In this document: piece after piece, positions 1 to 53,979 of the stretch
How the letters are laid out: each line of letters opens with the position of its first letter
How positions within the stretch are numbered: the stretch's first letter is position 1
From: Psammoneis japonica
Taxonomy: Eukaryota
Direction: 5' to 3'
NCBI GenBank assembly: GCA_008632985.1
Contig: QPGO01000126.1
Coordinates: forward strand, 186,001-239,979
Length of the DNA stretch: 53,979 bases
The notes under the pieces: model-generated
The model's database searches: none
What the model saw: the letters and a program-made list of their open reading frames with translations, nothing else
What the model was told of the DNA's origin: nothing
Program-made: the position numbers and the translations under genes

Positions 1-226
1 CCGTTTCTTCTCAGATTTTTCGCTTTTTTGAAATTTTCGCTGTTCGCTTCCTGCGAACTCCCTCCAAAACTGTATCCATAATATCCGGGTTGTCACTAAT
101 GAGATCCATGTATGTTTCTACATAGATGATTTCCTATACAAAGATATACGAAATATAACGGCCGCGCACCATTTTTCTAAAATTTCTTTGTGGTTTGTGG
201 AGTAGACTATCCCAACAACATCCACC

Positions 227-735
227 ATGTCGCGTCTACCGCTCCCACCAATAGCAGCAGCAACAGCACAGTCTTCAAGGATAAGGTTGAATTTATGGCC
301 TCCATGGAAGAGTGCATGATTGATGCCGAATACAAGATGTGGAAGAAGAACACTCCCTGCCTGTACGACTCTTTGTCATGACGCACGCGTTGGAACAGCC
401 GTCGCTTACTTGTCAGTGGTTACCCGTATCGAGACAATTACCTCGCGTCAATGAGCACTCGCTCTTGTTCTGAGCTCACACGACGGGAGAATATAATTAT
501 CTCATGGTGACTATGGTGTCAATTTGTTGCGCTAGGATTCTGTGATGGAAATCCGGGAAAACTCCAATCCCAACACTACGACAACGACGACGACTCACAA
601 TGACGAAGAAAAAAAGAACCGGGAGGCTTTGGGCGTGGCAATTCGGTGGTGCGCAAGATTGATGTTAAACTCAATTTGAAGCATTTGAGTGAAGTCAATC
701 ATGGGCGATACATGCCTCAGAATCACTTTGTCGTA
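227..735 (+). pseudogene. RBBP4: Truncated, frameshifted RBBP4/MSI1 (histone-binding WD40 chaperone) N-terminal fragment
   Basis: Translation gives EYKMWKKNTPCLYD, then a frameshift near 370, FVMTHALEQPSLTCQWLP, HSLLF*AHTTGEYNYLMV (in-frame TGA) and GGFG..KIDVKLNLKHLSEVNHGRYMPQNHFVV. These match the RBBP4 motifs EEYKIWKKNTPFLYD, MTHALEWPSLT and INHEGEVNRARYMPQN. The rest of the propeller is absent. Confidence 0.85.
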
Positions 736-773
736 CGTACTGTTGTAGCTTTCAGTTGAGTGCGCTTGCGCAC

Positions 774-995
774 TCATTCCGCATGAATCATGTCGATCCC
801 TGGCAACGTTGGACAACATTTGCACTTGTAAGCTTTGAAAAAGTCGTCAACAAATGTCATTTCCATGTGTCGTTGTTTGTGATATCGACAGTACCAATTT
901 CCACAAACGACGCAGCTTTGATCCAGATGTGTTTCTGCGCAGCCTCGCACGTGACAGCAGTGGCGTCTTGATGGTTTGGAATGTGACCCTCCCAT
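774..995 (-). CDS. 73-aa putatively N-myristoylated Cys/His-rich (AN1 zinc-finger-like) protein
   Basis: ATG at 995 gives MGGSHS (MGxxxS) followed by C-x4-C-x8-C-x2-C-x4-C-x2-H-x3-H. The ORF lies in TpA-normal DNA and keeps its Tyr codons. Confidence 0.5.
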   Translation of the reverse strand: MGGSHSKPSRRHCCHVRGCAETHLDQSCVVCGNWYCRYHKQRHMEMTFVDDFFKAYKCKCCPTLPGIDMIHAE

Positions 996-1963
996 TATTG
1001 TTGTTTTTGTGTCTTGGTGTTTTTTGTGTTGTTGTGACCAGTGGTTTTGCATTATAGATGAGCTAATTTGTGGTGTGTCGCAACGAAAACTGCGGCTATC
1101 GCCTATCCACGACTCGATGTCGCTTTTTTTATTCGTGATTGAACGCGGTGAATTCTTGGGAACGTAACTCTTTCACCAACATTCTCAGGTCTAATAGTCT
1201 ATCTCGAAAGAAGCATTTTGTGATTCATTATTGGACGAGTGATGCGATGGATCACTGCAAGTTCATGGATGCTCATTCGCTCGCTACGTACGAGTAGTCC
1301 AGAGAGTCGATTGATCATGACGGCTTGATCCTTTCCCGCCGCATTTCTCTAAATGATTTACACTGGTAAACATTGTTGCTGCTTTCATGATCCGGATTAT
1401 AGGTTAGCTTCGTGCATTGTGCCTCTTGCTCCACTGCAAGACTCAGGAAGCCGAGTTCAAGTACTCGCACTTTGCATGATGTTCCTCCTGAATTTTTTTT
1501 TCCCTCAATCGATGAATGTGAAGTGCGGTGAGTCTCTTTCTCAATTGGATGGTTCAGGCTATGATTCAGGCTTCTGGGACACAAGGACTAAATGTTGCTC
1601 TTGATCGTGAGGCACTCAAGTGCGAATCACCTGTTGGCCAATCATGTCGCGGGAAGCTACGCATCCGCCACTCCGACACCGCTGTGCGCATTCCCGTGGG
1701 ATTACGCCATTCACGACCAAGACTAACCATCGCACTCTCATCTTTTCACGATTTTGCAAATCAAAGGGCATAAAGCATAGATACGAGAGAAACTTGTCTC
1801 ACAAACCAAGACTAGCTAGAAGAAGATCAATAAGACGCAAAGGGAATAAGCACAACTCGAGCTCAAAGAGGAACAAGTCGTCATCAAGCTGACTCAGACT
1901 ACGAACTACGAGGCAATTACTACAAGAACTATACCAAGAAGCAGAAACAAGAACAAAATCAAC

Positions 1964-2233
1964 ATGGGCTTTGGTAAAGATACCCTAAGAAGCATTGCCG
2001 GTGTTGTCGTCTTTGCAATAATCATGCTCGGAGCAATAATTGTTGTTGATGCGGAAGCGCTTAGAGACCGAGGAGAAAGCTTTGGGGCCTACATTGTGGT
2101 CGGTGTCGTTGCCGCCATTCTTAGAATTTGAGCCAGTATTTGTATTTGCCACCGCATGAGAACGCTACGACGCCAAATCCCAAATTCCGTCACCCGCCTA
2201 TTTGCAACAAATGCGAGATTGAATGAATGGTAA
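1964..2233 (+). pseudogene. Disrupted paralog of the small two-TM protein family
   Basis: Reads MGFGKDTLRSIAGVVVFAIIMLGAIIVVDAEALRDRGESFGAYIVVGVVAAILRI, then TGA at 2129 where the paralog has TGC (Cys). A frameshift relative to the paralog follows. Confidence 0.7.
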
Positions 2234-2945
2234 AAGTCACAATTACCGAACTCTAATCGACACATTTTCACTCATAAACGCAACTTCCGCCCACTCTGAA
2301 CAATTCAACAACTTCCGTTCTCCTTCTTGCCCGAAGTCTTCAATTTATATTCTCTTACGAGCAGTAGTCATATATCTGCATCGGAAACCCCCATGCCTTG
2401 TATTCATTCGCCTGAACTAAAAAAACAAGAGTCTAGCTGCTGACAAGAGAGTAGGCCCTTTCCCAGCTCTCGGCACCAGTAGCTCGCCATCATAGCTACG
2501 ACGTAGAGACTACCCGGTAACTACATAGAGAGCCCTGCCAGACTCTGGGCACTCGGTAACTGGGAGCGGGGCTGATGGAATGTGGAAGAGTTTTTGTTTT
2601 GAACACTTATCGATTTGCAGAGTTTGCATCCCCGACTCAGACCAAAGCACCAATGACCATGCGCATTTCCCATACATGTTTGGACCACGATACAAGCACG
2701 ACCGGACTAACCATCGCACTCTCATGTTTCTCGCGAATTCTGCAAATCAAAGCATAAACACAGATTCGAGAGAGACTTGTCTCACAAACAAGACTATAGC
2801 AGTAGAAGAAGACCAGCAAAAAGCGGAGAGAATTTTAGCAAAACTCAAGCTCTACCTATAAGCATAGGAACAAGACGTCATCAAGCTGACTCCGAGGCAA
2901 CTACTAGAACAATTCCAAGAGGCAATAACGAGAGTAAACATCGAC

Positions 2946-3230
2946 ATGGGCTGCGCGAAAGATTGCATAAGAAGCATTGTCGCCTTTGTCGTCTTCGCAA
3001 CCATCGTACTCGCTGCAATTATTCTTGTTGATGCGGAAGCGCTTGGGGACCGAGAAGACAACTTTGGGGCGTACATAGTGGTGGGCGTCAGTGCCGCCTT
3101 TCTTGCAGTCTGCGCCTGCATTTGTATTTGCCCAAAAAATGAGAACGCTGCGGCACCGAATCCCAATGTCCCGTCGCCCGCCTATTTGCAACAAATGCGA
3201 GATCGGATGCAGGGCCCGAATCATGTGTAG
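2946..3230 (+). CDS. 94-aa two-TM membrane protein of unknown function (family member 2)
   Basis: Two hydrophobic helices flank the EALGDREDNFGAYI loop. It has an MGC N-terminus and a Cys cluster after TM2. Paralogs lie at 1964 and 11939. Confidence 0.7.
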   Translation: MGCAKDCIRSIVAFVVFATIVLAAIILVDAEALGDREDNFGAYIVVGVSAAFLAVCACICICPKNENAAAPNPNVPSPAYLQQMRDRMQGPNHV

Positions 3231-3489
3231 CTGGGCCTGCGGCGAAATATAGAAAGTCAAAATTACTGTTCTCCTGACCATCTGCTTTTGCATTGTCGGA
3301 ACCCCCAAGATGGAGCATGGCGCATGCTTTTGCTGCATTCATTCGCCTGAACTTAAATCATTTCTGGAGTTGTCCACCCTTCTGAACTGGTCTAGGGGCA
3401 GCTAGAGAGAGGCCCTCCTGCAGCCCTCTTTGCCAGCAGTTCAACAGCCAAACACTCTAGAGGATGCCTGGAGAGCATTTCTAAGAATG

Positions 3490-5700
3490 GAAGGTGACAC
3501 TTGTGTGGGTGTGTGGCCTGTGGCCAGCAATGCTCTCCACAGATGCAGAGACTCTCCAATGTGGAATTCGGCCAGGAGTGATCAATGGCGCACATGTCAG
3601 AGGGAACTGCTCATTGAGTTTTGAAAACACATCTTGTCAATTTTGATGTGGTCATGTCACAGAGACGCAGTGGGTGACACCACAGCAGAAGCTTGACAAC
3701 TGGAAATCTTGTTCACTTTTTCTCACTTTAAATTGCAGCTTTTCTTCATTTGATGTGATTCTTGTGGGTGTCTGCAACACACCACATCCTGCCAGGGAAA
3801 AACTTCCCCAAAAATGCACACAGAAAAAAACAAGTCACAATCAAAGTTGAGTGAGCTGCAGCTGTGCCAGAACTTTGTACAAGAAGCAACAACAAGGACA
3901 GCATCAACATGCTGAGCAAACATTTCCACCTTTGTCATGCCATTGCAATCATCATTTGGGGCTCTTGCGGCGGCAGTTGTCTGATCGTGAAAAGTGCTCA
4001 AACATGGTGCAATGCCAAAGCACAATGACTCAATGTGTTTGTCATGGGGGGCACCATGCAAACCTTTTTGTTCTTGTTTTCACATGTTGCGGGCCCAATG
4101 CACCAACAGGCAATGGCTGCAGGCTGTCATGGCACAAGATGTTTTCTTTCTTCTGATCTGCACAACCCACAGACCTTCCAAGTTGAGACAGATGCACTGC
4201 AAACCATGACTCAATGTTGTCATGCAATGCTGCAAATGTGAGAGGACCCCTTTGCAAAGGCCTGCATGCATTTTTGTGTCTGCTGCAGAAATGCACAGCC
4301 TGTGTGGTGTGCAAAGCTGGCACAGCTTCTGCAACACAGGTTTGAAAAAAAACATTGCCAAAGCAATGCAGTGGCACGCTGTTTTGGGGCATTGCTCCAA
4401 TGGACTTTTTCCAACAAATGAGCCAATTGTGTTGTGTTGCTGCAACCTCACTTCCATGTTTCTTGAACTTGCCATGGGTCACACCCATGAAGGGCGTTTT
4501 CTGTGGCTCTAAATGACCACCGCCCATGTGCCCTGTGGCCAGCAGACTTACTCCAATGCACTGTTGAGCTGCAAAAACACGGGGACATGAACCAAGCCCA
4601 GGATGTTGACATTGTCCACAGTGAAATGGTGTCAGATCTCAGCATGTTGAGAGTTTTTTTTTTGTCAAATGGCTGGCGCCCATGCTCTTTTCCCAGTGCA
4701 TGGCAACCCAACTGTTTTGACAAATCACAGTGCCTGTCACCTTGAAACCTTCTTGTGCCTGCAGGAAAAGAGTCATGCCTGCAACATGAGCAGCACAGCA
4801 CTGTCCACTCCTGCTGCTTTGGCCTTGGTCAAATTCTGGCTGTTGATCTTCTGTTTGGCAGACATGTTTGTGGCAGGACACACGTGGCCCATTGATGCCA
4901 AAGCTTTGGCACAGCTCTTGCAACCAGAGTGCATGGCAAATGAAGCATCAACCCACCATGTGCAACCTTCATTGAGGATGTTTCCAACACAAACAGGAGG
5001 TCTGCTGTCTCTTTGAAATGAGCCAGACAATGACCAAGCTTCTTGCAGTCAACCATGCCAGATGGCTGCACCTGGGTTGCCAGGAATGACACCGTGAGTT
5101 CCAGATTGTGTCAGGTCCACTTGCTGAGAAATGAAAGCTTTGCCGCAAGGTGACAGAACAGCTCTGCCTTCCCCTTGTCCAGCTTCTTGACATTTCTGTG
5201 TGCGGTGCCACCACTTCACAAGGCACAAACACCTCAGAAGGCACTGCCACCACAGCTTCACCCACCCTCATCTTTTTTTCTTGCCAAAAAGACCTGAGTA
5301 CAAAATGTGAGCAGCTCAGCTGAGACCTCATGATCAAATGTTCCTGTTGGCAGCGACACTCTGGGCTGGCTGCACTCAAATTTGAGCACTGCTTGACATT
5401 CGAAGTGTCAAAACTGTTCTCCTGCCATCATCATTTGAATCACGTGACATCAAAACCTGCAATGACAACACATCCAGGGGGGGAATTGCAATTGCTTGTG
5501 ATGTTGATGCTCCAACTGTCATCATCACAGCAAAAAAAACCGGCGACAGACACTGTGAAGAGGCAAGCCACAAATCATCAGAAATTATCCTCTTGTTCAG
5601 CCAACAACAATCAACATGTCAAACAGTGACAGTGTTGAGCATCTGACTGTGCCAAGGCAAGCCATGACAACAAACCATCATGAGGCGCCATTGGAAGGAA
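3490..5700. repeat. TpA-depleted degenerate repeat block 1
   Basis: Manual count of about 6 TpA in 2.2 kb. CpG is also scarce, and the block is covered by overlapping Cys/His-rich, Tyr-free ORFs. Confidence 0.85.
4480..5330 (-). mobile_element. Ty1/Copia RT-RNase H remnant
   Basis: Frame-broken fragments SFLATQVQPSGMVDCKKLGHCLAHFKETADL and WWVDASFAMHSGCKS..SMG..SAKQKINSQNLTKAKAAGVD resemble Copia AVSFL..RV....DWKKL and WVDASFA.H.D.KSH..KQKIN.KSSTEAELVGVD. Confidence 0.75.
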
Positions 5701-5961
5701 GGAACATGGTGATGCGGCGGCAGTTGTCATTTTTCTGAAACGGAAATAAACCTGCGGATGATAGCGTCTGTCATGCGTTCTCGCTAAACAATTTCTCTCA
5801 GTGCAAACAGCGAACGACGAACCGAACGCAGAATAAGCACCAAAAACAACCAACAACAGCACTGACAACACCAACGTGCAATCTTGTCGTCTCGCACGAG
5901 TGCTTGTTCCCTGCTGCGCCTTAATCATTGATCAGATTGCAGGATCAGTTCACTTGCACTT

Positions 5962-7102
5962 ATGTCAGCTGTCTCGTTTGATTCCACTAAGTTTTCTGTC
6001 AGCTCACGGAAGAGAGGCAGTTTGGGTGGTGACACAACCGAAGCTCAAGGTCCGGAAACCAAGCGCTCTCGCGATGCAGTCGCACACAGCGGGCTTCAGG
6101 AGCAGGTCTGTTGGGGGGGATTATTGGGAAACAGCCGTACAAGCAGAGTTGATGCGATACGCACGACAAGAAGACAGCAAAGAAGCGTACAAACCGGGAC
6201 CGTTGACCAAAGAGCAACTACGCAAGGCCACTGAAGAATGGAACCGCAGGAATGATTCCGAAGACAAAGAAGATGTTCCTTTTGTTTTAGTATCGCAAGA
6301 CTGTGACGACATCCCTGCTCAAGAGTTCGAAATGGAGTCCCTCCGATCAACGCAAGTTCTCAAACTTTGGTACGTCTTGACTAAATCAAAGGATCTCTTG
6401 ATTGTCAAGGCCGCCTCAGATGATGCCCACGGCAAGGCAGTGACTCTACTCGTTCGTGATGTCGGTCGGTTCGCAGACCAATACTTGTCGGGTACCACCG
6501 ATCTTTTCGACGTCGACTCAGACGGCAAGTGTGTCGTACTCGGATCGAGGGTTGCCCCTGATGTTGTGCTTCAGCGTGCCTTTCCCAATCAACCTGTTCC
6601 ACCGCCCCTCAGGGCCCCGCTTGTTGTTGAACTTGAGGTTGGTAATCGCGGCCCAAAAGCTTTGATGGAACAGCTCAATAGCTATCTTGCACAACCTGAT
6701 GCACATTATGTTCTGGGTATCAAAATTTACAGCAGAGTCGGGCCACCAGTCCCTGCACCGGGGAAAAGGCCCTTTCCAGCGATTGCTTTGCTGTGGCGAC
6801 GTGGAGCAGCTCCGGTTGGTGCTTCAGCGCAGTTGGTCGGATTATGGTCATTTGGTACGTGCGCCCTAGCGAAACATTCGGTAGCGGCATTTTGCAAAGC
6901 TCGTGGGACACTAGAAATGGTTCGGAAAAATCAAATTGTGCACCCGCCTGGAAATTTAATCATTACTGTTCCTGCGGCTCACTTGTTGCGGGGAGCCGTA
7001 GATGAGAATGAGATTGCTGTACAAGTTCTTGCCAATGGAAATGATCTCGAGATTGACTTGGGAAGAATCCGAAATGTCTGTGACCGGAGACTCAAGGACT
7101 GA
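5962..7102 (+). CDS. Uma2-like PD-(D/E)XK restriction-endonuclease-fold protein; start uncertain
   Basis: The main frame carries DAHG...VAPDV...PLVVELEVGN...LNSYL...YVLGIKIY, the motif order of Uma2/Crinkler-associated REase domains. The ATG 5962 frame joins the main frame only by a 1-nt shift in the G7 run at 6113-6119. An alternative in-frame ATG (MQSHT) lies near 6074. Confidence 0.6.
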
Positions 7103-7324
7103 AAGCTAGGGTCTCTGGGCATCGACGTACGATAATGAATTAAAAGCCTTCGCGAGGGTGGAGGATGGGGTTTAGAAGCACGAGATTCTTGTGATAGACA
7201 CAATGGGATACATGTTATATTAACAATCTTAATGATCATGAATTACATGCCTTTGTGAAGAAGAAGACAGGGAAGTAGAATCGCAGATTCATGCTTTAGA
7301 CATTGGGATAAGACACCATTACGC

Positions 7325-10020
7325 GCCATTTCCCATGATTCCTTCACATCTAACTTTGAAGTTCCTGATCAAACACATCAAACAAACCATCAAAAGTGGC
7401 CATGATGTTGGCCGTGCTCTGGAATTGTTGGCACCTGGAGTAGAATGGCAAGACCATCTCCAGCAAGTGAACATGTGACACTTCAATGTCAAATGCTTCT
7501 GTGTCACTGACTTGCTCAATGGAGAGTAGCTCCACACTGGATGTTGTCCCACTGATGACATGCTGGGCAGTTGCTTCTCCATGCCTCTGGTGCAGTTCCA
7601 GCAACTGCAGGCCCACAACCCAAACCTCCCAAACAAAAGTTGTTTTAGATGGTGGGTTCAAATTGCTTTTTGTGTTTTCTCTGATGCAACATCACTTGTC
7701 CTTTTTGCAGTGTGTGTTGGATTTCCAGTGCAGGCAGCTGCAGCAAAACACAGGATTCTCTGACAACTTGTGTGAGTGCACTCTGGAAGCATGCACATTT
7801 GTGCCCCCAACCTGCAGAGCTGGCAAAATGTGTTCCACTTGGCAGGTCATGGTCCAAATCATTCAATCCATGGCCATGAAATTGAAGTGCTGTCATTGGT
7901 TTTGTGCACCTGCTCAAATGCTTCCAAAGCATCACACCAGTGCCCTCTGGCCATGAAGAAGTGCCTGGCATGTGCCACATTGTTCCAGACACTGACATGC
8001 CATTTAAAAAGGCAAAAAACATGGATTGAGAATTCTTTCAAATGACGACTTGGTTGACATCTTGCACAAGAATGCAGGCAGCCAAAGAGGCTGGCATTGA
8101 TTGCAAATCTGTGCAGCGGTTGTTGAAAAAACTGTGGCCTGAATGTCAAAGACCCCTGGCAGGCATGAACATGTGTGACAGAGGCATTTGCATGTGCTGC
8201 ATTGATGGTGCCACAGGAGCTCTCACTTGGCGGTTTTTGAAAGAATGGGTTGAAGTTGATCACATTGTCATGGCTGCTGTGGAAGTTTGCCCAATTGTTT
8301 CACTGACATTTGCTGGTGTTGATCTTGATGGTGTTGATGGTTCTCAGCAAAAATTGACTTTTTTTTTGTTTGGTGTTGTGCTCTTGGCTCACACTTGTTT
8401 TTGAAGTTTTTCACACAAAGTGCCTGCAGACCATCGCATTGCCAGGCACCAGGCATTAAAATTTGGGAGCTGGGCTCACAACCAGAAAAGGCTGCTTCGC
8501 CACAAAAATCTGCCAAAAAGAACATCTCATCCAAGCTGAGCTGCTGAAAAGAAAAACGTTTGGCTTCAACGCCATTGGAGTCATTTTTGCATTGTCTTTG
8601 GCATTTTTTGCACCCACACCAGGGTCAATCCAGCAGCAATGAGCTGGGCAATGTCCTCTGAGATGCAACCCCAATGAGATCAAGGCTGCAGTCTGGTGCC
8701 CTCATGTTTGCACACCCAGCATCAAGGAGAAAACCAAGCACAACCAGGAAAAACACCAACAAGTGCACAAGAGAATGACTGCAAAAGCTGTGGTGCTGGC
8801 AGTCACAAGCTGGCAGCACTTGCACACACTTTTCAACCTTTTTGACAGTGATGCAAACACAAGTGATCTCAACCCTGAGTGTGCTTGGGACTGGCCTTTT
8901 GCCAAAAATGTCACTCAGCGGCTCTTGTGTGACAGATTTTTGTTGGGGAGGGGGGGAGAGGCAACAACCACAAGGTGGGCAGAAAACATCACACTGGCCC
9001 AGTGTTGGCGGGCATCAGATGTGCCCCCCCCCCCTTGACAGATGTGGCACAAAAGCACACATCTCTGTCAATGGAGGGGGAGGAGGAGGCCTCAACAGTG
9101 GGCACAAGAACCTTGTTGTGATCCTGGGCATGCTGCTCTTTTCTCCCTCTCCTCAACACTGGCCTGGCACAGGGCTCCACGGTGCACCTCAGGCTGGGTG
9201 AAATCACACCACTGCTCTGCTTGGTTGTGAGACACCACCTGTCTCGGAAGATTTGGACTTCCCTTTGAAAATGCCACAAGAAAGCAATCAAAAGACTTTC
9301 AGAAAAGATGCCATCAGCTGCAGGCAGGGTGCCCAAGTTTTTGAGATGAAAGCTGTGGCTGGAAGAAGCTGTGCTCCCAAAGGTTGCAGGAGTGGCTCAG
9401 CCTCTGTGGCAGGCTGCAAGAGTTGCAACTGTTGCTCTGCTGCTGGCTAAAAACACACTCCTCTGGAGTGGCAGAGCAATGGACTCAAATGGTGCTGCTT
9501 GTGCAGACACTGCCAGCCGCAACCCACATGTGTGTTTGTTTTGTGATGTTCACAAGGCTGGCAGTGTGAGGAGGGGAAAGGAACAGCGCCCCATGCAAGG
9601 CAGCATCATGAAAAGTGGCTGTGGTTGTTGCAATGAGTTTGGCCCAAAAAGTCCATCAGAATTCTTTAACTGCAAAGATTGTTGAAGCCCATGCAGATGT
9701 GCAGCTGGCGAAATGAGCAGCGACAGGTGGGAGGAGAGGAGTTGAAGGACATGAGCGGCGGAATTTTGGACAGTGTTGCATCCAAGAGTTTGTGTGGCTC
9801 GCTGAGAAGGGGGGGCTGAGCGGCAAGAGCTGCCAAAGCGATCAGCAGAGTGGATGGGGAGGAGAGAGCACAGGAAAAGGCGTCAAAGGATGCGGTGGAG
9901 TGCTGCAAAGTGCTGGGGTTGGGCCAGGGGGGGCTTTCGGAAAAGTTTGCGGGAAACGGAGTTGTCTCGGCTTTGCAGCGCGCGTGTGCCAGCCAGACGC
10001 TCGGGACTCAGGAACTCGGG
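7325..10020. repeat. TpA-depleted degenerate repeat block 2 (family not recognised)
   Basis: TpA is nearly absent and TG/CA is in excess. No identifiable protein motif. Confidence 0.75.
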
Positions 10021-10221
10021 ACTGACGTACTTGGTGGAAGTTTCGAAGCGGAAGATCCAGATTTCGATTTTTTTGACACCACTCCGCCGTCACACTCCAT
10101 CCTGGAATCCATCATCCATCATCACCACACCCAACATCACCAAGTGATCAGCTCATCAATTCTGATCCAGAATAGGAAAAGCAAAAGGATCAGCCCGTGT
10201 ATCTGTGTGAGAACTATTAGG

Positions 10222-11406
10222 ATGCTCTTGACAAAAGAATTGCTGCTATCGCTTGTTGCTGTGACCATGACAAGTTGTGGAGTAACGGCCTGGCAATCGT
10301 TGGCAAGAACATCAATTCGTCCGCGCATCACGTCGTCGTCAATCGGCGTCAGTAGCGCTTCTTATTTGGATTCCTTGTCCTCGGGGACTTCTTCTTCCTA
10401 TGCACCACAGCAAAAGGTGATTAGTGACAGCATTGCGACAGCGGGTGGTGTCGACTACAATGCCGTCCGTCAGGAGCTCATGAGCATTATGGATAACCCT
10501 TCCTGGGATGATGGATCATTGGCACCCACTTTTATTCGACTGGCCTGGCACAGCAGTGGTACGTACGACAAGGCCTCGGGTACGGGCGGATCCAATGGTG
10601 CGGGTATGAGGTTCGCAACGGAGGCTGCCGATCCAGAGAATGCAGGATTGGAGGTGGCTCGTTCCTTCTTGGAATTTGTCAAACGTAAATTCCCCGCGGT
10701 ATCGTACTCGGATTTGTGGATCTTGGCAGCCTATGTTGGTATCGAATATACGGGCGGCCCAGTCATTCCCTTTACCCCAGGACGGACCGATCATCTGGAT
10801 GAGAGCTATTGGGTCCAAAGAGGCATGACCTATGGAAGGCTCCCAGCCGCTGAAAAGTATCTTTGCCCATACGTGGAAGGTACCTCTCAACTTTCCAATA
10901 GTCTTGATGCGGCCGGACGAGTCACGGGGTGGGAGGGCTTATGTAAACATGTCAAGGACGAGGTCTTTTATAGAATGGGGTTTAACGATCAAGAGATTGT
11001 CGCCTTGCTGTGCGGTGGGCACGTCTATGGCCGTTGTCACCCAAATTTCTCAGGATACGCGGGACCATGGGTAGAGCACCCCACACAGTTTTCCAATGAG
11101 TATGCAACAGATATGCTAGAAGACGAGTGGACGCTGGTGAGTCATGGTGATACATGGCTGGATGACCAAGGCGCTGCCGAACTACGGCCCGCACCTGGCA
11201 ATCGTCAATTTGTCAACAAAAAGCCCGGCAAGCTGGATGACGACGAGCCCAACCAAATGATGTTGGTCTCGGACATGATTTTGGCATGGGATCCGGCCTT
11301 GCGTACCCACTTGGAGACCTATGCGGCGGATGAAGCTCGACTAAAGGATGACTTTGGCAAAGCGTTCAAGAAACTAACGGAACTTGGTTGCGGGTTTGCG
11401 CCATGA
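10222..11406 (+). CDS. Class I heme peroxidase (ascorbate/cytochrome c peroxidase family), 394 aa, probably plastid-targeted
   Basis: Contains distal PTFIRLAWHSSGTYD, GGSNG, proximal GGHVYGRCH, SGYAGPW and MMLVSD. The N-terminus has a signal peptide ending VTA-W followed by a Ser/Thr/Arg-rich transit-like segment. Confidence 0.92.
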   Translation: MLLTKELLLSLVAVTMTSCGVTAWQSLARTSIRPRITSSSIGVSSASYLDSLSSGTSSSYAPQQKVISDSIATAGGVDYNAVRQELMSIMDNPSWDDGSLAPTFIRLAWHSSGTYDKASGTGGSNGAGMRFATEAADPENAGLEVARSFLEFVKRKFPAVSYSDLWILAAYVGIEYTGGPVIPFTPGRTDHLDESYWVQRGMTYGRLPAAEKYLCPYVEGTSQLSNSLDAAGRVTGWEGLCKHVKDEVFYRMGFNDQEIVALLCGGHVYGRCHPNFSGYAGPWVEHPTQFSNEYATDMLEDEWTLVSHGDTWLDDQGAAELRPAPGNRQFVNKKPGKLDDDEPNQMMLVSDMILAWDPALRTHLETYAADEARLKDDFGKAFKKLTELGCGFAP

Positions 11407-11510
11407 GCGGGCATAATAATTCGTTTCTGCAAAATTCCAGTTGTATTTAATTTCTACTCGTTAACGTAGCCTCCATCTACACTAGCAAATGTATATAGAA
11501 GTAGTACTCA

Positions 11511-11720
11511 CTACTGCTCATCTTGTTCAATATCCAGGGTACACTGTGGCAAGAGAGTATTTGTAGGGGCTTGCTCCAATATCTCATTCGTGGGGCAACA
11601 AATAATTGCGAAGCAAATGCACGACCAGAAACACGACTCACAATCGCACTCTAAAAAATCTAAAATGCATGTTTCTCGTGACTCGCAACTCAAGCAAAAG
11701 CACTTGATGCGGGAGAACAT
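11511..11720 (-). CDS. Possible 69-aa Cys-rich small protein
   Basis: ATG-initiated ORF with a Cys-rich hydrophobic stretch (CFWSCICFAIICCP) in TpA-normal DNA. No family recognised. Confidence 0.3.
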   Translation of the reverse strand: MFSRIKCFCLSCESRETCILDFLECDCESCFWSCICFAIICCPTNEILEQAPTNTLLPQCTLDIEQDEQ

Positions 11721-11938
11721 TGTTTTACAAAATTGGACGCCTCACAAAATAAGACGCAAATAATCTATCTTAGAGAAAAGGATATTTCAGTGCAGAACAA
11801 ATAAGAGAAGACAAAGGAATAAGCACATATCCCGTCCCACACCACAAGAGCAGGCACAGGTCTTCATCAAAGGTTTTCCGCCATCATACAAAACTAGACT
11901 GCACCAGAACTCAGAAGCAGTACAAGAACGACATCAAC

Positions 11939-12181
11939 ATGGGCTGCTCGAAAGAAACTCTAAGAATCATTGCCGCCGTTATCATCTTAGCAATCATCAT
12001 AATTGCTTTAATTATCATGATGGAAGCGGAAGCGCTGGGAGACCGAGAAGAAAACTTTGGGGCGTACATTGCGGTAGGTATCGTTGGTGCAATTCTAGCA
12101 TTCTGTGTCTGTACTTATATTTGCCCAAAAGGCGATGCTACACGATGGCATCCACAAACACTCAACCTGGGACCTCTGTAG
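11939..12181 (+). CDS. 80-aa two-TM membrane protein (family member 3)
   Basis: MGCSK..EAEALGDREENFGAYIAVG..CVCTYICPK aligns with the protein at 2946-3230. Confidence 0.7.
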   Translation: MGCSKETLRIIAAVIILAIIIIALIIMMEAEALGDREENFGAYIAVGIVGAILAFCVCTYICPKGDATRWHPQTLNLGPL

Positions 12182-12394
12182 CTACATATCAACTTCGTCC
12201 TAAATTGCTGGATCGGAGACGACGCAGGGAGCAAATCGCACATGGGTGAGGATGATAATATGGCGAAACAAAAATTATTTCTTTCTAAGTGTCTAATCAA
12301 AAGTTTTCTATTCGAAAACAGCAGTCCTTCCAATCAAAGTCCTTCAAAGACGTTCTTGCTTGGTGCCCGCAATCTTCAATTTCTATTCTCAATT

Positions 12395-12790
12395 TTAATC
12401 CTCTAATTGTACTTGTTTCCCAAAACTGAAATCTGATTCTGGACTTGTCCATGACAGTGACTTGGACCACTCTGATGATGAATGAGAGTTTAATGGTTCT
12501 GCTCCAACAAAGTCGTTTTCGGGCGATGTAAAACTTATGGTCTTGGACCATTGTTCTGGTTCCTGAAGGTTACTTCGTCGTTTGGCTTCTTGAAGAAAGA
12601 GCTTTTGCGACCATTCCGGTCTGTAATGGTAAATGGCTCCGTGGTTGAAATCTGATTCGGGGCCCGCATAGGACATGGTGCCGGACCAATGCCAAGAAGT
12701 TGTTGACATCATCATTGCTGCTTGACGCAACATCAGGTTGTTACTCAGCATTGTTCTTGATTGAGCGAATCGTTGTAATAGTAGTGTCAT
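12395..12790 (-). CDS. 131-aa protein with three WS-x-x-h-S-aromatic-x-x-PE-x-DF repeats and a mitochondrial-type presequence
   Basis: Repeats are WSGTMSYAGPESDF, WSKTISFTSPENDF and WSKSLSWTSPESDF. The N-terminus is Arg/Ser/Leu-rich and has no acidic residues. Confidence 0.7.
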   Translation of the reverse strand: MTLLLQRFAQSRTMLSNNLMLRQAAMMMSTTSWHWSGTMSYAGPESDFNHGAIYHYRPEWSQKLFLQEAKRRSNLQEPEQWSKTISFTSPENDFVGAEPLNSHSSSEWSKSLSWTSPESDFSFGKQVQLED

Positions 12791-13139
12791 TTTGTTATTC
12801 TCTGTTGTTTCAATGAGAAGACTTGTTTTTGGCGATAATGTTCTTGTTTTTTGCGTTGGATGTGGAATTTGTGAGAAGGATTTTTGCAATGGCATTTCTC
12901 GAGTCTTTTTAGTGTGGCGCACGAATGATGCAGATTATTGGGGTTCGCATCCGTGTCAGTCGGATATCAATTATTGGTACAAAACCTACGTAAATCGTCG
13001 TATGTAATATCTTGTGTAGGGACATACGAGTTGAAGAATTCTGCAAGAATGCATCTGGAACACAAAAGAAGCTCGCCAAGAGGTTGGCGCGAACGAAATG
13101 CCTTCTCGTTTTGAATGGTCGCGGGCCTCGTCAAGCTAA

Positions 13140-15360
13140 AAACGTCACCTCCAATGGTGGCAAGCTCATCTTGGCATCTTTGACAGTTCCGCCAACTTGA
13201 GTGTTGCCACAATGAAAGACTTTGATGCCACCAATGTCAGCCAGCAGTGGCCTGGTGCATCATTGAGACTTGACCTTTGACCATCACCAAAAGCGCCTTT
13301 TCAAGTGGCTTCACCCGCCAGCAAAATGCCGCTGACAGCCCATCCCTTGGTTTGTCAAGACCATGCTTGCAGGCAACAATGGCCACAACTGAGTCTCTCG
13401 ACCTTGGTTTTGCCACTTTCTTTTTTCCCTTTGGCACTTGTGTTTTTTCAACTTGAAGGCACAAACAACAAACAGTGCGCACTCTCGTCATTTTTTTGTG
13501 AGGTGCTTTCTTGTTGAAAGAGGAGTTGAGGCAGTGGCGCTGCAACTTGGCCTTTCACCATTCTCAAAATCCAAACTTGCCATTTCTTAAATGACATGAT
13601 CTGCCAACAGAAGCCTTCCCTGTCTGCTTCTGTGTGCCACTTTGTTCATCATCGGCAACGGGCTGACCCTTCTTCCTCCTCTGCGAGCGTGGCCTCAGCT
13701 CAAAAGGCAGCAGCAGTTTTGATTGCAGCTGTTTGCCACCCAACTGTGTCATCCTGACCCATTGCTGCTAAAAGTGTGACAGCATCAATGCAGAGAGCCT
13801 CTTCTCCTCTCGAGACCAAGTTGACGAGGCAAACCCAGCGCGCGAGTGGCGCCAAGCAAAGTGCAAGCCAAAGAGTTTGGCTCGCTGGCAATCTCCTTCA
13901 GCTTTCTCATGTCTGCCATGCTTGGCCACCACTTCACCCCATCTGCATTGCAGTTCACTGCAACAGAGTCAAAGTTGCTGCCACACAAAGCTCGGAAGTT
14001 TTCATCACATTGTCGGGCAACAAAAAAATGACATCAAGCAATGAAGCAGCGGCTTGATCTTGGCTGGCCTCCTGTCAAGACTTTGAGCTGGATGAAATCT
14101 GGAGTCAAACCAAAGCACACAAGGTGGGGGCTTTCAAGCCATTTTCACTGGACATCAACAGCACCCCTCTTTGTCACAAGGGCACCAGTCAAAGCTGAGA
14201 GTTTGACGAATTTAGCATGCCTGACATTTCTGCAGCAAAAGCTGCAAAGGCTCAATCCATGTAAAACTGACATGTCATCTTTTGGAACAAGAGCCCATCA
14301 ATTCATGGGCAAATGCCTGCATGTGCTGCCCAAAACCTCTCAAGCTTTCTGCTCAATGGGTCCAGAAGATCACCCCATGGCACAAGTCCTTTGATGTCCA
14401 AGAAAAATGGAGCAATGTGTTGCAATTTTTGTGGGCTCCATTGTTCCATGGTGAGCCTCCTCTGGTGCCAAAAAAAGATTGCAAATGCCCTCAATTGATC
14501 AAACCCCTGATGCCAAAGCTCCTCGTCACACAACGTGGCCACACACTGGTTTGTCTGAAGGGCATTTTGAGCACAGATGTGTTCTAGTCCCAGGTGACAC
14601 ACTCTCATGTGCGCAAAGGTTTTGAATGTAAAATGCTCAAGTGGATGGGCTTCTGCAGGCATTTAGAGTGTGAACACACAAACAGTTTTTTTGTTGGCAT
14701 TCAATTCCTCATGGGAGATGCACCACAAACTCCCTCTGCTGCAGACTCAACATTGATTGTGCGACAGCACATTGAATGCAGATTTTCAGTTGCAGGCATG
14801 ACACCTGCCAGAAGGTCTTGCAGAAAAATCATTTAATTTGACATTCAAATGACGGCCGAAAATCATCCGTTGTGTTGCGATTCGTTTGTCGCAATGTAAA
14901 ACATGGACAGCACAAAAACAATGATGTTGCAACACTGACGCGCAAGCCTTGTCAGTGTTGCAAAACATGCAATTTTGTGTGAATCTATACTTTTGGTGGT
15001 GAAAGCTTGTTCACAAGTGAGAAACCACGCAAAAATCATGCAAATGTCATTTTTGTGCACGATTTGGGTCATGTGCGGCTGGAACACGTCCACAACATCA
15101 TGTGGAACATCACCAAAAAAGCTTTTTTGGCAGTTCAAAGCATGAAAATTTAGCAAGAAACTGGCAAGTGTCCATGACAGAAAAGAAGTGCACTCAATTG
15201 AGGCACACACCACCGATTCGCTGATGCACTCGAGCAGTGCACAAAAGCTCGACACAGATGGGTTGACAGGTTCGGCGTGTGTGTGAAGTGAGTCTGTGCT
15301 GGAAATGGCTGCAGTGGAAAAGGAGACACAAACCAGCATTCTCCTCTTGGTCGTGATGGT
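13140..15360. repeat. TpA-depleted degenerate repeat block 3 (family not recognised)
   Basis: Few TpA and dense Cys/His-rich spurious ORFs between two normal genes. Confidence 0.7.
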
Positions 15361-15746
15361 GTCTCGTAGTGGAAATTGGTTGACATTGTAGCACCACTGA
15401 GGGCAGCGATTTTTTGTCGCGGTCGTTCTTTTCGTCCCGTAAAGGCACTCGAAAAGTGAGACCGAAGTTGCTCAAAACAGACCCGAATGTGGCTGACGTC
15501 AACATGTGAGGACGTGGCGCATTTTCTGTCCGATGGTGAAGCATTTTTTTTTTTCAAAACAAGAAACAGCGAAGGCCACTGTATTAGTCAGAAACCAACT
15601 CAGAAATGGGATGCCTTCACGAAAGCGTGTGCGATTCCTTGATGCCTCTCTCTCTCGTCTCTCTTCGGGCATGAAGAATCCGTCTATTCCTTCACAACTC
15701 CAACTACGAGGTAAGAGAAGTTGACAGAACCGATGGAACTGAAAAG

Positions 15747-17291
15747 ATGCGCTTGATCCCCTCTTGGCAAGCAACAACTGCTTTGCTGTCCCTGTCGAAT
15801 CCCGACAGGATGGCAGAAAAGACAAGCTCATCTTCTAAAACTCGCCCCACCGTGAAACCCTTGATTTTGGGTGGCGGTTTGGCCGGTCTGGCAACGGCCA
15901 TGGCGCTGAAAAACCGCGTCCCTGGCATTCAAAACATTCAAATCTGGGAAGCGAGCGATGAGGCCGACTTTTGTGACGTGTACGCCGGTGCTGGTGCGCA
16001 ATTGGGTCCCAATGGATTGCGAGCCCTACAATGGATTTGTGGAAGCGATAATGACAACAACAACAACGATATTCTGCAACAAGTCATGGATGCGGCGAGT
16101 CCCTTGCGTGGCAATGCCATGATTTTACCTGATGGCAACGTCATGGCCATGCCCGACACGACAGCCAATGATGTAGCTGACGGGTTGCCCCATGTGTTTG
16201 TACGATGGGGTGTCTTGCGAAACTTGCTTCTACAGGCACTCATCAATAACGACGAAAGCAAGAAGAATGACTTTACCGTCACTATTCAAACTGAAAGCGG
16301 TAGAAATGTCGCCGGCTATCGACACTTGAATGACGACGAAGGGCACGTCCAATTGATAGATGCCAATGGCGACGACTTGCCCCATGCACCATGCAACTTG
16401 ATTATTGGTGCCGAAGGAGTCGCCTCTACTATGCGCTATCTCGTCAATACACAACAACAAAAAGTACCCAAGGACGACAAAAACTTGACGCTTCGACAAG
16501 CCGCCAAGCTGCACATTCGTGATACAGGACGCGTCAATCTCAAGGCCATTGTGCGCAACGACTTGGCCAACTACTTTGACAACGACGAGGAATATCTCGA
16601 GAATCACACGTACGCCTGGTTTGCTCCTCCCGAATCGGGTTTGGGACTGGGATGCTTTTGTGGACCCGCCGGGCCGGGTCACTTGTATTGGGCCATTTCA
16701 GTCGCCGATGACGCCAAAACGGGAAAACGCTTTCTCGAAAAGAAAGATCAAACAAATATGCACATCGAAGACATCAAAATTGCTCTCTTGAATTTGCTAC
16801 AAAAGGCACCCGGTGCGTCCGAGGCCATCCCCTTTATTCTGCAAGCCATTACGGATACGGATGCGAACCGCATTCGCGTGTCGCGTTCGGAAGAGAGTAC
16901 CGGTATGGGTCCGAACTTGACGAGTCGCGATAATCGCGTCGTGCTGGTGGGAGATGCCGCACACGCCATGTCCCTCTCGTACGGACAAAATCCCAATTTT
17001 GCCCTTGAAGATGCTGCCGTATTGGCGTCTTGTTTGCAAGAATGTGGCAACGACTGGATAAGTGCCTTGCAGGAATACAATACCAGTCGTTTGGAACGGT
17101 GCATGGAAATGCAACAACGCAGTGACGAACGGGCACGCAAAGCCATGAAAGGCGAAGCGACAGAAGATGTGTCCAAATGGATTTTTCAATGGGATGTCAA
17201 AGGCAAAACAAAGAGCACCGCAGAGGCAAACGGTGAAAGCCAGGCCCAGGACAAGAATTCCACGCAGGCCGGGGTTTCTGTAGAATCATAG
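15747..17291 (+). CDS. FAD-dependent monooxygenase (group A aromatic hydroxylase / zeaxanthin-epoxidase-like fold)
   Basis: Contains GGGLAGLATA, GAGAQLGPNG, IIGAEGVAS (DG-motif variant) and VLVGDAAHAM..GQNPNFALEDA. An alternative start lies at ATG 15810. Confidence 0.88.
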   Translation: MRLIPSWQATTALLSLSNPDRMAEKTSSSSKTRPTVKPLILGGGLAGLATAMALKNRVPGIQNIQIWEASDEADFCDVYAGAGAQLGPNGLRALQWICGSDNDNNNNDILQQVMDAASPLRGNAMILPDGNVMAMPDTTANDVADGLPHVFVRWGVLRNLLLQALINNDESKKNDFTVTIQTESGRNVAGYRHLNDDEGHVQLIDANGDDLPHAPCNLIIGAEGVASTMRYLVNTQQQKVPKDDKNLTLRQAAKLHIRDTGRVNLKAIVRNDLANYFDNDEEYLENHTYAWFAPPESGLGLGCFCGPAGPGHLYWAISVADDAKTGKRFLEKKDQTNMHIEDIKIALLNLLQKAPGASEAIPFILQAITDTDANRIRVSRSEESTGMGPNLTSRDNRVVLVGDAAHAMSLSYGQNPNFALEDAAVLASCLQECGNDWISALQEYNTSRLERCMEMQQRSDERARKAMKGEATEDVSKWIFQWDVKGKTKSTAEANGESQAQDKNSTQAGVSVES

Positions 17292-18142
17292 AAATTTTCA
17301 CAGCAAGAACGAAATAAACCAACTTTGATAACCTTTTGCAGTCACAATTGCGAGAAACTTTTTACTTTGTTTATTCAAAAATGCTTGCTCCACAACTTGT
17401 GAGTCCTGCCGTTTGTCTCATTTTCTTCACCACGTTTGATCCAGTCGCGAAGAGAAGCGCGAAACCTACTGAGTGAGGTAAAGTGGGTATCTTTCGAAGT
17501 GAACATTTCCACGATCATATAGAAGACATTTTGTATATGTAGATAGACTATCGGCGTCAACTTATTCTGCGAGATTGAATTAAGAGACAAAAGCGGGTGC
17601 AAGCAGGATTCTAGTTTTTGATCGTTTAGCAGACTAAAAGTTGTAGTTCTGGCGTCTCTATTACCAATAAAGCTAATCCTTGGTGAATTGATAACCTGAC
17701 GATATTGAGACGTTATGGACAATTCCTTCAATGTTCATAGAGTTAGAAGAAACGAATGCGCTTTGTCAGATAAAGATACCGTGTTGGCCTTACGGTGCAC
17801 TCTCACTCTCTCTTCTGTCTCTAGGGACACACATTTACTCCACCGTAAAAATGATTTCCAACTACTGTATTGAAGGGTAGTAGAAAGGGCGACCTATGGT
17901 AACTATGGTGCCATGTACCAAACTTCCTGTCTGTAAAGAGCAATAATAAAACAGACTTCGAGGATGATAGACTGTACTGTATGGCAAATTCTCTTCAATG
18001 CCTACTACTCACCGGTAGAAGGCAATAATGTTACGCCTTGCACATTACACTACTTCTAATCAAATCCTAATAATTACAATATCCATGCCCAACCATCTAC
18101 AATACCAACCGAATTCCATCTCACCCATCACTCATTCATAAC

Positions 18143-19059
18143 TTACGCAAGTTTCTTCTTGATATGCGCAATGGCCTTTCCTGGGTTCAAATGCTTGGGA
18201 CAAACCTTTGTGCAATTCATAATGGTATGGCACCTGTACAGCTTGAACGCATCATCCAATTCCGCAAGACGCTTCGAGGTGGACCCATCTCGGGAATCCT
18301 CAATCCACCTGTAGGCTTGCATCAAAACGGCAGGTCCCAAGTACTTGTCGGCATTCCACCAATACGACGGACACGCCGTGGAGCAGCATGCACAGAGAAT
18401 GCACTCGTACATACCATCGAGCTTGGCCCGGTCTTCGCGGGTTTGCAAAAACTCGGCTTGGCCCTCTTGTTTGGGCGCCGCCGGTTGCAACCACGGTTCG
18501 ATCGAACGGTACTGTTCGTAAAAGTTCGACATGTCGGGCACTAAATCCTTCACCACGTGCATGTGCGGGAGCGGATAGATCTTGGTGGCACTGGCCGAGT
18601 CGTCAATGTAACTCAAACACGCCAACGTGTTGGTGCCGTTGATGTTCATGGCGCACGATCCACAAATGCCTTCGCGACAGGACCGACGAAAGGTCAAGGT
18701 CGGGTCTTGCTCGTTCTTGATCTTGATGAGCGCATCCAACACCATGGGACCGCAGTCATTTAAATCAACCGGATAAGTAGACTGCGAAAGACCATTGAAA
18801 GAGTATAAGTGTGAGTATACCATGACATAGGACAATTCAAGTCAATATAACAGTGAGACATGTCAATCACGAAATAACATATTCTTACCAAATACGGCTT
18901 TTGACTTTGCTCTGGATCCCAGCGATAAATCTTGAAGTACTTGATTCGTTCGGCTTGAACTGTCGCTGCACCACTTGTCTTTAACGACGCTTCCGTCGAT
19001 AAAGCTCGGAGAGCCACCACTCGAGTGGATTGCTTTGCAAAACTAGAGGCAAGCATCAT
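18143..19059 (-). CDS. SDHB: Succinate dehydrogenase iron-sulfur subunit, join(18143..18781,18889..19059), 269 aa
   Basis: Contains [36 protein letters not shown] and [13 protein letters not shown]. The GT-AG intron 18782-18888 keeps the frame, and there is a mitochondrial presequence. Confidence 0.97.
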
Positions 19060-21251
19060 GGTGGCGTTCGAGTTGCAATATGAACGACAGTAACAACAAC
19101 ACAGCAACAAGAAGAGCGAGAAGCAAAGAAGATGCGTCGATCATGTGCACGACAGATGCCGCAGAAATCCGTTGATTGGAGGATCGTTGTCTTCGGGGTT
19201 CGCAAGTGACGTCAACAATTCTGTGTGGAGTTCGCAAAGTAGGATTAAGACGACTAAAACATCCATTGCTTTCAGACTGTGTCGTGCCATTTTCTCTTCT
19301 CTCACACTTCATGTGCACATGCCTTCACTCATCTGCCCCATTCTCCAACTTTTGGCAAGACAAACTAAAAAATGCTCCAATTGGCCATGGGGCAGTGCAG
19401 CCACCTGCCATGATTTGACAAAAACAGAGCAGCATCCCCCCATCATTTCGTGGCGCACTCCTCAAAAGCACTTTTGCACAAAAATGCTTGTGCCAACACC
19501 CCCACGTCACCACGAAAAATTGTTTGACGACATGCAAGAGCATCTGCCACAGAGGAGAGTCTTGACAAAAATGGCAACAAAAGAGAGAGAGAGGGGTGCA
19601 TGTGCTTTTTTTTCTCTGAGAAAGCACCCTCGGGAACACTGGGCACACACAGAAATTGTGGGTTGCTGGCTCTTCGGTGAGAAATGCTGCGGCACACATC
19701 ATGAAAAAAGGAACTTTGCTGCCAGACAAGGAGTGTTTGGGGGACATCTCCAGCCAGCCACTGGCTAAAAAAATTCTGTCCGTCAGTGCATTGGGGGCAC
19801 AACATTTTTGACATTTTGGAATTTCATCTAATTTTGATCCTGGGCCAAGAGCAACGAGCGGCACATGTTTCACCATGATGGAAGCTCCAGCGCATTGCCA
19901 ACAATGTGCAGCAGATGTTGCTGGCATGCATGAGATGCTGAGAGTTGAGCTCAATCCTTGTGGCCATCTTTTGTGTCTTCGCTGTCTTTCAGAGCTGGAA
20001 GCGGCTCGAGGAAAGAACTCGCTTCAGTGCACGGTTTGCGACCATGCTGTCACCAGCCATCAAATTTAGAGAGCACCAACAACAAAAAGTTGAAAAAGGA
20101 CAGGATGGAAGAGAGCAAGGAATGTTGATGGAGATGAGCTTGAGGTGCAAGAGATTTCACGAAGCATCATTCATCATTGAGCCTCACGAGGTTGTCGATG
20201 CGCACTTTGTCCGTGGCTGGCAAATTTGAGAAAGATGGGTGAATCAGATCAAAGAGGCTGGGTGGGAAATGGATTGTTGGCAAATGTGATGCACAAGATG
20301 TCATTTTCTGAGAATCACCAGCTTGAGCTGCAGAAGCTCCAGCAAACTCTGTCTGCCAATGCCGAGTTCCTTCCCTCAGCGACTGATGAACAAAACTGTG
20401 TTGACACCAATGTTTGGCTCCACTCGGCTGTGGCACCATTGTTGTGCACTTTGTTAGAAGGCAACGAGGAAGAGGGGCATTCAGTCATGCAGACTCCTGA
20501 CAATTTGCTTTGGCATGTGGCAAATGTTGATTCACGGATGCTCGGGGAGGGTTTTTTTGCAATGAGCACTGGCCATGTGCCACATCAAAACATCAACCTG
20601 AAAGATGCCGGGCACCAGTCCCAGGTTTTTGCTGTGGCCATCTGCCAAGATCTGACAGTCTGTGCAGCAGATCCAAAGAAGGACATTGGTCATGCTGCAA
20701 ACACTCTGTCATTTCAAGTTCAAACAAGCCAACAAACACAGCTTTGTGAGCTCTTGGCGAGGATGAGACTTGTCAGCAAGTCTTGCAGTGCACTTTCACA
20801 TGATCTTTGTAGAAGGGCAGCAGAGGCAATGGCTCAGCGCACTGACCTTGGAACTCACAAGCCTCTTGTTTGTTCTGGGGACGATGTCAACATGAAGGAC
20901 GGTCAGGGCGGTGCTGCTGAACAGACAGCAATGCCTTTCAGGTGCCTCCGATTGGTGAACTGCCCTGCAATCAGGATCCTCCGCTTGATCGAAATTGCAC
21001 CGATTGGAGCAAATGGATGAAGGAAAGCACTGCTGACAAAGTCCTGGCAGTGTTCTTGCCAAGCAAAAAAGACACACATGAAATTGGGGAAGTGGCATTG
21101 TCTGACTTCACTGCCATTCTGCGTGACCTTAACGCGATGCCGTGGGGGGTCGAGGAGTGCAACAAATTGTGCTCTCCTCCACATTTGTTTGTCACCACCA
21201 AGAAGATCCCACATCTTTGGCATGTTGGCAACAAGCCAGATGTTCAACGAC

Positions 21252-22277
21252 TGTCATGTATCCTACCCAAAGTGCGAGCTCCACATATAGATGAGATGCC
21301 GTCATGCTGCCTGACGGTTACCGGTAAGCCTCTTTACCATCTCGCTCGCTCAGTGGGCACTTTAATGTCTTAACCATTGAATCAACTAGTACATCGCCTA
21401 CGTGGACATATCACCACACGCGACATCCTCCTTACTAGTGACTTCAATGTTCTTCGTTCACAACGATCCTCCTCGTTCCTATGTCAAGTCGGTTGCTCTG
21501 AGATTCCTGATTCCCAAGTCAGAGAACCGGTCTGTACACCGCTCCTTCTCATCCCTTCGAACAGAAAGTCTCTTTCGAGTTTCGAACCTTCGACCTCTTT
21601 TGACTTCACCGCCAATCAGAACTTTCAGCTGCTCAGACCTCGTCTTGCATCCGCTGTGCCAGGAAGCTATGTAGGNNNNNNNNNNNNNNNNNNNNNNNNN
21701 NNNNNNNNNNNNNNNNCCTACATAGCTTCCTGGCACAGCGGATGCAAGACGAGGTCTGAGCAGCTGAAAGTTCTGGTTGGCGGTGAAGTCAAAAGAGGTC
21801 GAAGGTTCGAAACTCGAAAGAGACTTTCTGTTCGAAGGGATGAGAAGGAGCGGTGTGCAGACCGGTTCTCTGACTCAGGAATCAGGAATCTCAGAGCAAC
21901 CGACTTGACACAGGAACGAGGAGGATCGTTGTGAACGAAGAACATTGAAGTCACCAGTGAGGAGGATGTCGCGTGTGGTGATGTGTCCACGTAGGCGATG
22001 CACTAGTTGATTCAATGGTTGAGACATTAAAGTGCCCACTGAGCGAGCGAGATGGCAAAGAGGCTTGCCGGCAACCGTCAGGCAGCATGACGGCATCTCA
22101 CCATGTCATGCATCCTGCCCAAAGTGCGAGCTCCATGTGTGGATGAGATGCCGTCACACTGCCTGACGGTTGCCGGCAAGCCTCTTCACCATCTCGCTCG
22201 CTCAGTGGGCACTTCAATGTCTTGACCATTGAATCAACTGGTGCATCGCCTGCGTGGACATGTCACCACACGCGACA
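21252..22277 (-). mobile_element. LTR retroelement with 174-bp LTRs (21252-21425, 22104-22277); interior collapsed or rearranged
   Basis: TG...CA direct repeats flanked by the duplicated target AACGAC (21246-21251, 22278-22283). On the minus strand, the purine tract AAGGAGGA abuts the left LTR and TGG follows the right LTR. Confidence 0.8.
21676..21716. other. Assembly gap (N run) at the centre of an inverted duplication
   Basis: 41 N. The segment at about 21290-21675 reappears reverse-complemented at 21717-22099. Confidence 0.95.
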
Positions 22278-23059
22278 AACGACTTTGTTCCAGTTGGCAG
22301 GATTGTGAGGAAAGGATTGTTGAGAAGATGGTCGAAATCAATGCCACATGGAACAAAAACCACATTCATCCTTGTCCAATTCAGAATGTGACATTTGGGT
22401 CACGGGGGACTGTGTGCGGCATCGTGGGTGCATTGAATTGTCAAGCTGATCATCAGATGGCAGCATGCAAGAGTGCACTCTCACAAGGCCTTGACATGCC
22501 TGCACTTGGGGTGCCAATGTCTGCCGATTCTGCACTCTTTTCAGCAGATGGCGCAATGGCAGAGATGATGGGCCGGATGTTGGACGAAGATGCGTCAAAT
22601 GCTGTCCAAAAGTGCAGCAAGTTAGTTGTCGTTCCCGGTCCTTTCCATTGGAAGAATGACACTTTTAAAAAAGCCAATCATTCAAGTGAAGATTGGGCCA
22701 CACATGTTGGAGACCAGTTTGCTGGAAAGGATGGGGAGAGTGCCTTGGACAAATTTTGTTGTTTCTCACTGACTTCTCTGACCCAACTGTCCCCAAAATG
22801 TGGATTGAAGCGGCAATGGCAGCAGTTCCAGCTGCAGTCTGTTGGAGCATGAAGGCATCAGGAAGGCAGCAAGCATCACCAGCTGATGCTTGTGACTGGA
22901 TGATCGAGCGAGCAATGGAAAGCCCTCAAACAATGAACCTCGTTCAAATGCATTTTGGTTGTCTTGTCATGAGGCACTTCAAATGTGCACTCAGAAACAA
23001 TCTGTGGGATCGACACTTGAGTGCAATTTGATTGAGCACGCCATTGCAGGCTGTGATGC

Positions 23060-23456
23060 GACGCGCTCCAGCTCTGGGTGGGACCTTGCACCACTGCACT
23101 GTGACATCAACAGTTTTTTGGATCGCGTCGCATGTCACACACGTGCATTTCTACGTGTTGTGTTCTACGAAATTGTTTCATGCTCCCTGTTTTGCAAAGC
23201 CAAAGGCTTTCTATTTTCAACATTCATGAGAATGAAAATGTGCTGGGCATGTTCTTTGATGTCTGAAGAACACACCCGGGCAAACTGTTGATGATGTGCT
23301 GCAAGCATGGAGGAGGAGATGCGTTCGTAAAATTGCCTCTTTTTCTGTTGGCGATCATGCATTTTTTCATTGCAGTGTGAATTTGCTGCAGAGCTTGCGC
23401 GCAGAATTCTACAGGCCCAATGTCACACGGAGTCCCACCTGGGACTGGAACCCGTC
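23060..23456. mobile_element. MITE copy 1 (GACGCG-TIR family, diverged interior)
   Basis: Ends gacgcgctccagctctgggtgggac and gtcccacctgggactggaacccgtc. Flanks are ATGC and GTGC (3 of 4 match). Confidence 0.75.
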
Positions 23457-25191
23457 GTGCATGGAACTCTGCACTCCAGGATGGCCGGAGATCTCTTTTG
23501 TGAGATGCTGCAGTGTGTTGGTCCCAGATGGAGAAGGCGGTTGTAAAGGATCTCTTGTTTGCATTGAAGAGCAAACAAGATGAGCACATTGAACGTGACA
23601 TCATGCAAGAGAAGCATGTCCGGGTCATTCATGAGAGAATCAGCAATGAATTGAAAAGGGGACATCAACCCAAAATCGAGGAAGCCACCCAAGCCGCGGT
23701 CTTGCAGGCAAACAAGAGGCATGCAAAGCATGTGATCAAGCACCTTGGTCTCGATGAAGAGGAACCATTGGAAACAAAAAAGGTGTTGTCGGGCTGGACG
23801 CAGAACAAACGGGCAACAAAGGCACATGCACAAACATTTCGATTGTTGACAAAGGGAAAGTTCTTCTTGCCAGGTCTGTCAGAGAATGAAGAAAATGACA
23901 AGTCTCTCATTTCGGTGAGAGACAGAGAGCCGTTGGAGATGCAAGGCAACTCGATGCATGAAAGATTGGAGCCACGCGGCGGACAAGGTGCATTGCTGAA
24001 TTCCTTGTCAAGAGTCAGCATGAGGTCCTCCGAAAAGAAAAGGACATTGGAGTGGAAAGGATTCCAGCTGCAAGCCAGAAAATTGCCAACAAAATTGAGC
24101 AACACCGGATCAGGCAAGTGTCAACTGACGTTGAAGAGTTGAAGAAGAGCGGAACCATCAAAGAAGAGATTCATGGAGCATTCTCCATTTTAGAGCCACA
24201 TCCAAGTCGCGGCTCAAGCAGTCGTGGACTTGACACCTGCAAAACTGAGCGGAACAACCAAGACGTTCTTGGTCAGTCATCTTGTTCAGTTGAGAAAGAC
24301 CCTTTTTCGTCATCGGCCAGAACTTGTTCCAACTTTGAGCAATGGCATCAGGGACAAAGCAGGAGATTCTACCACATCACAAGAGAGGAGAGAGGAAATG
24401 CCAGGTGACAAGTTTTGTGCTCAGAGGGAGTGCCCAGCGCACATGGATCAGCTCCATCTTGACAGAAAAGGTTTGTTTCAGTTGCAGCTGAGACAATCTG
24501 TGGCATTTGTTTGCATTGCACACATCAGGTGCAATCTGTTCTGCTTGTTTTGAAGCCTTGCTCAATCTCAACAGAGTTGCAGAGAGAGCAGAAGATGACA
24601 GCAGGCTCAAGTTGAAGTTCTTTGGCTGAATCTTGATGTGGTGTCAGCGGTGTCTGGTGTGCTCGCACGAGCTGAGCATTGGATCACTCAGAGTTCTGAA
24701 TCCAAGTCAATGATGCACAATGTGTGGCAAGTGTTTTGGCTTGTCTCTGCTGAGTTCTTGACAGTTTCACGCTTTTGATGCTTCACTTTCCTCTCTGAGT
24801 GAGTCTCACTCTCATTGTCATCAAGGAACCACAGACGCGTTCCAGCCCTAGGTGGGACTCCGTGTGACATTGGGCCCGTAGAATTCTACGTGCGAGCTCC
24901 GTAGTACGAGAATTTAATTAATGGATATATTTATCTTAAACATCAAATAAATGGCCAAGTTTGTGGTACAATTATGCGTGTCACCACTTGACGTTTTTGC
25001 AAATGCGCCTGCCCTACGCGATTCTTAAGACATTATAGAATCGCGCTGTAACAAAAAATGTCAAAAGTTGTTGGACGTATCGCTCAATAAGTGTACCGTA
25101 AAATGACACAAAACATCGAAAAAATCACGTAGAAATCTACGTGCGCGACATACGACGTGTTTCAAAAAACTATCGATGTCACAGTTCAGCA

Positions 25192-25353
25192 TGCAGTGTC
25201 TCGCACCTTATTTTTCTGATATATAGTATTAATGAATCTATTAGATATAACGGAAGCCGTTGTAACGGGCTTCGCTGAAAGCGACCCTCGTTACCTCGGT
25301 CTTTCGCTCACAATTTTGTTGTCACTGAAGTCTTTATCTCGTTAAACCTTGCA
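25192..25353 (+). repeat. Gypsy 5' LTR
   Basis: TG...CA direct repeat of 30416-30577; retains 14 TpA. Confidence 0.93.
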
Positions 25354-25587
25354 CTGTAATTACAGTCGATTTAAAGAACTGGATGGAGACTAGGAATAAT
25401 ACAAACAAATTGACTAAACGTGAGAAAAGAGAACTGCACGCAAGAGCAGCAGTTTGGGCTGTCGAGCACCAGAAACAAGTGCAACAACGTAAATGACACG
25501 AACAGAATTTGGCGAGCCGAGTGCATCATTTGGAGTCAAAGGTAGAGTCCCTGGAGAGGACCATTGAACAATTGCATTCCCTTTTTC

Positions 25588-26809
25588 ATGATGAGTGAAT
25601 CGTTGAAGGAGCCTTGCACTGGCTGTGAAGCTAAATTTGAGCATTCTGACTTGGAGGAAGTGAAATTGACCCAATCGCATGATGACGGCAGCACTCGTAC
25701 AAAAAAAGTGTCCGCGTTTTGATGGCACTCATGGCATTGAAGCATTGTCATTCGTTGAGGATCGTTTTCGTAAAATTGCTGTGAAATTGGAGCACACTGC
25801 TGGCGAGGAATTGTTCGAAAATTTCGAGGAAGTGCTTGCGGATGCTGCAGAGGACAAGTGGGCGAACTTGACCAATGCAATTGACGATGCCGATAAAACT
25901 GTCGAGCGTTTTGATCAGGAAATCAATTGTTTTTGCTTGTCTTATTGTGACAATGAAGCGCGTGATGCGATGATTGAACATTTGCCAACTTTGAAAAAAC
26001 CATTCAAATCTGAAGTGCAGGCGCATGCAGATCGCATGGAAACCTTGATTCGGTGCTCCAACAAACTTCCAGGAAATGCTCCTCAAGTCAACGAAGCTCA
26101 GAAGAAAAAGATGACATTCGACAGCTTTCCTCATCCGTGGCGTGAGATGTGCACTCGAGCAGGACGAGCGACAGCGAACGACACTCTCGCTGAGATCATC
26201 AGTTGTGTGAACAACGAGAAATCTTTTGCTGACAAGAGCAGCAACAAAAAGCAGGACAAGAAGAGGAAAAGCAATGGTGTTTTGTCTCAAGCTTCAAGAC
26301 GCTCTCGTGGCAACAGTGGCAGAACGGATCCAAAATCTAGATGCCCGGTGCATGCGAATCACGACCACAAGTGGAAGGGTTGCATTTTGAATCCAGAAAG
26401 CCAAAACTGTCGACCGAGGTCCGACCGTGGCGGTCACAGCGGAGGTCATGGTGGAGGCCGAGGAAACCACCAAGGCAGAGGACCCCAAGGTCGAGGCGGT
26501 CGTGGTGACTTCCAAGGTCGAGGACGTGGCAATTGTGGCAATCAAGGAGGACATGGAGGCCGAGGTTACGGCAATTGTGACAACTCCCAGAATTCTCAAG
26601 GGAATGGATCCCATTGCCAAAATCAAAACGGCACCCAAGCCAACGGTGACACCCAAGGCTGTGGAAATCCGGCTGGAGCAGCTCCTCCTGGTGGCTGGCA
26701 AATGGAGTCGCACCATTTTGATCAAGGAGGGCCTCGTGAGATGCGAGGTGGAAATGGATGCGATCAGAACGGTCGCACCCATCAAGGCCAACGAAGTTGG
26801 CGTAATTGA
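25588..26809 (+). pseudogene. gag: Gypsy gag (1-nt frameshift in the A7 run near 25701)
   Basis: Capsid-like helical region, CPVHANHDHKWKGC zinc-knuckle variant and a G/R/N-rich tail. Only 2 Tyr in the 376-aa ORF. Confidence 0.75.
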
Positions 26810-29800
26810 CAAGGGACGGAAGTGCCCGAGTCAGAGCGTGTCGCTCAATCTTTTTATGTTTCGTGTGATCGTGAAGAAAATGTGTGTTTTAATGTTGATG
26901 ACAATGTGGGAGACCTGATGGAATCTCACACTGTGAATGAAGAAAAATTGGGCAGCGTTTTGGAGCACGCCATGCCAACCCCTAAAACTGTGACTCCCAA
27001 ACCATTGAATGTGGTGCCAACGACGTTGATGGCGGCGCGTGCCATTCAAAATCAAGAGAGCAAGCGAGTGTTACGAGTGCCATTGGATTCAGGAGGTGCT
27101 GACACTCTTGTTCATTCTCGAGTTTTGCCGAAGGGAGCGAATCCAACCATGAATGATGAAGGACGGTTGAGCTTTCAGACGGCAGCCGGACGACATAAAT
27201 CCTCCCGATACGTTGTTATGAAGGACTTGATGTTGCCAGAATTTGACAAGTCAAAACAAGTCGATGGCATTGCGGCTCAAGTTTTTGATGCCCCATGCAA
27301 GTGTGATTTAATTTTGGGACAAGACTTTTTGTCGAAAGCCGGAATCGTACTTGATTTTCGATTTGGAACAACAAAGTGGTTGGAAACGTCGATCCCAATG
27401 AAGCAATCCAATCATTGGAACTCAGTTCAGAATTGGTTGGATACACTGGAAGACGACGGAGAGGACGAAGACGATGAGGGAGCCTTCGGACAATCTTTCA
27501 TGATGGACGCCAAATGCGAGAAAGCATCATCCGCAAAAGCAGCGCAAACTCAAACTCACTTAACTCAAGAGCAACGTGATGAGCTACAGGCAGTGCTTGA
27601 AAAGCATGAAACCCTCTTTGATGGAATGCTTGGCAAACATCCGCATGAGACTGTTCACTTGGAAGTTGATCCCAACGCTGCTCCCTTCCATTCTAAGGCT
27701 TGCGAAGCATCCAAGAGGGATGAAGCCGTTTTTAAGAAAGAACTACAACATCTATGTAACATTGGCACATTGGAACCGTGGGACCAACTGAATGGGCAGC
27801 CGGAACTTTTGCAACTCCCAAAAAGGATGGACGAGTTCGATGGGTGTCCGATTTTTGAGAGTTGAACAAGGTGCTCAAACGAAAGGTCTATCCTCTGCCG
27901 ATCATTCAAGACGTCATTCACCGACGCTCGGGATGCAAGCACTTGACCAAGTTGGACCTCACTGTGTTTTATTGTCACATCGAGCTTGACGAAGAATCCA
28001 AGGATTTATGTGCTGTTGTCACTCCGTTTGGAAAATTTCGATGTTGTCGATTGGCCATGGGTTTGAAAACCTCTCCTGACATTGCTCAAGCCATCATTGA
28101 AAAAGTGGTAAAAGGAATCGATGTTGAAACTTACATTGATGACATTGCTCAATTTGATGATTCGTTTGATGCTCACATGCGTCGACTCGATGAGCTGTCA
28201 TCCAGACTAGAAGAGAACAATCTAAAAATTAACCCACTCAAGTGCGAATGGTGTGTCCAAGAGACGGATTTTTTAGGCCATTGGCTCACGCCTGCAGGAG
28301 TCCGACCGTGGAAGAAGAAAGTGGAAGCAGTGCTACGAATGCAACCACCTAAAACTGTGACGCAACTACGATCGTTTGTCGGTGCGGTGACTCATTGTCG
28401 CAACATGTGGCCTCGTCGTTCACACGTGCTCGCTCCACTCACGAAGTTAACAGGCAAGAGCAAGTTGGAATGGACCCCTGAATGTCAACGAGCCTTTGAA
28501 GACATGAAAACCTTAATGCTGGACGACACCCTTTGGGTCCACCCGAATCATAACAAGCCATTCCATGTTTGTGCTGACTCTTCGGACTATCAGATGGGAG
28601 CCGCAATTATGCAAGACGGGAAACCAGTGGCTCACTGGTCCCGAAAACTCAGCGCAGCACAACAGAACTACTCTGCGATTGAAAAAGAATTGTTGGCGGT
28701 GGCAATGTGTTTCAAAGAATTTCGAAGCATGTCATTTGGAGCTGATTGTGCTGTTTTTACGGATCATAAAAATCTCACCTTTCGTACGCTCAATTCTCAA
28801 CGAGTTCTTAGGTGGCGACTCTTCTTGGAAGACTTTGCCCCAACTTTTGAATACGTTGATGGCAAAGATAATCTCTTGGCGGATTGTTTTTCAAGATTGC
28901 CACGTGTGGACCCTCCTGCGGAAGGGAAGTGTGCTCCTAACAAGGGCAAACTGATTGATTTTAAAACCATCGACCCTGCCATGCCACCGCATGAAGAAGA
29001 ACTGGACGACCAAAACAGTGTGTCTTATTTTTCCTGTCGTCGTGAAGAACCATCTCCATTTTACTCTTCCGTCGTGGACGACCCCGAATCATGTGAATCA
29101 TTTTTGAACTGTCCTTCTCTCGAGGAAATGCAAAACCCTGCAACTGTGCAACGAATTCAAGAGTGCCAATTCATCGACGTGGAGCTGAACAACATGCGAC
29201 AACAATGTCCAGAACGCTTCATGGTGGAACATGTGAATCAGCATCCTGTAATTTGTTGTCGTGCTCAACCGAATGATCCTCCGACTGCGTGGAAAATTTG
29301 TGTTCCAACGGCGTTGCTGCATGACATCATACGATGGTGTCACAGAATTTTGGGACATGCAGGAGTGCACCGAATGCATTCCACTGTTGGCGCACATTTC
29401 TGTCATCCTGCCCTTCGTCAATCCTGTGAAAGATTTCATTGCACCAATTGTCAACGTTTGAAAACTTTGGGCCCTGGACATGGGGACCTGCCTGAACGGG
29501 AAGCGCCTTCATCACCATGGACAGAAGTTACGGTTGACCTCATCGGTCCCTGGAAAATTGAAATTCAAAACCATGAAATCGAATTCAACGCTTTGACTTG
29601 CATTGACACCGTTTCGAATGTGACTGAACTTGTTCGTGTCGACAACAAAACCTCATCTCACATTGCTCAACAATTTGAAAATTGTTGGTTGTCTCGTTGC
29701 CCTCGTCCGAACCGGTGCATCCATGACAATGGTGGAGAATTCATTGGAGAGGACTTTCAATTGTTGTTGCAACGAGCAGGAGTGGAAGACGCTCCAACTA

Positions 29801-30303
29801 CGTCGCGAAACCCACAAGCCAATGCGGCATGCGAACGCATGCATCAAACTGTTGGAAATGTCTTGCGCACTTTGCTTCATGTTTGTCCTCCACAGAATGT
29901 TGAGCAGGCCAATCAACCAGTGGACAATGCATTGGCAACCGCCATGCATGCAATGCGATGTGCGGTTTCTCGTGCTCTCAAGATTTCACCCGGTGCCATG
30001 GTTTTTCAACGTGACATGATTCTTGACTTACCGGTCCTAGCCGATCTTGCTGCCATTCAAGAACACCGACAAGCGATTGTCAATGCGAATCTCCGTCGAG
30101 CCAACGCTGAACGCCGGTCCTGCGATTTTCAAGTTGGTGAACACGTTCTACTCAAGGCTGTCGACCCAACCAAGCTCGAGCCACGAGCTCACGGTCCATG
30201 TCCCATCGTTCAAGTCCACGCCAACGGTGCGATTTCGGTCCAACGTGCACCTCATGTGACGGAACGATTGAACATTCGTCGCGTCGTCCCGCATCGCACC
30301 TGA
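26810..30303 (+). pseudogene. pol: Gypsy pol (protease, RT, RNase H, integrase)
   Basis: Contains LDSG, YIDD, DSSDYQMGA, EKELLAV, TDHKNL, ADCFSRL, H..GH..C..C, VDLIGPW, HDNGGEF and NPQANAACER. There is a frameshift near 27779 and an in-frame TGA near 27857. Confidence 0.93.
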
Positions 30304-30415
30304 GGTCAAGGGTTTTCTCCCCAACATTTGGGTTTCCCTTCTATCCTCATCCATTGGAATTTAAATTTTTTGAGTCCCGCATGATTCTCGACACTCGAAT
30401 CATGGAAGGGAAGAG

Positions 30416-30577
30416 TGCAGTGTCTCGCACCTTATTTTTCTGACACATGGCATTGATGAATCTATTGGATGTGACGGAAGCCGTTGCAACGGGCTTCGCT
30501 GAAAGCGACCCTCGTTACCTCGGTCTTTCGCTCACAATTTTGTTGTCACTGAAGTCTTTGTCTCGTTAAACCTTGCA
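30416..30577 (+). repeat. Gypsy 3' LTR
   Basis: Follows the PPT and differs from the 5' LTR at 10 positions, all within TpA. Confidence 0.93.
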
Positions 30578-31505
30578 CAGCAGTGCGAGGTCCCACCTAG
30601 ACCTGGAACGCGTCCACAGAGCAGTGGGTGCTGTCATCCCCAGTCATGTGCTCGATGCACTCATCATCGAAAGGAAGGTTCTTGTGGTTGAGACCAATGA
30701 CAATTCTCTTTGGATGAGGCAGAATGGCTTTGTCCAGTGGAGCAACTCCATTTTTGAGTGGTGTGCCAACATTTCGCTCCAAAACAAGAGACAACTTGCA
30801 GTTGACAGGAACATCTCGCACCAGTTCCATGGCATCGGCCACAGATCTCTCAGCAGCCGCCAGTGCTCTGCGGACAGGTCATGACATTGCATGGTGTGGC
30901 TTCACCAGCGAGTCTTCACGAGTGCATTGGCGCTTTCCTGAAAGCTTTTTCCCACTTGCATTGTTCCCAGCACACTCGCCCAGCATTTCCTGAGTGTCGG
31001 AACAAAGCACGACCTTCTCGGGTTCCAGAGTGTGCTCATTGGAAATGGCAGGACATTGATGTGTGCACTTCAATCTGTCAAACTCCTTCCTTTTGTCATC
31101 TGGAGACAAGCTGCTCCACCAATTCATTGCAACAAGCTTCTCTTGAAGTGTCCTCACATCAAGGATGAGGGACATTGGCAAGCGACATCCATCGGCAGCA
31201 GTTTTCATTCCACGCGGGAGTGCTTCTCTGAGATTCTCTTGCAAAGCTCGGGTGGCGTGGAGCTTTGGATCCGTCCACACACCATTGTCATTGTCTTTCA
31301 TGTTGTTTGGCAGCATGGTGTCATCAATGAGAGCCTTGACTCCACGAATCTTCACCACTGGAATTGGAGCCATGGATCCAGCTGGTGACGATGGAAGCAT
31401 GAACCCCCGCCTTGCACACATCACTTGCATCAGGTGTGACAGTGTTCATGGAAGGCATTGGACACATTGCAGCACACAAAATGGAAGCCCCTGGGAGCCA
31501 TCTTT

Positions 31506-31895
31506 GATGCGTTCCAGGTCTGGGTGGGACCTGGCACTGCTGAACTTTGACATCAACAGTTTTTTGAATCGCGTCGCACGCAGCGCACGTAGATTTCTAC
31601 GTGATTTTTGCGACATTTTGTGTCATTTTATGGCACACTTGTTGAGCGATCCATCCAACAACTTTTGACATTTTTTGTTGTCGCGCGATTCTACAATGTC
31701 TTGAGAATCGCGCGGGGCAGGCGCTTTGGCAAAAACGTCAAGCAGCAAGAGGCACAATTGCACCACAAACTTGGCCGTTCATTTGATGTTGAAGACAAAC
31801 ACATCCATCAATTAAATTCTCGCACTGCAGAGCTTGCACACAGAATTCTGCGGGCCCAATGTCACACGGAGTCCCACCCAGGGCTGGAACATGTC
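31506..31895. mobile_element. MITE copy 3 (uninterrupted, inverted relative to copy 2)
   Basis: Ends gatgcgttccaggtctgggtgggac and gtcccacccagggctggaacatgtc, with 4-bp TSD CTTT. It carries the empty Gypsy target (a single CAGCA on the minus strand). Confidence 0.85.
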
Positions 31896-33483
31896 CTTTT
31901 GCCATCGTCATCAGCGTCAAATTGCGCCAACAGTGCGTGTGTTGGGTCGTGGAATTTGTGCCCCTGATGCACTGACAGACAGAATTTTTTCAGCCAGCAG
32001 CTGGCTGGAGACGTCCCCCATGTTGGAAATCCAAACCGAGGTGCACAAGTGGGCTTTTTGTGTGTTTGACAAAAAATGGGGTGTGAGACAAGCCCCAGCT
32101 GCCAAACAAACAAAAGCTCAGATTTTGCCAAATGACTTGTGTGTTCTTCATTGTTGCCTTTCTTGACAAGAAGCAGTTTTGCAACAAGCTGGGGCAAATG
32201 CAGGCCAAACATTTGCCTCCAGTGGTCTGGCTCAAGAGGAAAGTGACGCTGATGTCATGCCAACACTCTTTCTGGCTCCAGGTGATCCGCGCGGGTTCGA
32301 TTCCCAAAATTTGGCAATTTGTGCATTTGGCACATTGAACTTTTTCAAAATCTGTTTTTTGCCAAATCGAAGGGTGAGTGTGCACTTTTCATGTGTTTTT
32401 GGGTGTGCACTTGCCTTTCGATTTTCAAAACGATCAAAATTGAAGGAGTTTGATGCACCAAACTGTGCAGAAAATCGGCCTCTTGCGCGACGAAAAGCGG
32501 ATCACCTGGAGCTGGAACAGGCCTTCTGCCAGCCACCAGTGAGCTGCTCTTCTCCGAGAATGATGGCAGGCGGGGAAACTGCCTGGTTTCATCATGGCGC
32601 ACTGAGATGCTGAAAGAGCCACAAGAGCACAGCACACAATTTTTGGCTGGCTGCTGCGTGGGAGCTTGCATGTGCAGGTTGCCAGCGCAAGAGAAACGAG
32701 GCTTTGGCTCAGCAAAATGCTGAGGAGGTCTTCCCACACCCAAGCAGTGCCAAGCAGCTGCCAATGCTTGCTCCCTGTTTGGAGGAACTGGGCTCAGCAT
32801 GCCACAATTTGTGTCCCTGGTCCAACCCTGGCTGAAGCTTGCAGCGCCACTCGAGAAAGCAAAACGAAACCACACACTGCCGAGGTTTGTGATGACTGGT
32901 GAGCCAATGAAATGAATCACATGAGGGGAGAGAGAAGCTCTTTTTCACTTGTTTCATCTGACATTTGAATGGCAGTCATGGTGTCTTCCGGGCCAAGTTG
33001 CGGTGTTGGATCGTCGTGCAGCTCCGAAATTTTTGTCAACAAAACAAAATGCACCAGCTCTGTGTGTCGGGGCGCGGCTGCTGCAATGGCAGTGACCAAC
33101 AAAAATGTCGAGTGAGTCACGGATGAGACGTGCGCTGCATGCATCAGTCGCGCAATAGGGCCCGCTACTGCTGTTGACTGCACGCGCTCCAAAAAATAGA
33201 ATCGACTAATGTCATGAAGTTCAACAATCTCCGATGATTCACGGTTGAACTTTTTGATGCCTGTTTCTTCTTTTCCGCCGGTTGCTTTTGGTCGTGTTGG
33301 GGTTCCTCTGTTGACAATAGTGGCACTATACAACACCATGCCCTGTGAACTCTCGTGACGTTTGTTTCATTCACCGAAACACTCACGTCTCACAACAAAA
33401 AAGTGTGTCTAACACTGCAGCTCTCGGACTCATTATCCTTGATTTGCGGCTTTGATTTTATGCATCTACAATATCCCGGCAGC

Positions 33484-35774
33484 ATGAACTTGTCCGTCGC
33501 TGCTTCTTTTCTATTTGTTGTTGCTACCCTGCACGCTGCGAAAGGTGAGAAGAGTGGCATTGTACGACGAATGCACGTTTCTCAGCGGCATTCACGAGCT
33601 AACAAATGCGCGTTTTCCCAACCCATCAAGCGAACATTACCTGCGAGACTGCTCAAGTTATACAACCGAACTTGGATGGGACGCCCATCCTCACGGCCAG
33701 CACGCAGGGTGGATCAGACCCTGGCTTCCCCTGTAATGCGGGAAACGATAGCCCGGCTATCTATTACCAGTTTGTGGGGAATGGTGCGCGAGTCCGTATC
33801 TCTACATGCTCTGCTGCTACCAACTTCAATACGGAGCTAATTCTCGAAGACGACGACAGAACGTGTGGCGATGCTCTTCCATTCTGTAACCCCCCCTCGA
33901 GCACTCTGGATCTGGGTTGCGACCCCAGTGGGCAAGCCGTGTTTCTTGAGTTTTTCACTATCCCCAACCGTTTGTATCTCCTTGCGGTGCAAAGTCGAGA
34001 CAATGATGCAGTCGGTAACTTTGGTTTGTCTTTTCTGGAGTTTCTCCGTCCAGAAAACGACCAGTGTGAAGGTGCAATTCTCCTGCAGCCACGGGGTGAC
34101 TCGGAGCCGGTGGTCACTGGCGAAACTGTAAACGCCACCCGAGGATCCTTCCCGTGCAACGCAGGTAATGACAGCCCGGCCGTCTTCTACCAATTCCTCG
34201 GCACTGGGGGAGAAGTCCGTCTGTCGACGTGCTCCAACGTTACCAACTTCAATACAGAGCTTGTTGTTGAAGACAATGGCAGAACATGTGGCGCTGGTCT
34301 TACCTTTTGTAATCCGCCCACGAGAACTCTGGATATCGATTGCGATCCCACAGGGCAGGCTGTGGTTGTTGATGTTGCCACCGACGCAAACCGTTTCTAT
34401 CTTGTTGGTGTGCAGAGTCGAGATAGAGACGGGACTGGTACCTTTGGATTGAGTTTGCAAGCACCTGGATTTGGAGTGACGCCCCCACCTGTTACTCCGG
34501 CGCCATCAGCAAGCACGACTCTGACTTCTAGTAGTTCACCAACCACGACCGACGTTGCCGGCCCACCTTCATCAGCACCAACGGCAATGAGTCCTCCCTC
34601 ATCAGCACCAACGGCAATGAGTTCTCCCCTGTCTGGTCTGCCTTCTTCCGCAACCCCAACGATCGCTTCTACGACATCTCAAACTACGGCAGGTCCCGGA
34701 GGCGTTCCACCAAACAACGCATGCGAGACTGCACAAGTTATTCAACCGAACTTGGATGGGACCCCCATCCTCACGGCCAGCACGCAGGGTGGATCAGACC
34801 CTGGCTTCCCCTGTAATGCGGGAAACGATAGCCCGGCTCTCTATTACCAGTTTGTGGGGAATGGTGCGCGAGTTCGTATCTCTACATGCTCCGCTGCTAC
34901 CAACTTTAATACGGAGCTTATTCTTGAAGACGATGACAGAACTTGTGGCGCTACCCTTCCTTTCTGTAATCCCCCCTCGAGCACTCTGGATCTGGATTGC
35001 GACCCCAGTGGACAAGCCGTGTTTGTCGAGTTTTTCACTGTCCCCAACCGTTTGTATCTCCTTGCGGTGCAGAGTAGAGACGATGGTGCAGTCGGTAACT
35101 TTGGTTTGTCTTTTCAGGAGTTTCTCCGTCCAGAAAACGACAAGTGTGAAGGTGCAATTCTCCTTCAGCCGCGGAATGACATGGAGCCGGTAGTCACTGG
35201 TGAAACTGTAAACGCCACCCGAGGAAGTTTCCCTTGTAATGCAGGTAACGACAGCCCAGCTATCTTTTACCAATTCCTCGGCACTGGGGAAGAAGTCCGT
35301 CTATCGACGTGCTCCAACGTTACCAACTTCAACACCGAGCTTGTTGTTGAAGACGATGGCAGAACATGTGGCTCTGGTCTTACTTTTTGCAATCCACCCA
35401 CGCGAAATCTAGATATCGATTGCGACCCCACAGGCCAGGCTGTGTTTGTTGACGTTGCCACCGAGGCGAACCGTTTCTATCTAGTTGCTGTGCAGAGTCG
35501 AGACAGCGATGGGACTGGCACCTTTGGATTGAGTTTGCAAGCGGGAGTCACTACTTCGACATCTCCTCCAACGACCGACACGCCAACGACGACGCCACCT
35601 ACGCGACTCTCCACTCCCGTTCCGTCACTGTCTCCATCCGATGCACCATCCGCCATTCCTTCAGGATTCCCGTCCTTTTCCCCGAGCTCATCTTTGGCCG
35701 CTGAAACGAGAGTGGTTGGATTGTTTTGGACTGTGCTTTTGAGCAGTGTTGCTGCAGTCCTTGCCATCGGGTAA
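33484..35774 (+). CDS. Secreted, probably GPI- or TM-anchored surface protein with four Cys-containing domains of about 140 aa, join(33484..33544,33631..35774)
   Basis: Signal-peptide exon, then GT-AG intron 33545-33630 with a GCTAAC branch site. The architecture is A-B / Pro-Ser-Thr linker / A'-B', each domain carrying FPCNAGNDSPA..STCS..TNFNTEL..VQSRD..FGLS. The C-terminus is hydrophobic. Confidence 0.88.
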
Positions 35775-36239
35775 ATATCTTGTCCTTTTCATATATTGAG
35801 AAGACGTATTTCGAGTTTGTTTTCAATTTCATACACGAAAGATCCAGATCACATTGCGCGCAGTAGCGAAAGAATCAATCTGCGCAGATAGGTGAGGATC
35901 TATTACATACGCAATACCGGTGTCTTTGTCTTTGGGGTTCGCAATAATGAAGACGCCGCAAATATTATTTGCCTTCAGCACGACGAACACCGCGAGCTAA
36001 AATGTATGTGTACGTAACGCCCAGTGTTATTATGGAAGTTCATAGTAGTCAATTGCGTTCCTCGCTAGAGCTTAAATTGAAGCATAGAGTGTACAGTGTA
36101 GAGTAAAGCTAGCGAGTCCATACAAAACTTTAGATAGCATAAACCTTCTGCGCCTACTAGAAACAAGCAGTTCTACCTTTAGGAAATACGCAACATCTCA
36201 ATGAAGAAATGCTTCATCGAACATCCTCAGATCCCAAAC

Positions 36240-37363
36240 TCACGCCGCTTTCGCATCGGCTTCTTCCTTGTAGAGACACTCTTCCAACGACTTGGTGAGC
36301 CACTTGCGGTCGAGTCCCTTTCCAATAAATACAAATTTATTGATTCGCTCTTCACCATCCTTCCATGGTTCCTTGGCGGGACCAAAATTGATTTGTTCGT
36401 GCACCCCCTGAAAAACAAACTTGGTATTGCCTTGTCCGTGAAAGGACAGCACGCCCTTGGTTCTATAGAGATCGGCGGCACGTTCTCGTAACAAATCCAT
36501 CATGAAAATGTTAAACCACTGAGCGTGCAAATCGCCCTTGAATTGAACGCCGACACTCGACACGAGTTCCAAATTGTGTTCCTGCTTTTCCGCTTCCTGG
36601 TCCTCAAAAAAGTTGGGATCCGCACTCAGAATGGATTCCATATTGAACGAGTTTAATCCCAAAATCTTCTCGAGTGGAGCACGACTACGTTCTGTTTCGA
36701 GAATGGTGGCAAATTTGTTGATTCCCTCGAGACGCTTTGTGAGAGCTTGTTTTTCTTCCGCCGTGACCAAGTCAATTTTGTTGAGCAAAATCTTATCCGC
36801 AAACGCCACTTGCTGCAGGGCTTCATTGACACTACCCTCTGGTTTCTTTTCATCCAAATGTTGATTCAAATGCTTGGCATCGGCCAAACATACAATCGAA
36901 TCGATGCGATACGAATCCGACATTTTGGGATTGGTCTGTACCGTGTACACAATAGGAGCCGGATCGGCCAATCCAGTCGTTTCCAACAAAATGGCATCAA
37001 AGTCCTTGCAGCGTTTCGCCAATTGACCCAATGTACGAATCAAATCACCACGTACCGAACAACACACGCAACCATTGTCCATGGTAATGAGATCTTCGGG
37101 GGCATCCATGGATTCAGCGACTATATAGAAAAAAAGAATGCAAAACGTCCTGAGTTCAAATTTCTCTCAGAAATTGAATCACGTACAATGCAGTACAATT
37201 TCTACGTACCCAAACCATCGTCAATGGAAACTTCTCCAAATTCGTTTTCTAACACGGCAATTTTCCATTGCGTTTGTTCTTTCAAAATATAATTGACAAG
37301 TGTCGTTTTACCAGCACCGAGAAATCCCGTCACAACGGTAATGGGTGTCAAGTCGTCGGCCAT
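36240..37363 (-). CDS. cobW: COG0523/CobW-family (ZNG1-like) metal-chaperone GTPase, join(36240..37120,37210..37363), 344 aa
   Basis: Contains [43 protein letters not shown] and a CobW_C region (YRTKG..FQGVH..FVFIG). The GT-AG intron 37121-37209 keeps the frame. Confidence 0.93.
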
Positions 37364-37559
37364 GGTTGTATTGTGCTTCGGATCGGCTCTTTTTTTGTTT
37401 CTTGTGTGTGAGAATGCGCGTGAGTGAATGGCTGCTACGTAACCTGCAGTACTGAATGTACGTAGAATGCTTTTTCGCGCGATTGAATGAGCGCATCTGT
37501 TTGCGATCGATCGAGAGCTGCTCTGCACCGCCCGGCACCGCATTAATGGGCCTTTGGCG

Positions 37560-38650
37560 TGTGGCTGTGAAATCTGTTGACAAAATCAGAAAAAGGGAGA
37601 AGACCAGGCAAGCGCCAGTTGCAGGTGCAGCATGCCTCCTTTCGGGGGTCTGGAACAGGTTTGTTGTGACACTTCTTGTCTCAACCTGAGTTGTGGCAGC
37701 TTGAAGCAAAAAGTGGGCAAGGGAGCAGGGTGAAAAGGTTCTGGGCAGCCATGCTTGATGGAAAAAGGTGATGGAAGAAACAGCACGGGAAGGTGACAGG
37801 GCATGTGGCTGTGATGCAGCAGATGTTGAGTGTTGGCACTCTTGTGGTTGACTGTGGAAATCTGTTGACAAAATCAGAAAGAAAAACAAAAGTCAAAAGG
37901 CACGTGCCAGCTGCAGCATGCCTCCTGGAAGTCTGGAACATTCTTTCAATTTGGCACAACCTTTGTTGCAAGATTTCGAGAAGGAAGTTTGAGTGCCACA
38001 CAAGTTGCGTCACATGAAAAGGTGAGGTCAAATCACAAAGACTCTTGCACTGAAAGCAATGAGAAATGAAGAGCAAAGAGAGGGGCCACACTGGGGCAGG
38101 AAAGAGAAGTCCTGCTCAGTCCGTGCAGGATCCCATGGCCACAGAAGAAGAAAAGGTGGTGGCAGGTGGCCATGATTGATGAAAAAAGGTGATGGAAGTG
38201 ACAGTGTGGGAAGGTGACAGGCATGTGGCTGTGATGCAGCAGATGTCGAGTGTTGGCGCTCTGGTTGACCATGGAAATCTGTTCAACAAAATCAGAAAGA
38301 AAGACAACAGGCAGACAAGAAGTGCCAGCTGCAGTGTGCCTCCTGGTGGAAGTCTGGAACATTCTTGCAATTTGGCTCAACCTCAATTGTGGCAGCTTGA
38401 AGTCAAAGGGGAGGGGGAACAAGGGATCAGAGGGGGACAAACAATGGCACGCTGCACAGAAGACACAAAGAGTTGCATTTTTCTTGCATCAATTGCAAGT
38501 TTTGTGAAAGAAAGTTTGAGTGACGCACAAGTTGTTGTGTCTCATGTCAAAAGGTGAAGTCAAGTCACAACAAAGATTTTTGCTGTGCTGAAAGCTGAAA
38601 GCAATGTGAAATGAAGAGGAAAGGGGGAGTTCACTGGGGCAGAAGAAAAA
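37560..38650. repeat. Diverged tandem repeat, unit about 420 bp (about 37755-38110 vs about 38175-38640, plus a partial copy near 37565)
   Basis: Recurrent aaaaaggtgatggaag..ggaaggtgacag..gcatgtggctgtgatgcagcagatgt..ggaaatctgtt..caaaatcagaaa. Confidence 0.75.
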
Positions 38651-39770
38651 TCCTGGCTTGGTTCCCTTGTTGCTGGGATTTTCCTGTGGGCTCAATTTTG
38701 ACACATGATCAAAGCAGTTGAGAAAAGCAAACTGCAGCTGGGCTGCAGTCCTTCACCCAATTTGTGCCACCCAGACACACCCGCTTGTGCTTTTAGAAGA
38801 ACTGTGCAGCCACAACCCAACAGAGCTGGACAGCAACTCACAGAGGCAGTTCTCTTGCTTGTCATGCAGCTGCTTCCGAGACTTTTTGCATGTGAAGAAA
38901 AACAAGAGCAGAGCTCATTTCCAGCCCCTGCTGGTGGGGCTGGGATTCAGAGTGAAGGAGTCATGCTGTGCAACAGCATGAGCAAAGTTGCTGGAAATGA
39001 TTGAGACTGGGGTTGTGTGCATGGTGTGAAAAAAGGGGAACAGGAGCATTGAATCAAAAGAAGACAAAAAAGGTGCTGCAAAAGCAAGGGCACCCTGCAC
39101 TGAAAGGTTGCAAAAAAAGCAGCAGGTCCACTTGCTTGCCAGGATGTGCCACCAGCTGCATCGCTGTGAATTTTTTTTGTCATTGCTGTTTTTCTGTCTT
39201 GCACTCATTGTCCAAGTTTCTGAAAATTTGAACAAGGTGCTGAAGCAATGATGCACACAAAAAAAGGCTTTCGAGGCATGCAAATTTTGTCCAAACCGCT
39301 TCAAACTTGACCAACCACATTGCACACACAGGACGACCTTCTTTAGACTGCCTCAAGTGTCTCTGACAAACACCAGCTTCAAAAATTTCCTGGGGGCTCC
39401 ATCACATTTTTTCACTCAGATGGCACACACTTTTTGGAAATCCTGGCAGCCAAAAAAGGACTTGCCATGAGTTTGAGCTGACCAACAAAACCATCACAAG
39501 TGAAAATGAACCACCAATGGCAATCCACCTGACAAGCCAGTGCTTCTGCCACCGGTTGTGTTGCCCCTGAAAAACACATTGGACAAACAAAGCACATCGT
39601 AAAGTTGCTCAATGTTGGAAGAACAGTGATGCATCACAAGTGAGCATCGCACGGCGTTCAAACCATGGTCATCAAGCAAGGTTTCTTGATTGAAGTTGGA
39701 ATTCTCAACAGCCTTGTGTGCTTCCTCTGCACTGTGGGAAACCCTCCCCTGATCATAAAGTGTGGGGTCA

Positions 39771-41276
39771 TCATTGGGGATGGTCGACAGGTCGGGAGCA
39801 CCAGGAAAAATGCTGTTTGACATCACAATGGTCCTGACAGTGAAGGAAAGAGATGGGACAGTGGAAGGTGGCAAGACTCCATGGCCCTCTTTCACAACCA
39901 CCCCGCTTCTGTTGACAGCCTTGTTTGGATGATGGAAGGAATGACAGCATCGTACATCCAAAATTGATGACGGCCAAGCCAAAAATCCAAAGAATCATCA
40001 ACCTGACAACCAACAGAGCTCTGGCTGCGTCCACAGGTGTCATGCGCATCATGCGACGGCACCACAGAGGCAGCAAACAGCTCATGGGTGACCTTGGTGA
40101 CATGGCATGATCCATCCAATGGATTGAAACAACCGCCATTGCACGAAACAACAGGATTGCCAGACACAAAAAACTTGTGGTCTTGAGCAGGCAGGCATGG
40201 ACTTTGGCAGGAAGTGCCACCAACTCGGCAGGAAATTTGAGGGATCCAGAATCAACAACTGCAGGTGGCTCACCCGCAGACACCACAACAGACTCAACAG
40301 ACTTGACATTCAAAGAATTAGCATCCGCAGGGTCCATCCGAGCGTCCATGGTGAGTGCATCTGCAACATGAGATGCAACAGCAGCATCAGTGTCACATGC
40401 AGCAGATCTGGCAACTGGGCCCAACTTGGACACCATGAGCTTGTGAGGATGCAAAAGACAGGTCAGAGATGCAGCAGAAATCACAGCAACTTTCTCCATT
40501 CTGTCACGGTCACCGGAGGCATCCTGATCACAATGAGCCAGTGCACCCTCAGGAAGTCCTTTTGGATTGAAAATGTGCACAGCACTGGTGGTTGTTGAAG
40601 AAGAAACCGCAGCAGTGGCAGTCATGGTAGAAGGTGCAGGAGGTGGTGCAGAAGCTGCAGAGGTCTTCAATGCATTGCTCCCAGCTTGCTCAAACTGTTT
40701 TGGACCAGGCAAATGAGCAGCTGAGGCCTTGGCAAAATCTTCAGGAGTTGGACCTGCAGTGGCTGCCGGTTGAGATGCAGAACTTGGAGGAGATGGTGAT
40801 GTTGGGTGCAGGACATCAGAGATGTCATCCCAACACAGACAATTCTCAAAACCAGGATGAAAGAAGAGACTGACAGTCCCAACATGTGTCATCATGGCAT
40901 CTTGATCGTCTGAGATTGCTTTGATCATGGCCTGCTGAAGATTGGTGTGGTTCAGATGGATTGGAGCATCTTGAGGGGCAGCCACAAAGAGAGGAGCTTT
41001 GTCGATGAGTGGTCCAATCTGTTTGAGGTCCTCAGTCAAGGTGGCCGGAGGGATGATTGGATCATGAACAATCTCATGACGGATGGTTGCGATTGCGTCG
41101 GGCTTGAGGCCTGGAGGAGTGAACCCATCCAGAAGATCTTCAGGACCAGGTGTCGCGTCAGAATGAAGTTCATTCAGGTAAGAATGGGCACCAGGTGAGC
41201 GATTTTGCGGTCTGAATTCAACCTGCATTGACTTGATCTTGGTCAAATCGACGGAAGTTTGCTCAGTCGGCGCCAT
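39771..41276 (-). pseudogene. Decayed repeat-borne ORF, possibly gag-like, 501 codons
   Basis: ATG start and a protein-like N-terminal half with a Pro/Ala/Ser linker, only one Tyr. It lies inside a TpA-depleted block and has no diagnostic motif. Confidence 0.35.
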
Positions 41277-42433
41277 GGTTGCGCGGGAAAAAAATCAAAA
41301 TCCCACACAGAGCACTGGCATGTGGTCTGTGGTGGTTGTGATGATCACAAGTCGAGTGAGAAAAATGGCTGTGACAAAGATGACAATTTCAATGGAGAAA
41401 CGTCGCCAACTCACACAGTGAACGTTGCAACGCAGTTCTTGCATTGAGAAAGATGAGCAGCGCACTGCTGCTCACAACCTCACGGACTGTCGGTGTTGGG
41501 ACGATCTAGCTGACATCTAGGACAGATGAAAATTGTGCACTAAAAGAGAAAGAAAGTGAGCAAAGGAGAGATTGTCGGATCTCTCTGTGCTGTCCATGCC
41601 AGTCTGTCCGACACAAGGGAGTGCACTCCCCATCTCGGATGTCTTTTTGCACACATGTCACCAGTCTGACTCAATGTTTTCAATGGGCACACCAACGGAT
41701 GAAGAGTGGGGTGAAGGTTAAGGCCTCCACATGGGCATGCTTTGGCATTGCTTGTGACATGAAAAATGTCCCAACATCACACAAGAGAGAGTGGGCTGGG
41801 CGAGGCAAGAAGCGCAGCACACTTCAGAAGCTGTGACACAAAACACATTGAACATCTTCAGTGAGCAGGTGCATGGGTGGAAACAAGAAAATCCAGAAAG
41901 AACTCACCATGGCAACATTGTCAATGATTTGGATGTCACCCGGTGGGGCCCTGCTTTTGCAGCAATCGCATCACCAGTCAAGGCACGTGCAGCCGTTTGT
42001 GCGGTGCGCATGCTGGCAACCAAAGTCCCCCAGAAAACCAAACCAATGCATCAACATCTTCATGACAATAGTTGAAAAAAAACACCACATGAAAAATGCA
42101 TCGACTTCATGACATGTGCCATGGCATGACACATCATACTGTCACACAACATCCCGTTTTTAAAATGCCAGAGCGGGAATGTTTGTTGTCAGTCGAGTTA
42201 TTCGATTCCCGTACTTCAGTCACGGACATCGAAAGATTTCGCTCTCACAACTTCCCCCCGAACGACCGGAAGATCGCGCAGAATACCGTAGAAGGAGGCC
42301 GCTGATAGATACGGTATCCATCCAGGTAGCAACGCACGCAGGATATCTCGAAGTTCCCGATCTTTTTTTGTTCTGCGATCAACACCGTCACTCTTCGCAC
42401 AGTCAAAGAACATCAAAACAAGCACATCAGAGG

Positions 42434-42715
42434 ATGGCTGAAGCAATCAAGAAAGCTGCGGGCGCCACCGGCAAGGCTACAGCAGAGTTTGCGGCCGAGT
42501 TAATTAACGATTCCACCATCGGCAGTCCCCTTCCATACTACGCCCAACCGAACCAGAAGAAGCACGACGAGGACACAGAAAAACTCGCAGAGAACATTGC
42601 CCATGCTCCCGGCAAAGCCGTTCAAGGTGTCAAAGGGCTCGGGAAGCACAAGGCAGAGGATGATGCTGCGGACGAGGGCGAGGAGGATGCGCCTGCGGAG
42701 GAGAAGGAAGAATGA
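42434..42715 (+). CDS. 93-aa hydrophilic Ala/Glu/Lys-rich protein of unknown function
   Basis: ATG at 42434, GC3-rich coding-like codons and an acidic tail, in TpA-normal context. Confidence 0.65.
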   Translation: MAEAIKKAAGATGKATAEFAAELINDSTIGSPLPYYAQPNQKKHDEDTEKLAENIAHAPGKAVQGVKGLGKHKAEDDAADEGEEDAPAEEKEE

Positions 42716-43569
42716 ATCTGATGCTGTACTAGGAGTGTGGTTTGTACTGATTCTTGTGATCGCTGCATGGCCGCAGGCTTGCTCCGGGCGATGATATTGT
42801 GCCCTGTCCGCTGTGCAGAGCCTGTGTTACATGATATGTTTTAAAAAGCAATAGAAAAACAGTGTAAGAATAATGAGTTTAGTTACGATCGACATTCTTC
42901 TCGCTTCTTGTAGCGACAGTAGGTCTTGGTTCTTGGCGAAAAGAATATATAGCAAGGGGGGGAATCTCGTTTAGGTTGTTGTTTTCACGGTCGCTGTCAA
43001 CAAGTTTTATAGACAAATGCGACTTTTATATCGGGGTTACATCAACCTCTACGAACGCCGATGTCATACCTCAAGCTTCATCGAGCCAGACAAGACCAAA
43101 ATCGTAACAAGTTTGTAGGGAGTTACGGATTTCTGTCTTGGTTCCTCCTTGACAACCTTGTTGACGTGAATCTTTTCTTGAGGACCACGAGGAAAGGACA
43201 ACAAATGATGCTAAACACAATACGAATGACAGAAGAACAATATGAAATGGATATGTTAAATGTTGTTTACATTGAACTCGCCACATTGACACCAGTCCCA
43301 GGTGCACCGACTCCAACGACGATATGGAAAAGCCAAAATCCATCACCAACAGCTTGGCCGCCAATCTCGCTCCTATTCGTATACACATTGACCAAATTAG
43401 TTCCGGCACAGGCATTACCAACGACTCTAACGGCGAGAATCGTGCAGTCATCATTCAAAGACTTTTCCAATTAACTCACATCTAATGAGTCGGAATTGTT
43501 TAGATTACCGTAACTCTACTAGAAGGGCCCTCTAGCCCTCTAGCTATAGCGAGAGGGTGCTGGTAGGAT

Positions 43570-45350
43570 TGATGTTGTGGATGAAAAACACATGGACCAA
43601 CAGCTCAAACATTTTGTTGTTTGTGTGAAAACAAAAAGTGGCCGGGTGGGTGCTCCAAGCACAAACAAGCCCGCGCATTTGCAAAATAAAAATGGCCCCT
43701 TTTCCTGTTGGCAATCGCATTGCACACTTGCCACCTGCTAACAACTTTTCTGCAGCACACAAAGTCGCGCCTTGGGGGGGGGGGGCTGGAGCACAGCATT
43801 GACACATGGAAAATTTAAAATGGTGGTCAGCCATAAAAAAAGCTGTGCCACTCTGCTGAGGCAGTTTTTGTTGCCACAACAGTTGACAGAGTGATTGAGC
43901 TGGAGGTGGCGATGCTGTTGTCAGTTGTTGGCACGGACAACTGAACAATGCCCAACACATGCAGGAGAGTCACAACATGGTTGAGAGTGCAACTTTGACA
44001 GCCAAAATGAAGTTGTTGCCAAAAAACAGAGTTGAGGCAATGCACAACCCAAACAAGAACCAAAATTTGCAGATGTGCTCTGGCCCCAGGCGGGGCTCCA
44101 TGTGACGTGACCCAACACAAAACTCTGCATGCAAGCTCTTCAGTTTGTGCGCTGGCTGGCCAATGCACCAGCTGTTGTTTTTAACACCCAAGCAAGTGAG
44201 GCACATCAATTTGGTGCCTCTCAGCACACAGAGCTTTTGAAAATCCACCTGCACCAGCAGACTCTTCAGATGCCAAAAGAACAAGCAGTGCCAGCCACGC
44301 CAGAGCTGCGAACCACACATTTAAAAATTGTTTTCTGGGGCAGAGCTGCCAAACACTTTGGTGGAAACAGACATGCTTCAATGACCAAACCTCCCCTTCA
44401 AACCCAATCCTTTGATCAAACCCTTTTTCCTTTTTTCTTGCCCCAGTTTTTGCATCTGAAAGACACTTGGTTTGACCGCCTTGCTTTGCATGAAAAACTG
44501 AAAAAAACATTTTGTGTGTGGGGCTGTCACGCAAATTCCACACAGTGAAAAACTTGCCAAGTGCACACAAATTCTCTGAGAGTGCATTTGGGAAAGCAAG
44601 TGGTCAAACCACCAAATTCCTCAGATGTGAGAATGGAAAATGGGTGCACAAGCAAAGAAGACGGCTTGGTCAGAAGAGTGGGCTTCAAGAGGAGATGTGG
44701 TTGTGCAAGTGCATCCACACACCAAGTTGTTTGACTGCTCTGCCCCAGAATTTCTTTTTGGCATGCTGTGATGTGGCGGGGCTGCATGTGGCTCTGCGGA
44801 GCCCAAGAGCACTGCCCGTTGCTTCATGTGGGGGGCACACAAAACATCAAAAAGTTGCTCAACAGGGCACTGCAAACATGCCATGGGGTCTTGACAACAG
44901 CAGCTGCAAATGGACAAATTCAATGGATCTTTGGATGACCCAACTCAACCAGCATGCTCTGTCTTCCATGTGTGTTTGTGTGGGCACCGAGCAAGAAGAA
45001 ATTTGGCACTCCGACGGTGCACACAACAAGAAGATTTGACAAGAGCACACCTTGTGCATGGTGATGTGACACAGGCACAAAGTTGTGGAGAGGCTTTGCC
45101 ATGTGCTCTGCAGGCCAAGCCCTGAGTTGACAATCAAAAAGTGAGCCCAAACAACCCGAAATGATGGCGGGCACTCTCCTGTCTCAGCCAGCACCAGTGG
45201 GGAAGAAGTCCCAAGCTTGAAAGAGAGCTGTCACACATTGTTTGCCAATGGGTGAAGGAAGAAGCAGCAAAAAAGAGTTGCAACATGACAGGATGACGGG
45301 TGATGCTGGGGTGGCACAAAGCATTTTGCTGGTGGCAGAGGAAGTGATCA
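43570..45350. repeat. TpA-depleted repeat block 6, including a decayed end of the GACGCG-TIR MITE near 44080-44140
   Basis: Few TpA. The stretch gccccaggcggggctccatgtgacgtgaccc..aactctgcatgcaagctc resembles the MITE end at 24845-24900. Confidence 0.7.
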
Positions 45351-45635
45351 ATCTACGAGGATTGATTGATTGCATGCGCGCGTCATGTCATCCGTCTGTC
45401 GAAGAGGTTTGTCTGTCACACACTCGTCTACGTCTGATGTCCGATTTCAAAAAAGAACAAGTCCCAACAGGTGGTGACGTCGTGAGTCGTGAATTGATTC
45501 GTGACTTCGTGCGTGAATCATCATCAGCACTTACTCGTGAATGCACTGGCGGGTACCGGGGACTCGCCTCACATACAGGCTCACAATTCTTCAAAACAAC
45601 GAACCGTTGTTCTCCACCCGAACGAAACAAACGAC

Positions 45636-46223
45636 ATGTCCCAAGATGAATCATCATCGGCCCAGCTGCCGCCAACAGCAACAACACCCGTCCCTTATTA
45701 TCTTCGACCCAACAAGGAACAAATCGAAATGAATGAACGAATGCGCGAAATGTTGCCCGAACTCGATTCGCCGTGGGCCGTAACCCCAATGGTCCGAGGC
45801 CGTTGGCTCAAGCCCGACGAACAAACCGACGAGGGTGAACCGTGCTTTATCGCCACACGCAGCAAGACGGCTGGAGAAGTCTTTCCTCAAAAACCCAATT
45901 ACATTTGGATGATGGGTAACAAGGACATGCCCCCCGGGTACTACCATTTGGCCACCAAAGAAGTGTACACCAAGATATACTATTTGATTAGTCTACAACA
46001 GCCTCGTTACTCTTGGAGGCGTCGCCAAAGCTATGCAAAGGAGAAGGAGACGTACGACAAGATCAAGAACCTCATTCACAACCGTTTGATCAGCGAAGTG
46101 CCGAACGACGTGCACGCCCAGATGCTCAAGGTGGTCCGTCTGCAACAGAAAGCCGGGCTAGCTTCGGCGTCCAGAAAGGCAGCCCGTTTGCCCGTCCTGA
46201 CATCGTCTGCCTTGATACCTTGA
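45636..46223 (+). CDS. 195-aa hypothetical protein (GEPCF..KPNY..GYYHL.T motifs)
   Basis: Clean ORF from ATG 45636 with normal Tyr content and coding-like codon use. Confidence 0.75.
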   Translation: MSQDESSSAQLPPTATTPVPYYLRPNKEQIEMNERMREMLPELDSPWAVTPMVRGRWLKPDEQTDEGEPCFIATRSKTAGEVFPQKPNYIWMMGNKDMPPGYYHLATKEVYTKIYYLISLQQPRYSWRRRQSYAKEKETYDKIKNLIHNRLISEVPNDVHAQMLKVVRLQQKAGLASASRKAARLPVLTSSALIP

Positions 46224-46230
46224 CAGGGAT

Positions 46231-46260
46231 GTAGTAATGTAGTAGTAGTAGTAGTAGTAA
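46231..46260. repeat. (GTA)n microsatellite
   Basis: gtagtaatgtagtagtagtagtagtagta. Confidence 0.8.
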
Positions 46261-46757
46261 TATTTGGCATTCACACATCAGGGGTGAACACACTGAAGCT
46301 TTCGCCAAAATTGAAGTCGCATTTCGTAGACAGTTCAGTAAAAGTATACCTTGTTTCATCGTGAAAAAGAAAAGATCATAGTCATCGCAGCTGAAGGGAA
46401 ATGGGAAATGCTGTTGTCGCCACACAACTGTACAAGCCTGTCACATTATACCTTTTTTCGAGGAAACTTGATGTATCTAGAATTATCAAAGAAAAAGAAC
46501 TGGACAATGGCTAGACCAAAAAAAAACGTTGGCCATCAAACGTATTTTGAATGCCTATATGCCTTTTTAGAGTAAACGTGGACAAGCATTGCTACTCGTG
46601 AATATGGACGTACGGTGTAAAGCATATCACGAGAAGTTGAATCAGTCGGTGCTAAACTGAGTCTCGATTAAATGAACGAGCCATCAACTACCGTCATACC
46701 TCAGGCTCCATTCCGCACAACCATATATTCTCAAAAACGGGCAATGCCCAACATTCT

Positions 46758-47495
46758 TTAGCCTGTAAACCACGGTTCATCATCGACTGGTTTTGGATTT
46801 TCCTTGGGAAGCCACGGTTCATTGGGTGTGCCCCCACTAAAGAATTCACGAAAGTTCCGTTTTCGTTCTTCCACAATGCGTCGTTCCCTTTGTTCTTCAA
46901 TCGTCTCTTGTTTTTCAACTTTCTTCTTGTCCGCGGGTCGCATGGTTTCTGGATTGTACACTACATTTTTGAATTCGGCATCCCAATCAATTTCTTCTTC
47001 TTCTTCTTCTACTTTTTGATTGAGTGTCAATCGTTGCGCCGTGCTGATGCAGGTCCACGCTTCCGTCACATCGCCCTTGCACGCTTCGAGCGCCCACGCG
47101 GCATCTTTGACATGGCAATTGGTTTTTACCACCAGAGTTTGGACTTTGCGATCCGTTTGCTCGAAATAACAGTCGACACCACTCTCTAACGAACGCGACA
47201 ATTGCGGCAAGTATCCGTTTTTCTCCGTGCCGTCGGGTTGCATTTCAAACAAACGAATCGATGAAGAAGGAATTGATTCTTCATCATCAACAGAGTCATT
47301 CTCATTCTCGTTAGTATTTTGTTTCCGAGGTCGTGGTGGAAGCGGTTCGTCGTAAAGACCCATGAGCGGCACCTTCTTGTTGTTGTGCAGAGCACCCCGC
47401 GCGTTTCTGACAAGAGTCCCAACGACAAAAGCAGAGCTGGAACCTGCTAAACTGACACCAGCGCACATCATACAACTCACAGTTAAAGTCCTCAT
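46758..47495 (-). CDS. 245-aa plastid-targeted protein with a UBA/EF-Ts-N-like helical motif
   Basis: Signal peptide ending SSSA-FVV (ASAF-type). VQTLVVKTNCHVKDAAWALEACKGDVTEAW resembles UBA-like three-helix bundles. Confidence 0.75.
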   Translation of the reverse strand: MRTLTVSCMMCAGVSLAGSSSAFVVGTLVRNARGALHNNKKVPLMGLYDEPLPPRPRKQNTNENENDSVDDEESIPSSSIRLFEMQPDGTEKNGYLPQLSRSLESGVDCYFEQTDRKVQTLVVKTNCHVKDAAWALEACKGDVTEAWTCISTAQRLTLNQKVEEEEEEIDWDAEFKNVVYNPETMRPADKKKVEKQETIEEQRERRIVEERKRNFREFFSGGTPNEPWLPKENPKPVDDEPWFTG

Positions 47496-48050
47496 GATGC
47501 TGTTCAAGGAAAAGAAAAGATAAGAGATCCCACAAGCAGAGCGTAACAGCAACAGAAGCAACGCACATTCAACATCGTCTTTTCGAAATTTTCTGGTTTC
47601 CCACTTTCTCACGAGGTCTTTTTTCTGGAACTCGCGAGGGAGGCAACGTGGCGCGCGAGAAGAGGTGAGTCAAAGCCGATAGAATTCCGATGACGTAGAA
47701 ATACGTAGAAAGTGCACTGAAACGGCCGTCGACAAACCAACTCAGCTACTCCGACCCTCACTTTTGTTCTGTTGAACTAAACTTCGCGAGTTTTGTTGGC
47801 AGAATTATCTGTTGTATACTGTTGTGTTGTTGGTGTCGTTATATGAGAGTGATGGCGACATATGATTCAACGTAAGATTGCAGTTGTGGCTGTTGATGAG
47901 CCATGTGTTGGTTGCTCTGATTTCTCTGATACAATCATCGATACAATCAGTGCTTCACGTTGTTGTTCTGTTGCATAACGGCTCATCCTTACGTTTCTGT
48001 TCTGTAAATTCCAATGCGCTGCTTTTCAAAAGAATATATAGCGCAACATC

Positions 48051-49743
48051 ATGAAGCTCTTTTCAGTTTTATGCTCAAGTCTTTTACTGCTACTTCTCTC
48101 AAACATCATGAAAACTGACGCCAAGAAGTTCCGTCCAAACCATGGCCGCGTGCAGAGTGCCTTTGCACCGAGTCGCGGAGGTGCAGCAGCTACACGCAAA
48201 AAGACTGCGTCCTCCATGACAATGTCAAGTACCGTGTTGCGTCCCACGTCGTTTCAAAACCGGAAACATGTTGTACAAAAAGAATTAGTTCACGTCCTTC
48301 ACAGAGACAATGCTAAGGCAGCCGCAGCAGTAGTTCCCAAGAAGAAGGAAACCAAAACGTTTGCCATGCCTCGCAAGTTGGACTTGGCAATCTCCATGTG
48401 TTATCTCTGTACTGCTATAGTCTTTACTCTACCGGTATTGTTTATCCCCATGGTGGCGGCCGAACGGCCGGGTGGAATCAATGTGGGTGGCTTTTGCGCC
48501 ACGGTTGCTTCGGTCGCGTCCTTGGGAGGAGCTGTGGGCAAGTTTCTGAATGGATTTGTCTGCCAGTTTGCGGGCGGACGAATGTCGGGTGGATTGTATC
48601 TGTGTGGACTGGCATCCTTTATCGGGTTACTTTCCACTTCCAGCAATACATTGAGTGCCGGTGCAATTGGTTTGATTGTGGCTGGAATGGAATTTGTTGT
48701 AGCATCCAGTGGGTAGCGTGTACCGTGGTGTTGGCCAATCATTACGAACAGCATCCCGAACGATTTGCTGCCGGCATTACAGCACTCAGTCTTGCCAGTA
48801 CAGGCGGAACACTCGTGACCAAAATTGTAGGCACCGCCATGTTGCAACGATATGATTGGCGCCGCGTGGCACAGTTTGGATCCGTCGTGGCGCTCATGGG
48901 TGCCTTGTGTTTTAAAACAATCGTCAAGGAATACCCGTCATCCATGAAACCCAGCAAGATTGCAAAGTTACAAAAGAACAAAATGGACATGAAAGAAATT
49001 GGCACTTCGCTCAAGGAGGTTGTAACGAGTCCTCTCTTTTGGCAAGTGGGATTCGCCCATGCCATGTCCTTTATTGCGAGAACCAGTGATAAAGTGTTGG
49101 GATCATTCTTTTCGGACGCTACAAATTTACCACGTAAGAAAAGATTACTGCTTTCTTTGCTAGGGTACCTCTTTGAATATTAACTTACGTTCTTCCTTGC
49201 ACTCTCTTTGTTTCAGGGTATATTTGCGGTGGTCTCACAGCGTCTGTCACACTTGGATTTATGCATGGTCTTTCGACGGGAAGTGCATTTCACAAACTAA
49301 AGGATGTTGCTTCACAGTCGAGGCTATTGACAAGACGTTATGTCGCATCCGTACTGTCCGCATTAACTTTGGCTCTCTGTGCCAACCAGTCGGTCAATGC
49401 CATGTTTACCAACAAGACACTCTTGGCCGGAGTCGTCGCTTTGGCATCAGGAGCCATGGCATCCTCGCTGTCGTTTCAATTTTATCACTTGCCAGCAACC
49501 GTCTCCAAGGGATTTGGAAACAACAAGGCAGTTTGCTTGTCATTTTTGGATGGAATGGGTTGGATCTTGTCGGCACCCATTTGGGCCCTGACAAGCAAGA
49601 TTGTTACGCATCCCGGTCTTGGCTCGCACGGATGGAGTGTTGCCTTTGGTATGCTTGCCTTGTGCTTTGCGGTAGGAGGCAAAATCATGATGAATGCCAT
49701 TCCACCTGTACTCAAGAAAGAAAAGGCCAATACGAGCGCATAA
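48051..49743 (+). CDS. Major facilitator superfamily transporter with an apparent 1-nt frameshift near 48695 and intron 49134-49216
   Basis: Multiple TM helices, GAVGKFLNGFVCQFAGGR (MFS motif A-like) and YDWRRV. The GT-AG intron keeps the frame. The frames of ORFs 48051 and 48398 join at GMEF/CSIQW. Confidence 0.8.
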
Positions 49744-50186
49744 AAGAAACATATTACGCGCTGAAACTGTCTGAATGACAAGTTCTCTTAAGCTATCTAT
49801 GGATTGCAGCTCTCTGTTGACACACGCCAGGCGATCTCACGACTACTGCACATCATCAAACACCTCGAGCATTGCCTTTGGTAAACACGGGCTCTCCGGA
49901 CAATCCAACCTGCATAACAATTTACTCTATATAGGAATTCAATGTGTACGATGACCTCCTTTGATTATGAAGCGAGCTGATGCTCCGGTAACAGTACAGC
50001 GGCATTGTTGAATTCATGGGCGCGCCTCTCAGCGCGCAAGAATCGAAGGCAAGGCGTTTAGAAACCGATCGAGACCATTTCATCGATCTTCACCTTGACT
50101 GCGCACCAACCACAATTTGTCATTTTGAACTGGTTGTTCGGCAGCCATGACGCTAGAGTTGAACTCACATCATGGTGCAAAGCACA

Positions 50187-51384
50187 CTAGCAAAATTGTA
50201 ACGACTTCCCATTGTCAGTTACAACGTATGTGTACAACAGCGGCACTGGATTTCGAACTTGTTTGCTGTTTTCATGATCCCAAATGGGACCAAGTTGATC
50301 TTCTTCCACCGCAACTTCACCATTGTCGGCTCCAATTTCAACTAGTTTTTCATACAGCGCTTCATCGTAGTCTACCTGTTCTACAGGTAAAACTTCAATC
50401 TGGTGCTGGACCGCAAGCAACTTTTGCACAATGGCAGAGATTGTTTTCTTGTCCTGCGGCATCTCATCCCACGAACCCTCGCGTTCGGCATTAGCAAACG
50501 CCTTGGCTGATTCAATGTGCTCTTCCGTGACGTCGTCGTCACATCTGCGACGAAAACGGTGTTCTGCCATGGTCCACTGGGATTCCGATCCTAGAGACGA
50601 ATGGTTAAAGACCACGGAAAGCACACCGTCGTCCCCTGGGACGATGCGGCATTTGCCTGATGGTGATGCTTGCCTCTGGCATTGGGACCATGACAGTGAG
50701 GCTCATACGGCTTTTTAGCACAGTCCAAAAACATGTGAAAGGACTCTTGCCTGCTCTTTGCCGGATACAATCGACGATGAAACCTTTGTCGCCTGGAAAG
50801 AACGGTGTCCAGGGATTCCAGTCAGCACGACCCACAAAGTAGAATTCATTCGGATCAATGAACGGATTCACGCCTTGTCCTTCATCATGTTGGATGACTG
50901 GTGGCTTCTTGACAACGGGCACTTCGTCTGCACCTTGACCTCCCAACATTGTGGTGATGCACCGTGCATGACAGCCTCTACAAAACACCTTGCGTGGCTG
51001 GTTGTGGGGTGTTTTGTTGGCCTCAAGCCGCGTGGAACGGCATTTCTGCCTTTCCATCGCTGCAGTGCTGCAGCTCAAACCAGGCACAGCTTCTGACATT
51101 TCTGCCTTGACCTTGATCTTGGCTGGTGCAGGGATGTCTTCTTGTTCGTCATCTTGCGCTGGAGATTGCGAAACAACAGGAGCAGGTGCAATCCCCGCAT
51201 CCTCGTTTTCGGCCTTGACAGGAGTGATGATGCTGGCGTTGTCGTCGCCTTCTTGTTTCGTTTCAGATTTCACGGCTGCCGCTGCGGGGTGTTGTCTGCA
51301 GTGGAGAGATGCATCGTGTTCGTTTTCGTGGCGGTAGCTCGTCGAGAACATTTTCTCATTGAACCACCTCTTCGTTTCCGTCAC
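50187..51384 (-). pseudogene. Frameshifted hypothetical gene, 3' end TpA-normal and 5' part TpA-depleted
   Basis: ORFs 50605-51384 and 50187-50624 read as parts of one acidic protein. Tyr is kept mainly in the distal part. Confidence 0.45.
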
Positions 51385-53979
51385 TCCATTTTACCGTGCA
51401 TGAAACTTCGTCTTGGGCCACCAGAGCCACCGGGAAATGCTCGACGGCATCATCCTGTCTGGCCCAGACATTGCGCGGCACTGCTGCGGATGTCATGATG
51501 CTTCGCTGATGTGCTCTTGCTCTTTCGAAGAATGAAAATTCACAACATTGAACATGATCAATGATTGCAGCACCGGCGAGACGATCATTGGACACAGGGA
51601 AGATTCAAGATGTTGGAGCTCGCACAAACGCTTTCAGTTGATCAAATGGGGGACTGCTGCAGAGCCTGGTGTGAATTTGCGCACATGCTTCACCGTGTTG
51701 TAAAATTGACAGCACGACGAAAGCACGGTGGAAAGCCACAACTGCTTCTGACCACATTTGACAATTGGAAGAATGCTCTGCACAATGACAGTTGTCCTTT
51801 GACATGTCTGACAACAAGTTGCGCTCTGGCAGTTCGATGTCGGAACAGAAGTCATTCGTCGACCACAGCTCTGTAAAGCATCGCTAGATAATTGCCAGCG
51901 ATTTGTGCTGCAATTTGGCGAGTGATTTCCCGTGCTTCACCGTGGTGAACTTGTGAATTGTCCAAAACAGTCCTTTTAACAAATTTCGGAACGAAAGTTT
52001 CTGTGTGCATGAGAAAAATGCATCTGGGACAAGCTGGGTAACGTCACTTTCCTTCCAAACATCATTTGGACGTTCTCCGCCACTTGCCTTTGTCATCGTG
52101 CTTTCACCACGTGATTTTGATTTACAACACGGTGAAGCACGGTGCGTAGAATTCTACGCTCTTTGAGCACCGCAGTCCCCCACTTGCCCGATTTCGAAAA
52201 ACTGAAAGCGTTTTTTATGAAAAAGATCGCGGCGATCTTTTCAGTGCATGCAGCGAGAAATGCTGGGACGGGCAAAGTTCCACCCGGGGGTTGAGAAGAC
52301 AGACACTCCAACACACACAGATCAACATCGGCTGTCGTCTCGCGTCTGCTTTTTCGGCACGATCATGGCACGATGATGGTTGCTTGCGGCATGTCATTTG
52401 CTCTCATGCTGATTGCCTTGGTTGCTGATTCTGCCATTGCAAGGGACTTTGCGATTCCTCAGATGTCCGCAAGCAATTTTTTGGTGGAACATGGTTTTCA
52501 TTTCCCATCTCACGATTCTCACGAGAGTCTTTTGTCTGAAACTTGGCACTGAAGCTGGCAATCAGCACCGGCGAAGCAAACCGAGGAGCCTTGGAGCCAC
52601 ACTTGAAATGGGAAGCGAGCAAATCAAGTGGAGAACTCGATTTAGAGGCATGCCATTGTGGGATGCGTTTCAATCTTGCTTTGTTCTTTCGCCGCGCTCA
52701 CTTTTTTCACACTTTCGTTTGCAGGCCGGTTTGGATGTTCGCGTTGAAAACTTTGAAACCATGCCATGCAGTGTTTGGGGGAGAACAAAACGATTGTCGT
52801 CGCCTTCTTGTTTCGTTTCAGATTTCACGGCCACCGCTGCGGGTGTTGTCTGCAGTGGAGAGATGCGTCGTGTTCGTTTTCGTGGCGGCAGCTCGTCGAG
52901 AACATTTTCTCATTGAACCACCTCTTCGTTTCCGTCACTCCATTTCACCGTGCATGAAACTTCGTCTTGGGCCACCAGAACCGCCGGGAAATGCTCGACG
53001 GCATCATCCTGTCTGGCCCAGACATTGCGCGGCACTGCTGCGGATGTCATGATGCTTCGCTGATGTGCTCTTGCTCTTTCGAAGAATGAAAATTCACAAC
53101 ATTGAACATGATCAATGATTGCAGCACCGGCGAGATGATCATCAGACACAGGGAAGATTCAAGATGTTGGAGCTCGCATGAACGCTTTCAGTTGATCAAA
53201 TGGGGGACTGCTGTAGAACCTGGTATGAATTTACGTACATGCTTCACCGTGTCACAAAATTGACAGCACGACGAAAGCACGGTGGAAAGCCACAACTGCT
53301 TCTGACCACATTTGACAATTGGAAGAATGCTCCACATGATGACAGTTGTCCTTTGACATGTCTGACAACAAGTTACGCTCTAGCAGTTCGATGTCGGAAT
53401 AGAAGTCATTCGTTGATTACAGCTCTATAAAGCATCGCTAGACAATTGCCAGCGATTTGCGCGGCAATTTGGCGAGCAATTTCCCGTGCTTCACCGTGGT
53501 GAACTTGTGAATTGTCCAAAACAGTCCTTTTAACAAATTTCGGAACGAAAGTTTCTATATACATGAGAAAAATGTATCTAGGACAAGCTAGATAACGTTA
53601 CTTTCCTTCCAAATGTCATTTGGACGTTCTCCGCCACTTGCCTTTGTCATCGTGCTTTCACCACGTGATTTTGATTTACAACACGGTGAAGCACGGTGCG
53701 TAGAATTCTACGCTCTTTGAGTACCGCAGTCCCCCACTTGCCCGATTTCGAAAAACTGAAAGCGTTTTTTATGAAAAAGATCGCGGCGATCTTTTCAGTG
53801 CATGCAGCGAGAAATACTGGGACGGGCAAAGTTCCACCCGGGGGTTGAGAAGACAGACACTCCAACACACACAGATCAACATCGGCTATCGTCTCGCGTC
53901 TACTTTTTCGGCACGATCATGGCACGATGATGGTTGCTTGCGGCATGTTATTTGCTCTTTTACTGATTGCCTTGGTTAC
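51239..53979. repeat. Tandem duplication, period about 1554 bp (51239 to about 52425 vs 52794 to the window end)
   Basis: ORF pairs 51356/52910 and 52093/53647 are offset by exactly 1554 bp. The copies differ mostly at TpA. Confidence 0.93.

Follow-up and report, generated by a model that had tools for sequence, protein, structure and literature searches.

Hypermutation of TpA to TpG or CpA has been described in the alga Bigelowiella natans, where it acts on integrated NCLDV/virophage DNA (Mettrop et al., bioRxiv 10.64898/2026.01.13.699255). In the passages of this preprint considered here, de novo TpA to TpG/CpA changes are reported from mutation-accumulation lines, at a rate orders of magnitude over background, TpA-depleted clusters include coding sequences with RT/DDE domains, and an ADAT2-like deaminase is proposed as the agent (10.64898/2026.01.13.699255). 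Enzymes of the TadA/ADAT2-ADAT3 type convert A to inosine with a strong demand for T/U directly 5' of the target, although they are RNA enzymes acting on loops, and fungal Tad2-Tad3-Ame1 mRNA editing, which prefers TA 22-233-fold, has the motif TTAGGA, with G and not a pyrimidine after the A (PMC13431901). Fungal repeat-induced point mutation (RIP) disables mobile DNA permanently through dinucleotide-specific transition hypermutation in sharply bounded tracts, and in animals APOBEC3 and ADAR drive hypermutation of mobile elements as a defence, with strand bias, on cDNA/RNA and in retroelements only.

We analysed a window, that is, a whole stretch of DNA of 53,979 nt, 53% of which consists of TpA-poor blocks: these hold 143 TA in 28,359 nt, where about 1,050 are expected, and the 25,579 nt outside them hold 1,026 (TA observed/expected ratio, O/E, 0.08 inside and 0.57 outside). 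Genes and ordinary intergenic DNA of the window keep TA, the block borders are sharp and the domains end just upstream of host genes (Table 1). The blocks that a first-pass annotation of this DNA had described are real, including the stretch 3490-5700 with about six TA (exactly 6), and they are sharp-edged and TA-poor as stated, but its count of about seven becomes 11 segments by segmentation, or about eight once neighbours are merged. Per segment, TA O/E is 0.04-0.12 and TG and CA O/E are 1.3-2.0. This loss is far beyond chance, since in 300 dinucleotide-preserving simulations the number of 500-nt windows with at most two TA averaged 0.24 (maximum 2), against 65 of 214 in the real sequence, and the longest TA-free run reached at most 604 nt, against 1,343 nt. 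Inside the blocks the mass balance is TA -906 and CG -815, with TG +739 and CA +777.

As the first-pass annotation had argued, the change is the opposite of RIP and 5mC decay is insufficient to explain it. RIP turns CpA into TpA, whereas TpA falls here (TpA/ApT 0.091; (CpA+TpG)/(ApC+GpT) 1.80 in the blocks). In 8 of the 11 segments CpG is depleted as well (O/E 0.19-0.59), which had been overlooked, and 5mC deamination would account for this loss and for part of the TpG/CpA excess; it cannot, however, remove TpA, of which more is lost than of CpG, and TA is gone where CpG is normal, in 25551-27200, 29001-30400 and 50401-53200. Young elements have lost TA and kept CpG.

Table 1. Positions and properties of the TA-depleted blocks, repeats and mobile elements in the window (TA, CG, TG and CA values are O/E unless given as counts)
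Feature	Position	Strand	Properties
TA- and CpG-depleted block	3451..5750		9 TA; TA 0.06, CG 0.19, TG 1.98, CA 1.82
TA- and CpG-depleted block	7401..10150		8 TA; TA 0.05, CG 0.23; stops ~70-200 nt upstream of peroxidase start codon
TA-depleted block	13051..16000		TA 0.12, CG 0.56; stops where FAD-monooxygenase gene begins
TA-depleted block	19251..21250		TA 0.06, CG 0.40
Palindrome	21292..22100		arms 21292-21675 and 21717-22100 around 41-N gap
TA-depleted block	21451..24850		TA 0.09, CG 0.59; contains mutated palindrome arm and mutated partial MITE-like copy 23060-23456
MITE-like element 'R', left part	24834..25191	+	whole element ~390 bp, ~25-bp terminal inverted repeats; right end 30583-30614; CACA on both flanks
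Spared island	24849..25543		MITE left part, 5' LTR and leader; 49 TA, TA 0.82; CpG 1.44
Ty3/gypsy LTR retrotransposon	25192..30577	+	162-bp LTRs 25192-25353 and 30416-30577, TG..CA ends; polypurine tract before 3' LTR; perfect 5-bp target duplication CAGCA (25187-25191 and 30578-30582); gag-pol frames 25670-30303 with RT, RNase H and integrase domains
TA-depleted 5' part of Ty3 body	25551..27200	+	TA 0.12, CG 0.90 (normal)
TA-depleted 3' part of Ty3 body	29001..30400	+	TA 0.12, CG 1.05 (normal)
TA-depleted block	30551..33150		7 TA; TA 0.04, CG 0.57; carries the 1,343-nt TA-free run and mutated inverted MITE-like copy 31538-31890
Gene-internal tandem duplication (control)	33642-34462 and 34722-35542	+	821 bp, 91.5% identical; in frame of a 723-aa repeat protein
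Largest TA- and CpG-depleted block	37501..42150		15 TA in 4,650 nt; TA 0.05, CG 0.32; begins at CobW gene 5' end
TA- and CpG-depleted block	43601..45500		TA 0.06, CG 0.33
TA-depleted block, CpG normal	50401..53200		TA 0.12, CG 0.94; includes copy 1 and start of copy 2 of direct repeat
Direct repeat	51239..52423 and 52794-53977	+	1,185 bp, 95.4% identical

The description of the blocks as transposon-derived DNA holds for the Ty3/gypsy element, whose insertion splits the MITE-like element 'R', and for the MITE-like copies, but protein homology demonstrates a transposon origin for one block only, the other 10 of the 11 segments giving none; Pfam finds no recognisable protein domain in block 3451-5750, and the 507-aa open frame 39774-41294 (- strand) of the largest block has no family match. 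Within the Ty3 element, the body and the 3' LTR are partly TA-depleted and the 5' LTR is not, and 'R', a member of a very abundant family, is not depleted either.

Comparison of repeat copies gives the nature of the change. The claim that both LTR pairs differ only at TA, TG or CA dinucleotides stands for the Ty3 LTRs (about 25192-25354 / 30416-30578), where all 10 differences are TA versus TG/CA and the 5' LTR carries TA at every one, but fails for the long direct repeat, with 5 CpG-type and 7 other mismatches. The remaining 42 of its 54 mismatched positions nevertheless lie at TA-derived sites (26 TA versus TG/CA and 16 at 8 TG-versus-CA sites), and there are only 2 transversions. The MITE-like copies follow the same pattern, as had been noted: of the 49 mismatches between 24839-25191 and 31538-31890, 19 are TA-type, with TA in 'R' and TG/CA in its inverted copy, and 8 lie at TG-versus-CA sites (the rest being 9 CpG-type, 11 transversions and 2 other). 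Ten TA-type differences separate the palindrome arms, the left one reading TA at all of them and the right one TG/CA, and in a three-way repeat comparison 5 sites read TA, TG and CA across copies, giving TG and CA as independent products.

The lost ancestral state can also be read from outgroups. Among 40 of 323 variant places listed, the window has TG/CA against TA in other genomic copies at 12 and the reverse at 3, and TG/CA against CG at 13 with the reverse at 1. Tyr makes up 1.0% of the Ty3 pol frame, whereas the median of 150 homologues is 3.5%, and Cys (4.4 against 1.7%) and His (4.4 against 2.9%) are commoner in the frame; in the 11 columns where at least 60% of homologues have Tyr it shows five Tyr, three Cys, one His and two Phe, and it retains other conserved residues (Gly 18/18, Arg 21/21, Trp 6/6). 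Within columns conserved in at least 50%, there are 73 pol mismatches, and the 22 explainable by one transition comprise 15 TpA losses, 1 CpG loss and 6 others. Since the repeat pairs, the three-way sites, the lost conserved tyrosines and the TA in other genomic copies all point the same way, sequence comparison shows that TA is ancestral and was converted to TG/CA after insertion; the possibility, raised in the first-pass annotation, that the ancestors of the elements themselves lacked TpA is answered by this, as they had TA. A TA to TG/CA change, unlike RIP, cannot create a stop codon, so that inactivation would proceed by missense, every Tyr codon becoming Cys or His; erasure of TA-containing signals would also inactivate.

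These observations bear on the idea that selection, and not mutation, shaped the blocks, with elements avoiding UpA and CpG in their transcripts or coming from a TA-poor donor. Many RNA viruses do suppress UpA and CpG in transcripts with TpG/CpA in excess, and the joint depletion seen here is that classic signature. Nevertheless, the depletion is extreme, extends to dead non-coding remains, differs between copies and between the LTRs of one insertion, and has removed conserved catalytic-domain tyrosines, and we regard such selection as highly improbable.

The direct repeat allows relative rates to be estimated. It has TA kept in both copies at 8 sites, lost in one at 26 and TG versus CA at 8, CpG kept at 70 and lost at 5, and 7 other mismatches in 950 sites, which corresponds to a change per bp of 0.48 for TpA, 0.018 for CpG and 0.0037 for other sites. 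In this young pair TpA thus changes ~130 times as fast as other sites and ~27 times as fast as CpG, and the rate model predicts 10.6 TG-versus-CA sites, 8 being seen. The 3' neighbour matters: among 108 polarised sites the losses were TAC 33/61, TAT 22/50, TAA 14/59 and TAG 9/46, a roughly twofold preference for editing 5'-TAY-3' over TAR (odds ratio 3.5, p=3e-5), and RTAY sites were lost in 24 of 24 cases. A corresponding bias towards TAR is seen among the TAs that survive in the window (OR 0.41, p=7e-12) and, as independent cases, among those of loci L025 (OR 0.34, p=1e-10) and L024 (OR 0.33, p=1e-4). Polymerase eta makes A to G errors at WA motifs, and error-prone repair or translesion synthesis by an eta-like polymerase in heterochromatin, which the first-pass annotation had entertained, would share that feature. 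The motif here, however, is TA and not WA, A<->G differences at ApA amounting to 2 of the 54 direct-repeat mismatches against 42 at TA-derived sites, and the complete loss of RTAY, a rate ~130 times background and near saturation (O/E 0.04) are hard to reconcile with polymerase error, making this route very unlikely.

Both strands are equally affected, with 8 TG versus 7 CA among the codon-inferred pol changes and 6 versus 4 in the LTR, and without strand runs (40 observed, 39.1 expected). APOBEC3- and ADAR-like action differs in this respect, as well as in the DNA-type repeats that are hit here and the post-integration timing of the changes. The same equality contradicts RNA-level A-to-I editing by an ADAR-/ADAT-like enzyme fixed by retrotransposition, or editing of cDNA before integration, which we consider barely credible although the only identifiable element is a retrotransposon and cDNA-stage editing could in principle spare the 5' LTR and edit the 3' LTR. 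MITE-like copies and the direct repeat bear the signature too, as do blocks that are apparently single-copy and not retroelements, and a single insertion has LTRs that differ from each other. ADAR prefers a 3' G, which is the least edited context here. RNA editors are known to prefer T before the edited A, as found here, but the low editing before G is also opposite to the fungal motif (PMC13431901).

The first-pass annotation had called the process repeat-targeted, a view that is not supported. The 821-bp duplication shows no TA depletion and its spectrum is ordinary (41 of 94 mismatches are transversions), and the same holds for the repeat family 1712-2225 / 2697-3209 / 11913-12130 (27 of 70); both had escaped notice. 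Conversely, 13051-14884 is hit and yet lies at single-copy depth, as shown by unitigs from a short-read run with an even word depth of ~60, which place 13001-14884 on a single-copy unitig; blocks 3451-5750 and 7401-10150 would, by inference, be single-copy as well. Duplication is therefore not the trigger, in contrast to RIP. CpG loss coincides with the blocks and high CpG with the spared island, from which we infer a possible coupling to 5mC or chromatin.

The pattern might also be a sequencing or assembly artefact, for instance through miscalling of modified bases in long reads or the merging of repeats into one consensus, and the 41-N gap at the palindrome centre and the coincidence of the spared island with the most abundant repeat would suit this. 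We judge it the least probable of the alternatives. The unitigs match TA-poor 13001-14884 with no difference and 15061-19909 with one, although that run may be the assembly's own data; minority variants occur in the island copy at 24938, 24952 and 24978, so that it is not a plain consensus; the perfect target duplication confirms the Ty3/MITE junctions; and two metagenome assemblies from different projects contain one 4.5-kb TA-depleted element at 98.8% identity. The pattern thus persists outside this assembly, where the first-pass annotation had envisaged that it could vanish, with the same reservation about the unitig run.

We consider it reasonably probable that silenced mobile or foreign DNA is hit after insertion by TpA-specific hypermutation to TpG/CpA, carried out by a DNA adenine deaminase. 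The blocks, all silenced, would comprise a single Ty3/gypsy retrotransposon together with MITE-like copies and older remains that can no longer be identified, and one T:A pair of the palindromic TpA step would become C:G, yielding TpG or CpA. The agent, possibly of TadA/ADAT2 type, would convert A to inosine, which is read as G, and what draws it to silenced elements would be their chromatin or 5mC state and not sequence duplication, while CpG decay to TpG/CpA in older blocks would reflect ordinary, slower 5mC deamination in the same domains. The T immediately 5' of the edited A (TA, not AA) is compatible with a TadA/ADAT enzyme, without being proof. The natural site of TadA is U-A-C, in agreement with the order TAC>TAT>TAA>TAG. 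Pfam found no deaminase among 200 open frames (15, 132 and 53), in line with the earlier statement that the window holds no candidate enzyme. Two observations sit uneasily with known deaminases: the preferred 3' neighbour is C/T, against the fungal ADAT motif TTAGGA (PMC13431901), and equal, uncoordinated hits on two strands suit a duplex-acting enzyme better than the known single-strand deaminases.

An event in the palindromic TpA step is not assignable to A or T from sequence, and A to G has the same outcome as T to C on the other strand. A thymine-modifying route would fit that outcome equally: the T in 5'-RTA-3' of silenced DNA would be modified (TET/JBP-type, to 5hmU/5fU or base J), pair with G and become C. 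The T that carries base J in trypanosome telomere repeats has an A on its 3' side, TpA is a site of 5hmU enrichment in dinoflagellates, and a duplex base-modifying enzyme would suit the equal, uncoordinated hits. Known T modifications, however, mostly pair with A, and their excision has mixed outcomes, whereas the products here are nearly pure transitions (10/10 in the LTRs; 2 transversions in the 54 long-pair mismatches), and we regard this route as unlikely.

Nowhere in the window is CpG O/E higher than in the island within the depleted 12-kb region. Since its MITE is older than the Ty3 insertion and lies inside that region, neither residence time nor neighbourhood alone decides targeting, and the island counts against the reading proposed above.

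B. natans is intron-rich, whereas the window has long intron-free frames and its source seems to be another organism, poor in introns. The system, put forward in the first-pass annotation as a candidate new one, has a precedent in the TpA to TpG/CpA hypermutation of that alga (10.64898/2026.01.13.699255). In both, according to the preprint passages considered, changes are nearly only A:T to G:C at TpA, long-term TpA loss is accompanied by CpA+TpG gain, and bounded foreign or mobile regions lie among normal host genes, mobile origin being proven here for the Ty3 and MITE-like copies only. The targets here are Ty3/gypsy, MITE-like copies and old remains and there giant-virus inserts; O/E is 0.04-0.12 against a Rho of 0.45 for the NCLDV region; the blocks cover over half of the window, where B. 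natans has 124 clusters in ~95 Mb; our rates are relative, from repeat pairs, and theirs come from real-time mutation data; and here CpG has gone from the same blocks as TpA, those passages making no mention of CpG. Our data further show a preference for a 3' pyrimidine and no strand runs. We propose that the same process may operate in another organism, saturated on transposons, which would be another instance, much more pervasive, of a genome defence reported only once before, in an unrelated alga.

Three of the 150 pol homologues lack Tyr and have His or Cys at the conserved-Tyr columns. Two metagenome contigs of another eukaryote show the same TpA signature: the same blocks occur in 2 of 50 metagenome loci, one of them with normal host genes on its flanks.

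Dinucleotides were counted in sliding windows and the whole window was then segmented, which gave 11 TA-poor segments, here called blocks, together covering 53% of the window (see table), with observed/expected ratios (O/E) of 0.04–0.12 for TpA and 1.3–2.0 for TpG and CpA. The blocks hold 143 TA in 28,359 nt (O/E 0.08), against 1,026 in 25,579 nt (O/E 0.57) outside, and their borders are abrupt (e.g., 13025/13137, 24370/24849, 37544/38794 and 44322/45354). In 300 simulations preserving dinucleotides, 500-nt windows with no more than two TA numbered 0.24 on average (maximum 2), against 65 of 214 observed, and TA-free runs did not exceed 604 nt, against a longest observed run of 1,343 nt. Segmentation, counts and simulations thus confirm the loss of TpA in blocks noticed in the first-pass annotation, whose figure of about six TA in 3490–5700 proved to be exactly six on recount. 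Eight of the 11 segments are CpG-poor as well (O/E 0.19–0.59), and three (25551–27200, 29001–30400 and 50401–53200) have a CpG O/E of 0.90–1.05. Relative to what the O/E values outside would predict, 906 TA and 815 CG are missing from the blocks, and TG and CA are in excess by 739 and 777, so that the two deficits roughly balance the two surpluses. An artefact is barely credible and is contradicted by specific results: unitigs (short-read assemblies) of sequencing run X1, with an even word depth of ~60, match the TA-poor stretch 13001–14884 with no difference and 15061–19909 with one, which excludes an assembler effect, X1 being possibly the assembly's own data. A trinucleotide microsatellite with TA every 3 nt (46232–46261) lies in normal intergenic DNA, TA-rich simple sequence surviving outside the blocks.

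Features of the window
Feature	Position	Strand	Remarks
Class I-like peroxidase	9820–11406	+
FAD monooxygenase	15675–17291
Succinate dehydrogenase Fe-S subunit (SDHB)	18143–18841	minus	107-nt intron in spliced contig of run X2
Internally repeated protein, 723 aa	33603–35774	+	twofold repeat of ~360 aa, Ser/Thr/Pro-rich linkers, hydrophobic C-terminus
CobW, two exons	36243–37166 + 37205–37585	minus
MFS fragment and several frames without family	between blocks
Ty3/gypsy RT, RNase H and integrase domains	27859–30303		protein-domain matches
Ty3 LTRs, 162 bp, TG..CA	25192–25353 and 30416–30577		element ends read
R, MITE-like, ~390 bp	24834–25191 + 30583–30614		~25-bp terminal inverted repeats, CACA either side
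Mutated R copies	31538–31890, 23060–23456		repeat comparison
TA-poor segments	3451–5750, 7401–10150, 13051–16000, 19251–21250, 21451–24850, 25551–27200, 29001–30400, 30551–33150, 37501–42150, 43601–45500, 50401–53200		segmentation

Host-type frames occupy the stretches between the blocks, and the blocks end ~50–200 nt upstream of host start codons. The 723-aa frame resembles a surface protein and gave no match in Pfam. Sequencing run X2 is RNA-like, one of its contigs skipping a GT..AG stretch in the SDHB gene, and its cover over the blocks in 13001–33000 is little or none, which has no bearing on expression. The N-termini of the frames 46761–47669 (minus) and 9820–11406 (plus) read as a signal peptide followed by an aromatic residue, which we take to be typical of ochrophyte plastid targeting and treat as weak evidence for the diatom origin implied in the first-pass annotation, an origin that is plausible. 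Scans of the window for tRNA and Rfam families returned nothing.

By protein homology a transposon is recognisable in only one of the approximately eight blocks, a Ty3/gypsy element whose match at 25679–30342 was the sole one in a tblastn search with 150 Ty3 homologues. It is flanked by a perfect 5-bp target duplication, has a polypurine tract ahead of the 3' LTR and is nested within the MITE-like element R; the nesting in 24834–30614 gives the age order old TA/CpG-poor DNA, R, Ty3/gypsy. Pfam searches with 132 block frames of at least 90 aa gave chance-level matches only, all below curated cut-offs, and the blocks contain long stop-free frames without family match (e.g., 39774–41294 (−), 20181–21017 (+) and 4045–4638 (−)), since TA-free DNA holds no TAA or TAG. 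No frame of the window matched a deaminase, in agreement with the earlier statement that no candidate enzyme lies in it. Zig-zag repeats about a 41-N gap occupy 21252–22277 (palindrome arms 21292–21675 and 21717–22100; direct copy of 21252–21425 at 22104–22277, with TAs kept in the leftmost copy only), and could be a foldback element or a hairpin assembly problem.

Four independent lines indicate, from comparisons of sequence, that TA is the ancestral state. Between the two LTRs there are 10 differences, all of them TA vs. TG (6) or CA (4), and the 5' LTR has the TA at 10/10. Against its inverted copy, R has TA in place of TG or CA at 19 sites, and the left arm of the palindrome (21292–21675) likewise against the right arm at 10 sites. 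Five sites have TA, TG and CA in the three R copies, which implies independent hits on a TA ancestor. The pol frame, compared with the medians of 150 homologues, is poor in Tyr (1.0% vs. 3.5%) and rich in Cys (4.4% vs. 1.7%) and His (4.4% vs. 2.9%); at the 11 columns with Tyr in at least 60% of the homologues it has five Tyr, three Cys, one His and two Phe, and it retains the conserved Gly (18/18), Arg (21/21), Trp (6/6) and Asn (9/9) residues. Its 73 mismatches at columns conserved in at least 50% comprise 30 transversions, 21 multi-step changes and 22 single transitions, the last being TpA loss in 15 cases, CpG loss in one and other in six. Comparison with other genomic copies, covering 40 of 323 variant places, found TG or CA in the window where the other copies have TA (12) or CG (13), the reverse at three (TA) and one (CG), five other transitions and six transversions. 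Selection against UpA/CpG is contradicted by specific results and is highly improbable. The concern, raised in the first-pass annotation, that active copies themselves might lack TpA is answered by these four lines.

The direct repeat 51239–52423/52794–53977 (1,185 bp) allowed the rate to be estimated. TA is kept in both copies at eight sites and lost in one at 26, eight sites read TG vs. CA, CpG is kept at 70 sites and lost in one copy at five, and the 950 remaining sites include seven further mismatches. When fitted to these states, a simple model of independent loss gives a TA loss probability of 0.62 per copy and predicts 10.6 TG-vs-CA sites, against eight seen. The rates per bp are 0.48 for TpA, 0.018 for CpG and 0.0037 for the rest, TpA changing ~130 times faster than background and ~27 times faster than CpG, which explains young elements without TA yet with CpG intact.

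Since A<->G at ApA accounts for only 2 of 54 mismatches, the motif is TA rather than WA; polymerase eta-type repair is contradicted by specific results and very unlikely. Of the 108 TA sites that were polarised, 48 turned into TG and 30 into CA, and 30 were kept. On the edited strand, loss affected TAC at 33/61, TAT at 22/50, TAA at 14/59 and TAG at 9/46 (pyrimidine vs. purine 3' of the edited site, odds ratio 3.5, p = 3e-5), RTAY sites were lost at 24/24, and the TAs surviving in blocks are biased to TAR (odds ratio 0.41, p = 7e-12), which accords with a 5'-TAY-3' preference of the loss. On the Ty3 sense strand, TG products are as frequent as CA products (8 vs. 7), and along the copies the two are randomly interspersed (40 runs vs. 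39.1 expected); both strands are acted on, one site at a time. Editing of RNA or cDNA is contradicted by specific results and most improbable; editing of cDNA before integration would account for the clean 5' LTR, and was rejected for want of strand bias. The 5' neighbours of lost CpGs, inspected by eye in 13 rows from the 40 of 323 variant places, had no T preference, which offers no hint of a single deaminase acting on both A and C.

The change had been described as repeat-targeted, a part of the earlier reading that is not supported. The gene-internal tandem duplication 33642–34462/34722–35542 (821 bp, 91.5% identical) and the repeat family 1712–2225/2697–3209/11913–12130 have no TA depletion and an ordinary spectrum, with 27/70 and 41/94 mismatches being transversions. 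An 11,802-nt unitig with a word depth of 62.7 matches 13001–14884 without difference, so that 13051–14884 is unique at the 31-mer level; if colinear, the unitig reaches back to ~3083, and 3451–5750 and 7401–10150 would likewise be unique at this level. Duplication as the trigger was rejected on account of the untouched duplication and repeat family and of this depleted block at single-copy depth.

Although it lies within a 12-kb depleted region, an island at 24849–25543 (left part of R, 5' LTR and leader) is spared, with 49 TA (O/E 0.82) and a CpG O/E of 1.44, the maximum in the window. R, although older than the Ty3 insertion, is unmutated, in contrast to the mutated body and 3' LTR of Ty3. 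The island is probably not a collapsed consensus, since its copy has minority variants (24938, 24952 and 24978) and the target duplication bears out its junctions; unmethylated-looking and CpG-rich, it would fit a domain kept free of silencing. Sequencing run X3 (1,439 records, contigs of 47–154 nt), which might be a small-RNA or amplicon library, falls almost only on the unmutated MITE-like copy, at 24885–25186.

The sequence patterns of the window show that, after insertion, one T:A pair of a TpA step becomes C:G, with both strands being hit site by site. The change prefers 5'-TAY-3', runs about two orders of magnitude above background and stays within bounded domains of mobile-type DNA, from which CpG too is later lost. 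Such a hypermutation is, as a phenomenon, highly probable, and the core of the first-pass annotation, a TpA-directed hypermutation of mobile DNA in the reverse sense of RIP, stands with TA placed as ancestral. We hypothesize that an adenine deaminase would act on DNA, converting A to I, read as G, and would be recruited by the silenced state (5mC or heterochromatin). The phenomenon and this silencing-recruited deaminase, taken jointly, are a reasonably probable account; the deaminase step by itself is plausible and tentative. In the part of the source drawn on here, the ADAT-type complex Tad2-Tad3-Ame1 of fungal mRNA editing prefers TA 22–233-fold over the remaining NA, its favoured motif being TTAGGA (PMC13431901). 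A route through thymine modification would be the same event viewed from the other strand, and is unlikely. More speculatively, and with some doubt, a duplex-acting, TpA-specific DNA base editor of an uncharacterised kind (adenine deaminase or thymine modifier), drawn to 5mC-marked or heterochromatic mobile DNA, may be the main permanent disabler of transposons in this organism. The change from TA to TG or CA never makes a new stop in any frame, since TAA gives only TGA or CAA and TAG only TGG or CAG, and the elements thus retain long open frames while every tyrosine codon goes; this differs from the way in which RIP disables elements. TA-containing signals would be lost as well.

The genes of the alga Bigelowiella natans are intron-rich, and the window has uninterrupted frames of 421–723 aa and few introns. 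By the figures of a preprint (Mettrop et al., bioRxiv 10.64898/2026.01.13.699255), TA makes up 6.0% of dinucleotides in B. natans, which has 124 clusters in ~95 Mb. In the window TA makes up 4.0% outside the blocks, and about eight clusters lie in 54 kb. Fewer introns, lower TA and denser clusters make it unlikely that the window is from B. natans and point to another lineage. The first-pass annotation had proposed a candidate new system; its being undescribed is not supported, since the same preprint, in the parts drawn on here, reports mutation-accumulation lines of B. natans in which two integrated viral regions accounted for 231 of 302 nuclear single-nucleotide mutations, at ~1000 times the background rate, nearly all being A->G or T->C, these all at TpA (Mettrop et al., bioRxiv 10.64898/2026.01.13.699255). 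Its 124 clusters are of TpA-depleted, CpA+TpG-enriched 1-kb windows, the TpA-poor CDS are enriched in RT and DDE domains, an ADAT2-like DNA deaminase is proposed, and its main text contains neither 'CpG' nor 'diatom' (Mettrop et al., bioRxiv 10.64898/2026.01.13.699255). In the full-text literature this preprint was the only account of TpA hypermutation found, and none was found for diatoms.

Three of the 150 library homologues of pol are also nearly free of Tyr (0, 0 and 2 in 699, 424 and 432 aa), with His/Cys at 9/10, 5/8 and 6/8 of the conserved-Tyr columns and Tyr at none, and five ordinary homologues retain Tyr at 7–13 of 10–16 such columns. These three Ty3 polymerase fragments from public protein collections (P0036, P0057 and P0067) are translations of TpA-hypermutated elements, and screening RT and integrase matches for missing Tyr would be a cheap finder of affected genomes. 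One Tyr-free protein has relatives encoded in 50 metagenome loci, of which two have the same blocks. L024 has a TA O/E of 0.16. In L025, block 7501–13500 has a TA O/E of 0–0.26 in 11 of 12 500-nt windows (0.50 in 8501–9000) and a CG O/E of 0.13–0.61, lies between normal DNA encoding methionine sulfoxide reductase and a RUS-domain protein, and is followed by a second block beginning at 20001. The two loci, from different projects, have one 4.5-kb element in common at 98.8% identity, differing at eight TA-type among 51 TA sites, 15 CpG-type among 128 and 32 others; they are saturated and hold little information on recent events. Their surviving TAs are biased to TAR (odds ratios 0.34 in L025 and 0.33 in L024). 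Neither matches the window, and hence neither is from its species; similarity to the window occurs in nine other loci only, within pol, at 67–75% nucleotide identity.

The window is thus a much more pervasive case of a process known from a single 2026 preprint, and brings new mechanistic constraints: the earlier report, as far as drawn on here, concerned integrated viruses in one alga, and here ordinary transposons are saturated in what is apparently another lineage. Together with the metagenome loci and the Tyr-free polymerases, this would turn a one-species oddity into a possibly general eukaryotic defence. If the base-editor reading is true, occurrence in this window, in a chlorarachniophyte and in a microbial-mat eukaryote not yet in culture would make the editor a widespread and possibly ancient pathway parallel to RIP and 5mC. 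The enzyme would have to act on both strands without strand runs, prefer 5'-TAY-3', not be triggered by duplication and coincide with CpG-decay domains; occurrence in more than one lineage makes it findable by presence/absence comparison, and the 5'-TAY-3' rule with cross-lineage comparison would, if the reading is true, give a direct handle on it. In such genomes LTR-divergence dating is badly wrong, mutated elements are missed by homology-based TE annotation, and gene finders would probably call false genes in the blocks, where the lack of TAA and TAG leaves long false open frames. Searches for LTR pairs in the metagenome loci found none. Three near-identical Ty3 pairs among these loci (L001/L002, L008/L009 and L023/L026) are not TA-depleted, and approximately one third of their differences are TA vs. 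TG/CA (11/34, 11/35), small numbers that may reflect either the process acting mildly or an ordinary bias to transitions.

What the first reader, a model, noticed from the sequence alone, without database searches (positions are those of the whole stretch)
21252..22277. Second LTR pair: all 13 TpA erased, plus reciprocal CA/TG sites
The left 174-bp LTR has 13 TpA and the right LTR has none (9 became TG, 4 became CA). The only other differences are two sites with CA in one copy and TG in the other, as expected if one ancestral TA was resolved on opposite strands in each copy. No TA->CG double change is seen, consistent with a single hit destroying the target on both strands. This independently replicates the Gypsy result in an unrelated family.
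Basis: seen in the sequence. Interest (0 to 1): 0.85.

Follow-up and report, generated by a model that had tools for sequence, protein, structure and literature searches.

The report
TpA-erasing hypermutation of diatom transposons
In this diatom DNA, mobile elements are being rewritten after insertion by a process that turns every TA step into TG or CA, a signature so far reported only in one unrelated alga, and this LTR pair shows it half finished.

Summary
The two 174-nt LTRs differ in 17 columns: 13 are TA (left) against 9 TG / 4 CA (right), and the other four form two CA-versus-TG sites.

- In contigs of a public run, the family majority reads TA at both reciprocal sites.
- Three sites read TA, CA and TG in the three copies held in the window.
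- The neighbouring Gypsy element has Cys or His at 12 of 19 positions where 120 homologues keep Tyr. All 12 conserved His and 8 of 9 conserved Cys are unchanged.
- About 48% of the window lies in domains with TpA o/e 0.04-0.10 and TA-free runs up to 1343 bp. Gene regions have 0.53.

The host is a diatom. The best explanation is a post-insertion, DNA-level A:T>G:C hypermutation specific to TpA and aimed at mobile or silenced DNA. A 2026 preprint measured this signature in the chlorarachniophyte Bigelowiella natans. My searches found no report in diatoms. The enzyme is unknown. This is a new member of a very recently described kind.

The parts
21246..21251 (.). Left target-site duplication AACGAC
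   Evidence: The same 6 nt stand at 22278-22283. Removing 21252-22283 (1032 nt, a multiple of 3) rejoins the host reading frame.
21252..21425 (+). Left LTR, 174 nt, TG...CA ends; keeps 13 of 15 inferred ancestral TpA
   Evidence: In one search, five records end at 21252 with unlike upstream letters. These are other insertion sites, so 21252 is the true element end.
21426..21675 (+). Internal region, left palindrome arm, 6 TpA
   Evidence: In other copies of the family this region is followed by 10 letters and then an LTR start (tables 5c and 8).
21676..21716 (.). 41-N assembly gap at the exact centre of the palindrome
21717..21966 (-). Inverted copy of the internal region, 2 TpA
21967..22100 (-). 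Inverted partial LTR (LTR positions 41-174); keeps 3 of 10 inferred TpA (4 became TG, 3 became CA)
22104..22277 (+). Right LTR, 174 nt; keeps 0 of 15 inferred TpA (10 became TG, 5 became CA)
22278..22283 (.). Right target-site duplication AACGAC
19247..21251 (.). Host repeat, left part; TpA-erased domain (TA o/e 0.07) into which the LTR element inserted
   Evidence: In one search several contigs 87-92% alike cover 21000-21250 with CA>TG double differences. Two records run on past 21252 with letters resembling the sequence right of the element, which is an empty-site paralogue.
22284..24886 (.). Host repeat, right part; TpA-erased (TA o/e 0.06-0.10)
25192..30578 (+). Gypsy-type LTR retrotransposon. 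LTRs at 25192-25354 and 30416-30578, flanking CAGCA on both sides, purine tract before the 3' LTR, RT/RNase H/integrase ORF at 27862-30303. TA o/e of the whole element is 0.24.
3404..5761 (.). TpA-erased domain (9 TA in 2358 nt, o/e 0.06; CA 1.80, TG 1.97, CG 0.19)
7442..10199 (.). TpA-erased domain (o/e 0.05; CG 0.23)
13018..14663 (.). TpA-erased domain (o/e 0.07)
30517..33196 (.). TpA-erased domains right of the Gypsy element (o/e 0.04-0.06); hold the longest TA-free run, 31813-33156 (1343 nt)
37460..42160 (.). TpA-erased domain (16 TA in 4701 nt, o/e 0.05); holds a 507-aa ORF with 0.2% Tyr
43740..45531 (.). TpA-erased domain (o/e 0.05)
50767..53231 (.). TpA-erased domains inside a 1.2-kb direct repeat pair (51239-52423 / 52794-53977)

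Best explanation
The window comes from a diatom nuclear genome. In it, mobile or repeat-derived DNA undergoes a DNA-level hypermutation after insertion. The process changes the palindromic step TpA into TpG or CpA: an A:T>G:C transition of the A on one strand or the other. One hit removes the target on both strands, so CG never arises. The process acts on each copy separately and in tracts. In this young element the right LTR has lost 15 of 15 TpA, the inverted copies about 70%, and the left LTR 2 of 15, while almost nothing else has changed. Older elements end as kilobase domains with essentially no TpA. The following are shown: the specificity, the direction, the timing after integration, the independence of copies, the restriction to certain domains, and a rate far above background and above CpG decay. 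The following are inferred: (a) the chemistry, most simply deamination of adenine in DNA to hypoxanthine, which is read as G, by a polynucleotide adenosine deaminase of the TadA/ADAT2 type; (b) the targeting, which I take to be silent chromatin or a small-RNA guide, not sequence duplication as such; (c) the function, a genome defence that destroys Tyr, ATA, TTA, CTA and GTA codons and TA-containing signals.
For: Specificity. All 17 differing columns of the LTR pair are TA/TG/CA states. So are 12 of 13 in the palindrome arms and 10 of 10 in the Gypsy LTR pair. Only 1 substitution outside TpA occurs in these three comparisons, which cover 174 + 384 + 163 nt.

Direction.
- The family majority reads TA at both reciprocal sites.
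- Three sites read TA/CA/TG in the three copies. The right LTR and the inverted copy chose the same product at 3 and different products at 4 of the 7 sites both have lost. That is what independent hits on TA would give.
- In Gypsy pol, 19 columns are Tyr in at least 60% of 120 homologues. The window has Y at 6, C (TGY) at 7, H (CAY) at 5 and F at 1. Conserved His is kept at 12 of 12 and conserved Cys at 8 of 9. Tyr content is 0.98% against a homologue mean of 3.55% and minimum of 2.56%.
- A second mapping onto one homologue gives Y 6, H 5, C 10 and other 1 of 22 Tyr positions, His 17 of 17 and Cys 7 of 7. The 79 related metagenome loci pooled give Y 1091, H 59 and C 39 of 1405.

After integration. 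Both elements have target-site duplications, so their LTRs were identical at insertion. Left against right loss is 2/15 against 15/15, Fisher p = 1.8e-6.

Restriction to domains. Fourteen domains totalling 25,819 of 53,979 nt have TA o/e 0.04-0.10 and CA/TG 1.3-2.0. The rest has TA 0.53 and CG 0.98. Duplicates in gene-like DNA do not show the spectrum: 33642-35542 has 11 TA-type, 16 CG-type and 43 other differences, and 1712-3209 has 8, 14 and 60.

Faster than CpG decay. The Gypsy interior has TA 0.21 but CG 0.93.

Precedent. Mutation-accumulation lines of Bigelowiella natans gained 230 of 231 A>G/T>C changes, all on TpA, in two integrated viral regions, at about 1000 times the background rate. 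TpA-poor, CpA+TpG-rich clusters there are enriched in RT and DDE domains. (Preprint 10.64898/2026.01.13.699255; I read the abstract, Results and Discussion.)

Host. A CobW-type ORF is 80-87% identical to proteins of several diatom genera.
Against: No de novo mutation was observed here. Everything is inferred from fixed differences in one assembly plus contigs of one sample, which may be the source of the assembly.

The family consensus is a depth-weighted reading of contig tables. 46 rows were not shown, and linkage between neighbouring columns cannot be seen.

The element's interior is a palindrome around an N gap and may be partly an assembly product, so the third copy may not lie where the assembly puts it.

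Except for the Gypsy element and the host repeat, the TpA-free domains are not shown to be mobile elements. 45 ORFs from them gave no credible Pfam match. A 507-aa ORF has only 23 weak relatives without Pfam domains.

The sharp left/right asymmetry could also come from ectopic conversion of the right LTR by an already erased copy, not from an in-situ tract.

Nothing here identifies the enzyme. A>G on one strand cannot be told from T>C on the other.
Confidence: 0.8

Rival explanations
1. Fungal-type repeat-induced point mutation run the usual way. Under this reading the ancestral LTR had CA/TG, and the left copies gained TpA by C>T at CpA.
For: A pairwise comparison alone cannot give direction. 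CpA>TpA is the classical RIP signature. All unique TpA sit in one copy of each pair.
Against: Conserved Tyr codons have become Cys or His, and never the reverse. The family majority is TA at the reciprocal sites. The TA/CA/TG three-state sites would need an ancestral CG mutated in every copy, while the 10 other CpG are untouched. Repeat domains are TpA-free at about 49% G+C, not TpA-rich and AT-rich.
Confidence: 0.02
2. RNA-level A-to-I editing of retrotransposon transcripts, for example of the hairpin that the palindrome would form, is fixed in DNA by reverse transcription.
For: A 5' U preference is typical of RNA adenosine deaminases, as the preprint's Discussion notes. The element could form a 384-nt hairpin. 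Variation between family members could partly arise this way.
Against: The two LTRs of one insertion are copied from the same template, so they cannot differ this way (established mechanism of LTR synthesis; TSDs). Both strands are hit within one 174-nt LTR, 10 TG and 5 CA. The host repeat and other domains with no sign of reverse transcription are erased as well.
Confidence: 0.05
3. TpA erasure is real but slow and uniform. The right LTR looks fully erased only because it was converted by, or recombined with, an old erased family member.
For: Many family copies exist, with depth up to about 2300 over the LTR against about 200-550 over the flank, and the contigs carry G/C variants at TA sites. 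Ectopic conversion between LTRs is common in general.
Against: An old donor should also bring non-TpA substitutions. There are none in 174 nt. The Gypsy pair shows the same one-sided pattern, again with no other change. The Gypsy interior has lost most TpA while its CpG is intact.
Confidence: 0.1
4. The pattern is an assembly or sequencing artefact.
For: The palindrome is exactly symmetric around a 41-N gap. The only runs found belong to one sample.
Against: Sequencing errors are not confined to TpA and would not convert conserved Tyr codons coherently. Both TA and TG/CA variants stand in separate contigs at good depth. The pattern follows kilobase domains bounded by genes.
Confidence: 0.02

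Closest known systems
TpA-restricted A:T>G:C hypermutation of integrated giant-virus and virophage DNA in Bigelowiella natans (Mettrop et al., bioRxiv 10.64898/2026.01.13.699255; I read the abstract, Results and Discussion)
   Same: Only TpA is hit. The products are TpG and CpA, depending on strand. The direction is AT>GC, against the usual bias. The process is confined to particular non-host regions while the rest of the genome behaves normally. It leaves TpA-poor, CpA+TpG-rich clusters enriched in RT and transposase domains. It works in bursts.
   Different: The host is different: a diatom (stramenopile) against a chlorarachniophyte (rhizarian). Here the targets shown are LTR retrotransposons and an unclassified repeat, not viral inserts. 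Erasure here goes to saturation, with TA o/e 0.04-0.10 and TA-free runs over 1 kb. The NCLDV region in B. natans still has Rho(TpA) 0.45. Here the evidence is fixed differences, not measured new mutations. The words diatom, stramenopile, LTR and retrotransposon do not occur in that paper.
Repeat-induced point mutation (RIP) of ascomycete fungi (for example PMC7296669, seen as search listing and abstract only; otherwise established knowledge)
   Same: Both act on DNA after insertion. Both hit mobile DNA heavily and selectively, depend on a dinucleotide context, can affect copies unequally, and ruin coding capacity.
   Different: The chemistry and direction are opposite. RIP makes TpA from CpA and produces AT-rich DNA. 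Here TpA is destroyed and G+C stays near 49%. Old duplicates in gene-like DNA of this window are not affected, so duplication alone does not seem to be the trigger.
Polynucleotide adenosine deaminases: ADAR hyperediting of repeat RNA, and TadA/ADAT2 acting on U33-A34 of tRNA (named in the preprint's Discussion; the U33-A34-C35 substrate detail is recalled, not from a call)
   Same: A>G outcome with a 5' T/U requirement. An exploratory count over 78 polarised sites shows the edited strand chosen more often when the base 3' of the A is C (33 of 47) or T (22 of 42) than A (14 of 38) or G (9 of 29). T-A-C resembles the tRNA anticodon-loop context as I recall it.
   Different: Those enzymes act on RNA in their known roles. 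Here the change must be made in, or fixed into, chromosomal DNA after integration. No deaminase gene was examined, because no genome is held for this window.
APOBEC editing of LTR retrotransposons in vertebrates (PMC4866542; search listing and abstract only)
   Same: Deaminase-type hypermutation is recorded in genomic LTR element copies.
   Different: APOBEC changes C>U during reverse transcription, giving G>A on one strand before integration. Here the change is A:T>G:C, on both strands, after integration.

Membership tests
TpA-specific A:T>G:C hypermutation of non-host DNA (B. natans type) | Mutations fall only on TpA | tested here: met
   17 of 17, 12 of 13 and 10 of 10 differing columns in three young repeat pairs are TA/TG/CA states.
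TpA-specific A:T>G:C hypermutation of non-host DNA (B. natans type) | Direction is TpA > TpG/CpA | tested here: met
   Conserved Tyr became Cys or His at 12 of 19 columns, with no His or Cys becoming Tyr. The family majority is TA at the reciprocal sites. Three sites show three states.
TpA-specific A:T>G:C hypermutation of non-host DNA (B. natans type) | Both strands are hit (TpG and CpA products) | tested here: met
   The right LTR has 10 TG and 5 CA. Over 78 polarised sites there are 48 TG and 30 CA.
TpA-specific A:T>G:C hypermutation of non-host DNA (B. natans type) | Confined to foreign or mobile regions, with an ordinary spectrum elsewhere | tested here: inconclusive
   The domain mosaic is clear, and duplicates in gene-like DNA lack the spectrum. 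Only the Gypsy element and the host repeat are shown to be mobile or repeated. The other domains have no annotation.
TpA-specific A:T>G:C hypermutation of non-host DNA (B. natans type) | Measured de novo rate orders of magnitude above background | not testable with these tools
   This needs mutation-accumulation or pedigree sequencing. There is an indirect indication: 17 of 30 TpA copy-sites were lost in the LTR pair, against 1 non-TpA change in 721 aligned nt of three young pairs.
Fungal RIP | C>T at CpA (or another CpN) that creates TpA and AT-rich repeats | tested here: not met
   Repeat domains have TA o/e 0.04-0.10 at 48-51% G+C. The polarity is opposite.
RNA editing fixed by retrotransposition | Changes are present at insertion, identical in both LTRs, and on one strand | tested here: not met
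   The LTRs of single insertions with TSDs differ at 15 and 10 TpA sites, and both products occur within one LTR.
LTR retrotransposon (the 21252-22277 element) | Direct terminal repeats with TG...CA ends and a target-site duplication | tested here: met
   174-nt LTRs with TG...CA ends and AACGAC on both sides. In one search, other copies end at 21252.
LTR retrotransposon (the 21252-22277 element) | Primer-binding site, polypurine tract and gag/pol between the LTRs | tested here: not met
   The interior is about 0.68 kb with no coding capacity and no purine tract before the right LTR. It is palindromic around a gap. In other copies about 260 nt of interior run straight into an LTR. So it is a short non-autonomous, TRIM-like unit, rearranged or misassembled at this locus.

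The most novel reading that the evidence does not exclude
Diatoms and chlorarachniophytes share an old genome-defence system aimed at chromatin or guided by RNA. In it a DNA adenine deaminase, or a thymine-modifying enzyme, erases TpA from silenced mobile and viral DNA in short processive tracts. It is a mirror image of fungal RIP that needs no duplication. If so, it is widespread in the SAR supergroup, shapes a large share of intergenic DNA (about half of this window), and its enzyme would be a natural double-stranded-DNA A>G editor.
Probability: 0.35. Interest if true: 0.9.

Novelty: new member of a known kind. Interest (0 to 1): 0.72.

Why it matters
Until a 2026 preprint on one chlorarachniophyte, no cellular process was known that hypermutates A:T to G:C at TpA in chromosomal DNA.

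Finding the same signature in a diatom changes its standing. Here it is at saturation, on LTR retrotransposons, and caught half finished inside single insertions. That turns a one-species curiosity into a candidate for a widespread defence among eukaryotic algae.

It also makes the search for the enzyme practical. One can compare deaminase and base-modifying genes between lineages that show the signature and related diatoms that do not.

There are practical consequences too:
- LTR-divergence dating in such genomes is badly biased.
- TpA-free DNA loses TAA and TAG stops, so it yields long false ORFs.
- Repeat finders and protein searches will miss erased elements.
- A natural enzyme that makes A>G changes in duplex DNA would interest base-editing work.

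Tried and rejected
- **Whole genome.** None is held for this window, so no full family consensus or deaminase inventory could be made.
- **ESM Atlas.** Closed for this sequence.
- **Earlier findings of the scan.** Nothing for this genome, these words or this sequence. The 'TpA' word search returned only unrelated phage and bacterial notes.
- **Pfam on 45 ORFs from TpA-free domains.** Only two sub-threshold chance-level matches.
- **Host-repeat ORF 20181-21017.** No relative among longer proteins. This is weak evidence, since erasure itself changes the protein.
- **The 507-aa ORF 39774-41294.** 23 weak relatives, best E = 3.5e-10. The 7 tested have no Pfam domain. All 3 consensus-Tyr columns are H or C in the window, which is too few to count. 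No relative in viral contigs.
- **Rfam.** No match in the window.
- **Run X3.** Laid nothing, which proves nothing.
- **UV or oxidative damage as the cause.** Rejected. No C>T at dipyrimidines accompanies the TpA changes, and the pattern is limited to domains.
- **Literature.** Searches with diatom plus TpA/TpG/CpA gave 0 papers. Searches, and word searches inside two diatom transposon papers, gave no report of this signature in diatoms. One search failed on term format and was re-run.

Full report
**What is there**

Positions 21252-21425 and 22104-22277 are 174-nt direct repeats with TG...CA ends. The same six bases, AACGAC, flank the outer ends. Removing 21252-22283 (1032 nt) rejoins an open frame of the surrounding sequence. 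So this is one insertion of an LTR-type element into an older repeat.

The interior is unusual. Positions 21292-21675 and 21717-22100 are inverted copies of each other, placed symmetrically around a 41-N gap. The locus therefore holds a third, inverted, partial LTR copy at 21967-22100. There is no coding capacity and no polypurine tract.

In contigs of a public run, the last 105 nt before the gap run through 10 letters straight into an LTR start (tables 5c and 8). The normal family unit therefore seems to be a roughly 0.6-kb non-autonomous (TRIM-like) element. The palindrome at this locus is either a rearrangement or partly an assembly product. I could not decide which.

**The observation**

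The two LTRs differ in 17 columns:
- In 13 columns the left copy has TA and the right copy has TG (9) or CA (4).
- The other four columns form two sites, 21284-5 (CA against TG) and 21305-6 (TG against CA).

TpA counts are 13 and 0, and CpG counts are 10 and 10. No other difference exists. Thirteen random changes all hitting TpA positions has probability 1.9e-11, or 1.1e-7 if only A/T positions are allowed.

The palindrome arms differ in 13 columns: ten TA (left arm) against TG/CA, one CA/TG double site and one other change. The Gypsy LTR pair at 25192-25354 and 30416-30578 differs at 10 sites, all TA (left) against TG (6) or CA (4).

**Direction**

A pair of copies cannot say whether TA was lost or gained. 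Gain by C>T at CpA is what fungal RIP does. Four independent results say TA was lost.

1. **The family majority.** I laid the contigs of runs X1-X3 on 21000-21675, and 54 contigs of X1 were placed. At 21284, T holds 802.8 of 964.1 depth. At 21285, G holds only 269.1 of 964.1. At 21306, A holds 1742.6 of 2240.3. The majority is TA at both reciprocal sites. At the other TA sites the G/C variant is a minority or about half where listed. Limits: 46 rows were not shown, linkage between columns is not visible, and all three runs are one sample that may be the source of the assembly.
2. **The three copies in the window.** Fifteen ancestral TA sites can be inferred. The left LTR keeps 13, the right keeps 0 (10 TG, 5 CA), and the inverted copy keeps 3 of the 10 it covers (4 TG, 3 CA). 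Three sites read TA, CA and TG in the three copies. At the 7 sites lost in both the right and the inverted copy, the product is the same 3 times and different 4 times. That is what independent hits on TA give. An origin from CG would need every copy mutated at those sites while 10 other CpG stayed intact.
3. **An outgroup test on the neighbouring Gypsy element.** I aligned its pol ORF (27862-30303) to 120 homologues. In the 19 columns where at least 60% have Tyr, the window has Tyr 6, Cys 7 (TGY), His 5 (CAY) and Phe 1. All 12 conserved His and 8 of 9 conserved Cys are kept. Tyr content is 0.98% against a homologue mean of 3.55% and minimum of 2.56%. His and Cys are both 4.43% against 3.04% and 1.81%. 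A second mapping gave Y 6, H 5, C 10 and other 1 of 22 positions. The 79 related metagenome loci pooled give Y 1091, H 59 and C 39 of 1405.
4. **The composition of the window.** TpA o/e is 0.32 overall, with CA 1.42 and TG 1.45. This is a mosaic. Fourteen domains totalling 25,819 of 53,979 nt have TA o/e 0.04-0.10 and CA/TG 1.3-2.0. They contain TA-free runs of 1343, 1250 and 1032 nt. The rest, which holds the recognisable genes (peroxidase, FAD-binding, CobW, MFS), has TA 0.53 and CG 0.98. RIP would leave the opposite: TpA-rich, AT-rich repeats.

**Properties of the process that the data show**

- **It acts after integration.** Both elements have target-site duplications, so their LTRs started identical.
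- **It acts on each copy separately.** This follows from the three-copy result above. Copies of the host repeat also differ from the window by CA/TG double changes.
- **It is far faster than ordinary substitution.** In the LTR pair 17 of 30 TpA copy-sites were lost. Only one non-TpA change occurs in the 721 aligned nt of the three young pairs.
- **It is faster than CpG decay.** The Gypsy interior has TA 0.21 but CG 0.93. Older domains have CG 0.19-0.39 as well.
- **It works in tracts.** Retention along the element runs 13/15, 6 TA, 2 TA, 3/10 and 0/15 from left to right. Left against right LTR gives Fisher p = 1.8e-6.
- **It is not triggered by duplication alone.** Repeats inside gene-like DNA have mostly other differences: 43 of 70 for 33642-35542, and 60 of 82 for 1712-3209.
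- **There may be a strand-choice preference.** Over 78 polarised sites the edited A is more often followed by C (33 of 47) or T (22 of 42) than A (14 of 38) or G (9 of 29). This is exploratory, because the choices are paired and not independent.

**Host and relatives**

A CobW-type ORF is 80-87% identical to proteins named for several diatom genera, so the window is from a diatom.

Seventy-nine related Gypsy loci from metagenomes have TA o/e 0.39-0.92. None reaches the 0.24 of this element. The two lowest, L044 and L040, also carry Cys/His at 10 of 19 and 10 of 21 conserved Tyr positions. The process may therefore act in other organisms too.

**Comparison with what is known**

A 2026 preprint on Bigelowiella natans measured this signature in mutation-accumulation lines:
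- 230 of 231 mutations in an integrated giant-virus region and a virophage region were A>G or T>C.
- All of them were on TpA.
- The rate was about 1000 times background.
- Only some lines showed it.
- TpA-poor, CpA+TpG-rich clusters were enriched in RT and transposase domains.
- The authors propose a DNA-acting ADAT2-like adenosine deaminase.

That paper does not mention diatoms, stramenopiles, LTRs or retrotransposons. My searches found no report of the signature in diatoms.

I therefore file this as a new member of that very recently described kind. It differs in lineage, in targets (LTR retrotransposons and an unclassified repeat) and in degree (saturation). Fungal RIP is the functional analogue but fails the membership test on chemistry and direction. 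RNA editing fixed by retrotransposition fails because the LTRs of one insertion differ and both strands are hit.

**Mechanism**

The mechanism itself is inferred, not shown. The simplest chemistry is deamination of adenine in DNA to hypoxanthine, which is read as G. The 5' T requirement, and perhaps the 3' pyrimidine preference, recall the U33-A34-C35 context of tRNA adenosine deaminases. That detail is from memory, not from a call.

Because TpA is its own complement, modification of the T (for example oxidation to a base that mispairs with G) gives the same record and cannot be excluded.

I infer targeting to silent chromatin, or by small RNA, from the domain pattern and from the preprint's note that the hypermutated region is transcriptionally silent.

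**What stays open**

- Whether the TpA-free domains other than the Gypsy element and the host repeat are mobile DNA.
- Whether the palindrome is real.
- Whether the right LTR was erased in place or converted by an erased copy.
- What the enzyme is.

Noticed in passing
window 1-53979, e.g. 3404-5761, 7442-10199, 37460-42160: About 48% of the window lies in sharply bounded domains with almost no TpA (o/e 0.04-0.10). Several borders sit within a few hundred bases of gene starts: 5761/5876, 33196/33606, 42160/42164, and 37460 against the CobW start near 37109-37166.
   Followed up: partly
window 9820-11403; also many ORFs in 3700-5400, 7300-10100, 30800-32900: TpA-free DNA has lost its TAA and TAG stops, so it yields many long overlapping ORFs on both strands. 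The peroxidase ORF gains a spurious N-terminal extension of about 200 aa that runs into the erased domain; the Pfam domain starts at residue 206.
   Followed up: partly
window 24839-25191 and 31538-31890: A 353-nt inverted repeat (86%) brackets the Gypsy element and its flanks. 19 differences are TA in the left copy against TG/CA in the right, plus 3 CA/TG doubles. These may be terminal inverted repeats of a DNA transposon into which the Gypsy element inserted.
   Followed up: no
window 51239-52423 and 52794-53977: A 1.2-kb direct repeat pair (95.4%) runs to the window end. It has 26 TA-type differences (4 and 22 by copy), 8 CA/TG doubles, 5 CpG-type and 7 other. Both copies are eroded, and they may be the LTRs of a third element.
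   Followed up: no
L044 and L040 (metagenome loci): Two distant Gypsy relatives from metagenomes have the lowest TpA (o/e 0.39 and 0.42). They carry Cys/His at 10 of 19 and 10 of 21 conserved Tyr positions, which suggests the same process in other organisms.
   Followed up: partly
window 33606-35774: A 722-aa ORF with internal repeats (periods 423 and 657 nt, copies 62-92% alike), Thr-rich and almost without His or Trp, with no Pfam match. It has ordinary TpA content and an ordinary substitution spectrum between its repeats.
   Followed up: no
window 21676-21716: The 41-N run sits exactly at the centre of a 384-nt-arm palindrome. This is what one would expect if an assembler could not pass the centre of a true hairpin, but it also fits a scaffolding artefact.
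   Followed up: partly
window 25192-30578: The Gypsy element keeps 14 TpA in its 5' LTR (25001-25500 bin o/e 0.81), while its interior (0.21) and 3' LTR (4 TpA) are largely erased. The other element likewise keeps its left LTR. In both, the left LTR is the part that is spared.
   Followed up: no

Follow-up and report, generated by a model that had tools for sequence, protein, structure and literature searches.

The window, the whole stretch of 53,979 nucleotides analysed here, carries at 25192-30577 a genuine LTR retrotransposon, with paired LTRs bearing TG...CA ends, a target-site duplication and a polypurine tract all present. The SDH iron-sulfur subunit encoded in the region shares 90-92% identity with named proteins from diatoms, and the host is a diatom. 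The parts of the element, and the copies of the MITE-like host repeat in which it resides, are:

24834-25191, + strand: left arm of MITE-like host repeat copy A, the insertion target of the element; keeps 27 TpA and 26 CpG
25187-25191, no strand: left copy of the target-site duplication CAGCA, 5 bp
25192-25353, + strand: 5' LTR with TG..CA ends, keeping all 14 TpA, an ancestral-like state (from the LTR alignment)
25670-26809, + strand: gag-like ORF, 379 aa, rhoTA 0.10, rhoCG 0.92
26810-27865, + strand: protease / N-terminal RT ORF, 351 aa, aligning to residues ~50-357 of its homologues
27859-30303, + strand: pol ORF (RT, RNase H, integrase), 814 aa, open but eroded, with 11 of 17 conserved Tyr now Cys or His
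30404-30415, + strand: polypurine tract, directly 5' of the 3' LTR
30416-30577, + strand: 3' LTR, 10 of 14 TpA converted (6 TG, 4 CA), 10 CpG intact (from the LTR alignment)
30578-30582, no strand: right copy of the target-site duplication CAGCA, 5 bp
30578-30614, + strand: right arm of MITE copy A (terminal inverted repeat), its one TpA retained
31506-31895, - strand: MITE copy B, 5 TpA left

The RVT_1, RT_RNaseH(_2) and Integrase_H2C2 domains of pol exceed their Pfam cut-offs, and rve scores 28.2 bits, under its cut-off of 32.6. The order of the pol domains is that of Ty3/gypsy elements, and homologues carry PF00077 and PF00665 in the same order. A Pfam search of the 379 aa gag-like ORF gave no hits and no protease domain was called by Pfam in the window's own ORF; compared with homologues, the frame of this ORF shifts once, at about 27770-27780. 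The family is multi-copy, with 4583 family contigs in sequencing run X1, and this run contains a fraction of 0.49 of the element's sampled words.

Alignment of the assembled 5' and 3' LTRs, 162 bp each, shows ten differing sites and no gaps. All ten are TA in the 5' LTR and either CA (25220, 25222, 25227 and 25263 in 5' LTR coordinates) or TG (25225, 25231, 25243, 25247, 25249 and 25336) in the 3' LTR, and no further substitutions are found across the full alignment; this realignment agrees with the sequence-only reading, in which the same ten TA versus TG/CA differences had been reported and nothing else in 162 bp. The TpA count thus falls from 14 to 4, and the CpG count is 10 in both copies, with all CpGs intact. 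Ten randomly placed differences would all lie inside the 28 TA-nucleotides of the 162 with a probability of 5e-9, and all ten hits lie in one LTR (0/14 versus 10/14; Fisher p = 1.5e-4). The observation is therefore confirmed as a property of the assembly sequence.

Other repeats in the window differ in the same manner. Between the two MITE copies, 19 TpA are converted in copy B (14 TG, 5 CA) and none in the reverse direction; CpG losses number 3 in copy A and 8 in copy B, and TA~CG sites account for just 1 of 51 mismatches. A palindromic three-copy repeat, centred on an N gap at 21676-21716, is arranged as follows:

21230-21675, + strand: repeat copy X1, the TpA-retaining palindrome arm around the N gap
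21717-22143, - strand: repeat copy X2, 10 TpA converted relative to repeat copy X1 (5 TG, 5 CA) over 385 nt, CpG 22/22
22104-22277, + strand: repeat copy X3, 13/13 TpA converted relative to repeat copy X1, CpG 10/10

Repeat copy X2 has lost 10 of 15 TpA, and 12 of the 14 mismatching positions are TpA-related; in the comparison of X1 with X3 all 17 mismatches are (13 TpA versus 0). Three sites in this repeat are three-state (TA/TG/CA), and no TA~CG sites occur in the LTR, X1/X3 or X1/X2 comparisons. In two kinds of control, a repeat pair lying inside a gene and pairs from DNA of normal TpA content, the spectra are rich in transversions. Among 73 related elements in environmental contigs rhoTA is 0.45-1.00 (median 0.71), and in their 13 non-identical LTR pairs 54 of 442 differences are TA-related and symmetric (28 versus 26); this LTR-pair control is drawn from other organisms, and from the genome studied here one LTR pair and other repeat types were compared.

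In the young repeat pairs (LTR, X1/X2 and X1/X3) 33 of 42 TpA are converted, compared with 2 of the 631 other nucleotides, which gives a per-nucleotide rate ratio of about 243 with a conservative bound of 77. These comparisons indicate that TpA changes at roughly 100 times or more the background rate, in line with the earlier expectation of a rate far exceeding it. CpG is slower than TpA, with 10/10, 22/22 and 10/10 kept while 10/14, 10/15 and 13/13 TpA were lost in the three pairs respectively. The 52 events that can be polarised comprise 34 TG and 18 CA, interleaved, with an excess of TG (binomial p = 0.036) and no clustering of strand choice by runs tests (P 0.08-0.96). There is a modest lean towards a 3' pyrimidine (36/52 events versus 10/28 retained orientations, p = 0.005), and a 3' C alone gives p = 0.14. 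Raw LTR divergence is 6.2%, falling to 0/134 when TpA sites are masked, which bears out the prediction that LTR dating would be inflated; age estimates of such elements in this genome would be badly distorted by TpA changes.

The direction of change was examined with pol homologues, using the 17 columns in which Tyr is present in at least 80% of 60 sequences. This copy has Tyr at five, Cys at six, His at five and Phe at one, whereas each homologue in the same test has between zero and two Tyr to His/Cys changes; other conserved pol residues are lost at only 28 of 324 columns (Fisher p = 5e-9 versus Tyr). Among all 40 changed conserved columns, 20 are explained by a single-step TA>TG (12) or TA>CA (8) change, and the remainder by one other transition, 14 transversions and five multi-step changes, with no CpG decay. 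Single transitions are thus TA>TG or TA>CA in 20 of 21 cases, and the transversions and multi-step changes show that ordinary divergence is also present. At 28633/4, where homologues have Tyr, the codon of this copy is CAC and TG is the majority reading among the family contigs of run X1, within a listing of 40 out of 1072 variant rows, none of which lies in the LTRs. Elsewhere in public records, four pol fragments (from Logan, ENA and NCBI sources) display the same erosion of Tyr to His/Cys. The direction from TA to TG/CA, previously assumed, is now polarised by the protein outgroups, the three-state repeat sites and kilobase-long TpA-free blocks.

These blocks form part of a broader regional footprint, listed here together with the one spared island:

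3878-5586, no strand: TpA-poor block
7646-10028, no strand: TpA-poor block, ending at a peroxidase gene
19366-21130, no strand: TpA-poor block
21723-24849, no strand: TpA-poor block, reaching the left edge of MITE copy A
24850-25415, no strand: spared island of ~570 bp (MITE arm, 5' LTR and ~60 bp of leader) with normal TpA and high CpG
30598-33156, no strand: old block free of TpA, with depleted CpG; its runs measure 992 and 1343 bp
37544-42069, no strand: old TpA-poor block, run of 1250 bp, non-coding, internally repetitive, rhoCG 0.14-0.58
43834-45354, no strand: TpA-poor block

About half of the region (48 of 106 windows of 500 bp) has rhoTA below 0.2, and 67 of 106 lie below 0.43, the value that bounds the lowest 5% of 1-kb windows in Bigelowiella natans according to a recent preprint (Mettrop et al., bioRxiv 10.64898/2026.01.13.699255). 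The longest TpA-free runs are 1343, 1250, 1032, 992 and 991 bp. rhoTA correlates with rho(CA,TG) at -0.83 and with rhoCG at 0.65, and the old blocks have rhoCG of 0.12-0.5, reflecting classical CpG decay. Host genes are spared, with rhoTA of 0.37-0.73 (silent codon-boundary positions included), as compared with 0.10-0.23 in the element ORFs and 0.00-0.1 in the blocks. The process is regional, with sharp sub-kilobase edges that are resolved to less than 100 bp; the island retains 21 TpA within 25192-25415. Under a simple model of transcription-coupled or RNA-guided action, R-U5 and the leader would be expected to be hit, and both are spared.

Among the alternative explanations the one that survives best, though improbable, is a sequencing or assembly artefact, such that TA is truly present and a modified TpA base in silent chromatin is miscalled as G or C by a long-read basecaller. 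The low representation of the element's sampled words in run X1 leans this way, with the LTR states known from the assembly alone, as does the N gap at the palindrome centre, which marks the assembly as imperfect. However, the outcomes are clean single transitions, and a symmetric modification should add CG and mixed errors, when TA~CG sites are rare; CpG in the blocks is depleted rather than enriched, and the classical CpG decay of the old blocks is an evolutionary signal. The TG states at a conserved Tyr codon in the listed family variants and the erosion in the four pol fragments also speak against it, and the B. natans lines are Illumina-based and show such mutations to be real (10.64898/2026.01.13.699255).

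Three further explanations are each very unlikely. Editing before integration would have changed the element RNA (by an ADAR-like activity with a 5'-U preference) or its cDNA. ADAR-type enzymes do favour a U 5' of the edited A, as noted in the preprint (10.64898/2026.01.13.699255), and cDNA editing could in principle leave heteroduplex LTRs; but both LTRs are reverse-transcribed off one template, such that RNA edits would be shared when the LTRs differ at all ten sites, and TG and CA sites are intermixed and form no strand runs. Because the MITE, the palindromic repeat and kilobases of intergenic DNA, none of it retroelement DNA, share the signature, both RNA and cDNA editing are excluded, and the sequence-only proposal of a DNA-level, post-integration process acting on both strands is upheld.

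It is similarly hard to credit recombination or gene conversion, by which the LTRs derive from different family members, one unmutated and one mutated. The family is certainly multi-copy, and the TpA-retaining state extends into the MITE arm like an exchanged tract, but both flanks still carry an intact 5-bp target-site duplication, which exchange between elements would normally break; conversion requires a donor with the same MITE/LTR junction, and the TpA process is still required to make the mutated partner. Very unlikely too is a non-mutational cause, in which selection or a structural constraint disfavours TpA in non-coding DNA. TpA is under-represented in many genomes and the blocks are intergenic, but losing most or all TpA in each young pair with only two other changes in 631 nt is far too fast and too specific for selection on individual sites, and the losses extend to conserved residues encoded by a dead transposon. 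The weakest alternative, that a RIP-like C->T process at CpA/TpG made the TAs of the 5' LTR and MITE arm and left the 3' LTR unmutated, can claim that two aligned sequences do not polarise a change and that fungal RIP is described as preferring CpA->TpA on repeats, but it is already refuted by the conversion of conserved Tyr codons to His/Cys and not the opposite and by the three-state sites; also against it are a TpA/ApT ratio opposite to that of RIP (0.36 window-wide and 0.0-0.1 in blocks), the greater CpG retention of the TA-rich copies (MITE copy A over copy B) and a host that is a diatom and not a fungus.

We therefore favour chromosomal, TpA-specific A:T->G:C hypermutation, which probably explains the LTR pair, the repeats and the TpA-free blocks together. 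The signature itself, the direction of TA loss and action on chromosomal DNA are shown by the sequence comparisons. In this scheme the Ty3/gypsy element would have integrated into a MITE in the diatom chromosome, after which a host process would convert A:T to G:C at 5'-TpA-3' steps, each becoming TG or CA depending on the strand hit. The element interior and 3' LTR would have been hit and the island spared, and in older repeat and intergenic DNA the same process would have run near to completion, leaving kilobases without TpA. Since loss of TpA never creates stop codons, dead copies retain open frames.

One chemistry, nearly as likely to be right as wrong, is enzymatic: a TadA/ADAT-type deaminase, preferring a 5' T and mildly a 3' pyrimidine, would turn adenine in DNA into hypoxanthine; because TpA is its own complement, a thymine modification mispairing with G is equally compatible. 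One copy of each pair is almost untouched, so the pattern looks position-dependent and not homology-dependent, and we infer that targeting is by silent chromatin rather than by sequence homology. The mobile or foreign targets here are the gypsy element, the MITE and the repeats, and the hypermutation may serve as a genome defence. A more encompassing reading, which we advance tentatively and rate a little below an even chance, is that diatoms have a TpA-directed DNA hypermutation that mirrors fungal RIP, converting A:T to G:C at every TpA of silent or foreign DNA, to completion and bounded by chromatin within 100 bp, and leaving deceptively open, tyrosine-free frames in dead transposons; as it is shared with Bigelowiella it would be an ancient SAR-wide defence, probably effected by a DNA-acting TadA/ADAT-type adenine deaminase.

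Several known systems resemble this pattern in part. Decay of 5-methylcytosine at CpG also yields TpG and CpA and co-occurs in the old blocks, but in silenced repeats it is much slower here and cannot remove TpA. ADAR hyper-editing of RNA and APOBEC3 editing of cDNA likewise give deaminase-type clustered transitions on mobile elements, and ADAR shares the 5'-U/T neighbour preference; both act on RNA or single-stranded cDNA, before integration and with strand polarity, whereas the process seen here affects resident chromosomal DNA on both strands, including DNA transposons and intergenic DNA. Fungal RIP is similar in being a dinucleotide-level DNA transition hypermutation of both strands of repeats and mobile DNA that ruins coding and confounds dating. 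Under RIP, the two members of a duplication are generally both mutated, in connection with the sexual cycle. RIP changes C to T at CpA and makes TpA and stop codons, whereas the process here changes A:T to G:C, removes TpA and never makes stops; the RIP indices are inverted, with (CpA+TpG)/(ApC+GpT) at 1.5-2.1 alongside the low TpA/ApT.

The signature matches the TpA-only hypermutation described in 2026 in B. natans. In mutation-accumulation lines of that species, A->G/T->C changes make up 230 of the 231 mutations found in two viral regions, all at TpA, the rate is about 6e-7 per site per generation, and an ADAT2-like deaminase is offered as a candidate, as a hypothesis only (10.64898/2026.01.13.699255). 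We found no literature reports of TpA hypermutation in diatoms, LTR elements or MITEs, and the preprint text makes no mention of diatoms, LTRs, retrotransposons or stramenopiles (10.64898/2026.01.13.699255). Both systems have almost only A:T->G:C changes, confined to TpA and giving TpG or CpA by strand, and both are regional, with host genes normal and change orders of magnitude over background (here a comparative estimate, not a measured rate). The long-term footprint is likewise similar: in B. natans it consists of TpA-depleted, CpA+TpG-enriched 1-kb windows, with RT and DDE domains enriched among TpA-poor coding sequences. B. natans is a chlorarachniophyte (Rhizaria) and its described targets are giant-virus and virophage insertions, whereas in this diatom (Stramenopiles) they are an LTR retrotransposon, a MITE, a palindromic repeat and intergenic DNA, and TpA depletion here is far more extensive and more complete, with edges resolved to less than 100 bp.

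The two LTRs of the element, a Ty3/gypsy copy with its 5' LTR at 25192-25353 and its 3' LTR at 30416-30577, are each 162 bp long with TG...CA ends, and a gapless realignment shows exactly 10 differences. The 5' LTR has TA at all ten of these positions, and the 3' LTR has either CA (opposite 25220, 25222, 25227 and 25263) or TG (opposite 25225, 25231, 25243, 25247, 25249 and 25336). There are 14 TpA dinucleotides in the 5' LTR and 4 in the 3' LTR, CpG numbers are 10 and 10, and the LTRs have no further differences, bearing out the sequence-only reading that the changes are all TA versus TG or CA with CpG intact. The probability that ten random differences would all lie on the 28 TA-nucleotides is P = 5e-9, and for confinement of all ten changes to one LTR Fisher p = 1.5e-4. 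The warning in that reading of inflated LTR-divergence dates also holds, as the raw divergence of 6.2% falls to 0/134 when TpA sites are masked; the element is thus too young for ordinary dating.

The element is a genuine LTR retrotransposon, as indicated by a flanking 5-bp target-site duplication (CAGCA), its pol domains, and the following feature:

30404-30415: polypurine tract of the element

Three ORFs are present, the last with reverse transcriptase (RT), RNase H and integrase zinc-binding domains above the Pfam cut-offs and an integrase core slightly below. Comparison with uninterrupted homologues shows that the protease/RT frame is offset from the RT-integrase frame by one frame shift at ~27770-27780, which in this copy is additional to the TpA erosion. 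No further copies of the LTR or element are present in the window, and no near-identical family members were found among shorter homologues, the best being 67% identical.

A comparison of two sequences alone does not distinguish TA to TG/CA changes from RIP-like changes of CA/TG to TA. Three independent and concordant polarisations indicate that the direction is TpA loss, as had been proposed: conserved tyrosines in pol, three-state sites in a local repeat, and a pair of MITE copies. For the first, we aligned the 814-aa pol with the best 60 of the 120 homologues listed (49-66% identity) and defined 341 conserved columns in which at least 80% of the 60 homologues share a residue. The element deviates at 40 of these, and has lost the conserved Tyr at 12 of 17 columns (to Cys at 6, His at 5 and Phe at 1) compared with 28 of 324 columns for all other residues (Fisher p = 5e-9); the same test applied to each homologue gives 0-2 changes of Tyr to His or Cys. 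At the codon level, single-step TA>TG (12) or TA>CA (8) changes account for 20 of the 40 columns, the remainder being 14 transversions, 5 multi-step changes and 1 other transition, with no CpG decay. At 28633/4, the homologues encode Tyr, the element has CAC, and most family contigs of sequencing run X1 have TG, pointing to one ancestral TA changed on different strands in different copies. By themselves, CA-versus-TG doubles among family copies do not reveal the ancestral state, which may have been TA or CG, and only 28633/4 is settled, by its Tyr outgroup.

The second polarisation uses a repeat with three copies, whose labels are separate from that of the sequencing run:

21230-21675: repeat copy X1, beside an N gap
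21717-22143, minus strand: repeat copy X2
from 22082: repeat copy X3

Ten sites over 385 nt are TA in copy X1 and either TG (5) or CA (5) in copy X2, with one CA/TG double and 2 other transitions as the further mismatches; TpA numbers are 15 versus 5 and CpG numbers 22 versus 22. Copies X1 and X3 (174 nt) have 13 versus 0 TpA and 10 versus 10 CpG, with all 17 of 17 mismatches TpA-related, such that the three copies form a graded erosion series. Three sites read TA/TG/CA or TA/CA/TG across X1, X2 and X3, and TA is the sole ancestral state from which a single step per copy accounts for them. A 404-nt palindrome (21292-22100, arms 97% complementary) has the 41-N gap at 21676-21716 at its exact centre and represents either a genuine foldback repeat or a join made during assembly; since its arms differ almost only by TpA conversions, they do not simply duplicate a single read.

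The third polarisation compares two copies of a MITE-like repeat:

24834-25191 and 30578-30614: MITE copy A, with the element inserted within it
31506-31895, inverted: MITE copy B

Nineteen sites are TA in copy A and TG (14) or CA (5) in copy B, with none in the reverse direction; 8 CpGs are lost in copy B and 3 in copy A. These belong to a MITE-like family of ~395 bp with ~25-nt terminal inverted repeats, of which 23060-23456 is also a member. In run X1 the depths of its contigs add up to about 140,000, compared with 66-79 for the contigs listed, and the family appears to be of very high copy number.

Control comparisons behave differently. An intragenic repeat pair (33626 versus 34706) has 24 mismatches including 12 transversions, with 14 versus 13 TpA, and two repeat pairs in TpA-normal DNA are transversion-rich too. 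Among 73 related elements from environmental contigs, rhoTA is 0.45-1.00 (median 0.71). These yielded 24 candidate LTR pairs, 11 of which are 100% identical and probably assembly overlaps, and thus uninformative; in the other 13, TA-related sites constitute 54 of 442 differences and are symmetric (28 versus 26). We conclude that the signature belongs to the host genome, and not to the element family or to LTR alignments generally.

The process acts on resident DNA, because it has affected a DNA transposon, the palindromic repeat and intergenic DNA alike. Across 52 polarised events there are 34 TG and 18 CA outcomes, which are interleaved (runs tests P 0.08-0.96), a pattern that would fit many independent hits and not one processive single-strand burst. 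Both features agree with the earlier proposals that change occurred after integration on both DNA strands and that editing of the element transcript is not responsible. A rate far above background had also been suggested, and as a comparative ratio this stands: together, the three young pairs show change at 33 of 42 TpA versus 2 of 631 nucleotides elsewhere, a per-nucleotide excess of about 243-fold (77-fold conservatively), and they keep every CpG, such that TpA loss is faster than CpG decay. A narrow sub-context is not needed given completion in old blocks, and there is a modest A-oriented lean toward a 3' pyrimidine (36/52 events versus 10/28 retained orientations, p = 0.005). Stop codons are never gained, as TA>TG yields TGA only from TAA, TA>CA yields none, and TAA and TAG are destroyed. 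Eroded copies of transposable elements therefore look intact, with long open frames in the element here and spurious ORFs in TpA-free DNA that gene finders would call.

The differences between the LTRs represent a small part of a far larger pattern. A dinucleotide scan shows two alternating block types, ordinary blocks with rhoTA of 0.4-0.8 and rhoCG of about 1, and TpA-erased blocks with rhoTA of 0.00-0.1, rhoCG of 0.12-0.6 and a nearly twofold excess of CA and TG. The longest TpA-free runs are 1343, 1250, 1032, 992 and 991 bp, rhoTA is below 0.2 in 48 and below 0.43 in 67 of 106 windows of 500 bp, and it correlates with rho(CA,TG) (-0.83) and rhoCG (+0.65). Ordinary blocks contain host genes for a peroxidase, an FAD monooxygenase, an SDH iron-sulfur subunit and CobW (all above Pfam cut-offs) and an MFS transporter (slightly below), which retain TpA, including at silent codon-boundary positions; the TpA-free blocks look non-coding and are internally repetitive. 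The host is a diatom, as named diatom proteins (e.g. Cylindrotheca, Asterionellopsis, Leptocylindrus) share 90-92% identity with the SDH subunit and named pol relatives are from diatoms too. A dinoflagellate host, with 5-hydroxymethyluracil at TpA, is rejected on these genes and on the zero matches to the spliced-leader motif. A 723-aa host ORF (33603-35774) of normal composition has no confident Pfam family and is composed of internal ~300-nt repeats, 62-92% identical. On the minus strand at 39771-41294, a 507-aa open frame with no Pfam match lies in TpA-free DNA, which lacks TAA and TAG stops on both strands, and it is probably spurious. A second TpA-poor, CpG-normal block at 50979-53214 has a young-erosion profile and may be another recently eroded mobile element; its direct repeats (51287-51586 and 52841-53140; 300 nt, 98%, 1554 bp apart) have 6 mismatches, 2 of them TA-versus-CA.

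To look beyond the window, we scored 120 short pol fragments from public records at the conserved Tyr columns. Tyr is kept at 1036 of 1284 covered positions overall, and four of the 120 (sources Logan, ENA and NCBI) show matching erosion, with Tyr changed to His or Cys at 6-10 of 9-11 columns; P0311 is weaker.

Pol fragments with Tyr erosion
P0297: Tyr kept at 1 of 11 columns; His 2, Cys 8
P0305: Tyr kept at 1 of 11 columns; His 5, Cys 3
P0358: Tyr kept at 0 of 9 columns; His 2, Cys 4
P0287: Tyr kept at 0 of 11 columns; His 3, Cys 4

These hint at wider occurrence of TpA erosion, perhaps in other diatom genomes, although they may include the window's own species.

The main rival explanation, which we regard as improbable, is an artefact in which the basecaller misreads modified TpA. 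One DNA run is listed as matching, run X1 (share 0.49), and no RNA runs are listed; the 40 of 1072 variant rows listed for this run include none in the LTRs. Against an artefact, the changes are clean transitions to TG or CA with CG outcomes almost absent, CpG decay is also present in old blocks, the independent public records show matching erosion, and Illumina-based Bigelowiella natans lines show that such mutations are real (10.64898/2026.01.13.699255). Thymine modification may be an alternative chemistry for the process. Four other rivals, namely a reversed direction of change, editing before integration, exchange between LTRs and selection against TpA, are each contradicted by particular tests.

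Erosion is confined to particular regions, whose edges are sharp. There is ~1 TpA per 11 bp at 25192-25415 and 1 per 46-146 bp across the rest of the element; the left MITE arm beside the 5' LTR keeps 27 TpA, the short right arm keeps its only TpA, and both flanks immediately outside the MITE are TpA-free. A young MITE thus lies in old erased DNA, the element inserted into the MITE, and erosion afterwards took the element interior and the 3' LTR, with ~570 bp (MITE arm, 5' LTR and leader) escaping. Transcript-coupled or transcript-boundary targeting does not account for this, as R-U5 and the leader would be transcribed yet retain TpA; nor does homology-triggered, RIP-style targeting, as each pair includes one copy with hardly any change and the MITE, at very high copy number, is spared here. 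Nothing accounting for the spared island emerged when the window was scanned for Rfam families and tRNAs. Our working interpretation is that local chromatin may direct targeting, with a promoter-proximal island kept open. One run-X1 contig (depth 77.4) joins 24835 to 30654 with 34 other letters at the junction, skipping 5818 bp (MITE and element), and may be an allele or paralogue without the insertion.

The erosion would extend a hypermutation known from one 2026 preprint on one chlorarachniophyte to diatoms, which are distantly related, dominate ecologically and have genetic tools, so that the enzyme and targeting rule become testable. About half of the 54 kb is TpA-depleted, making the process a major shaper of composition in this region, beyond two viral inserts. 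LTR-divergence dates would be wrong without TpA masking, and eroded elements are liable to be missed by homology searches. An untouched 5' LTR adjoining a heavily eroded interior is a natural experiment on the cell's choice of mutation targets, and the sharp TpA-poor edges offer others.

In B. natans mutation accumulation lines, as described in that preprint, 231 of 302 nuclear mutations lie in two integrated viral regions, 230 of these 231 are A to G or T to C, all at TpA, and the rate is about 6e-7 per site per generation, in some lines only; its authors hypothesise that an ADAT2-like DNA adenine deaminase is responsible (10.64898/2026.01.13.699255). Diatoms, LTRs, retrotransposons and stramenopiles are nowhere mentioned in its main text (10.64898/2026.01.13.699255), and a search of the literature outside subscription journals found no report of TpA-directed hypermutation in diatoms. 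The signature is the same as in B. natans, but diatoms such as the host here belong to the stramenopiles, not the Rhizaria, and the process here has acted on an LTR element, a MITE and intergenic repeats rather than the integrated viral regions described there. The reported rhoTA of 0.43, which delimits the bottom 5% of 1-kb windows in B. natans, is undercut by 67 of the 106 windows here (500 bp). Fungal RIP is the closest functional analogue, although its chemistry is the reverse, and ADAR/APOBEC editing acts before integration and on one strand, whereas the process here acts on resident DNA and both strands. The window thus provides a further case, far more extensive, of a process recently described in another lineage.

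Follow-up and report, generated by a model that had tools for sequence, protein, structure and literature searches.

The window (the whole stretch of 53,979 nucleotides that was analysed) contains a single insertion of a Ty3/Gypsy LTR retrotransposon at positions 25192–30577 of the (+) strand, which has probably undergone hypermutation of TpA to TpG/CpA on both DNA strands after its integration. In the process that we propose, A:T>G:C changes would be introduced at the DNA level, on both strands and after integration, almost exclusively at TpA. Within codons, Tyr codons (TAY) would thereby come to encode Cys (TGY) or His (CAY), and across codon boundaries Ile, Thr, and Lys would become Val, Ala, and Glu. 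Since no new in-frame stops can arise in this way, elements would be killed by missense changes and would leave long, misleading ORFs behind.

The element is bounded by two LTRs of 162 bp each on the (+) strand: a 5′ LTR (25192–25353), which begins with TG, ends with CA, and keeps 14 TA dinucleotides, and a 3′ LTR (30416–30577). The polypurine tract AAGGGAAGAG (30406–30415, +) is located immediately 5′ of the 3′ LTR. The pentanucleotide CAGCA, read directly upstream of the 5′ LTR (25187–25191, +), recurs directly downstream of the 3′ LTR (30578–30582, +). The TG...CA LTRs, the CAGCA on both sides, and the polypurine tract therefore indicate a single insertion event, and because both LTRs lie within one CAGCA duplication, they were identical when inserted. 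The first ORF (25679–26809, +; 376 aa) is rich in Gly and Asn, contains two Tyr, and ends with TGA. A Pfam scan of this ORF gave no match, and its position suggests that it is gag. The protease and linker portion of pol follows in the gag frame (26822–27778, +; tblastn with P0001–P0003) and aligns to homologues whose aspartyl-protease Pfam matches are themselves weak, mostly below the curated cut-offs. In a frameshift zone (27769–27781, +), where two tblastn HSPs overlap in the query, the reading passes from frame +2 to frame +1; the homologues stay in one frame throughout. An in-frame TGA in the N-terminus of the RT (27856–27858, +), at which P0001 has Arg, is followed by an ORF of 813 aa for RT, RNase H, and integrase (27862–30303, +). 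Pfam matches in pol are arranged in the order RVT_1, RT_RNaseH_2, RT_RNaseH, Integrase_H2C2, and rve, with rve scoring 28.2 bits, below the Pfam cut-off, as it also does in five of five homologues tested (22.8–30.8 bits). The order of protease, RT, RNase H, and integrase is that of Ty3/Gypsy pol. With its frameshift, its in-frame TGA, and 20 of 28 conserved Tyr now read as Cys or His, this is not a potentially active copy. The summed depth in DNA read set X1 corresponds to about 30–50 related copies of the family. The homologue clusters of P0002 are all of Gypsy type, and one of them has two members labelled Bacillariophyta, which is a weak lead.

The loss of Tyr from pol was the starting point of the sequence-only reading, which had counted only about 8 Tyr in the 813-aa ORF and had named eight motifs in which Cys or His stands at a Tyr position. 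Both observations were borne out. The ORF contains 8 Tyr (1.0%), 36 Cys (4.4%), and 36 His (4.4%), and the medians among the 120 homologues listed are 3.56% (2.56–4.48) for Tyr, 1.79% (1.10–2.77) for Cys, and 2.97% (1.89–4.57) for His. Columns in which Tyr is the majority residue were taken from a MAFFT alignment of the ORF with these 120 homologues. At the 24 columns found, the window has Tyr in 6, Cys in 9, His in 7, and Phe in 2, and Cys occurs in only 0–2 of the 114–120 homologue rows of each. The protease portion contributes four further columns (Cys in three, His in one, and Tyr in none), so that the 28 columns comprise 12 Cys, 8 His, 6 Tyr, and 2 Phe. All nine Tyr positions of the eight motifs agree with the alignment: KCDLILG (protease residue 161, homologue Tyr 0.95), GKFRCC (column 61, Tyr in 120/120 homologues), AVTHC (columns 178 and 179, 0.79 and 0.99), FHVCAD (column 237, 0.90), PVAHW (column 258, 0.97), RWCH (column 493, 0.55), SRCPRP (column 613, 0.99), and GPCP (column 780, 0.59). 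The homologues thus have Tyr at these columns, and Cys or His is not a natural feature of the relatives. Tyr was kept in 6/24 columns compared with 399/513 for other majority residues (Fisher p = 1.4e-7). Retention did not evidently track conservation, with Tyr fractions of 0.81–1.00 in the columns that kept it and 0.55–1.00 in those that lost it. When Pfam bit scores were compared with those of five homologues, the RNase H domains scored 13–19 bits lower, and rve and Integrase_H2C2 fell within the homologue range; since the latter two are not lowered, bit scores are a weak measure of decay. In addition to losing conserved Tyr, this copy is also broken by the frameshift and the in-frame TGA.

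The direction of the change is apparent from the two LTRs. Exactly 10 of their 162 positions are different, and in each case there is a TA in the 5′ LTR and a TG or CA in the 3′ LTR: of the 14 TA present in the former, 10 are changed in the latter (6 to TG and 4 to CA). None of the 134 non-TA bases differ, and there is no CpG change. About 70% of the TA dinucleotides of the element were converted to TG or CA after insertion. GC-biased gene conversion was ruled out, as A/T bases outside TpA are unchanged in the LTR pair. Two further repeat pairs behave in the same way. The second copy of a MITE-like element, located in a depleted block (31537–31895, −), has 5 TA compared with 27 in a spared copy, and the pair shows 19 TA>TG/CA changes, none in reverse, and 3 TG-versus-CA double mismatches. 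Another repeat copy (22098–22282, +) has no TA, while its partner at 21246–21430 keeps 13; this pair contains 13 TA>TG/CA changes, 2 TG-versus-CA doubles, and 6 transversions. When the three polarised pairs are pooled, the 54 TA sites read TA in 9, TG in 29, CA in 13, and another dinucleotide in 3, with none reversed, so that 42/54 sites (42/45 of those changed) became TG or CA. As a control, a coding tandem repeat (33626 versus 34706) in a block of normal composition was compared; its differences are mixed, consisting of 12 transversions, 4 CpG-type, 2 TA-type, and 6 other transitions. Among the 40 rows listed from X1, there are 7 in which the window has TG/CA and the other copy TA, 2 in the reverse direction, and 2 CA-versus-TG doubles. 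Changes within the element are strand-symmetric, with 464 TG and 401 CA. The prediction for changes across codon boundaries also held: T precedes the first-base A>G in 14/25 changes of the Ile>Val type compared with 8/94 kept A (p = 1e-6). The protein outgroups, the LTR pair (10/10), and the two further repeat pairs agree on the direction from TA to TG/CA, and the overall interpretation of Tyr to Cys/His replacement as TpA mutation is supported by the alignment columns, the LTRs, and the repeat pairs.

The strand-symmetric TA odds ratio is 0.19 in the element and 0.32 in the whole window; for 78 related elements from metagenomes, it is 0.44–1.04 (median 0.70). Dinucleotide odds ratios were profiled over 107 bins of 500 bp in the window. 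In 41 of the 107 bins (38% of the window), TA is below 0.15, and these bins have pooled values of 0.05 for TA, 1.67 for CA/TG, and 0.43 for CG. The 40 bins with TA of at least 0.4 have pooled values of 0.61 for TA and 0.96 for CG. CG is below 0.5 in 28/41 depleted bins compared with 1/40 normal bins; in the Gypsy element it is 0.92 despite a TA value of 0.19. The additional depletion of CpG in the older blocks indicates that more than one process shapes them. The tract around the element (approximately 25500–33000, no strand assigned) takes in its interior and 3′ LTR as well as older DNA further downstream, with 63 TA compared with 332 expected at 25501–30415 and 6 compared with 150 expected at 30578–33000. 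When the 500-bp profile is set against gene positions, gene blocks show normal composition and depletion is confined to discrete tracts. Six-frame stops in the depleted blocks amount, per kb, to 47.9 TGA, 2.9 TAA, and 1.9 TAG. Nearly all of them are thus TGA, in agreement with the earlier proposal of missense rather than stop formation. As the tracts lose TAA and TAG, long ORFs within them are no evidence of genes. Depleted-block ORFs of at least 150 aa outside the element gave no Pfam match (33 of 59 scanned), and a homologue search with the ORF at 39771–41294 (−), in the deepest block, found none. Such ORFs outside the element are probably spurious.

Site preference was analysed by comparing depleted bins with gene-rich bins as a proxy for the ancestral make-up. 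TA survival in depleted versus normal bins was 13 versus 34 for TTAA, 17 versus 67 for CTAA/TTAG, 6 versus 33 for CTAG, 0 versus 67 for ATAT, and 0 versus 104 for ATAG/CTAT. In the polarised pairs, C or T is found 3′ of the A in 29/42 mutated compared with 26/60 unmutated sites. The order of preference is T-A-T > T-A-C > T-A-R, with the 3′ neighbour ranking T > C > G ~ A. A predicted purine before the T of the eight Tyr>His sites was absent, as A, C, G, and T occur there twice each. The underlying chemistry may be enzymatic deamination of adenine in 5′-T-A-Y-3′, with the A read as G after replication. The alternative, which we consider unlikely, is that the T in R-T-A is modified by an enzyme (to a base such as 5-hydroxymethyl- or 5-formyl-uracil, or a related one), mispairs with G, and is replaced by C, with no part played by an adenine deaminase. 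Oxidised thymine derivatives can mispair with G, and TpA is self-complementary, so an A-centred T-A-Y and a T-centred R-T-A describe the same data. The strand symmetry of the changes (464 TG versus 401 CA; 12 Cys versus 8 His) also speaks for this route. The window data fit adenine and thymine chemistry equally, and nothing in them separates the two. Against thymine stands the preference for an ADAT2-like adenine deaminase in a preprint on Bigelowiella natans, which is based on a candidate gene only (bioRxiv 10.64898/2026.01.13.699255).

The Gypsy element sits nested inside a MITE-like inverted-repeat element, with a left arm at 24835–25186 (+), a right arm at 30583–30613 (+), and a 6-bp duplication CCACAG at 24829–24834 and 30614–30619. 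The left arm is spared (27 TA, odds ratio 0.90). By nesting it is older than the Gypsy element, so its 27 TA indicate that depletion does not simply reflect age. Its summed depth in X1 is 75,000–117,000 compared with about 65–75 for single-copy DNA, and since a copy from a family at more than 1000-fold depth was spared, targets are not predicted by copy number. These observations bear on an improbable alternative, in which a neutral genome-wide bias away from TpA is countered in genes by selection that keeps TA, and the depleted blocks are old unconstrained DNA. The ORFs in these blocks that lack Pfam matches (33 of 59 scanned), the ORF at 39771–41294 without a homologue, and the fact that gene blocks also lie below 1 (TA 0.61) would fit such a bias. 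However, LTRs of equal age differ 10 to 0, the older MITE arm with TA of 0.90 lies beside a Gypsy interior of 0.19, an intergenic bin (17501–18000) has TA of 0.91, and block edges are sharp, with 2 TA in 836 bp followed by 27 in 356 bp. The hypermutation is best described as a regional process: it affects the element's interior and 3′ LTR as well as many older blocks that resemble repeats, and host genes are spared. The 5′ LTR and leader are also spared, up to about 25415–25490. A simple targeting rule based on a transcribed region or repeat homology would take in the leader, which is spared. Targeting may follow chromatin state or be directed by an RNA guide, and would not depend on copy number. 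Judged from its targets, the process may be a targeted activity that serves silencing or defence.

An artefact of sequencing or assembly, in which modified TpA bases were miscalled as G or C, is very improbable. Some long-read base callers do make modification-linked transition miscalls. However, every site is consistently TG or CA, single-copy flanks show 0–1 other letters in X1, and 59% of sampled 31-mers from 24000–33000 occur exactly in X1, which may underlie the assembly and is to that extent not independent. The contigs of X1 are short, and none spans the element. A 41-N scaffold gap in the window is typical of paired-end scaffolding, and the signature of B. natans came from Illumina data (bioRxiv 10.64898/2026.01.13.699255).

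It is hardly credible that the changes preceded integration, whether through ADAR-like A>I editing of RNA, a bias of the reverse transcriptase, or selection against UpA in an active lineage. Both LTRs are copied from one template, and changes made before integration cannot make them differ, yet they differ 10 to 0. ADAR prefers G as the 3′ neighbour, and the order T > C > G ~ A found here is different. In addition, both strands are affected, a DNA-transposon-like MITE and non-coding repeats are changed likewise, pol is frameshifted, and near-invariant Tyr are lost (e.g. column 61, Tyr in 120/120 homologues). Set against this are the about 30–50 related copies estimated from summed depth and the preference of ADAR for a 5′ U, as cited in the preprint (bioRxiv 10.64898/2026.01.13.699255). 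The least probable of all is the opposite direction, with TG/CA ancestral and TA-rich copies made by RIP-like C>T changes at CpA/TpG: pairwise differences alone give no polarity, but Tyr is found in the 120 listed homologues at the columns that read Cys/His in the window, the TA odds ratio of relatives is 0.44–1.04, that of the depleted blocks (0.05) is far under normal composition, and the TA-rich MITE copy has four majority differences from X1 family reads, none of them TA>TG/CA among the rows listed.

To our knowledge, no natural case of targeted A:T>G:C hypermutation of DNA was known until 2026, when a preprint described it in a single rhizarian alga. In the literature on diatoms or elsewhere, this preprint was also the only earlier report of TpA hypermutation that we found (bioRxiv 10.64898/2026.01.13.699255). 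That report describes TpA hypermutation in B. natans, where NCLDV and virophage DNA integrated into the genome is affected, with changes almost all A>G or T>C, located on TpA and leading to TpG/CpA; the rate is about 1000 times background, only some lines are active, and TpA-poor CDS are enriched in reverse-transcriptase domains (Mettrop et al., bioRxiv 10.64898/2026.01.13.699255, 2026). B. natans and the window share changes that are almost exclusively A>G/T>C, with every change on TpA, and their confinement to discrete tracts, of foreign DNA there and of mobile and repeat-like DNA here, in which TpA is lost and CpA and TpG are gained. Judged from sequence, the window appears to match hypermutation of the B. 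natans type, here with transposons as targets and a diatom-like host. There are also differences. The host is a rhizarian (chlorarachniophyte) there and diatom-like here: a CobW ORF has 120 listed matches at 79–86% identity, in which the named organisms are diatoms (Attheya, Ditylum, Thalassiosira, Nitzschia, Helicotheca, and others); the exception is one MMETSP row with a truncated organism tag (Tiarin...). The targets are giant-virus inserts in B. natans and an LTR retrotransposon, a MITE-like element, and repeats in the window. Depletion reaches 0.05 over 38% of the window compared with 0.45 in the B. natans NCLDV region, where the 5% genome cut-off is 0.43. Unlike B. natans, the window shows co-depletion of CpG in older blocks, the T-A-T > T-A-C > T-A-R preference, and a spared 5′ LTR.

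Other systems share individual features. RIP of ascomycete fungi also wrecks transposons in tracts by dinucleotide-specific transitions far above background, but it acts by C>T mainly at CpA, makes TpA and stops, and lowers GC, whereas TpA is destroyed in the window and no new in-frame stops are formed. The TpA excess and stop codons of fungal RIP were not found (TA 0.05; TAA 2.9 and TAG 1.9 per kb). For diatoms, we tentatively propose a RIP-like defence of opposite direction, in which deamination of A or modification of T in 5′-T-A-Y-3′ would be targeted to tracts, act rapidly after insertion, be independent of copy number, and respect boundaries of the 5′ LTR type; the likelihood of this fuller scheme falls a little short of even. 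Deamination of 5-methylcytosine at CpG also yields TG/CA, and its signature is present in the same older blocks, but it is slower and separable, as seen from the Gypsy element (CG 0.92 with TA 0.19) and from LTRs without CpG change. ADAR and APOBEC3 also produce clusters of deaminase-type transitions with neighbour preferences in retroelements. However, they act on RNA or reverse-transcription intermediates and would leave the LTRs alike, whereas the LTRs of the window differ and both strands and a DNA-transposon-like element are affected. RNA editing of the ADAR type is further at odds with the 3′-neighbour order T > C > G ~ A, and APOBEC causes G>A/C>T, unlike the A:T>G:C changes of the window.

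The features that are new here are the T-A-T > T-A-C > T-A-R preference, a 5′ LTR that was spared, and a pol that carries both a frameshift and an in-frame TGA. The same signature, deeper and on transposons, suggests that the process occurs widely among marine algae and has a part in shaping much of their non-genic DNA. If it does occur in two distant algal supergroups, it would either date from early in eukaryote evolution or have spread horizontally, and it would imply a natural A>G editor of double-strand DNA. The base-editing field would have an interest in an enzyme capable of A>G changes in chromosomal DNA, and the T-A-T > T-A-C > T-A-R preference provides a substrate on which candidate deaminases or thymine-modifying enzymes could be tested. 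LTR pairs from single insertions could serve as a genome-wide measure of the process without mutation-accumulation lines. For annotators, Tyr-poor, Cys/His-rich ‘proteins’ would be diagnostic of TpA hypermutation.

The region at 26810–30303 is the pol region of a single Ty3/Gypsy LTR retrotransposon (the Gypsy). Its two LTRs (25192–25353 and 30416–30577) are each 162 bp long, start with TG and finish with CA, and the 3′ LTR is directly preceded by the purine run AAGGGAAGAG. The LTR pair is bordered on either side by the 5-bp target-site duplication CAGCA (25187–25191 and 30578–30582), which shows that the insertion was a single event. The element contains a Gly/Asn-rich gag-like ORF (25679–26809), an ORF that carries the protease and shares the gag frame (26822–27865), and an 813-aa ORF (27862–30303) with RVT_1, RT_RNaseH_2, RT_RNaseH, Integrase_H2C2, and rve domains in the Ty3/Gypsy order. 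In the best 120 of 1447 pol homologues (E <= 0.001; 47–66% identity for those 120), the protease-to-integrase region is a single ORF of about 1100–1200 aa, whereas in the window it is interrupted twice, by a frame switch near 27769–27781 and by an in-frame TGA at 27856–27858, where the homologue P0001 has Arg. The copy at 25192–30577 is dead.

The 813-aa ORF contains 8 Tyr (1.0%), 36 Cys (4.4%), and 36 His (4.4%) residues; the corresponding medians of the best 120 homologues are 3.56% (minimum 2.56), 1.79% (maximum 2.77), and 2.97%. When the ORF was aligned with all of these 120, Tyr was the majority residue in 24 columns, at which the window has Cys in 9, His in 7, Tyr in 6, and Phe in 2. The lost columns include 25, 38, 61, 179, 258, and 613, each Tyr in 97–100% of the homologues, and none of 4 further Tyr columns in the protease part is kept (Cys in 3, His in 1). 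Tyr is retained in 25% of its columns, compared with 78% (399/513) for other majority residues (p = 1.4e-7). Cys and His, the two Tyr replacements that one transition at TpA can give, account for 20 of 22 losses, and Phe, the natural conservative replacement, for 2. All of the pol motifs that the sequence-only reading had listed as carrying Cys or His in place of Tyr hold up, and at the 24 columns of the 813-aa ORF the relatives almost never carry Cys (0–2 rows per column among the 120 homologues).

If TpA is the target, TpA spanning codon boundaries should vanish too. We examined positions with Ile, Met, Thr, Asn, Lys, Ser, or Arg in the homologues for their G-first counterparts in the window. 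An A-first codon was changed to a G-first codon at 25 positions (Ile>Val at 15), and T precedes the codon in 14 of the 25, compared with 8/94 where the A-first codon was kept (p = 1e-6). Codon use in the 813-aa ORF agrees with the TpA-targeting prediction, with ATA in 1/37 Ile codons, GTA in 2/61 Val codons, and 5 TTA versus 25 TTG codons for Leu.

The LTRs of one insertion are identical at integration. In the Gypsy, they differ at 10/162 positions, each of which is TA in the 5′ LTR and TG (6) or CA (4) in the 3′ LTR; the 134 bases outside TpA are identical in the two LTRs. The changes were therefore chromosomal, affected both strands, and were much faster than background. RNA editing and reverse-transcription error as the source are both ruled out by these differences within one insertion. 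In a 185-bp repeat with a TA-rich copy (21246–21430, 13 TA) and a depleted copy (22098–22282, 0 TA), 13 sites have changed from TA to TG/CA, and there are 2 TG-versus-CA double mismatches, which are the mark of one TA struck independently on opposite strands. A 41-N run (scaffold gap, 21676–21716) lies between the two copies. A pair of copies of a MITE-like element, one with 27 TA and the other with 5, differs by 19 TA>TG/CA changes and 3 double mismatches, and no change runs the other way. In the three pairs pooled, 54 TA sites read TA in 9, TG in 29, CA in 13, and other in 3 cases, with no reverse change. As a control, the internal tandem repeat (four 300-nt copies, 62–92% alike) of a 723-aa ORF in a normal block (33603–35774, forward strand; no Pfam match) has an ordinary mixed mutation spectrum. 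The polarity rests on three outgroups: the Tyr residues of the homologues, 78 related metagenome elements (TA odds ratio 0.44–1.04, median 0.70, none below 0.4; 0.19 for the Gypsy), and the TA-rich MITE-like copy. Compared with the very deep family reads of X1, a single DNA read run, this last copy has at least 4 majority differences among the rows listed, and none of those listed is of the TA>TG/CA type. The direction of mutation proposed from the sequence alone is borne out by the LTR pair, the two further pairs, and these outgroups.

The dinucleotide odds ratios of the whole window are 0.32 for TA, 1.43 for CA/TG, and 0.74 for CG, but in 500-bp bins the window switches between two sharp-edged states. 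Depleted bins (41/107, TA <0.15) have pooled values of 0.05 for TA, 1.67 for CA/TG, and 0.43 for CG with 49.2% GC, and normal bins (40/107, TA >=0.4) of 0.61, 1.20, and 0.96 with 47.3% GC. The recognisable host genes all sit in normal bins: a peroxidase (9820–11406), an FAD-binding enzyme (15675–17291), the succinate dehydrogenase Fe-S subunit (18143–18841), CobW (36240–37166), and an MFS fragment. Normal bins also include an intergenic bin with a TA value of 0.91. Depleted blocks outside the Gypsy gave no Pfam match (33 of 59 ORFs of at least 150 aa scanned). CG is below 0.5 in 28/41 depleted bins and in 1/40 normal bins, so CpG loss is nested within TA loss; six depleted bins retain CG >=0.8, and the value for the Gypsy is 0.92. 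CpG loss would thus be a slower, separate decay within the same silenced tracts. CpG and TA are jointly low in most TA-free blocks, e.g. 3501–5500, 7501–10000, and 37501–42000. Six-frame stops per kb are 47.9 TGA, 2.9 TAA, and 1.9 TAG in depleted blocks versus 34.5, 19.2, and 18.1 in normal bins. This loss of TAA and TAG explains why depleted blocks contain many long ORFs on all six frames (26 of at least 80 aa within 6.5 kb in the 25500–33000 region) and why all three element ORFs finish in TGA. Such long ORFs are not evidence of genes; for one of 507 aa (39771–41294, reverse strand), no homologue was found. Missense at Tyr that leaves reading frames open, as the sequence-only reading had anticipated, is what the element displays.

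The Gypsy interrupts a MITE-like element (24835–25186 and 30583–30613) with inverted ends of about 25 bp and a 6-bp duplication, CCACAG, so the order of arrival was old DNA, then MITE, then Gypsy. The MITE-like element itself lies within older, TA-free DNA (2 TA in the 836 bp on its left side). From 25501 to 30415 there are 63 TA versus 332 expected, and the 3′ LTR has lost 10/14. The 5′ LTR, with 14 TA, and the first 60–140 bp of the leader are spared, as is the left arm of the MITE, which has 27 TA (odds ratio 0.90). Since the older arm is spared beside a depleted Gypsy interior, TA loss is no simple clock. One MITE-like copy in the window is untouched and two, both on the reverse strand, are depleted (31506–31890 and 23060–23456). 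Summed X1 depth is 75,000–117,000 over the spared MITE stretch, 1,700–3,900 over the Gypsy interior, and about 65–75 in single-copy flanks, from which the Gypsy family has roughly 30–50 related copies and the MITE-like family well over 1000. The spared stretch has the highest depth, and copy number is therefore not the trigger. The left edge of depletion in the Gypsy lies near 25415–25490; our guess is that it is set by the 5′ LTR being in a protected, promoter-like state. One X1 contig, in which 24835 and 30654 are joined through 34 other letters, appears to be a further copy of the old flanking repeat that lacks both MITE and Gypsy.

These data demonstrate a post-insertion, DNA-level, strand-symmetric TpA>TpG/CpA hypermutation that is confined to tracts and turns Tyr into Cys or His while ORFs are left open. 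TpA-directed mutation, as first proposed for pol, is supported by the Tyr columns, the cross-codon test, and the LTR pair. In Bigelowiella natans mutation-accumulation lines (Mettrop et al., bioRxiv 10.64898/2026.01.13.699255), two integrated viral regions received 231/302 of the new single-nucleotide mutations. Of these 231, 230 were A>G or T>C, each of them on TpA; the rate was about 6e-7 per site per generation, and only some lines were affected. Genome-wide, the authors describe 124 TpA-poor, CpA+TpG-rich clusters, find reverse-transcriptase and DDE domains over-represented in TpA-poor CDS, and propose an ADAT2-like adenine deaminase. The window has the same signature but differs in lineage, targets, and depth of depletion (0.45 for the NCLDV region and 0.43 for the 5% genome cut-off, versus 0.05 in our depleted bins). 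Our literature search returned no other report of TpA hypermutation, in diatoms or elsewhere; papers beyond it are possible. The process was described only months earlier, and the window represents a second, distant algal lineage. The host is taken, from one gene, CobW, to be a diatom absent from the protein collection searched: among 120 listed matches (79–86% identity, none at 100%), those named by organism are all diatoms, including Attheya, Ditylum, Thalassiosira, Nitzschia, Helicotheca, and Pseudictyota, except one MMETSP row with a truncated tag (Tiarin...) that we do not recognise as a diatom name. The window genes have long exons. The hypermutation would act as a defence or arise as a silencing by-product, with tracts set by chromatin or an RNA guide.

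TA survival, compared by tetranucleotide between 66 sites in depleted bins and 851 in normal bins, is strongly neighbour-dependent. Surviving sites favour Y-TA-R (TTAA, 13 depleted versus 34 normal; CTAA/TTAG, 17 versus 67; CTAG, 6 versus 33), followed by GTAA/TTAC (13 versus 132), CTAC/GTAG (10 versus 124), GTAC (3 versus 71), ATAA/TTAT (3 versus 118), and ATAC/GTAT (1 versus 101); ATAT (0 versus 67) and ATAG/CTAT (0 versus 104) are gone (0 versus 171). With normal bins as only a proxy for the original make-up of depleted blocks, this suggests a mutational preference of T-A-T > T-A-C > T-A-R; at the 8 Tyr>His sites, the purine that this predicts before T was not seen. The pattern can be read from thymine, with a 5′ neighbour order of A > G > C ~ T, and modification of thymine in R-T-A would then be an alternative chemistry, which we consider unlikely. 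Read from adenine, the 3′ neighbour order is T > C > G ~ A; in agreement, this neighbour in the polarised pairs is C or T at 29/42 mutated versus 26/60 unmutated sites, and C alone at 16/42 versus 9/60 (p = 0.01). Adenine deamination in T-A-Y would be the chemistry that we favour.

CpG is normal at 51001–53000, as it is in the Gypsy. A direct repeat (51250–51640 and 52804–53194, 1554 bp apart, about 97% alike) lies within a TA-free but CpG-normal block, and 8 of its 9 mismatch events are at TG/CA, TA, or CG dinucleotides, with 3 TG-versus-CA doubles. The two copies could represent LTRs, those of a small element.
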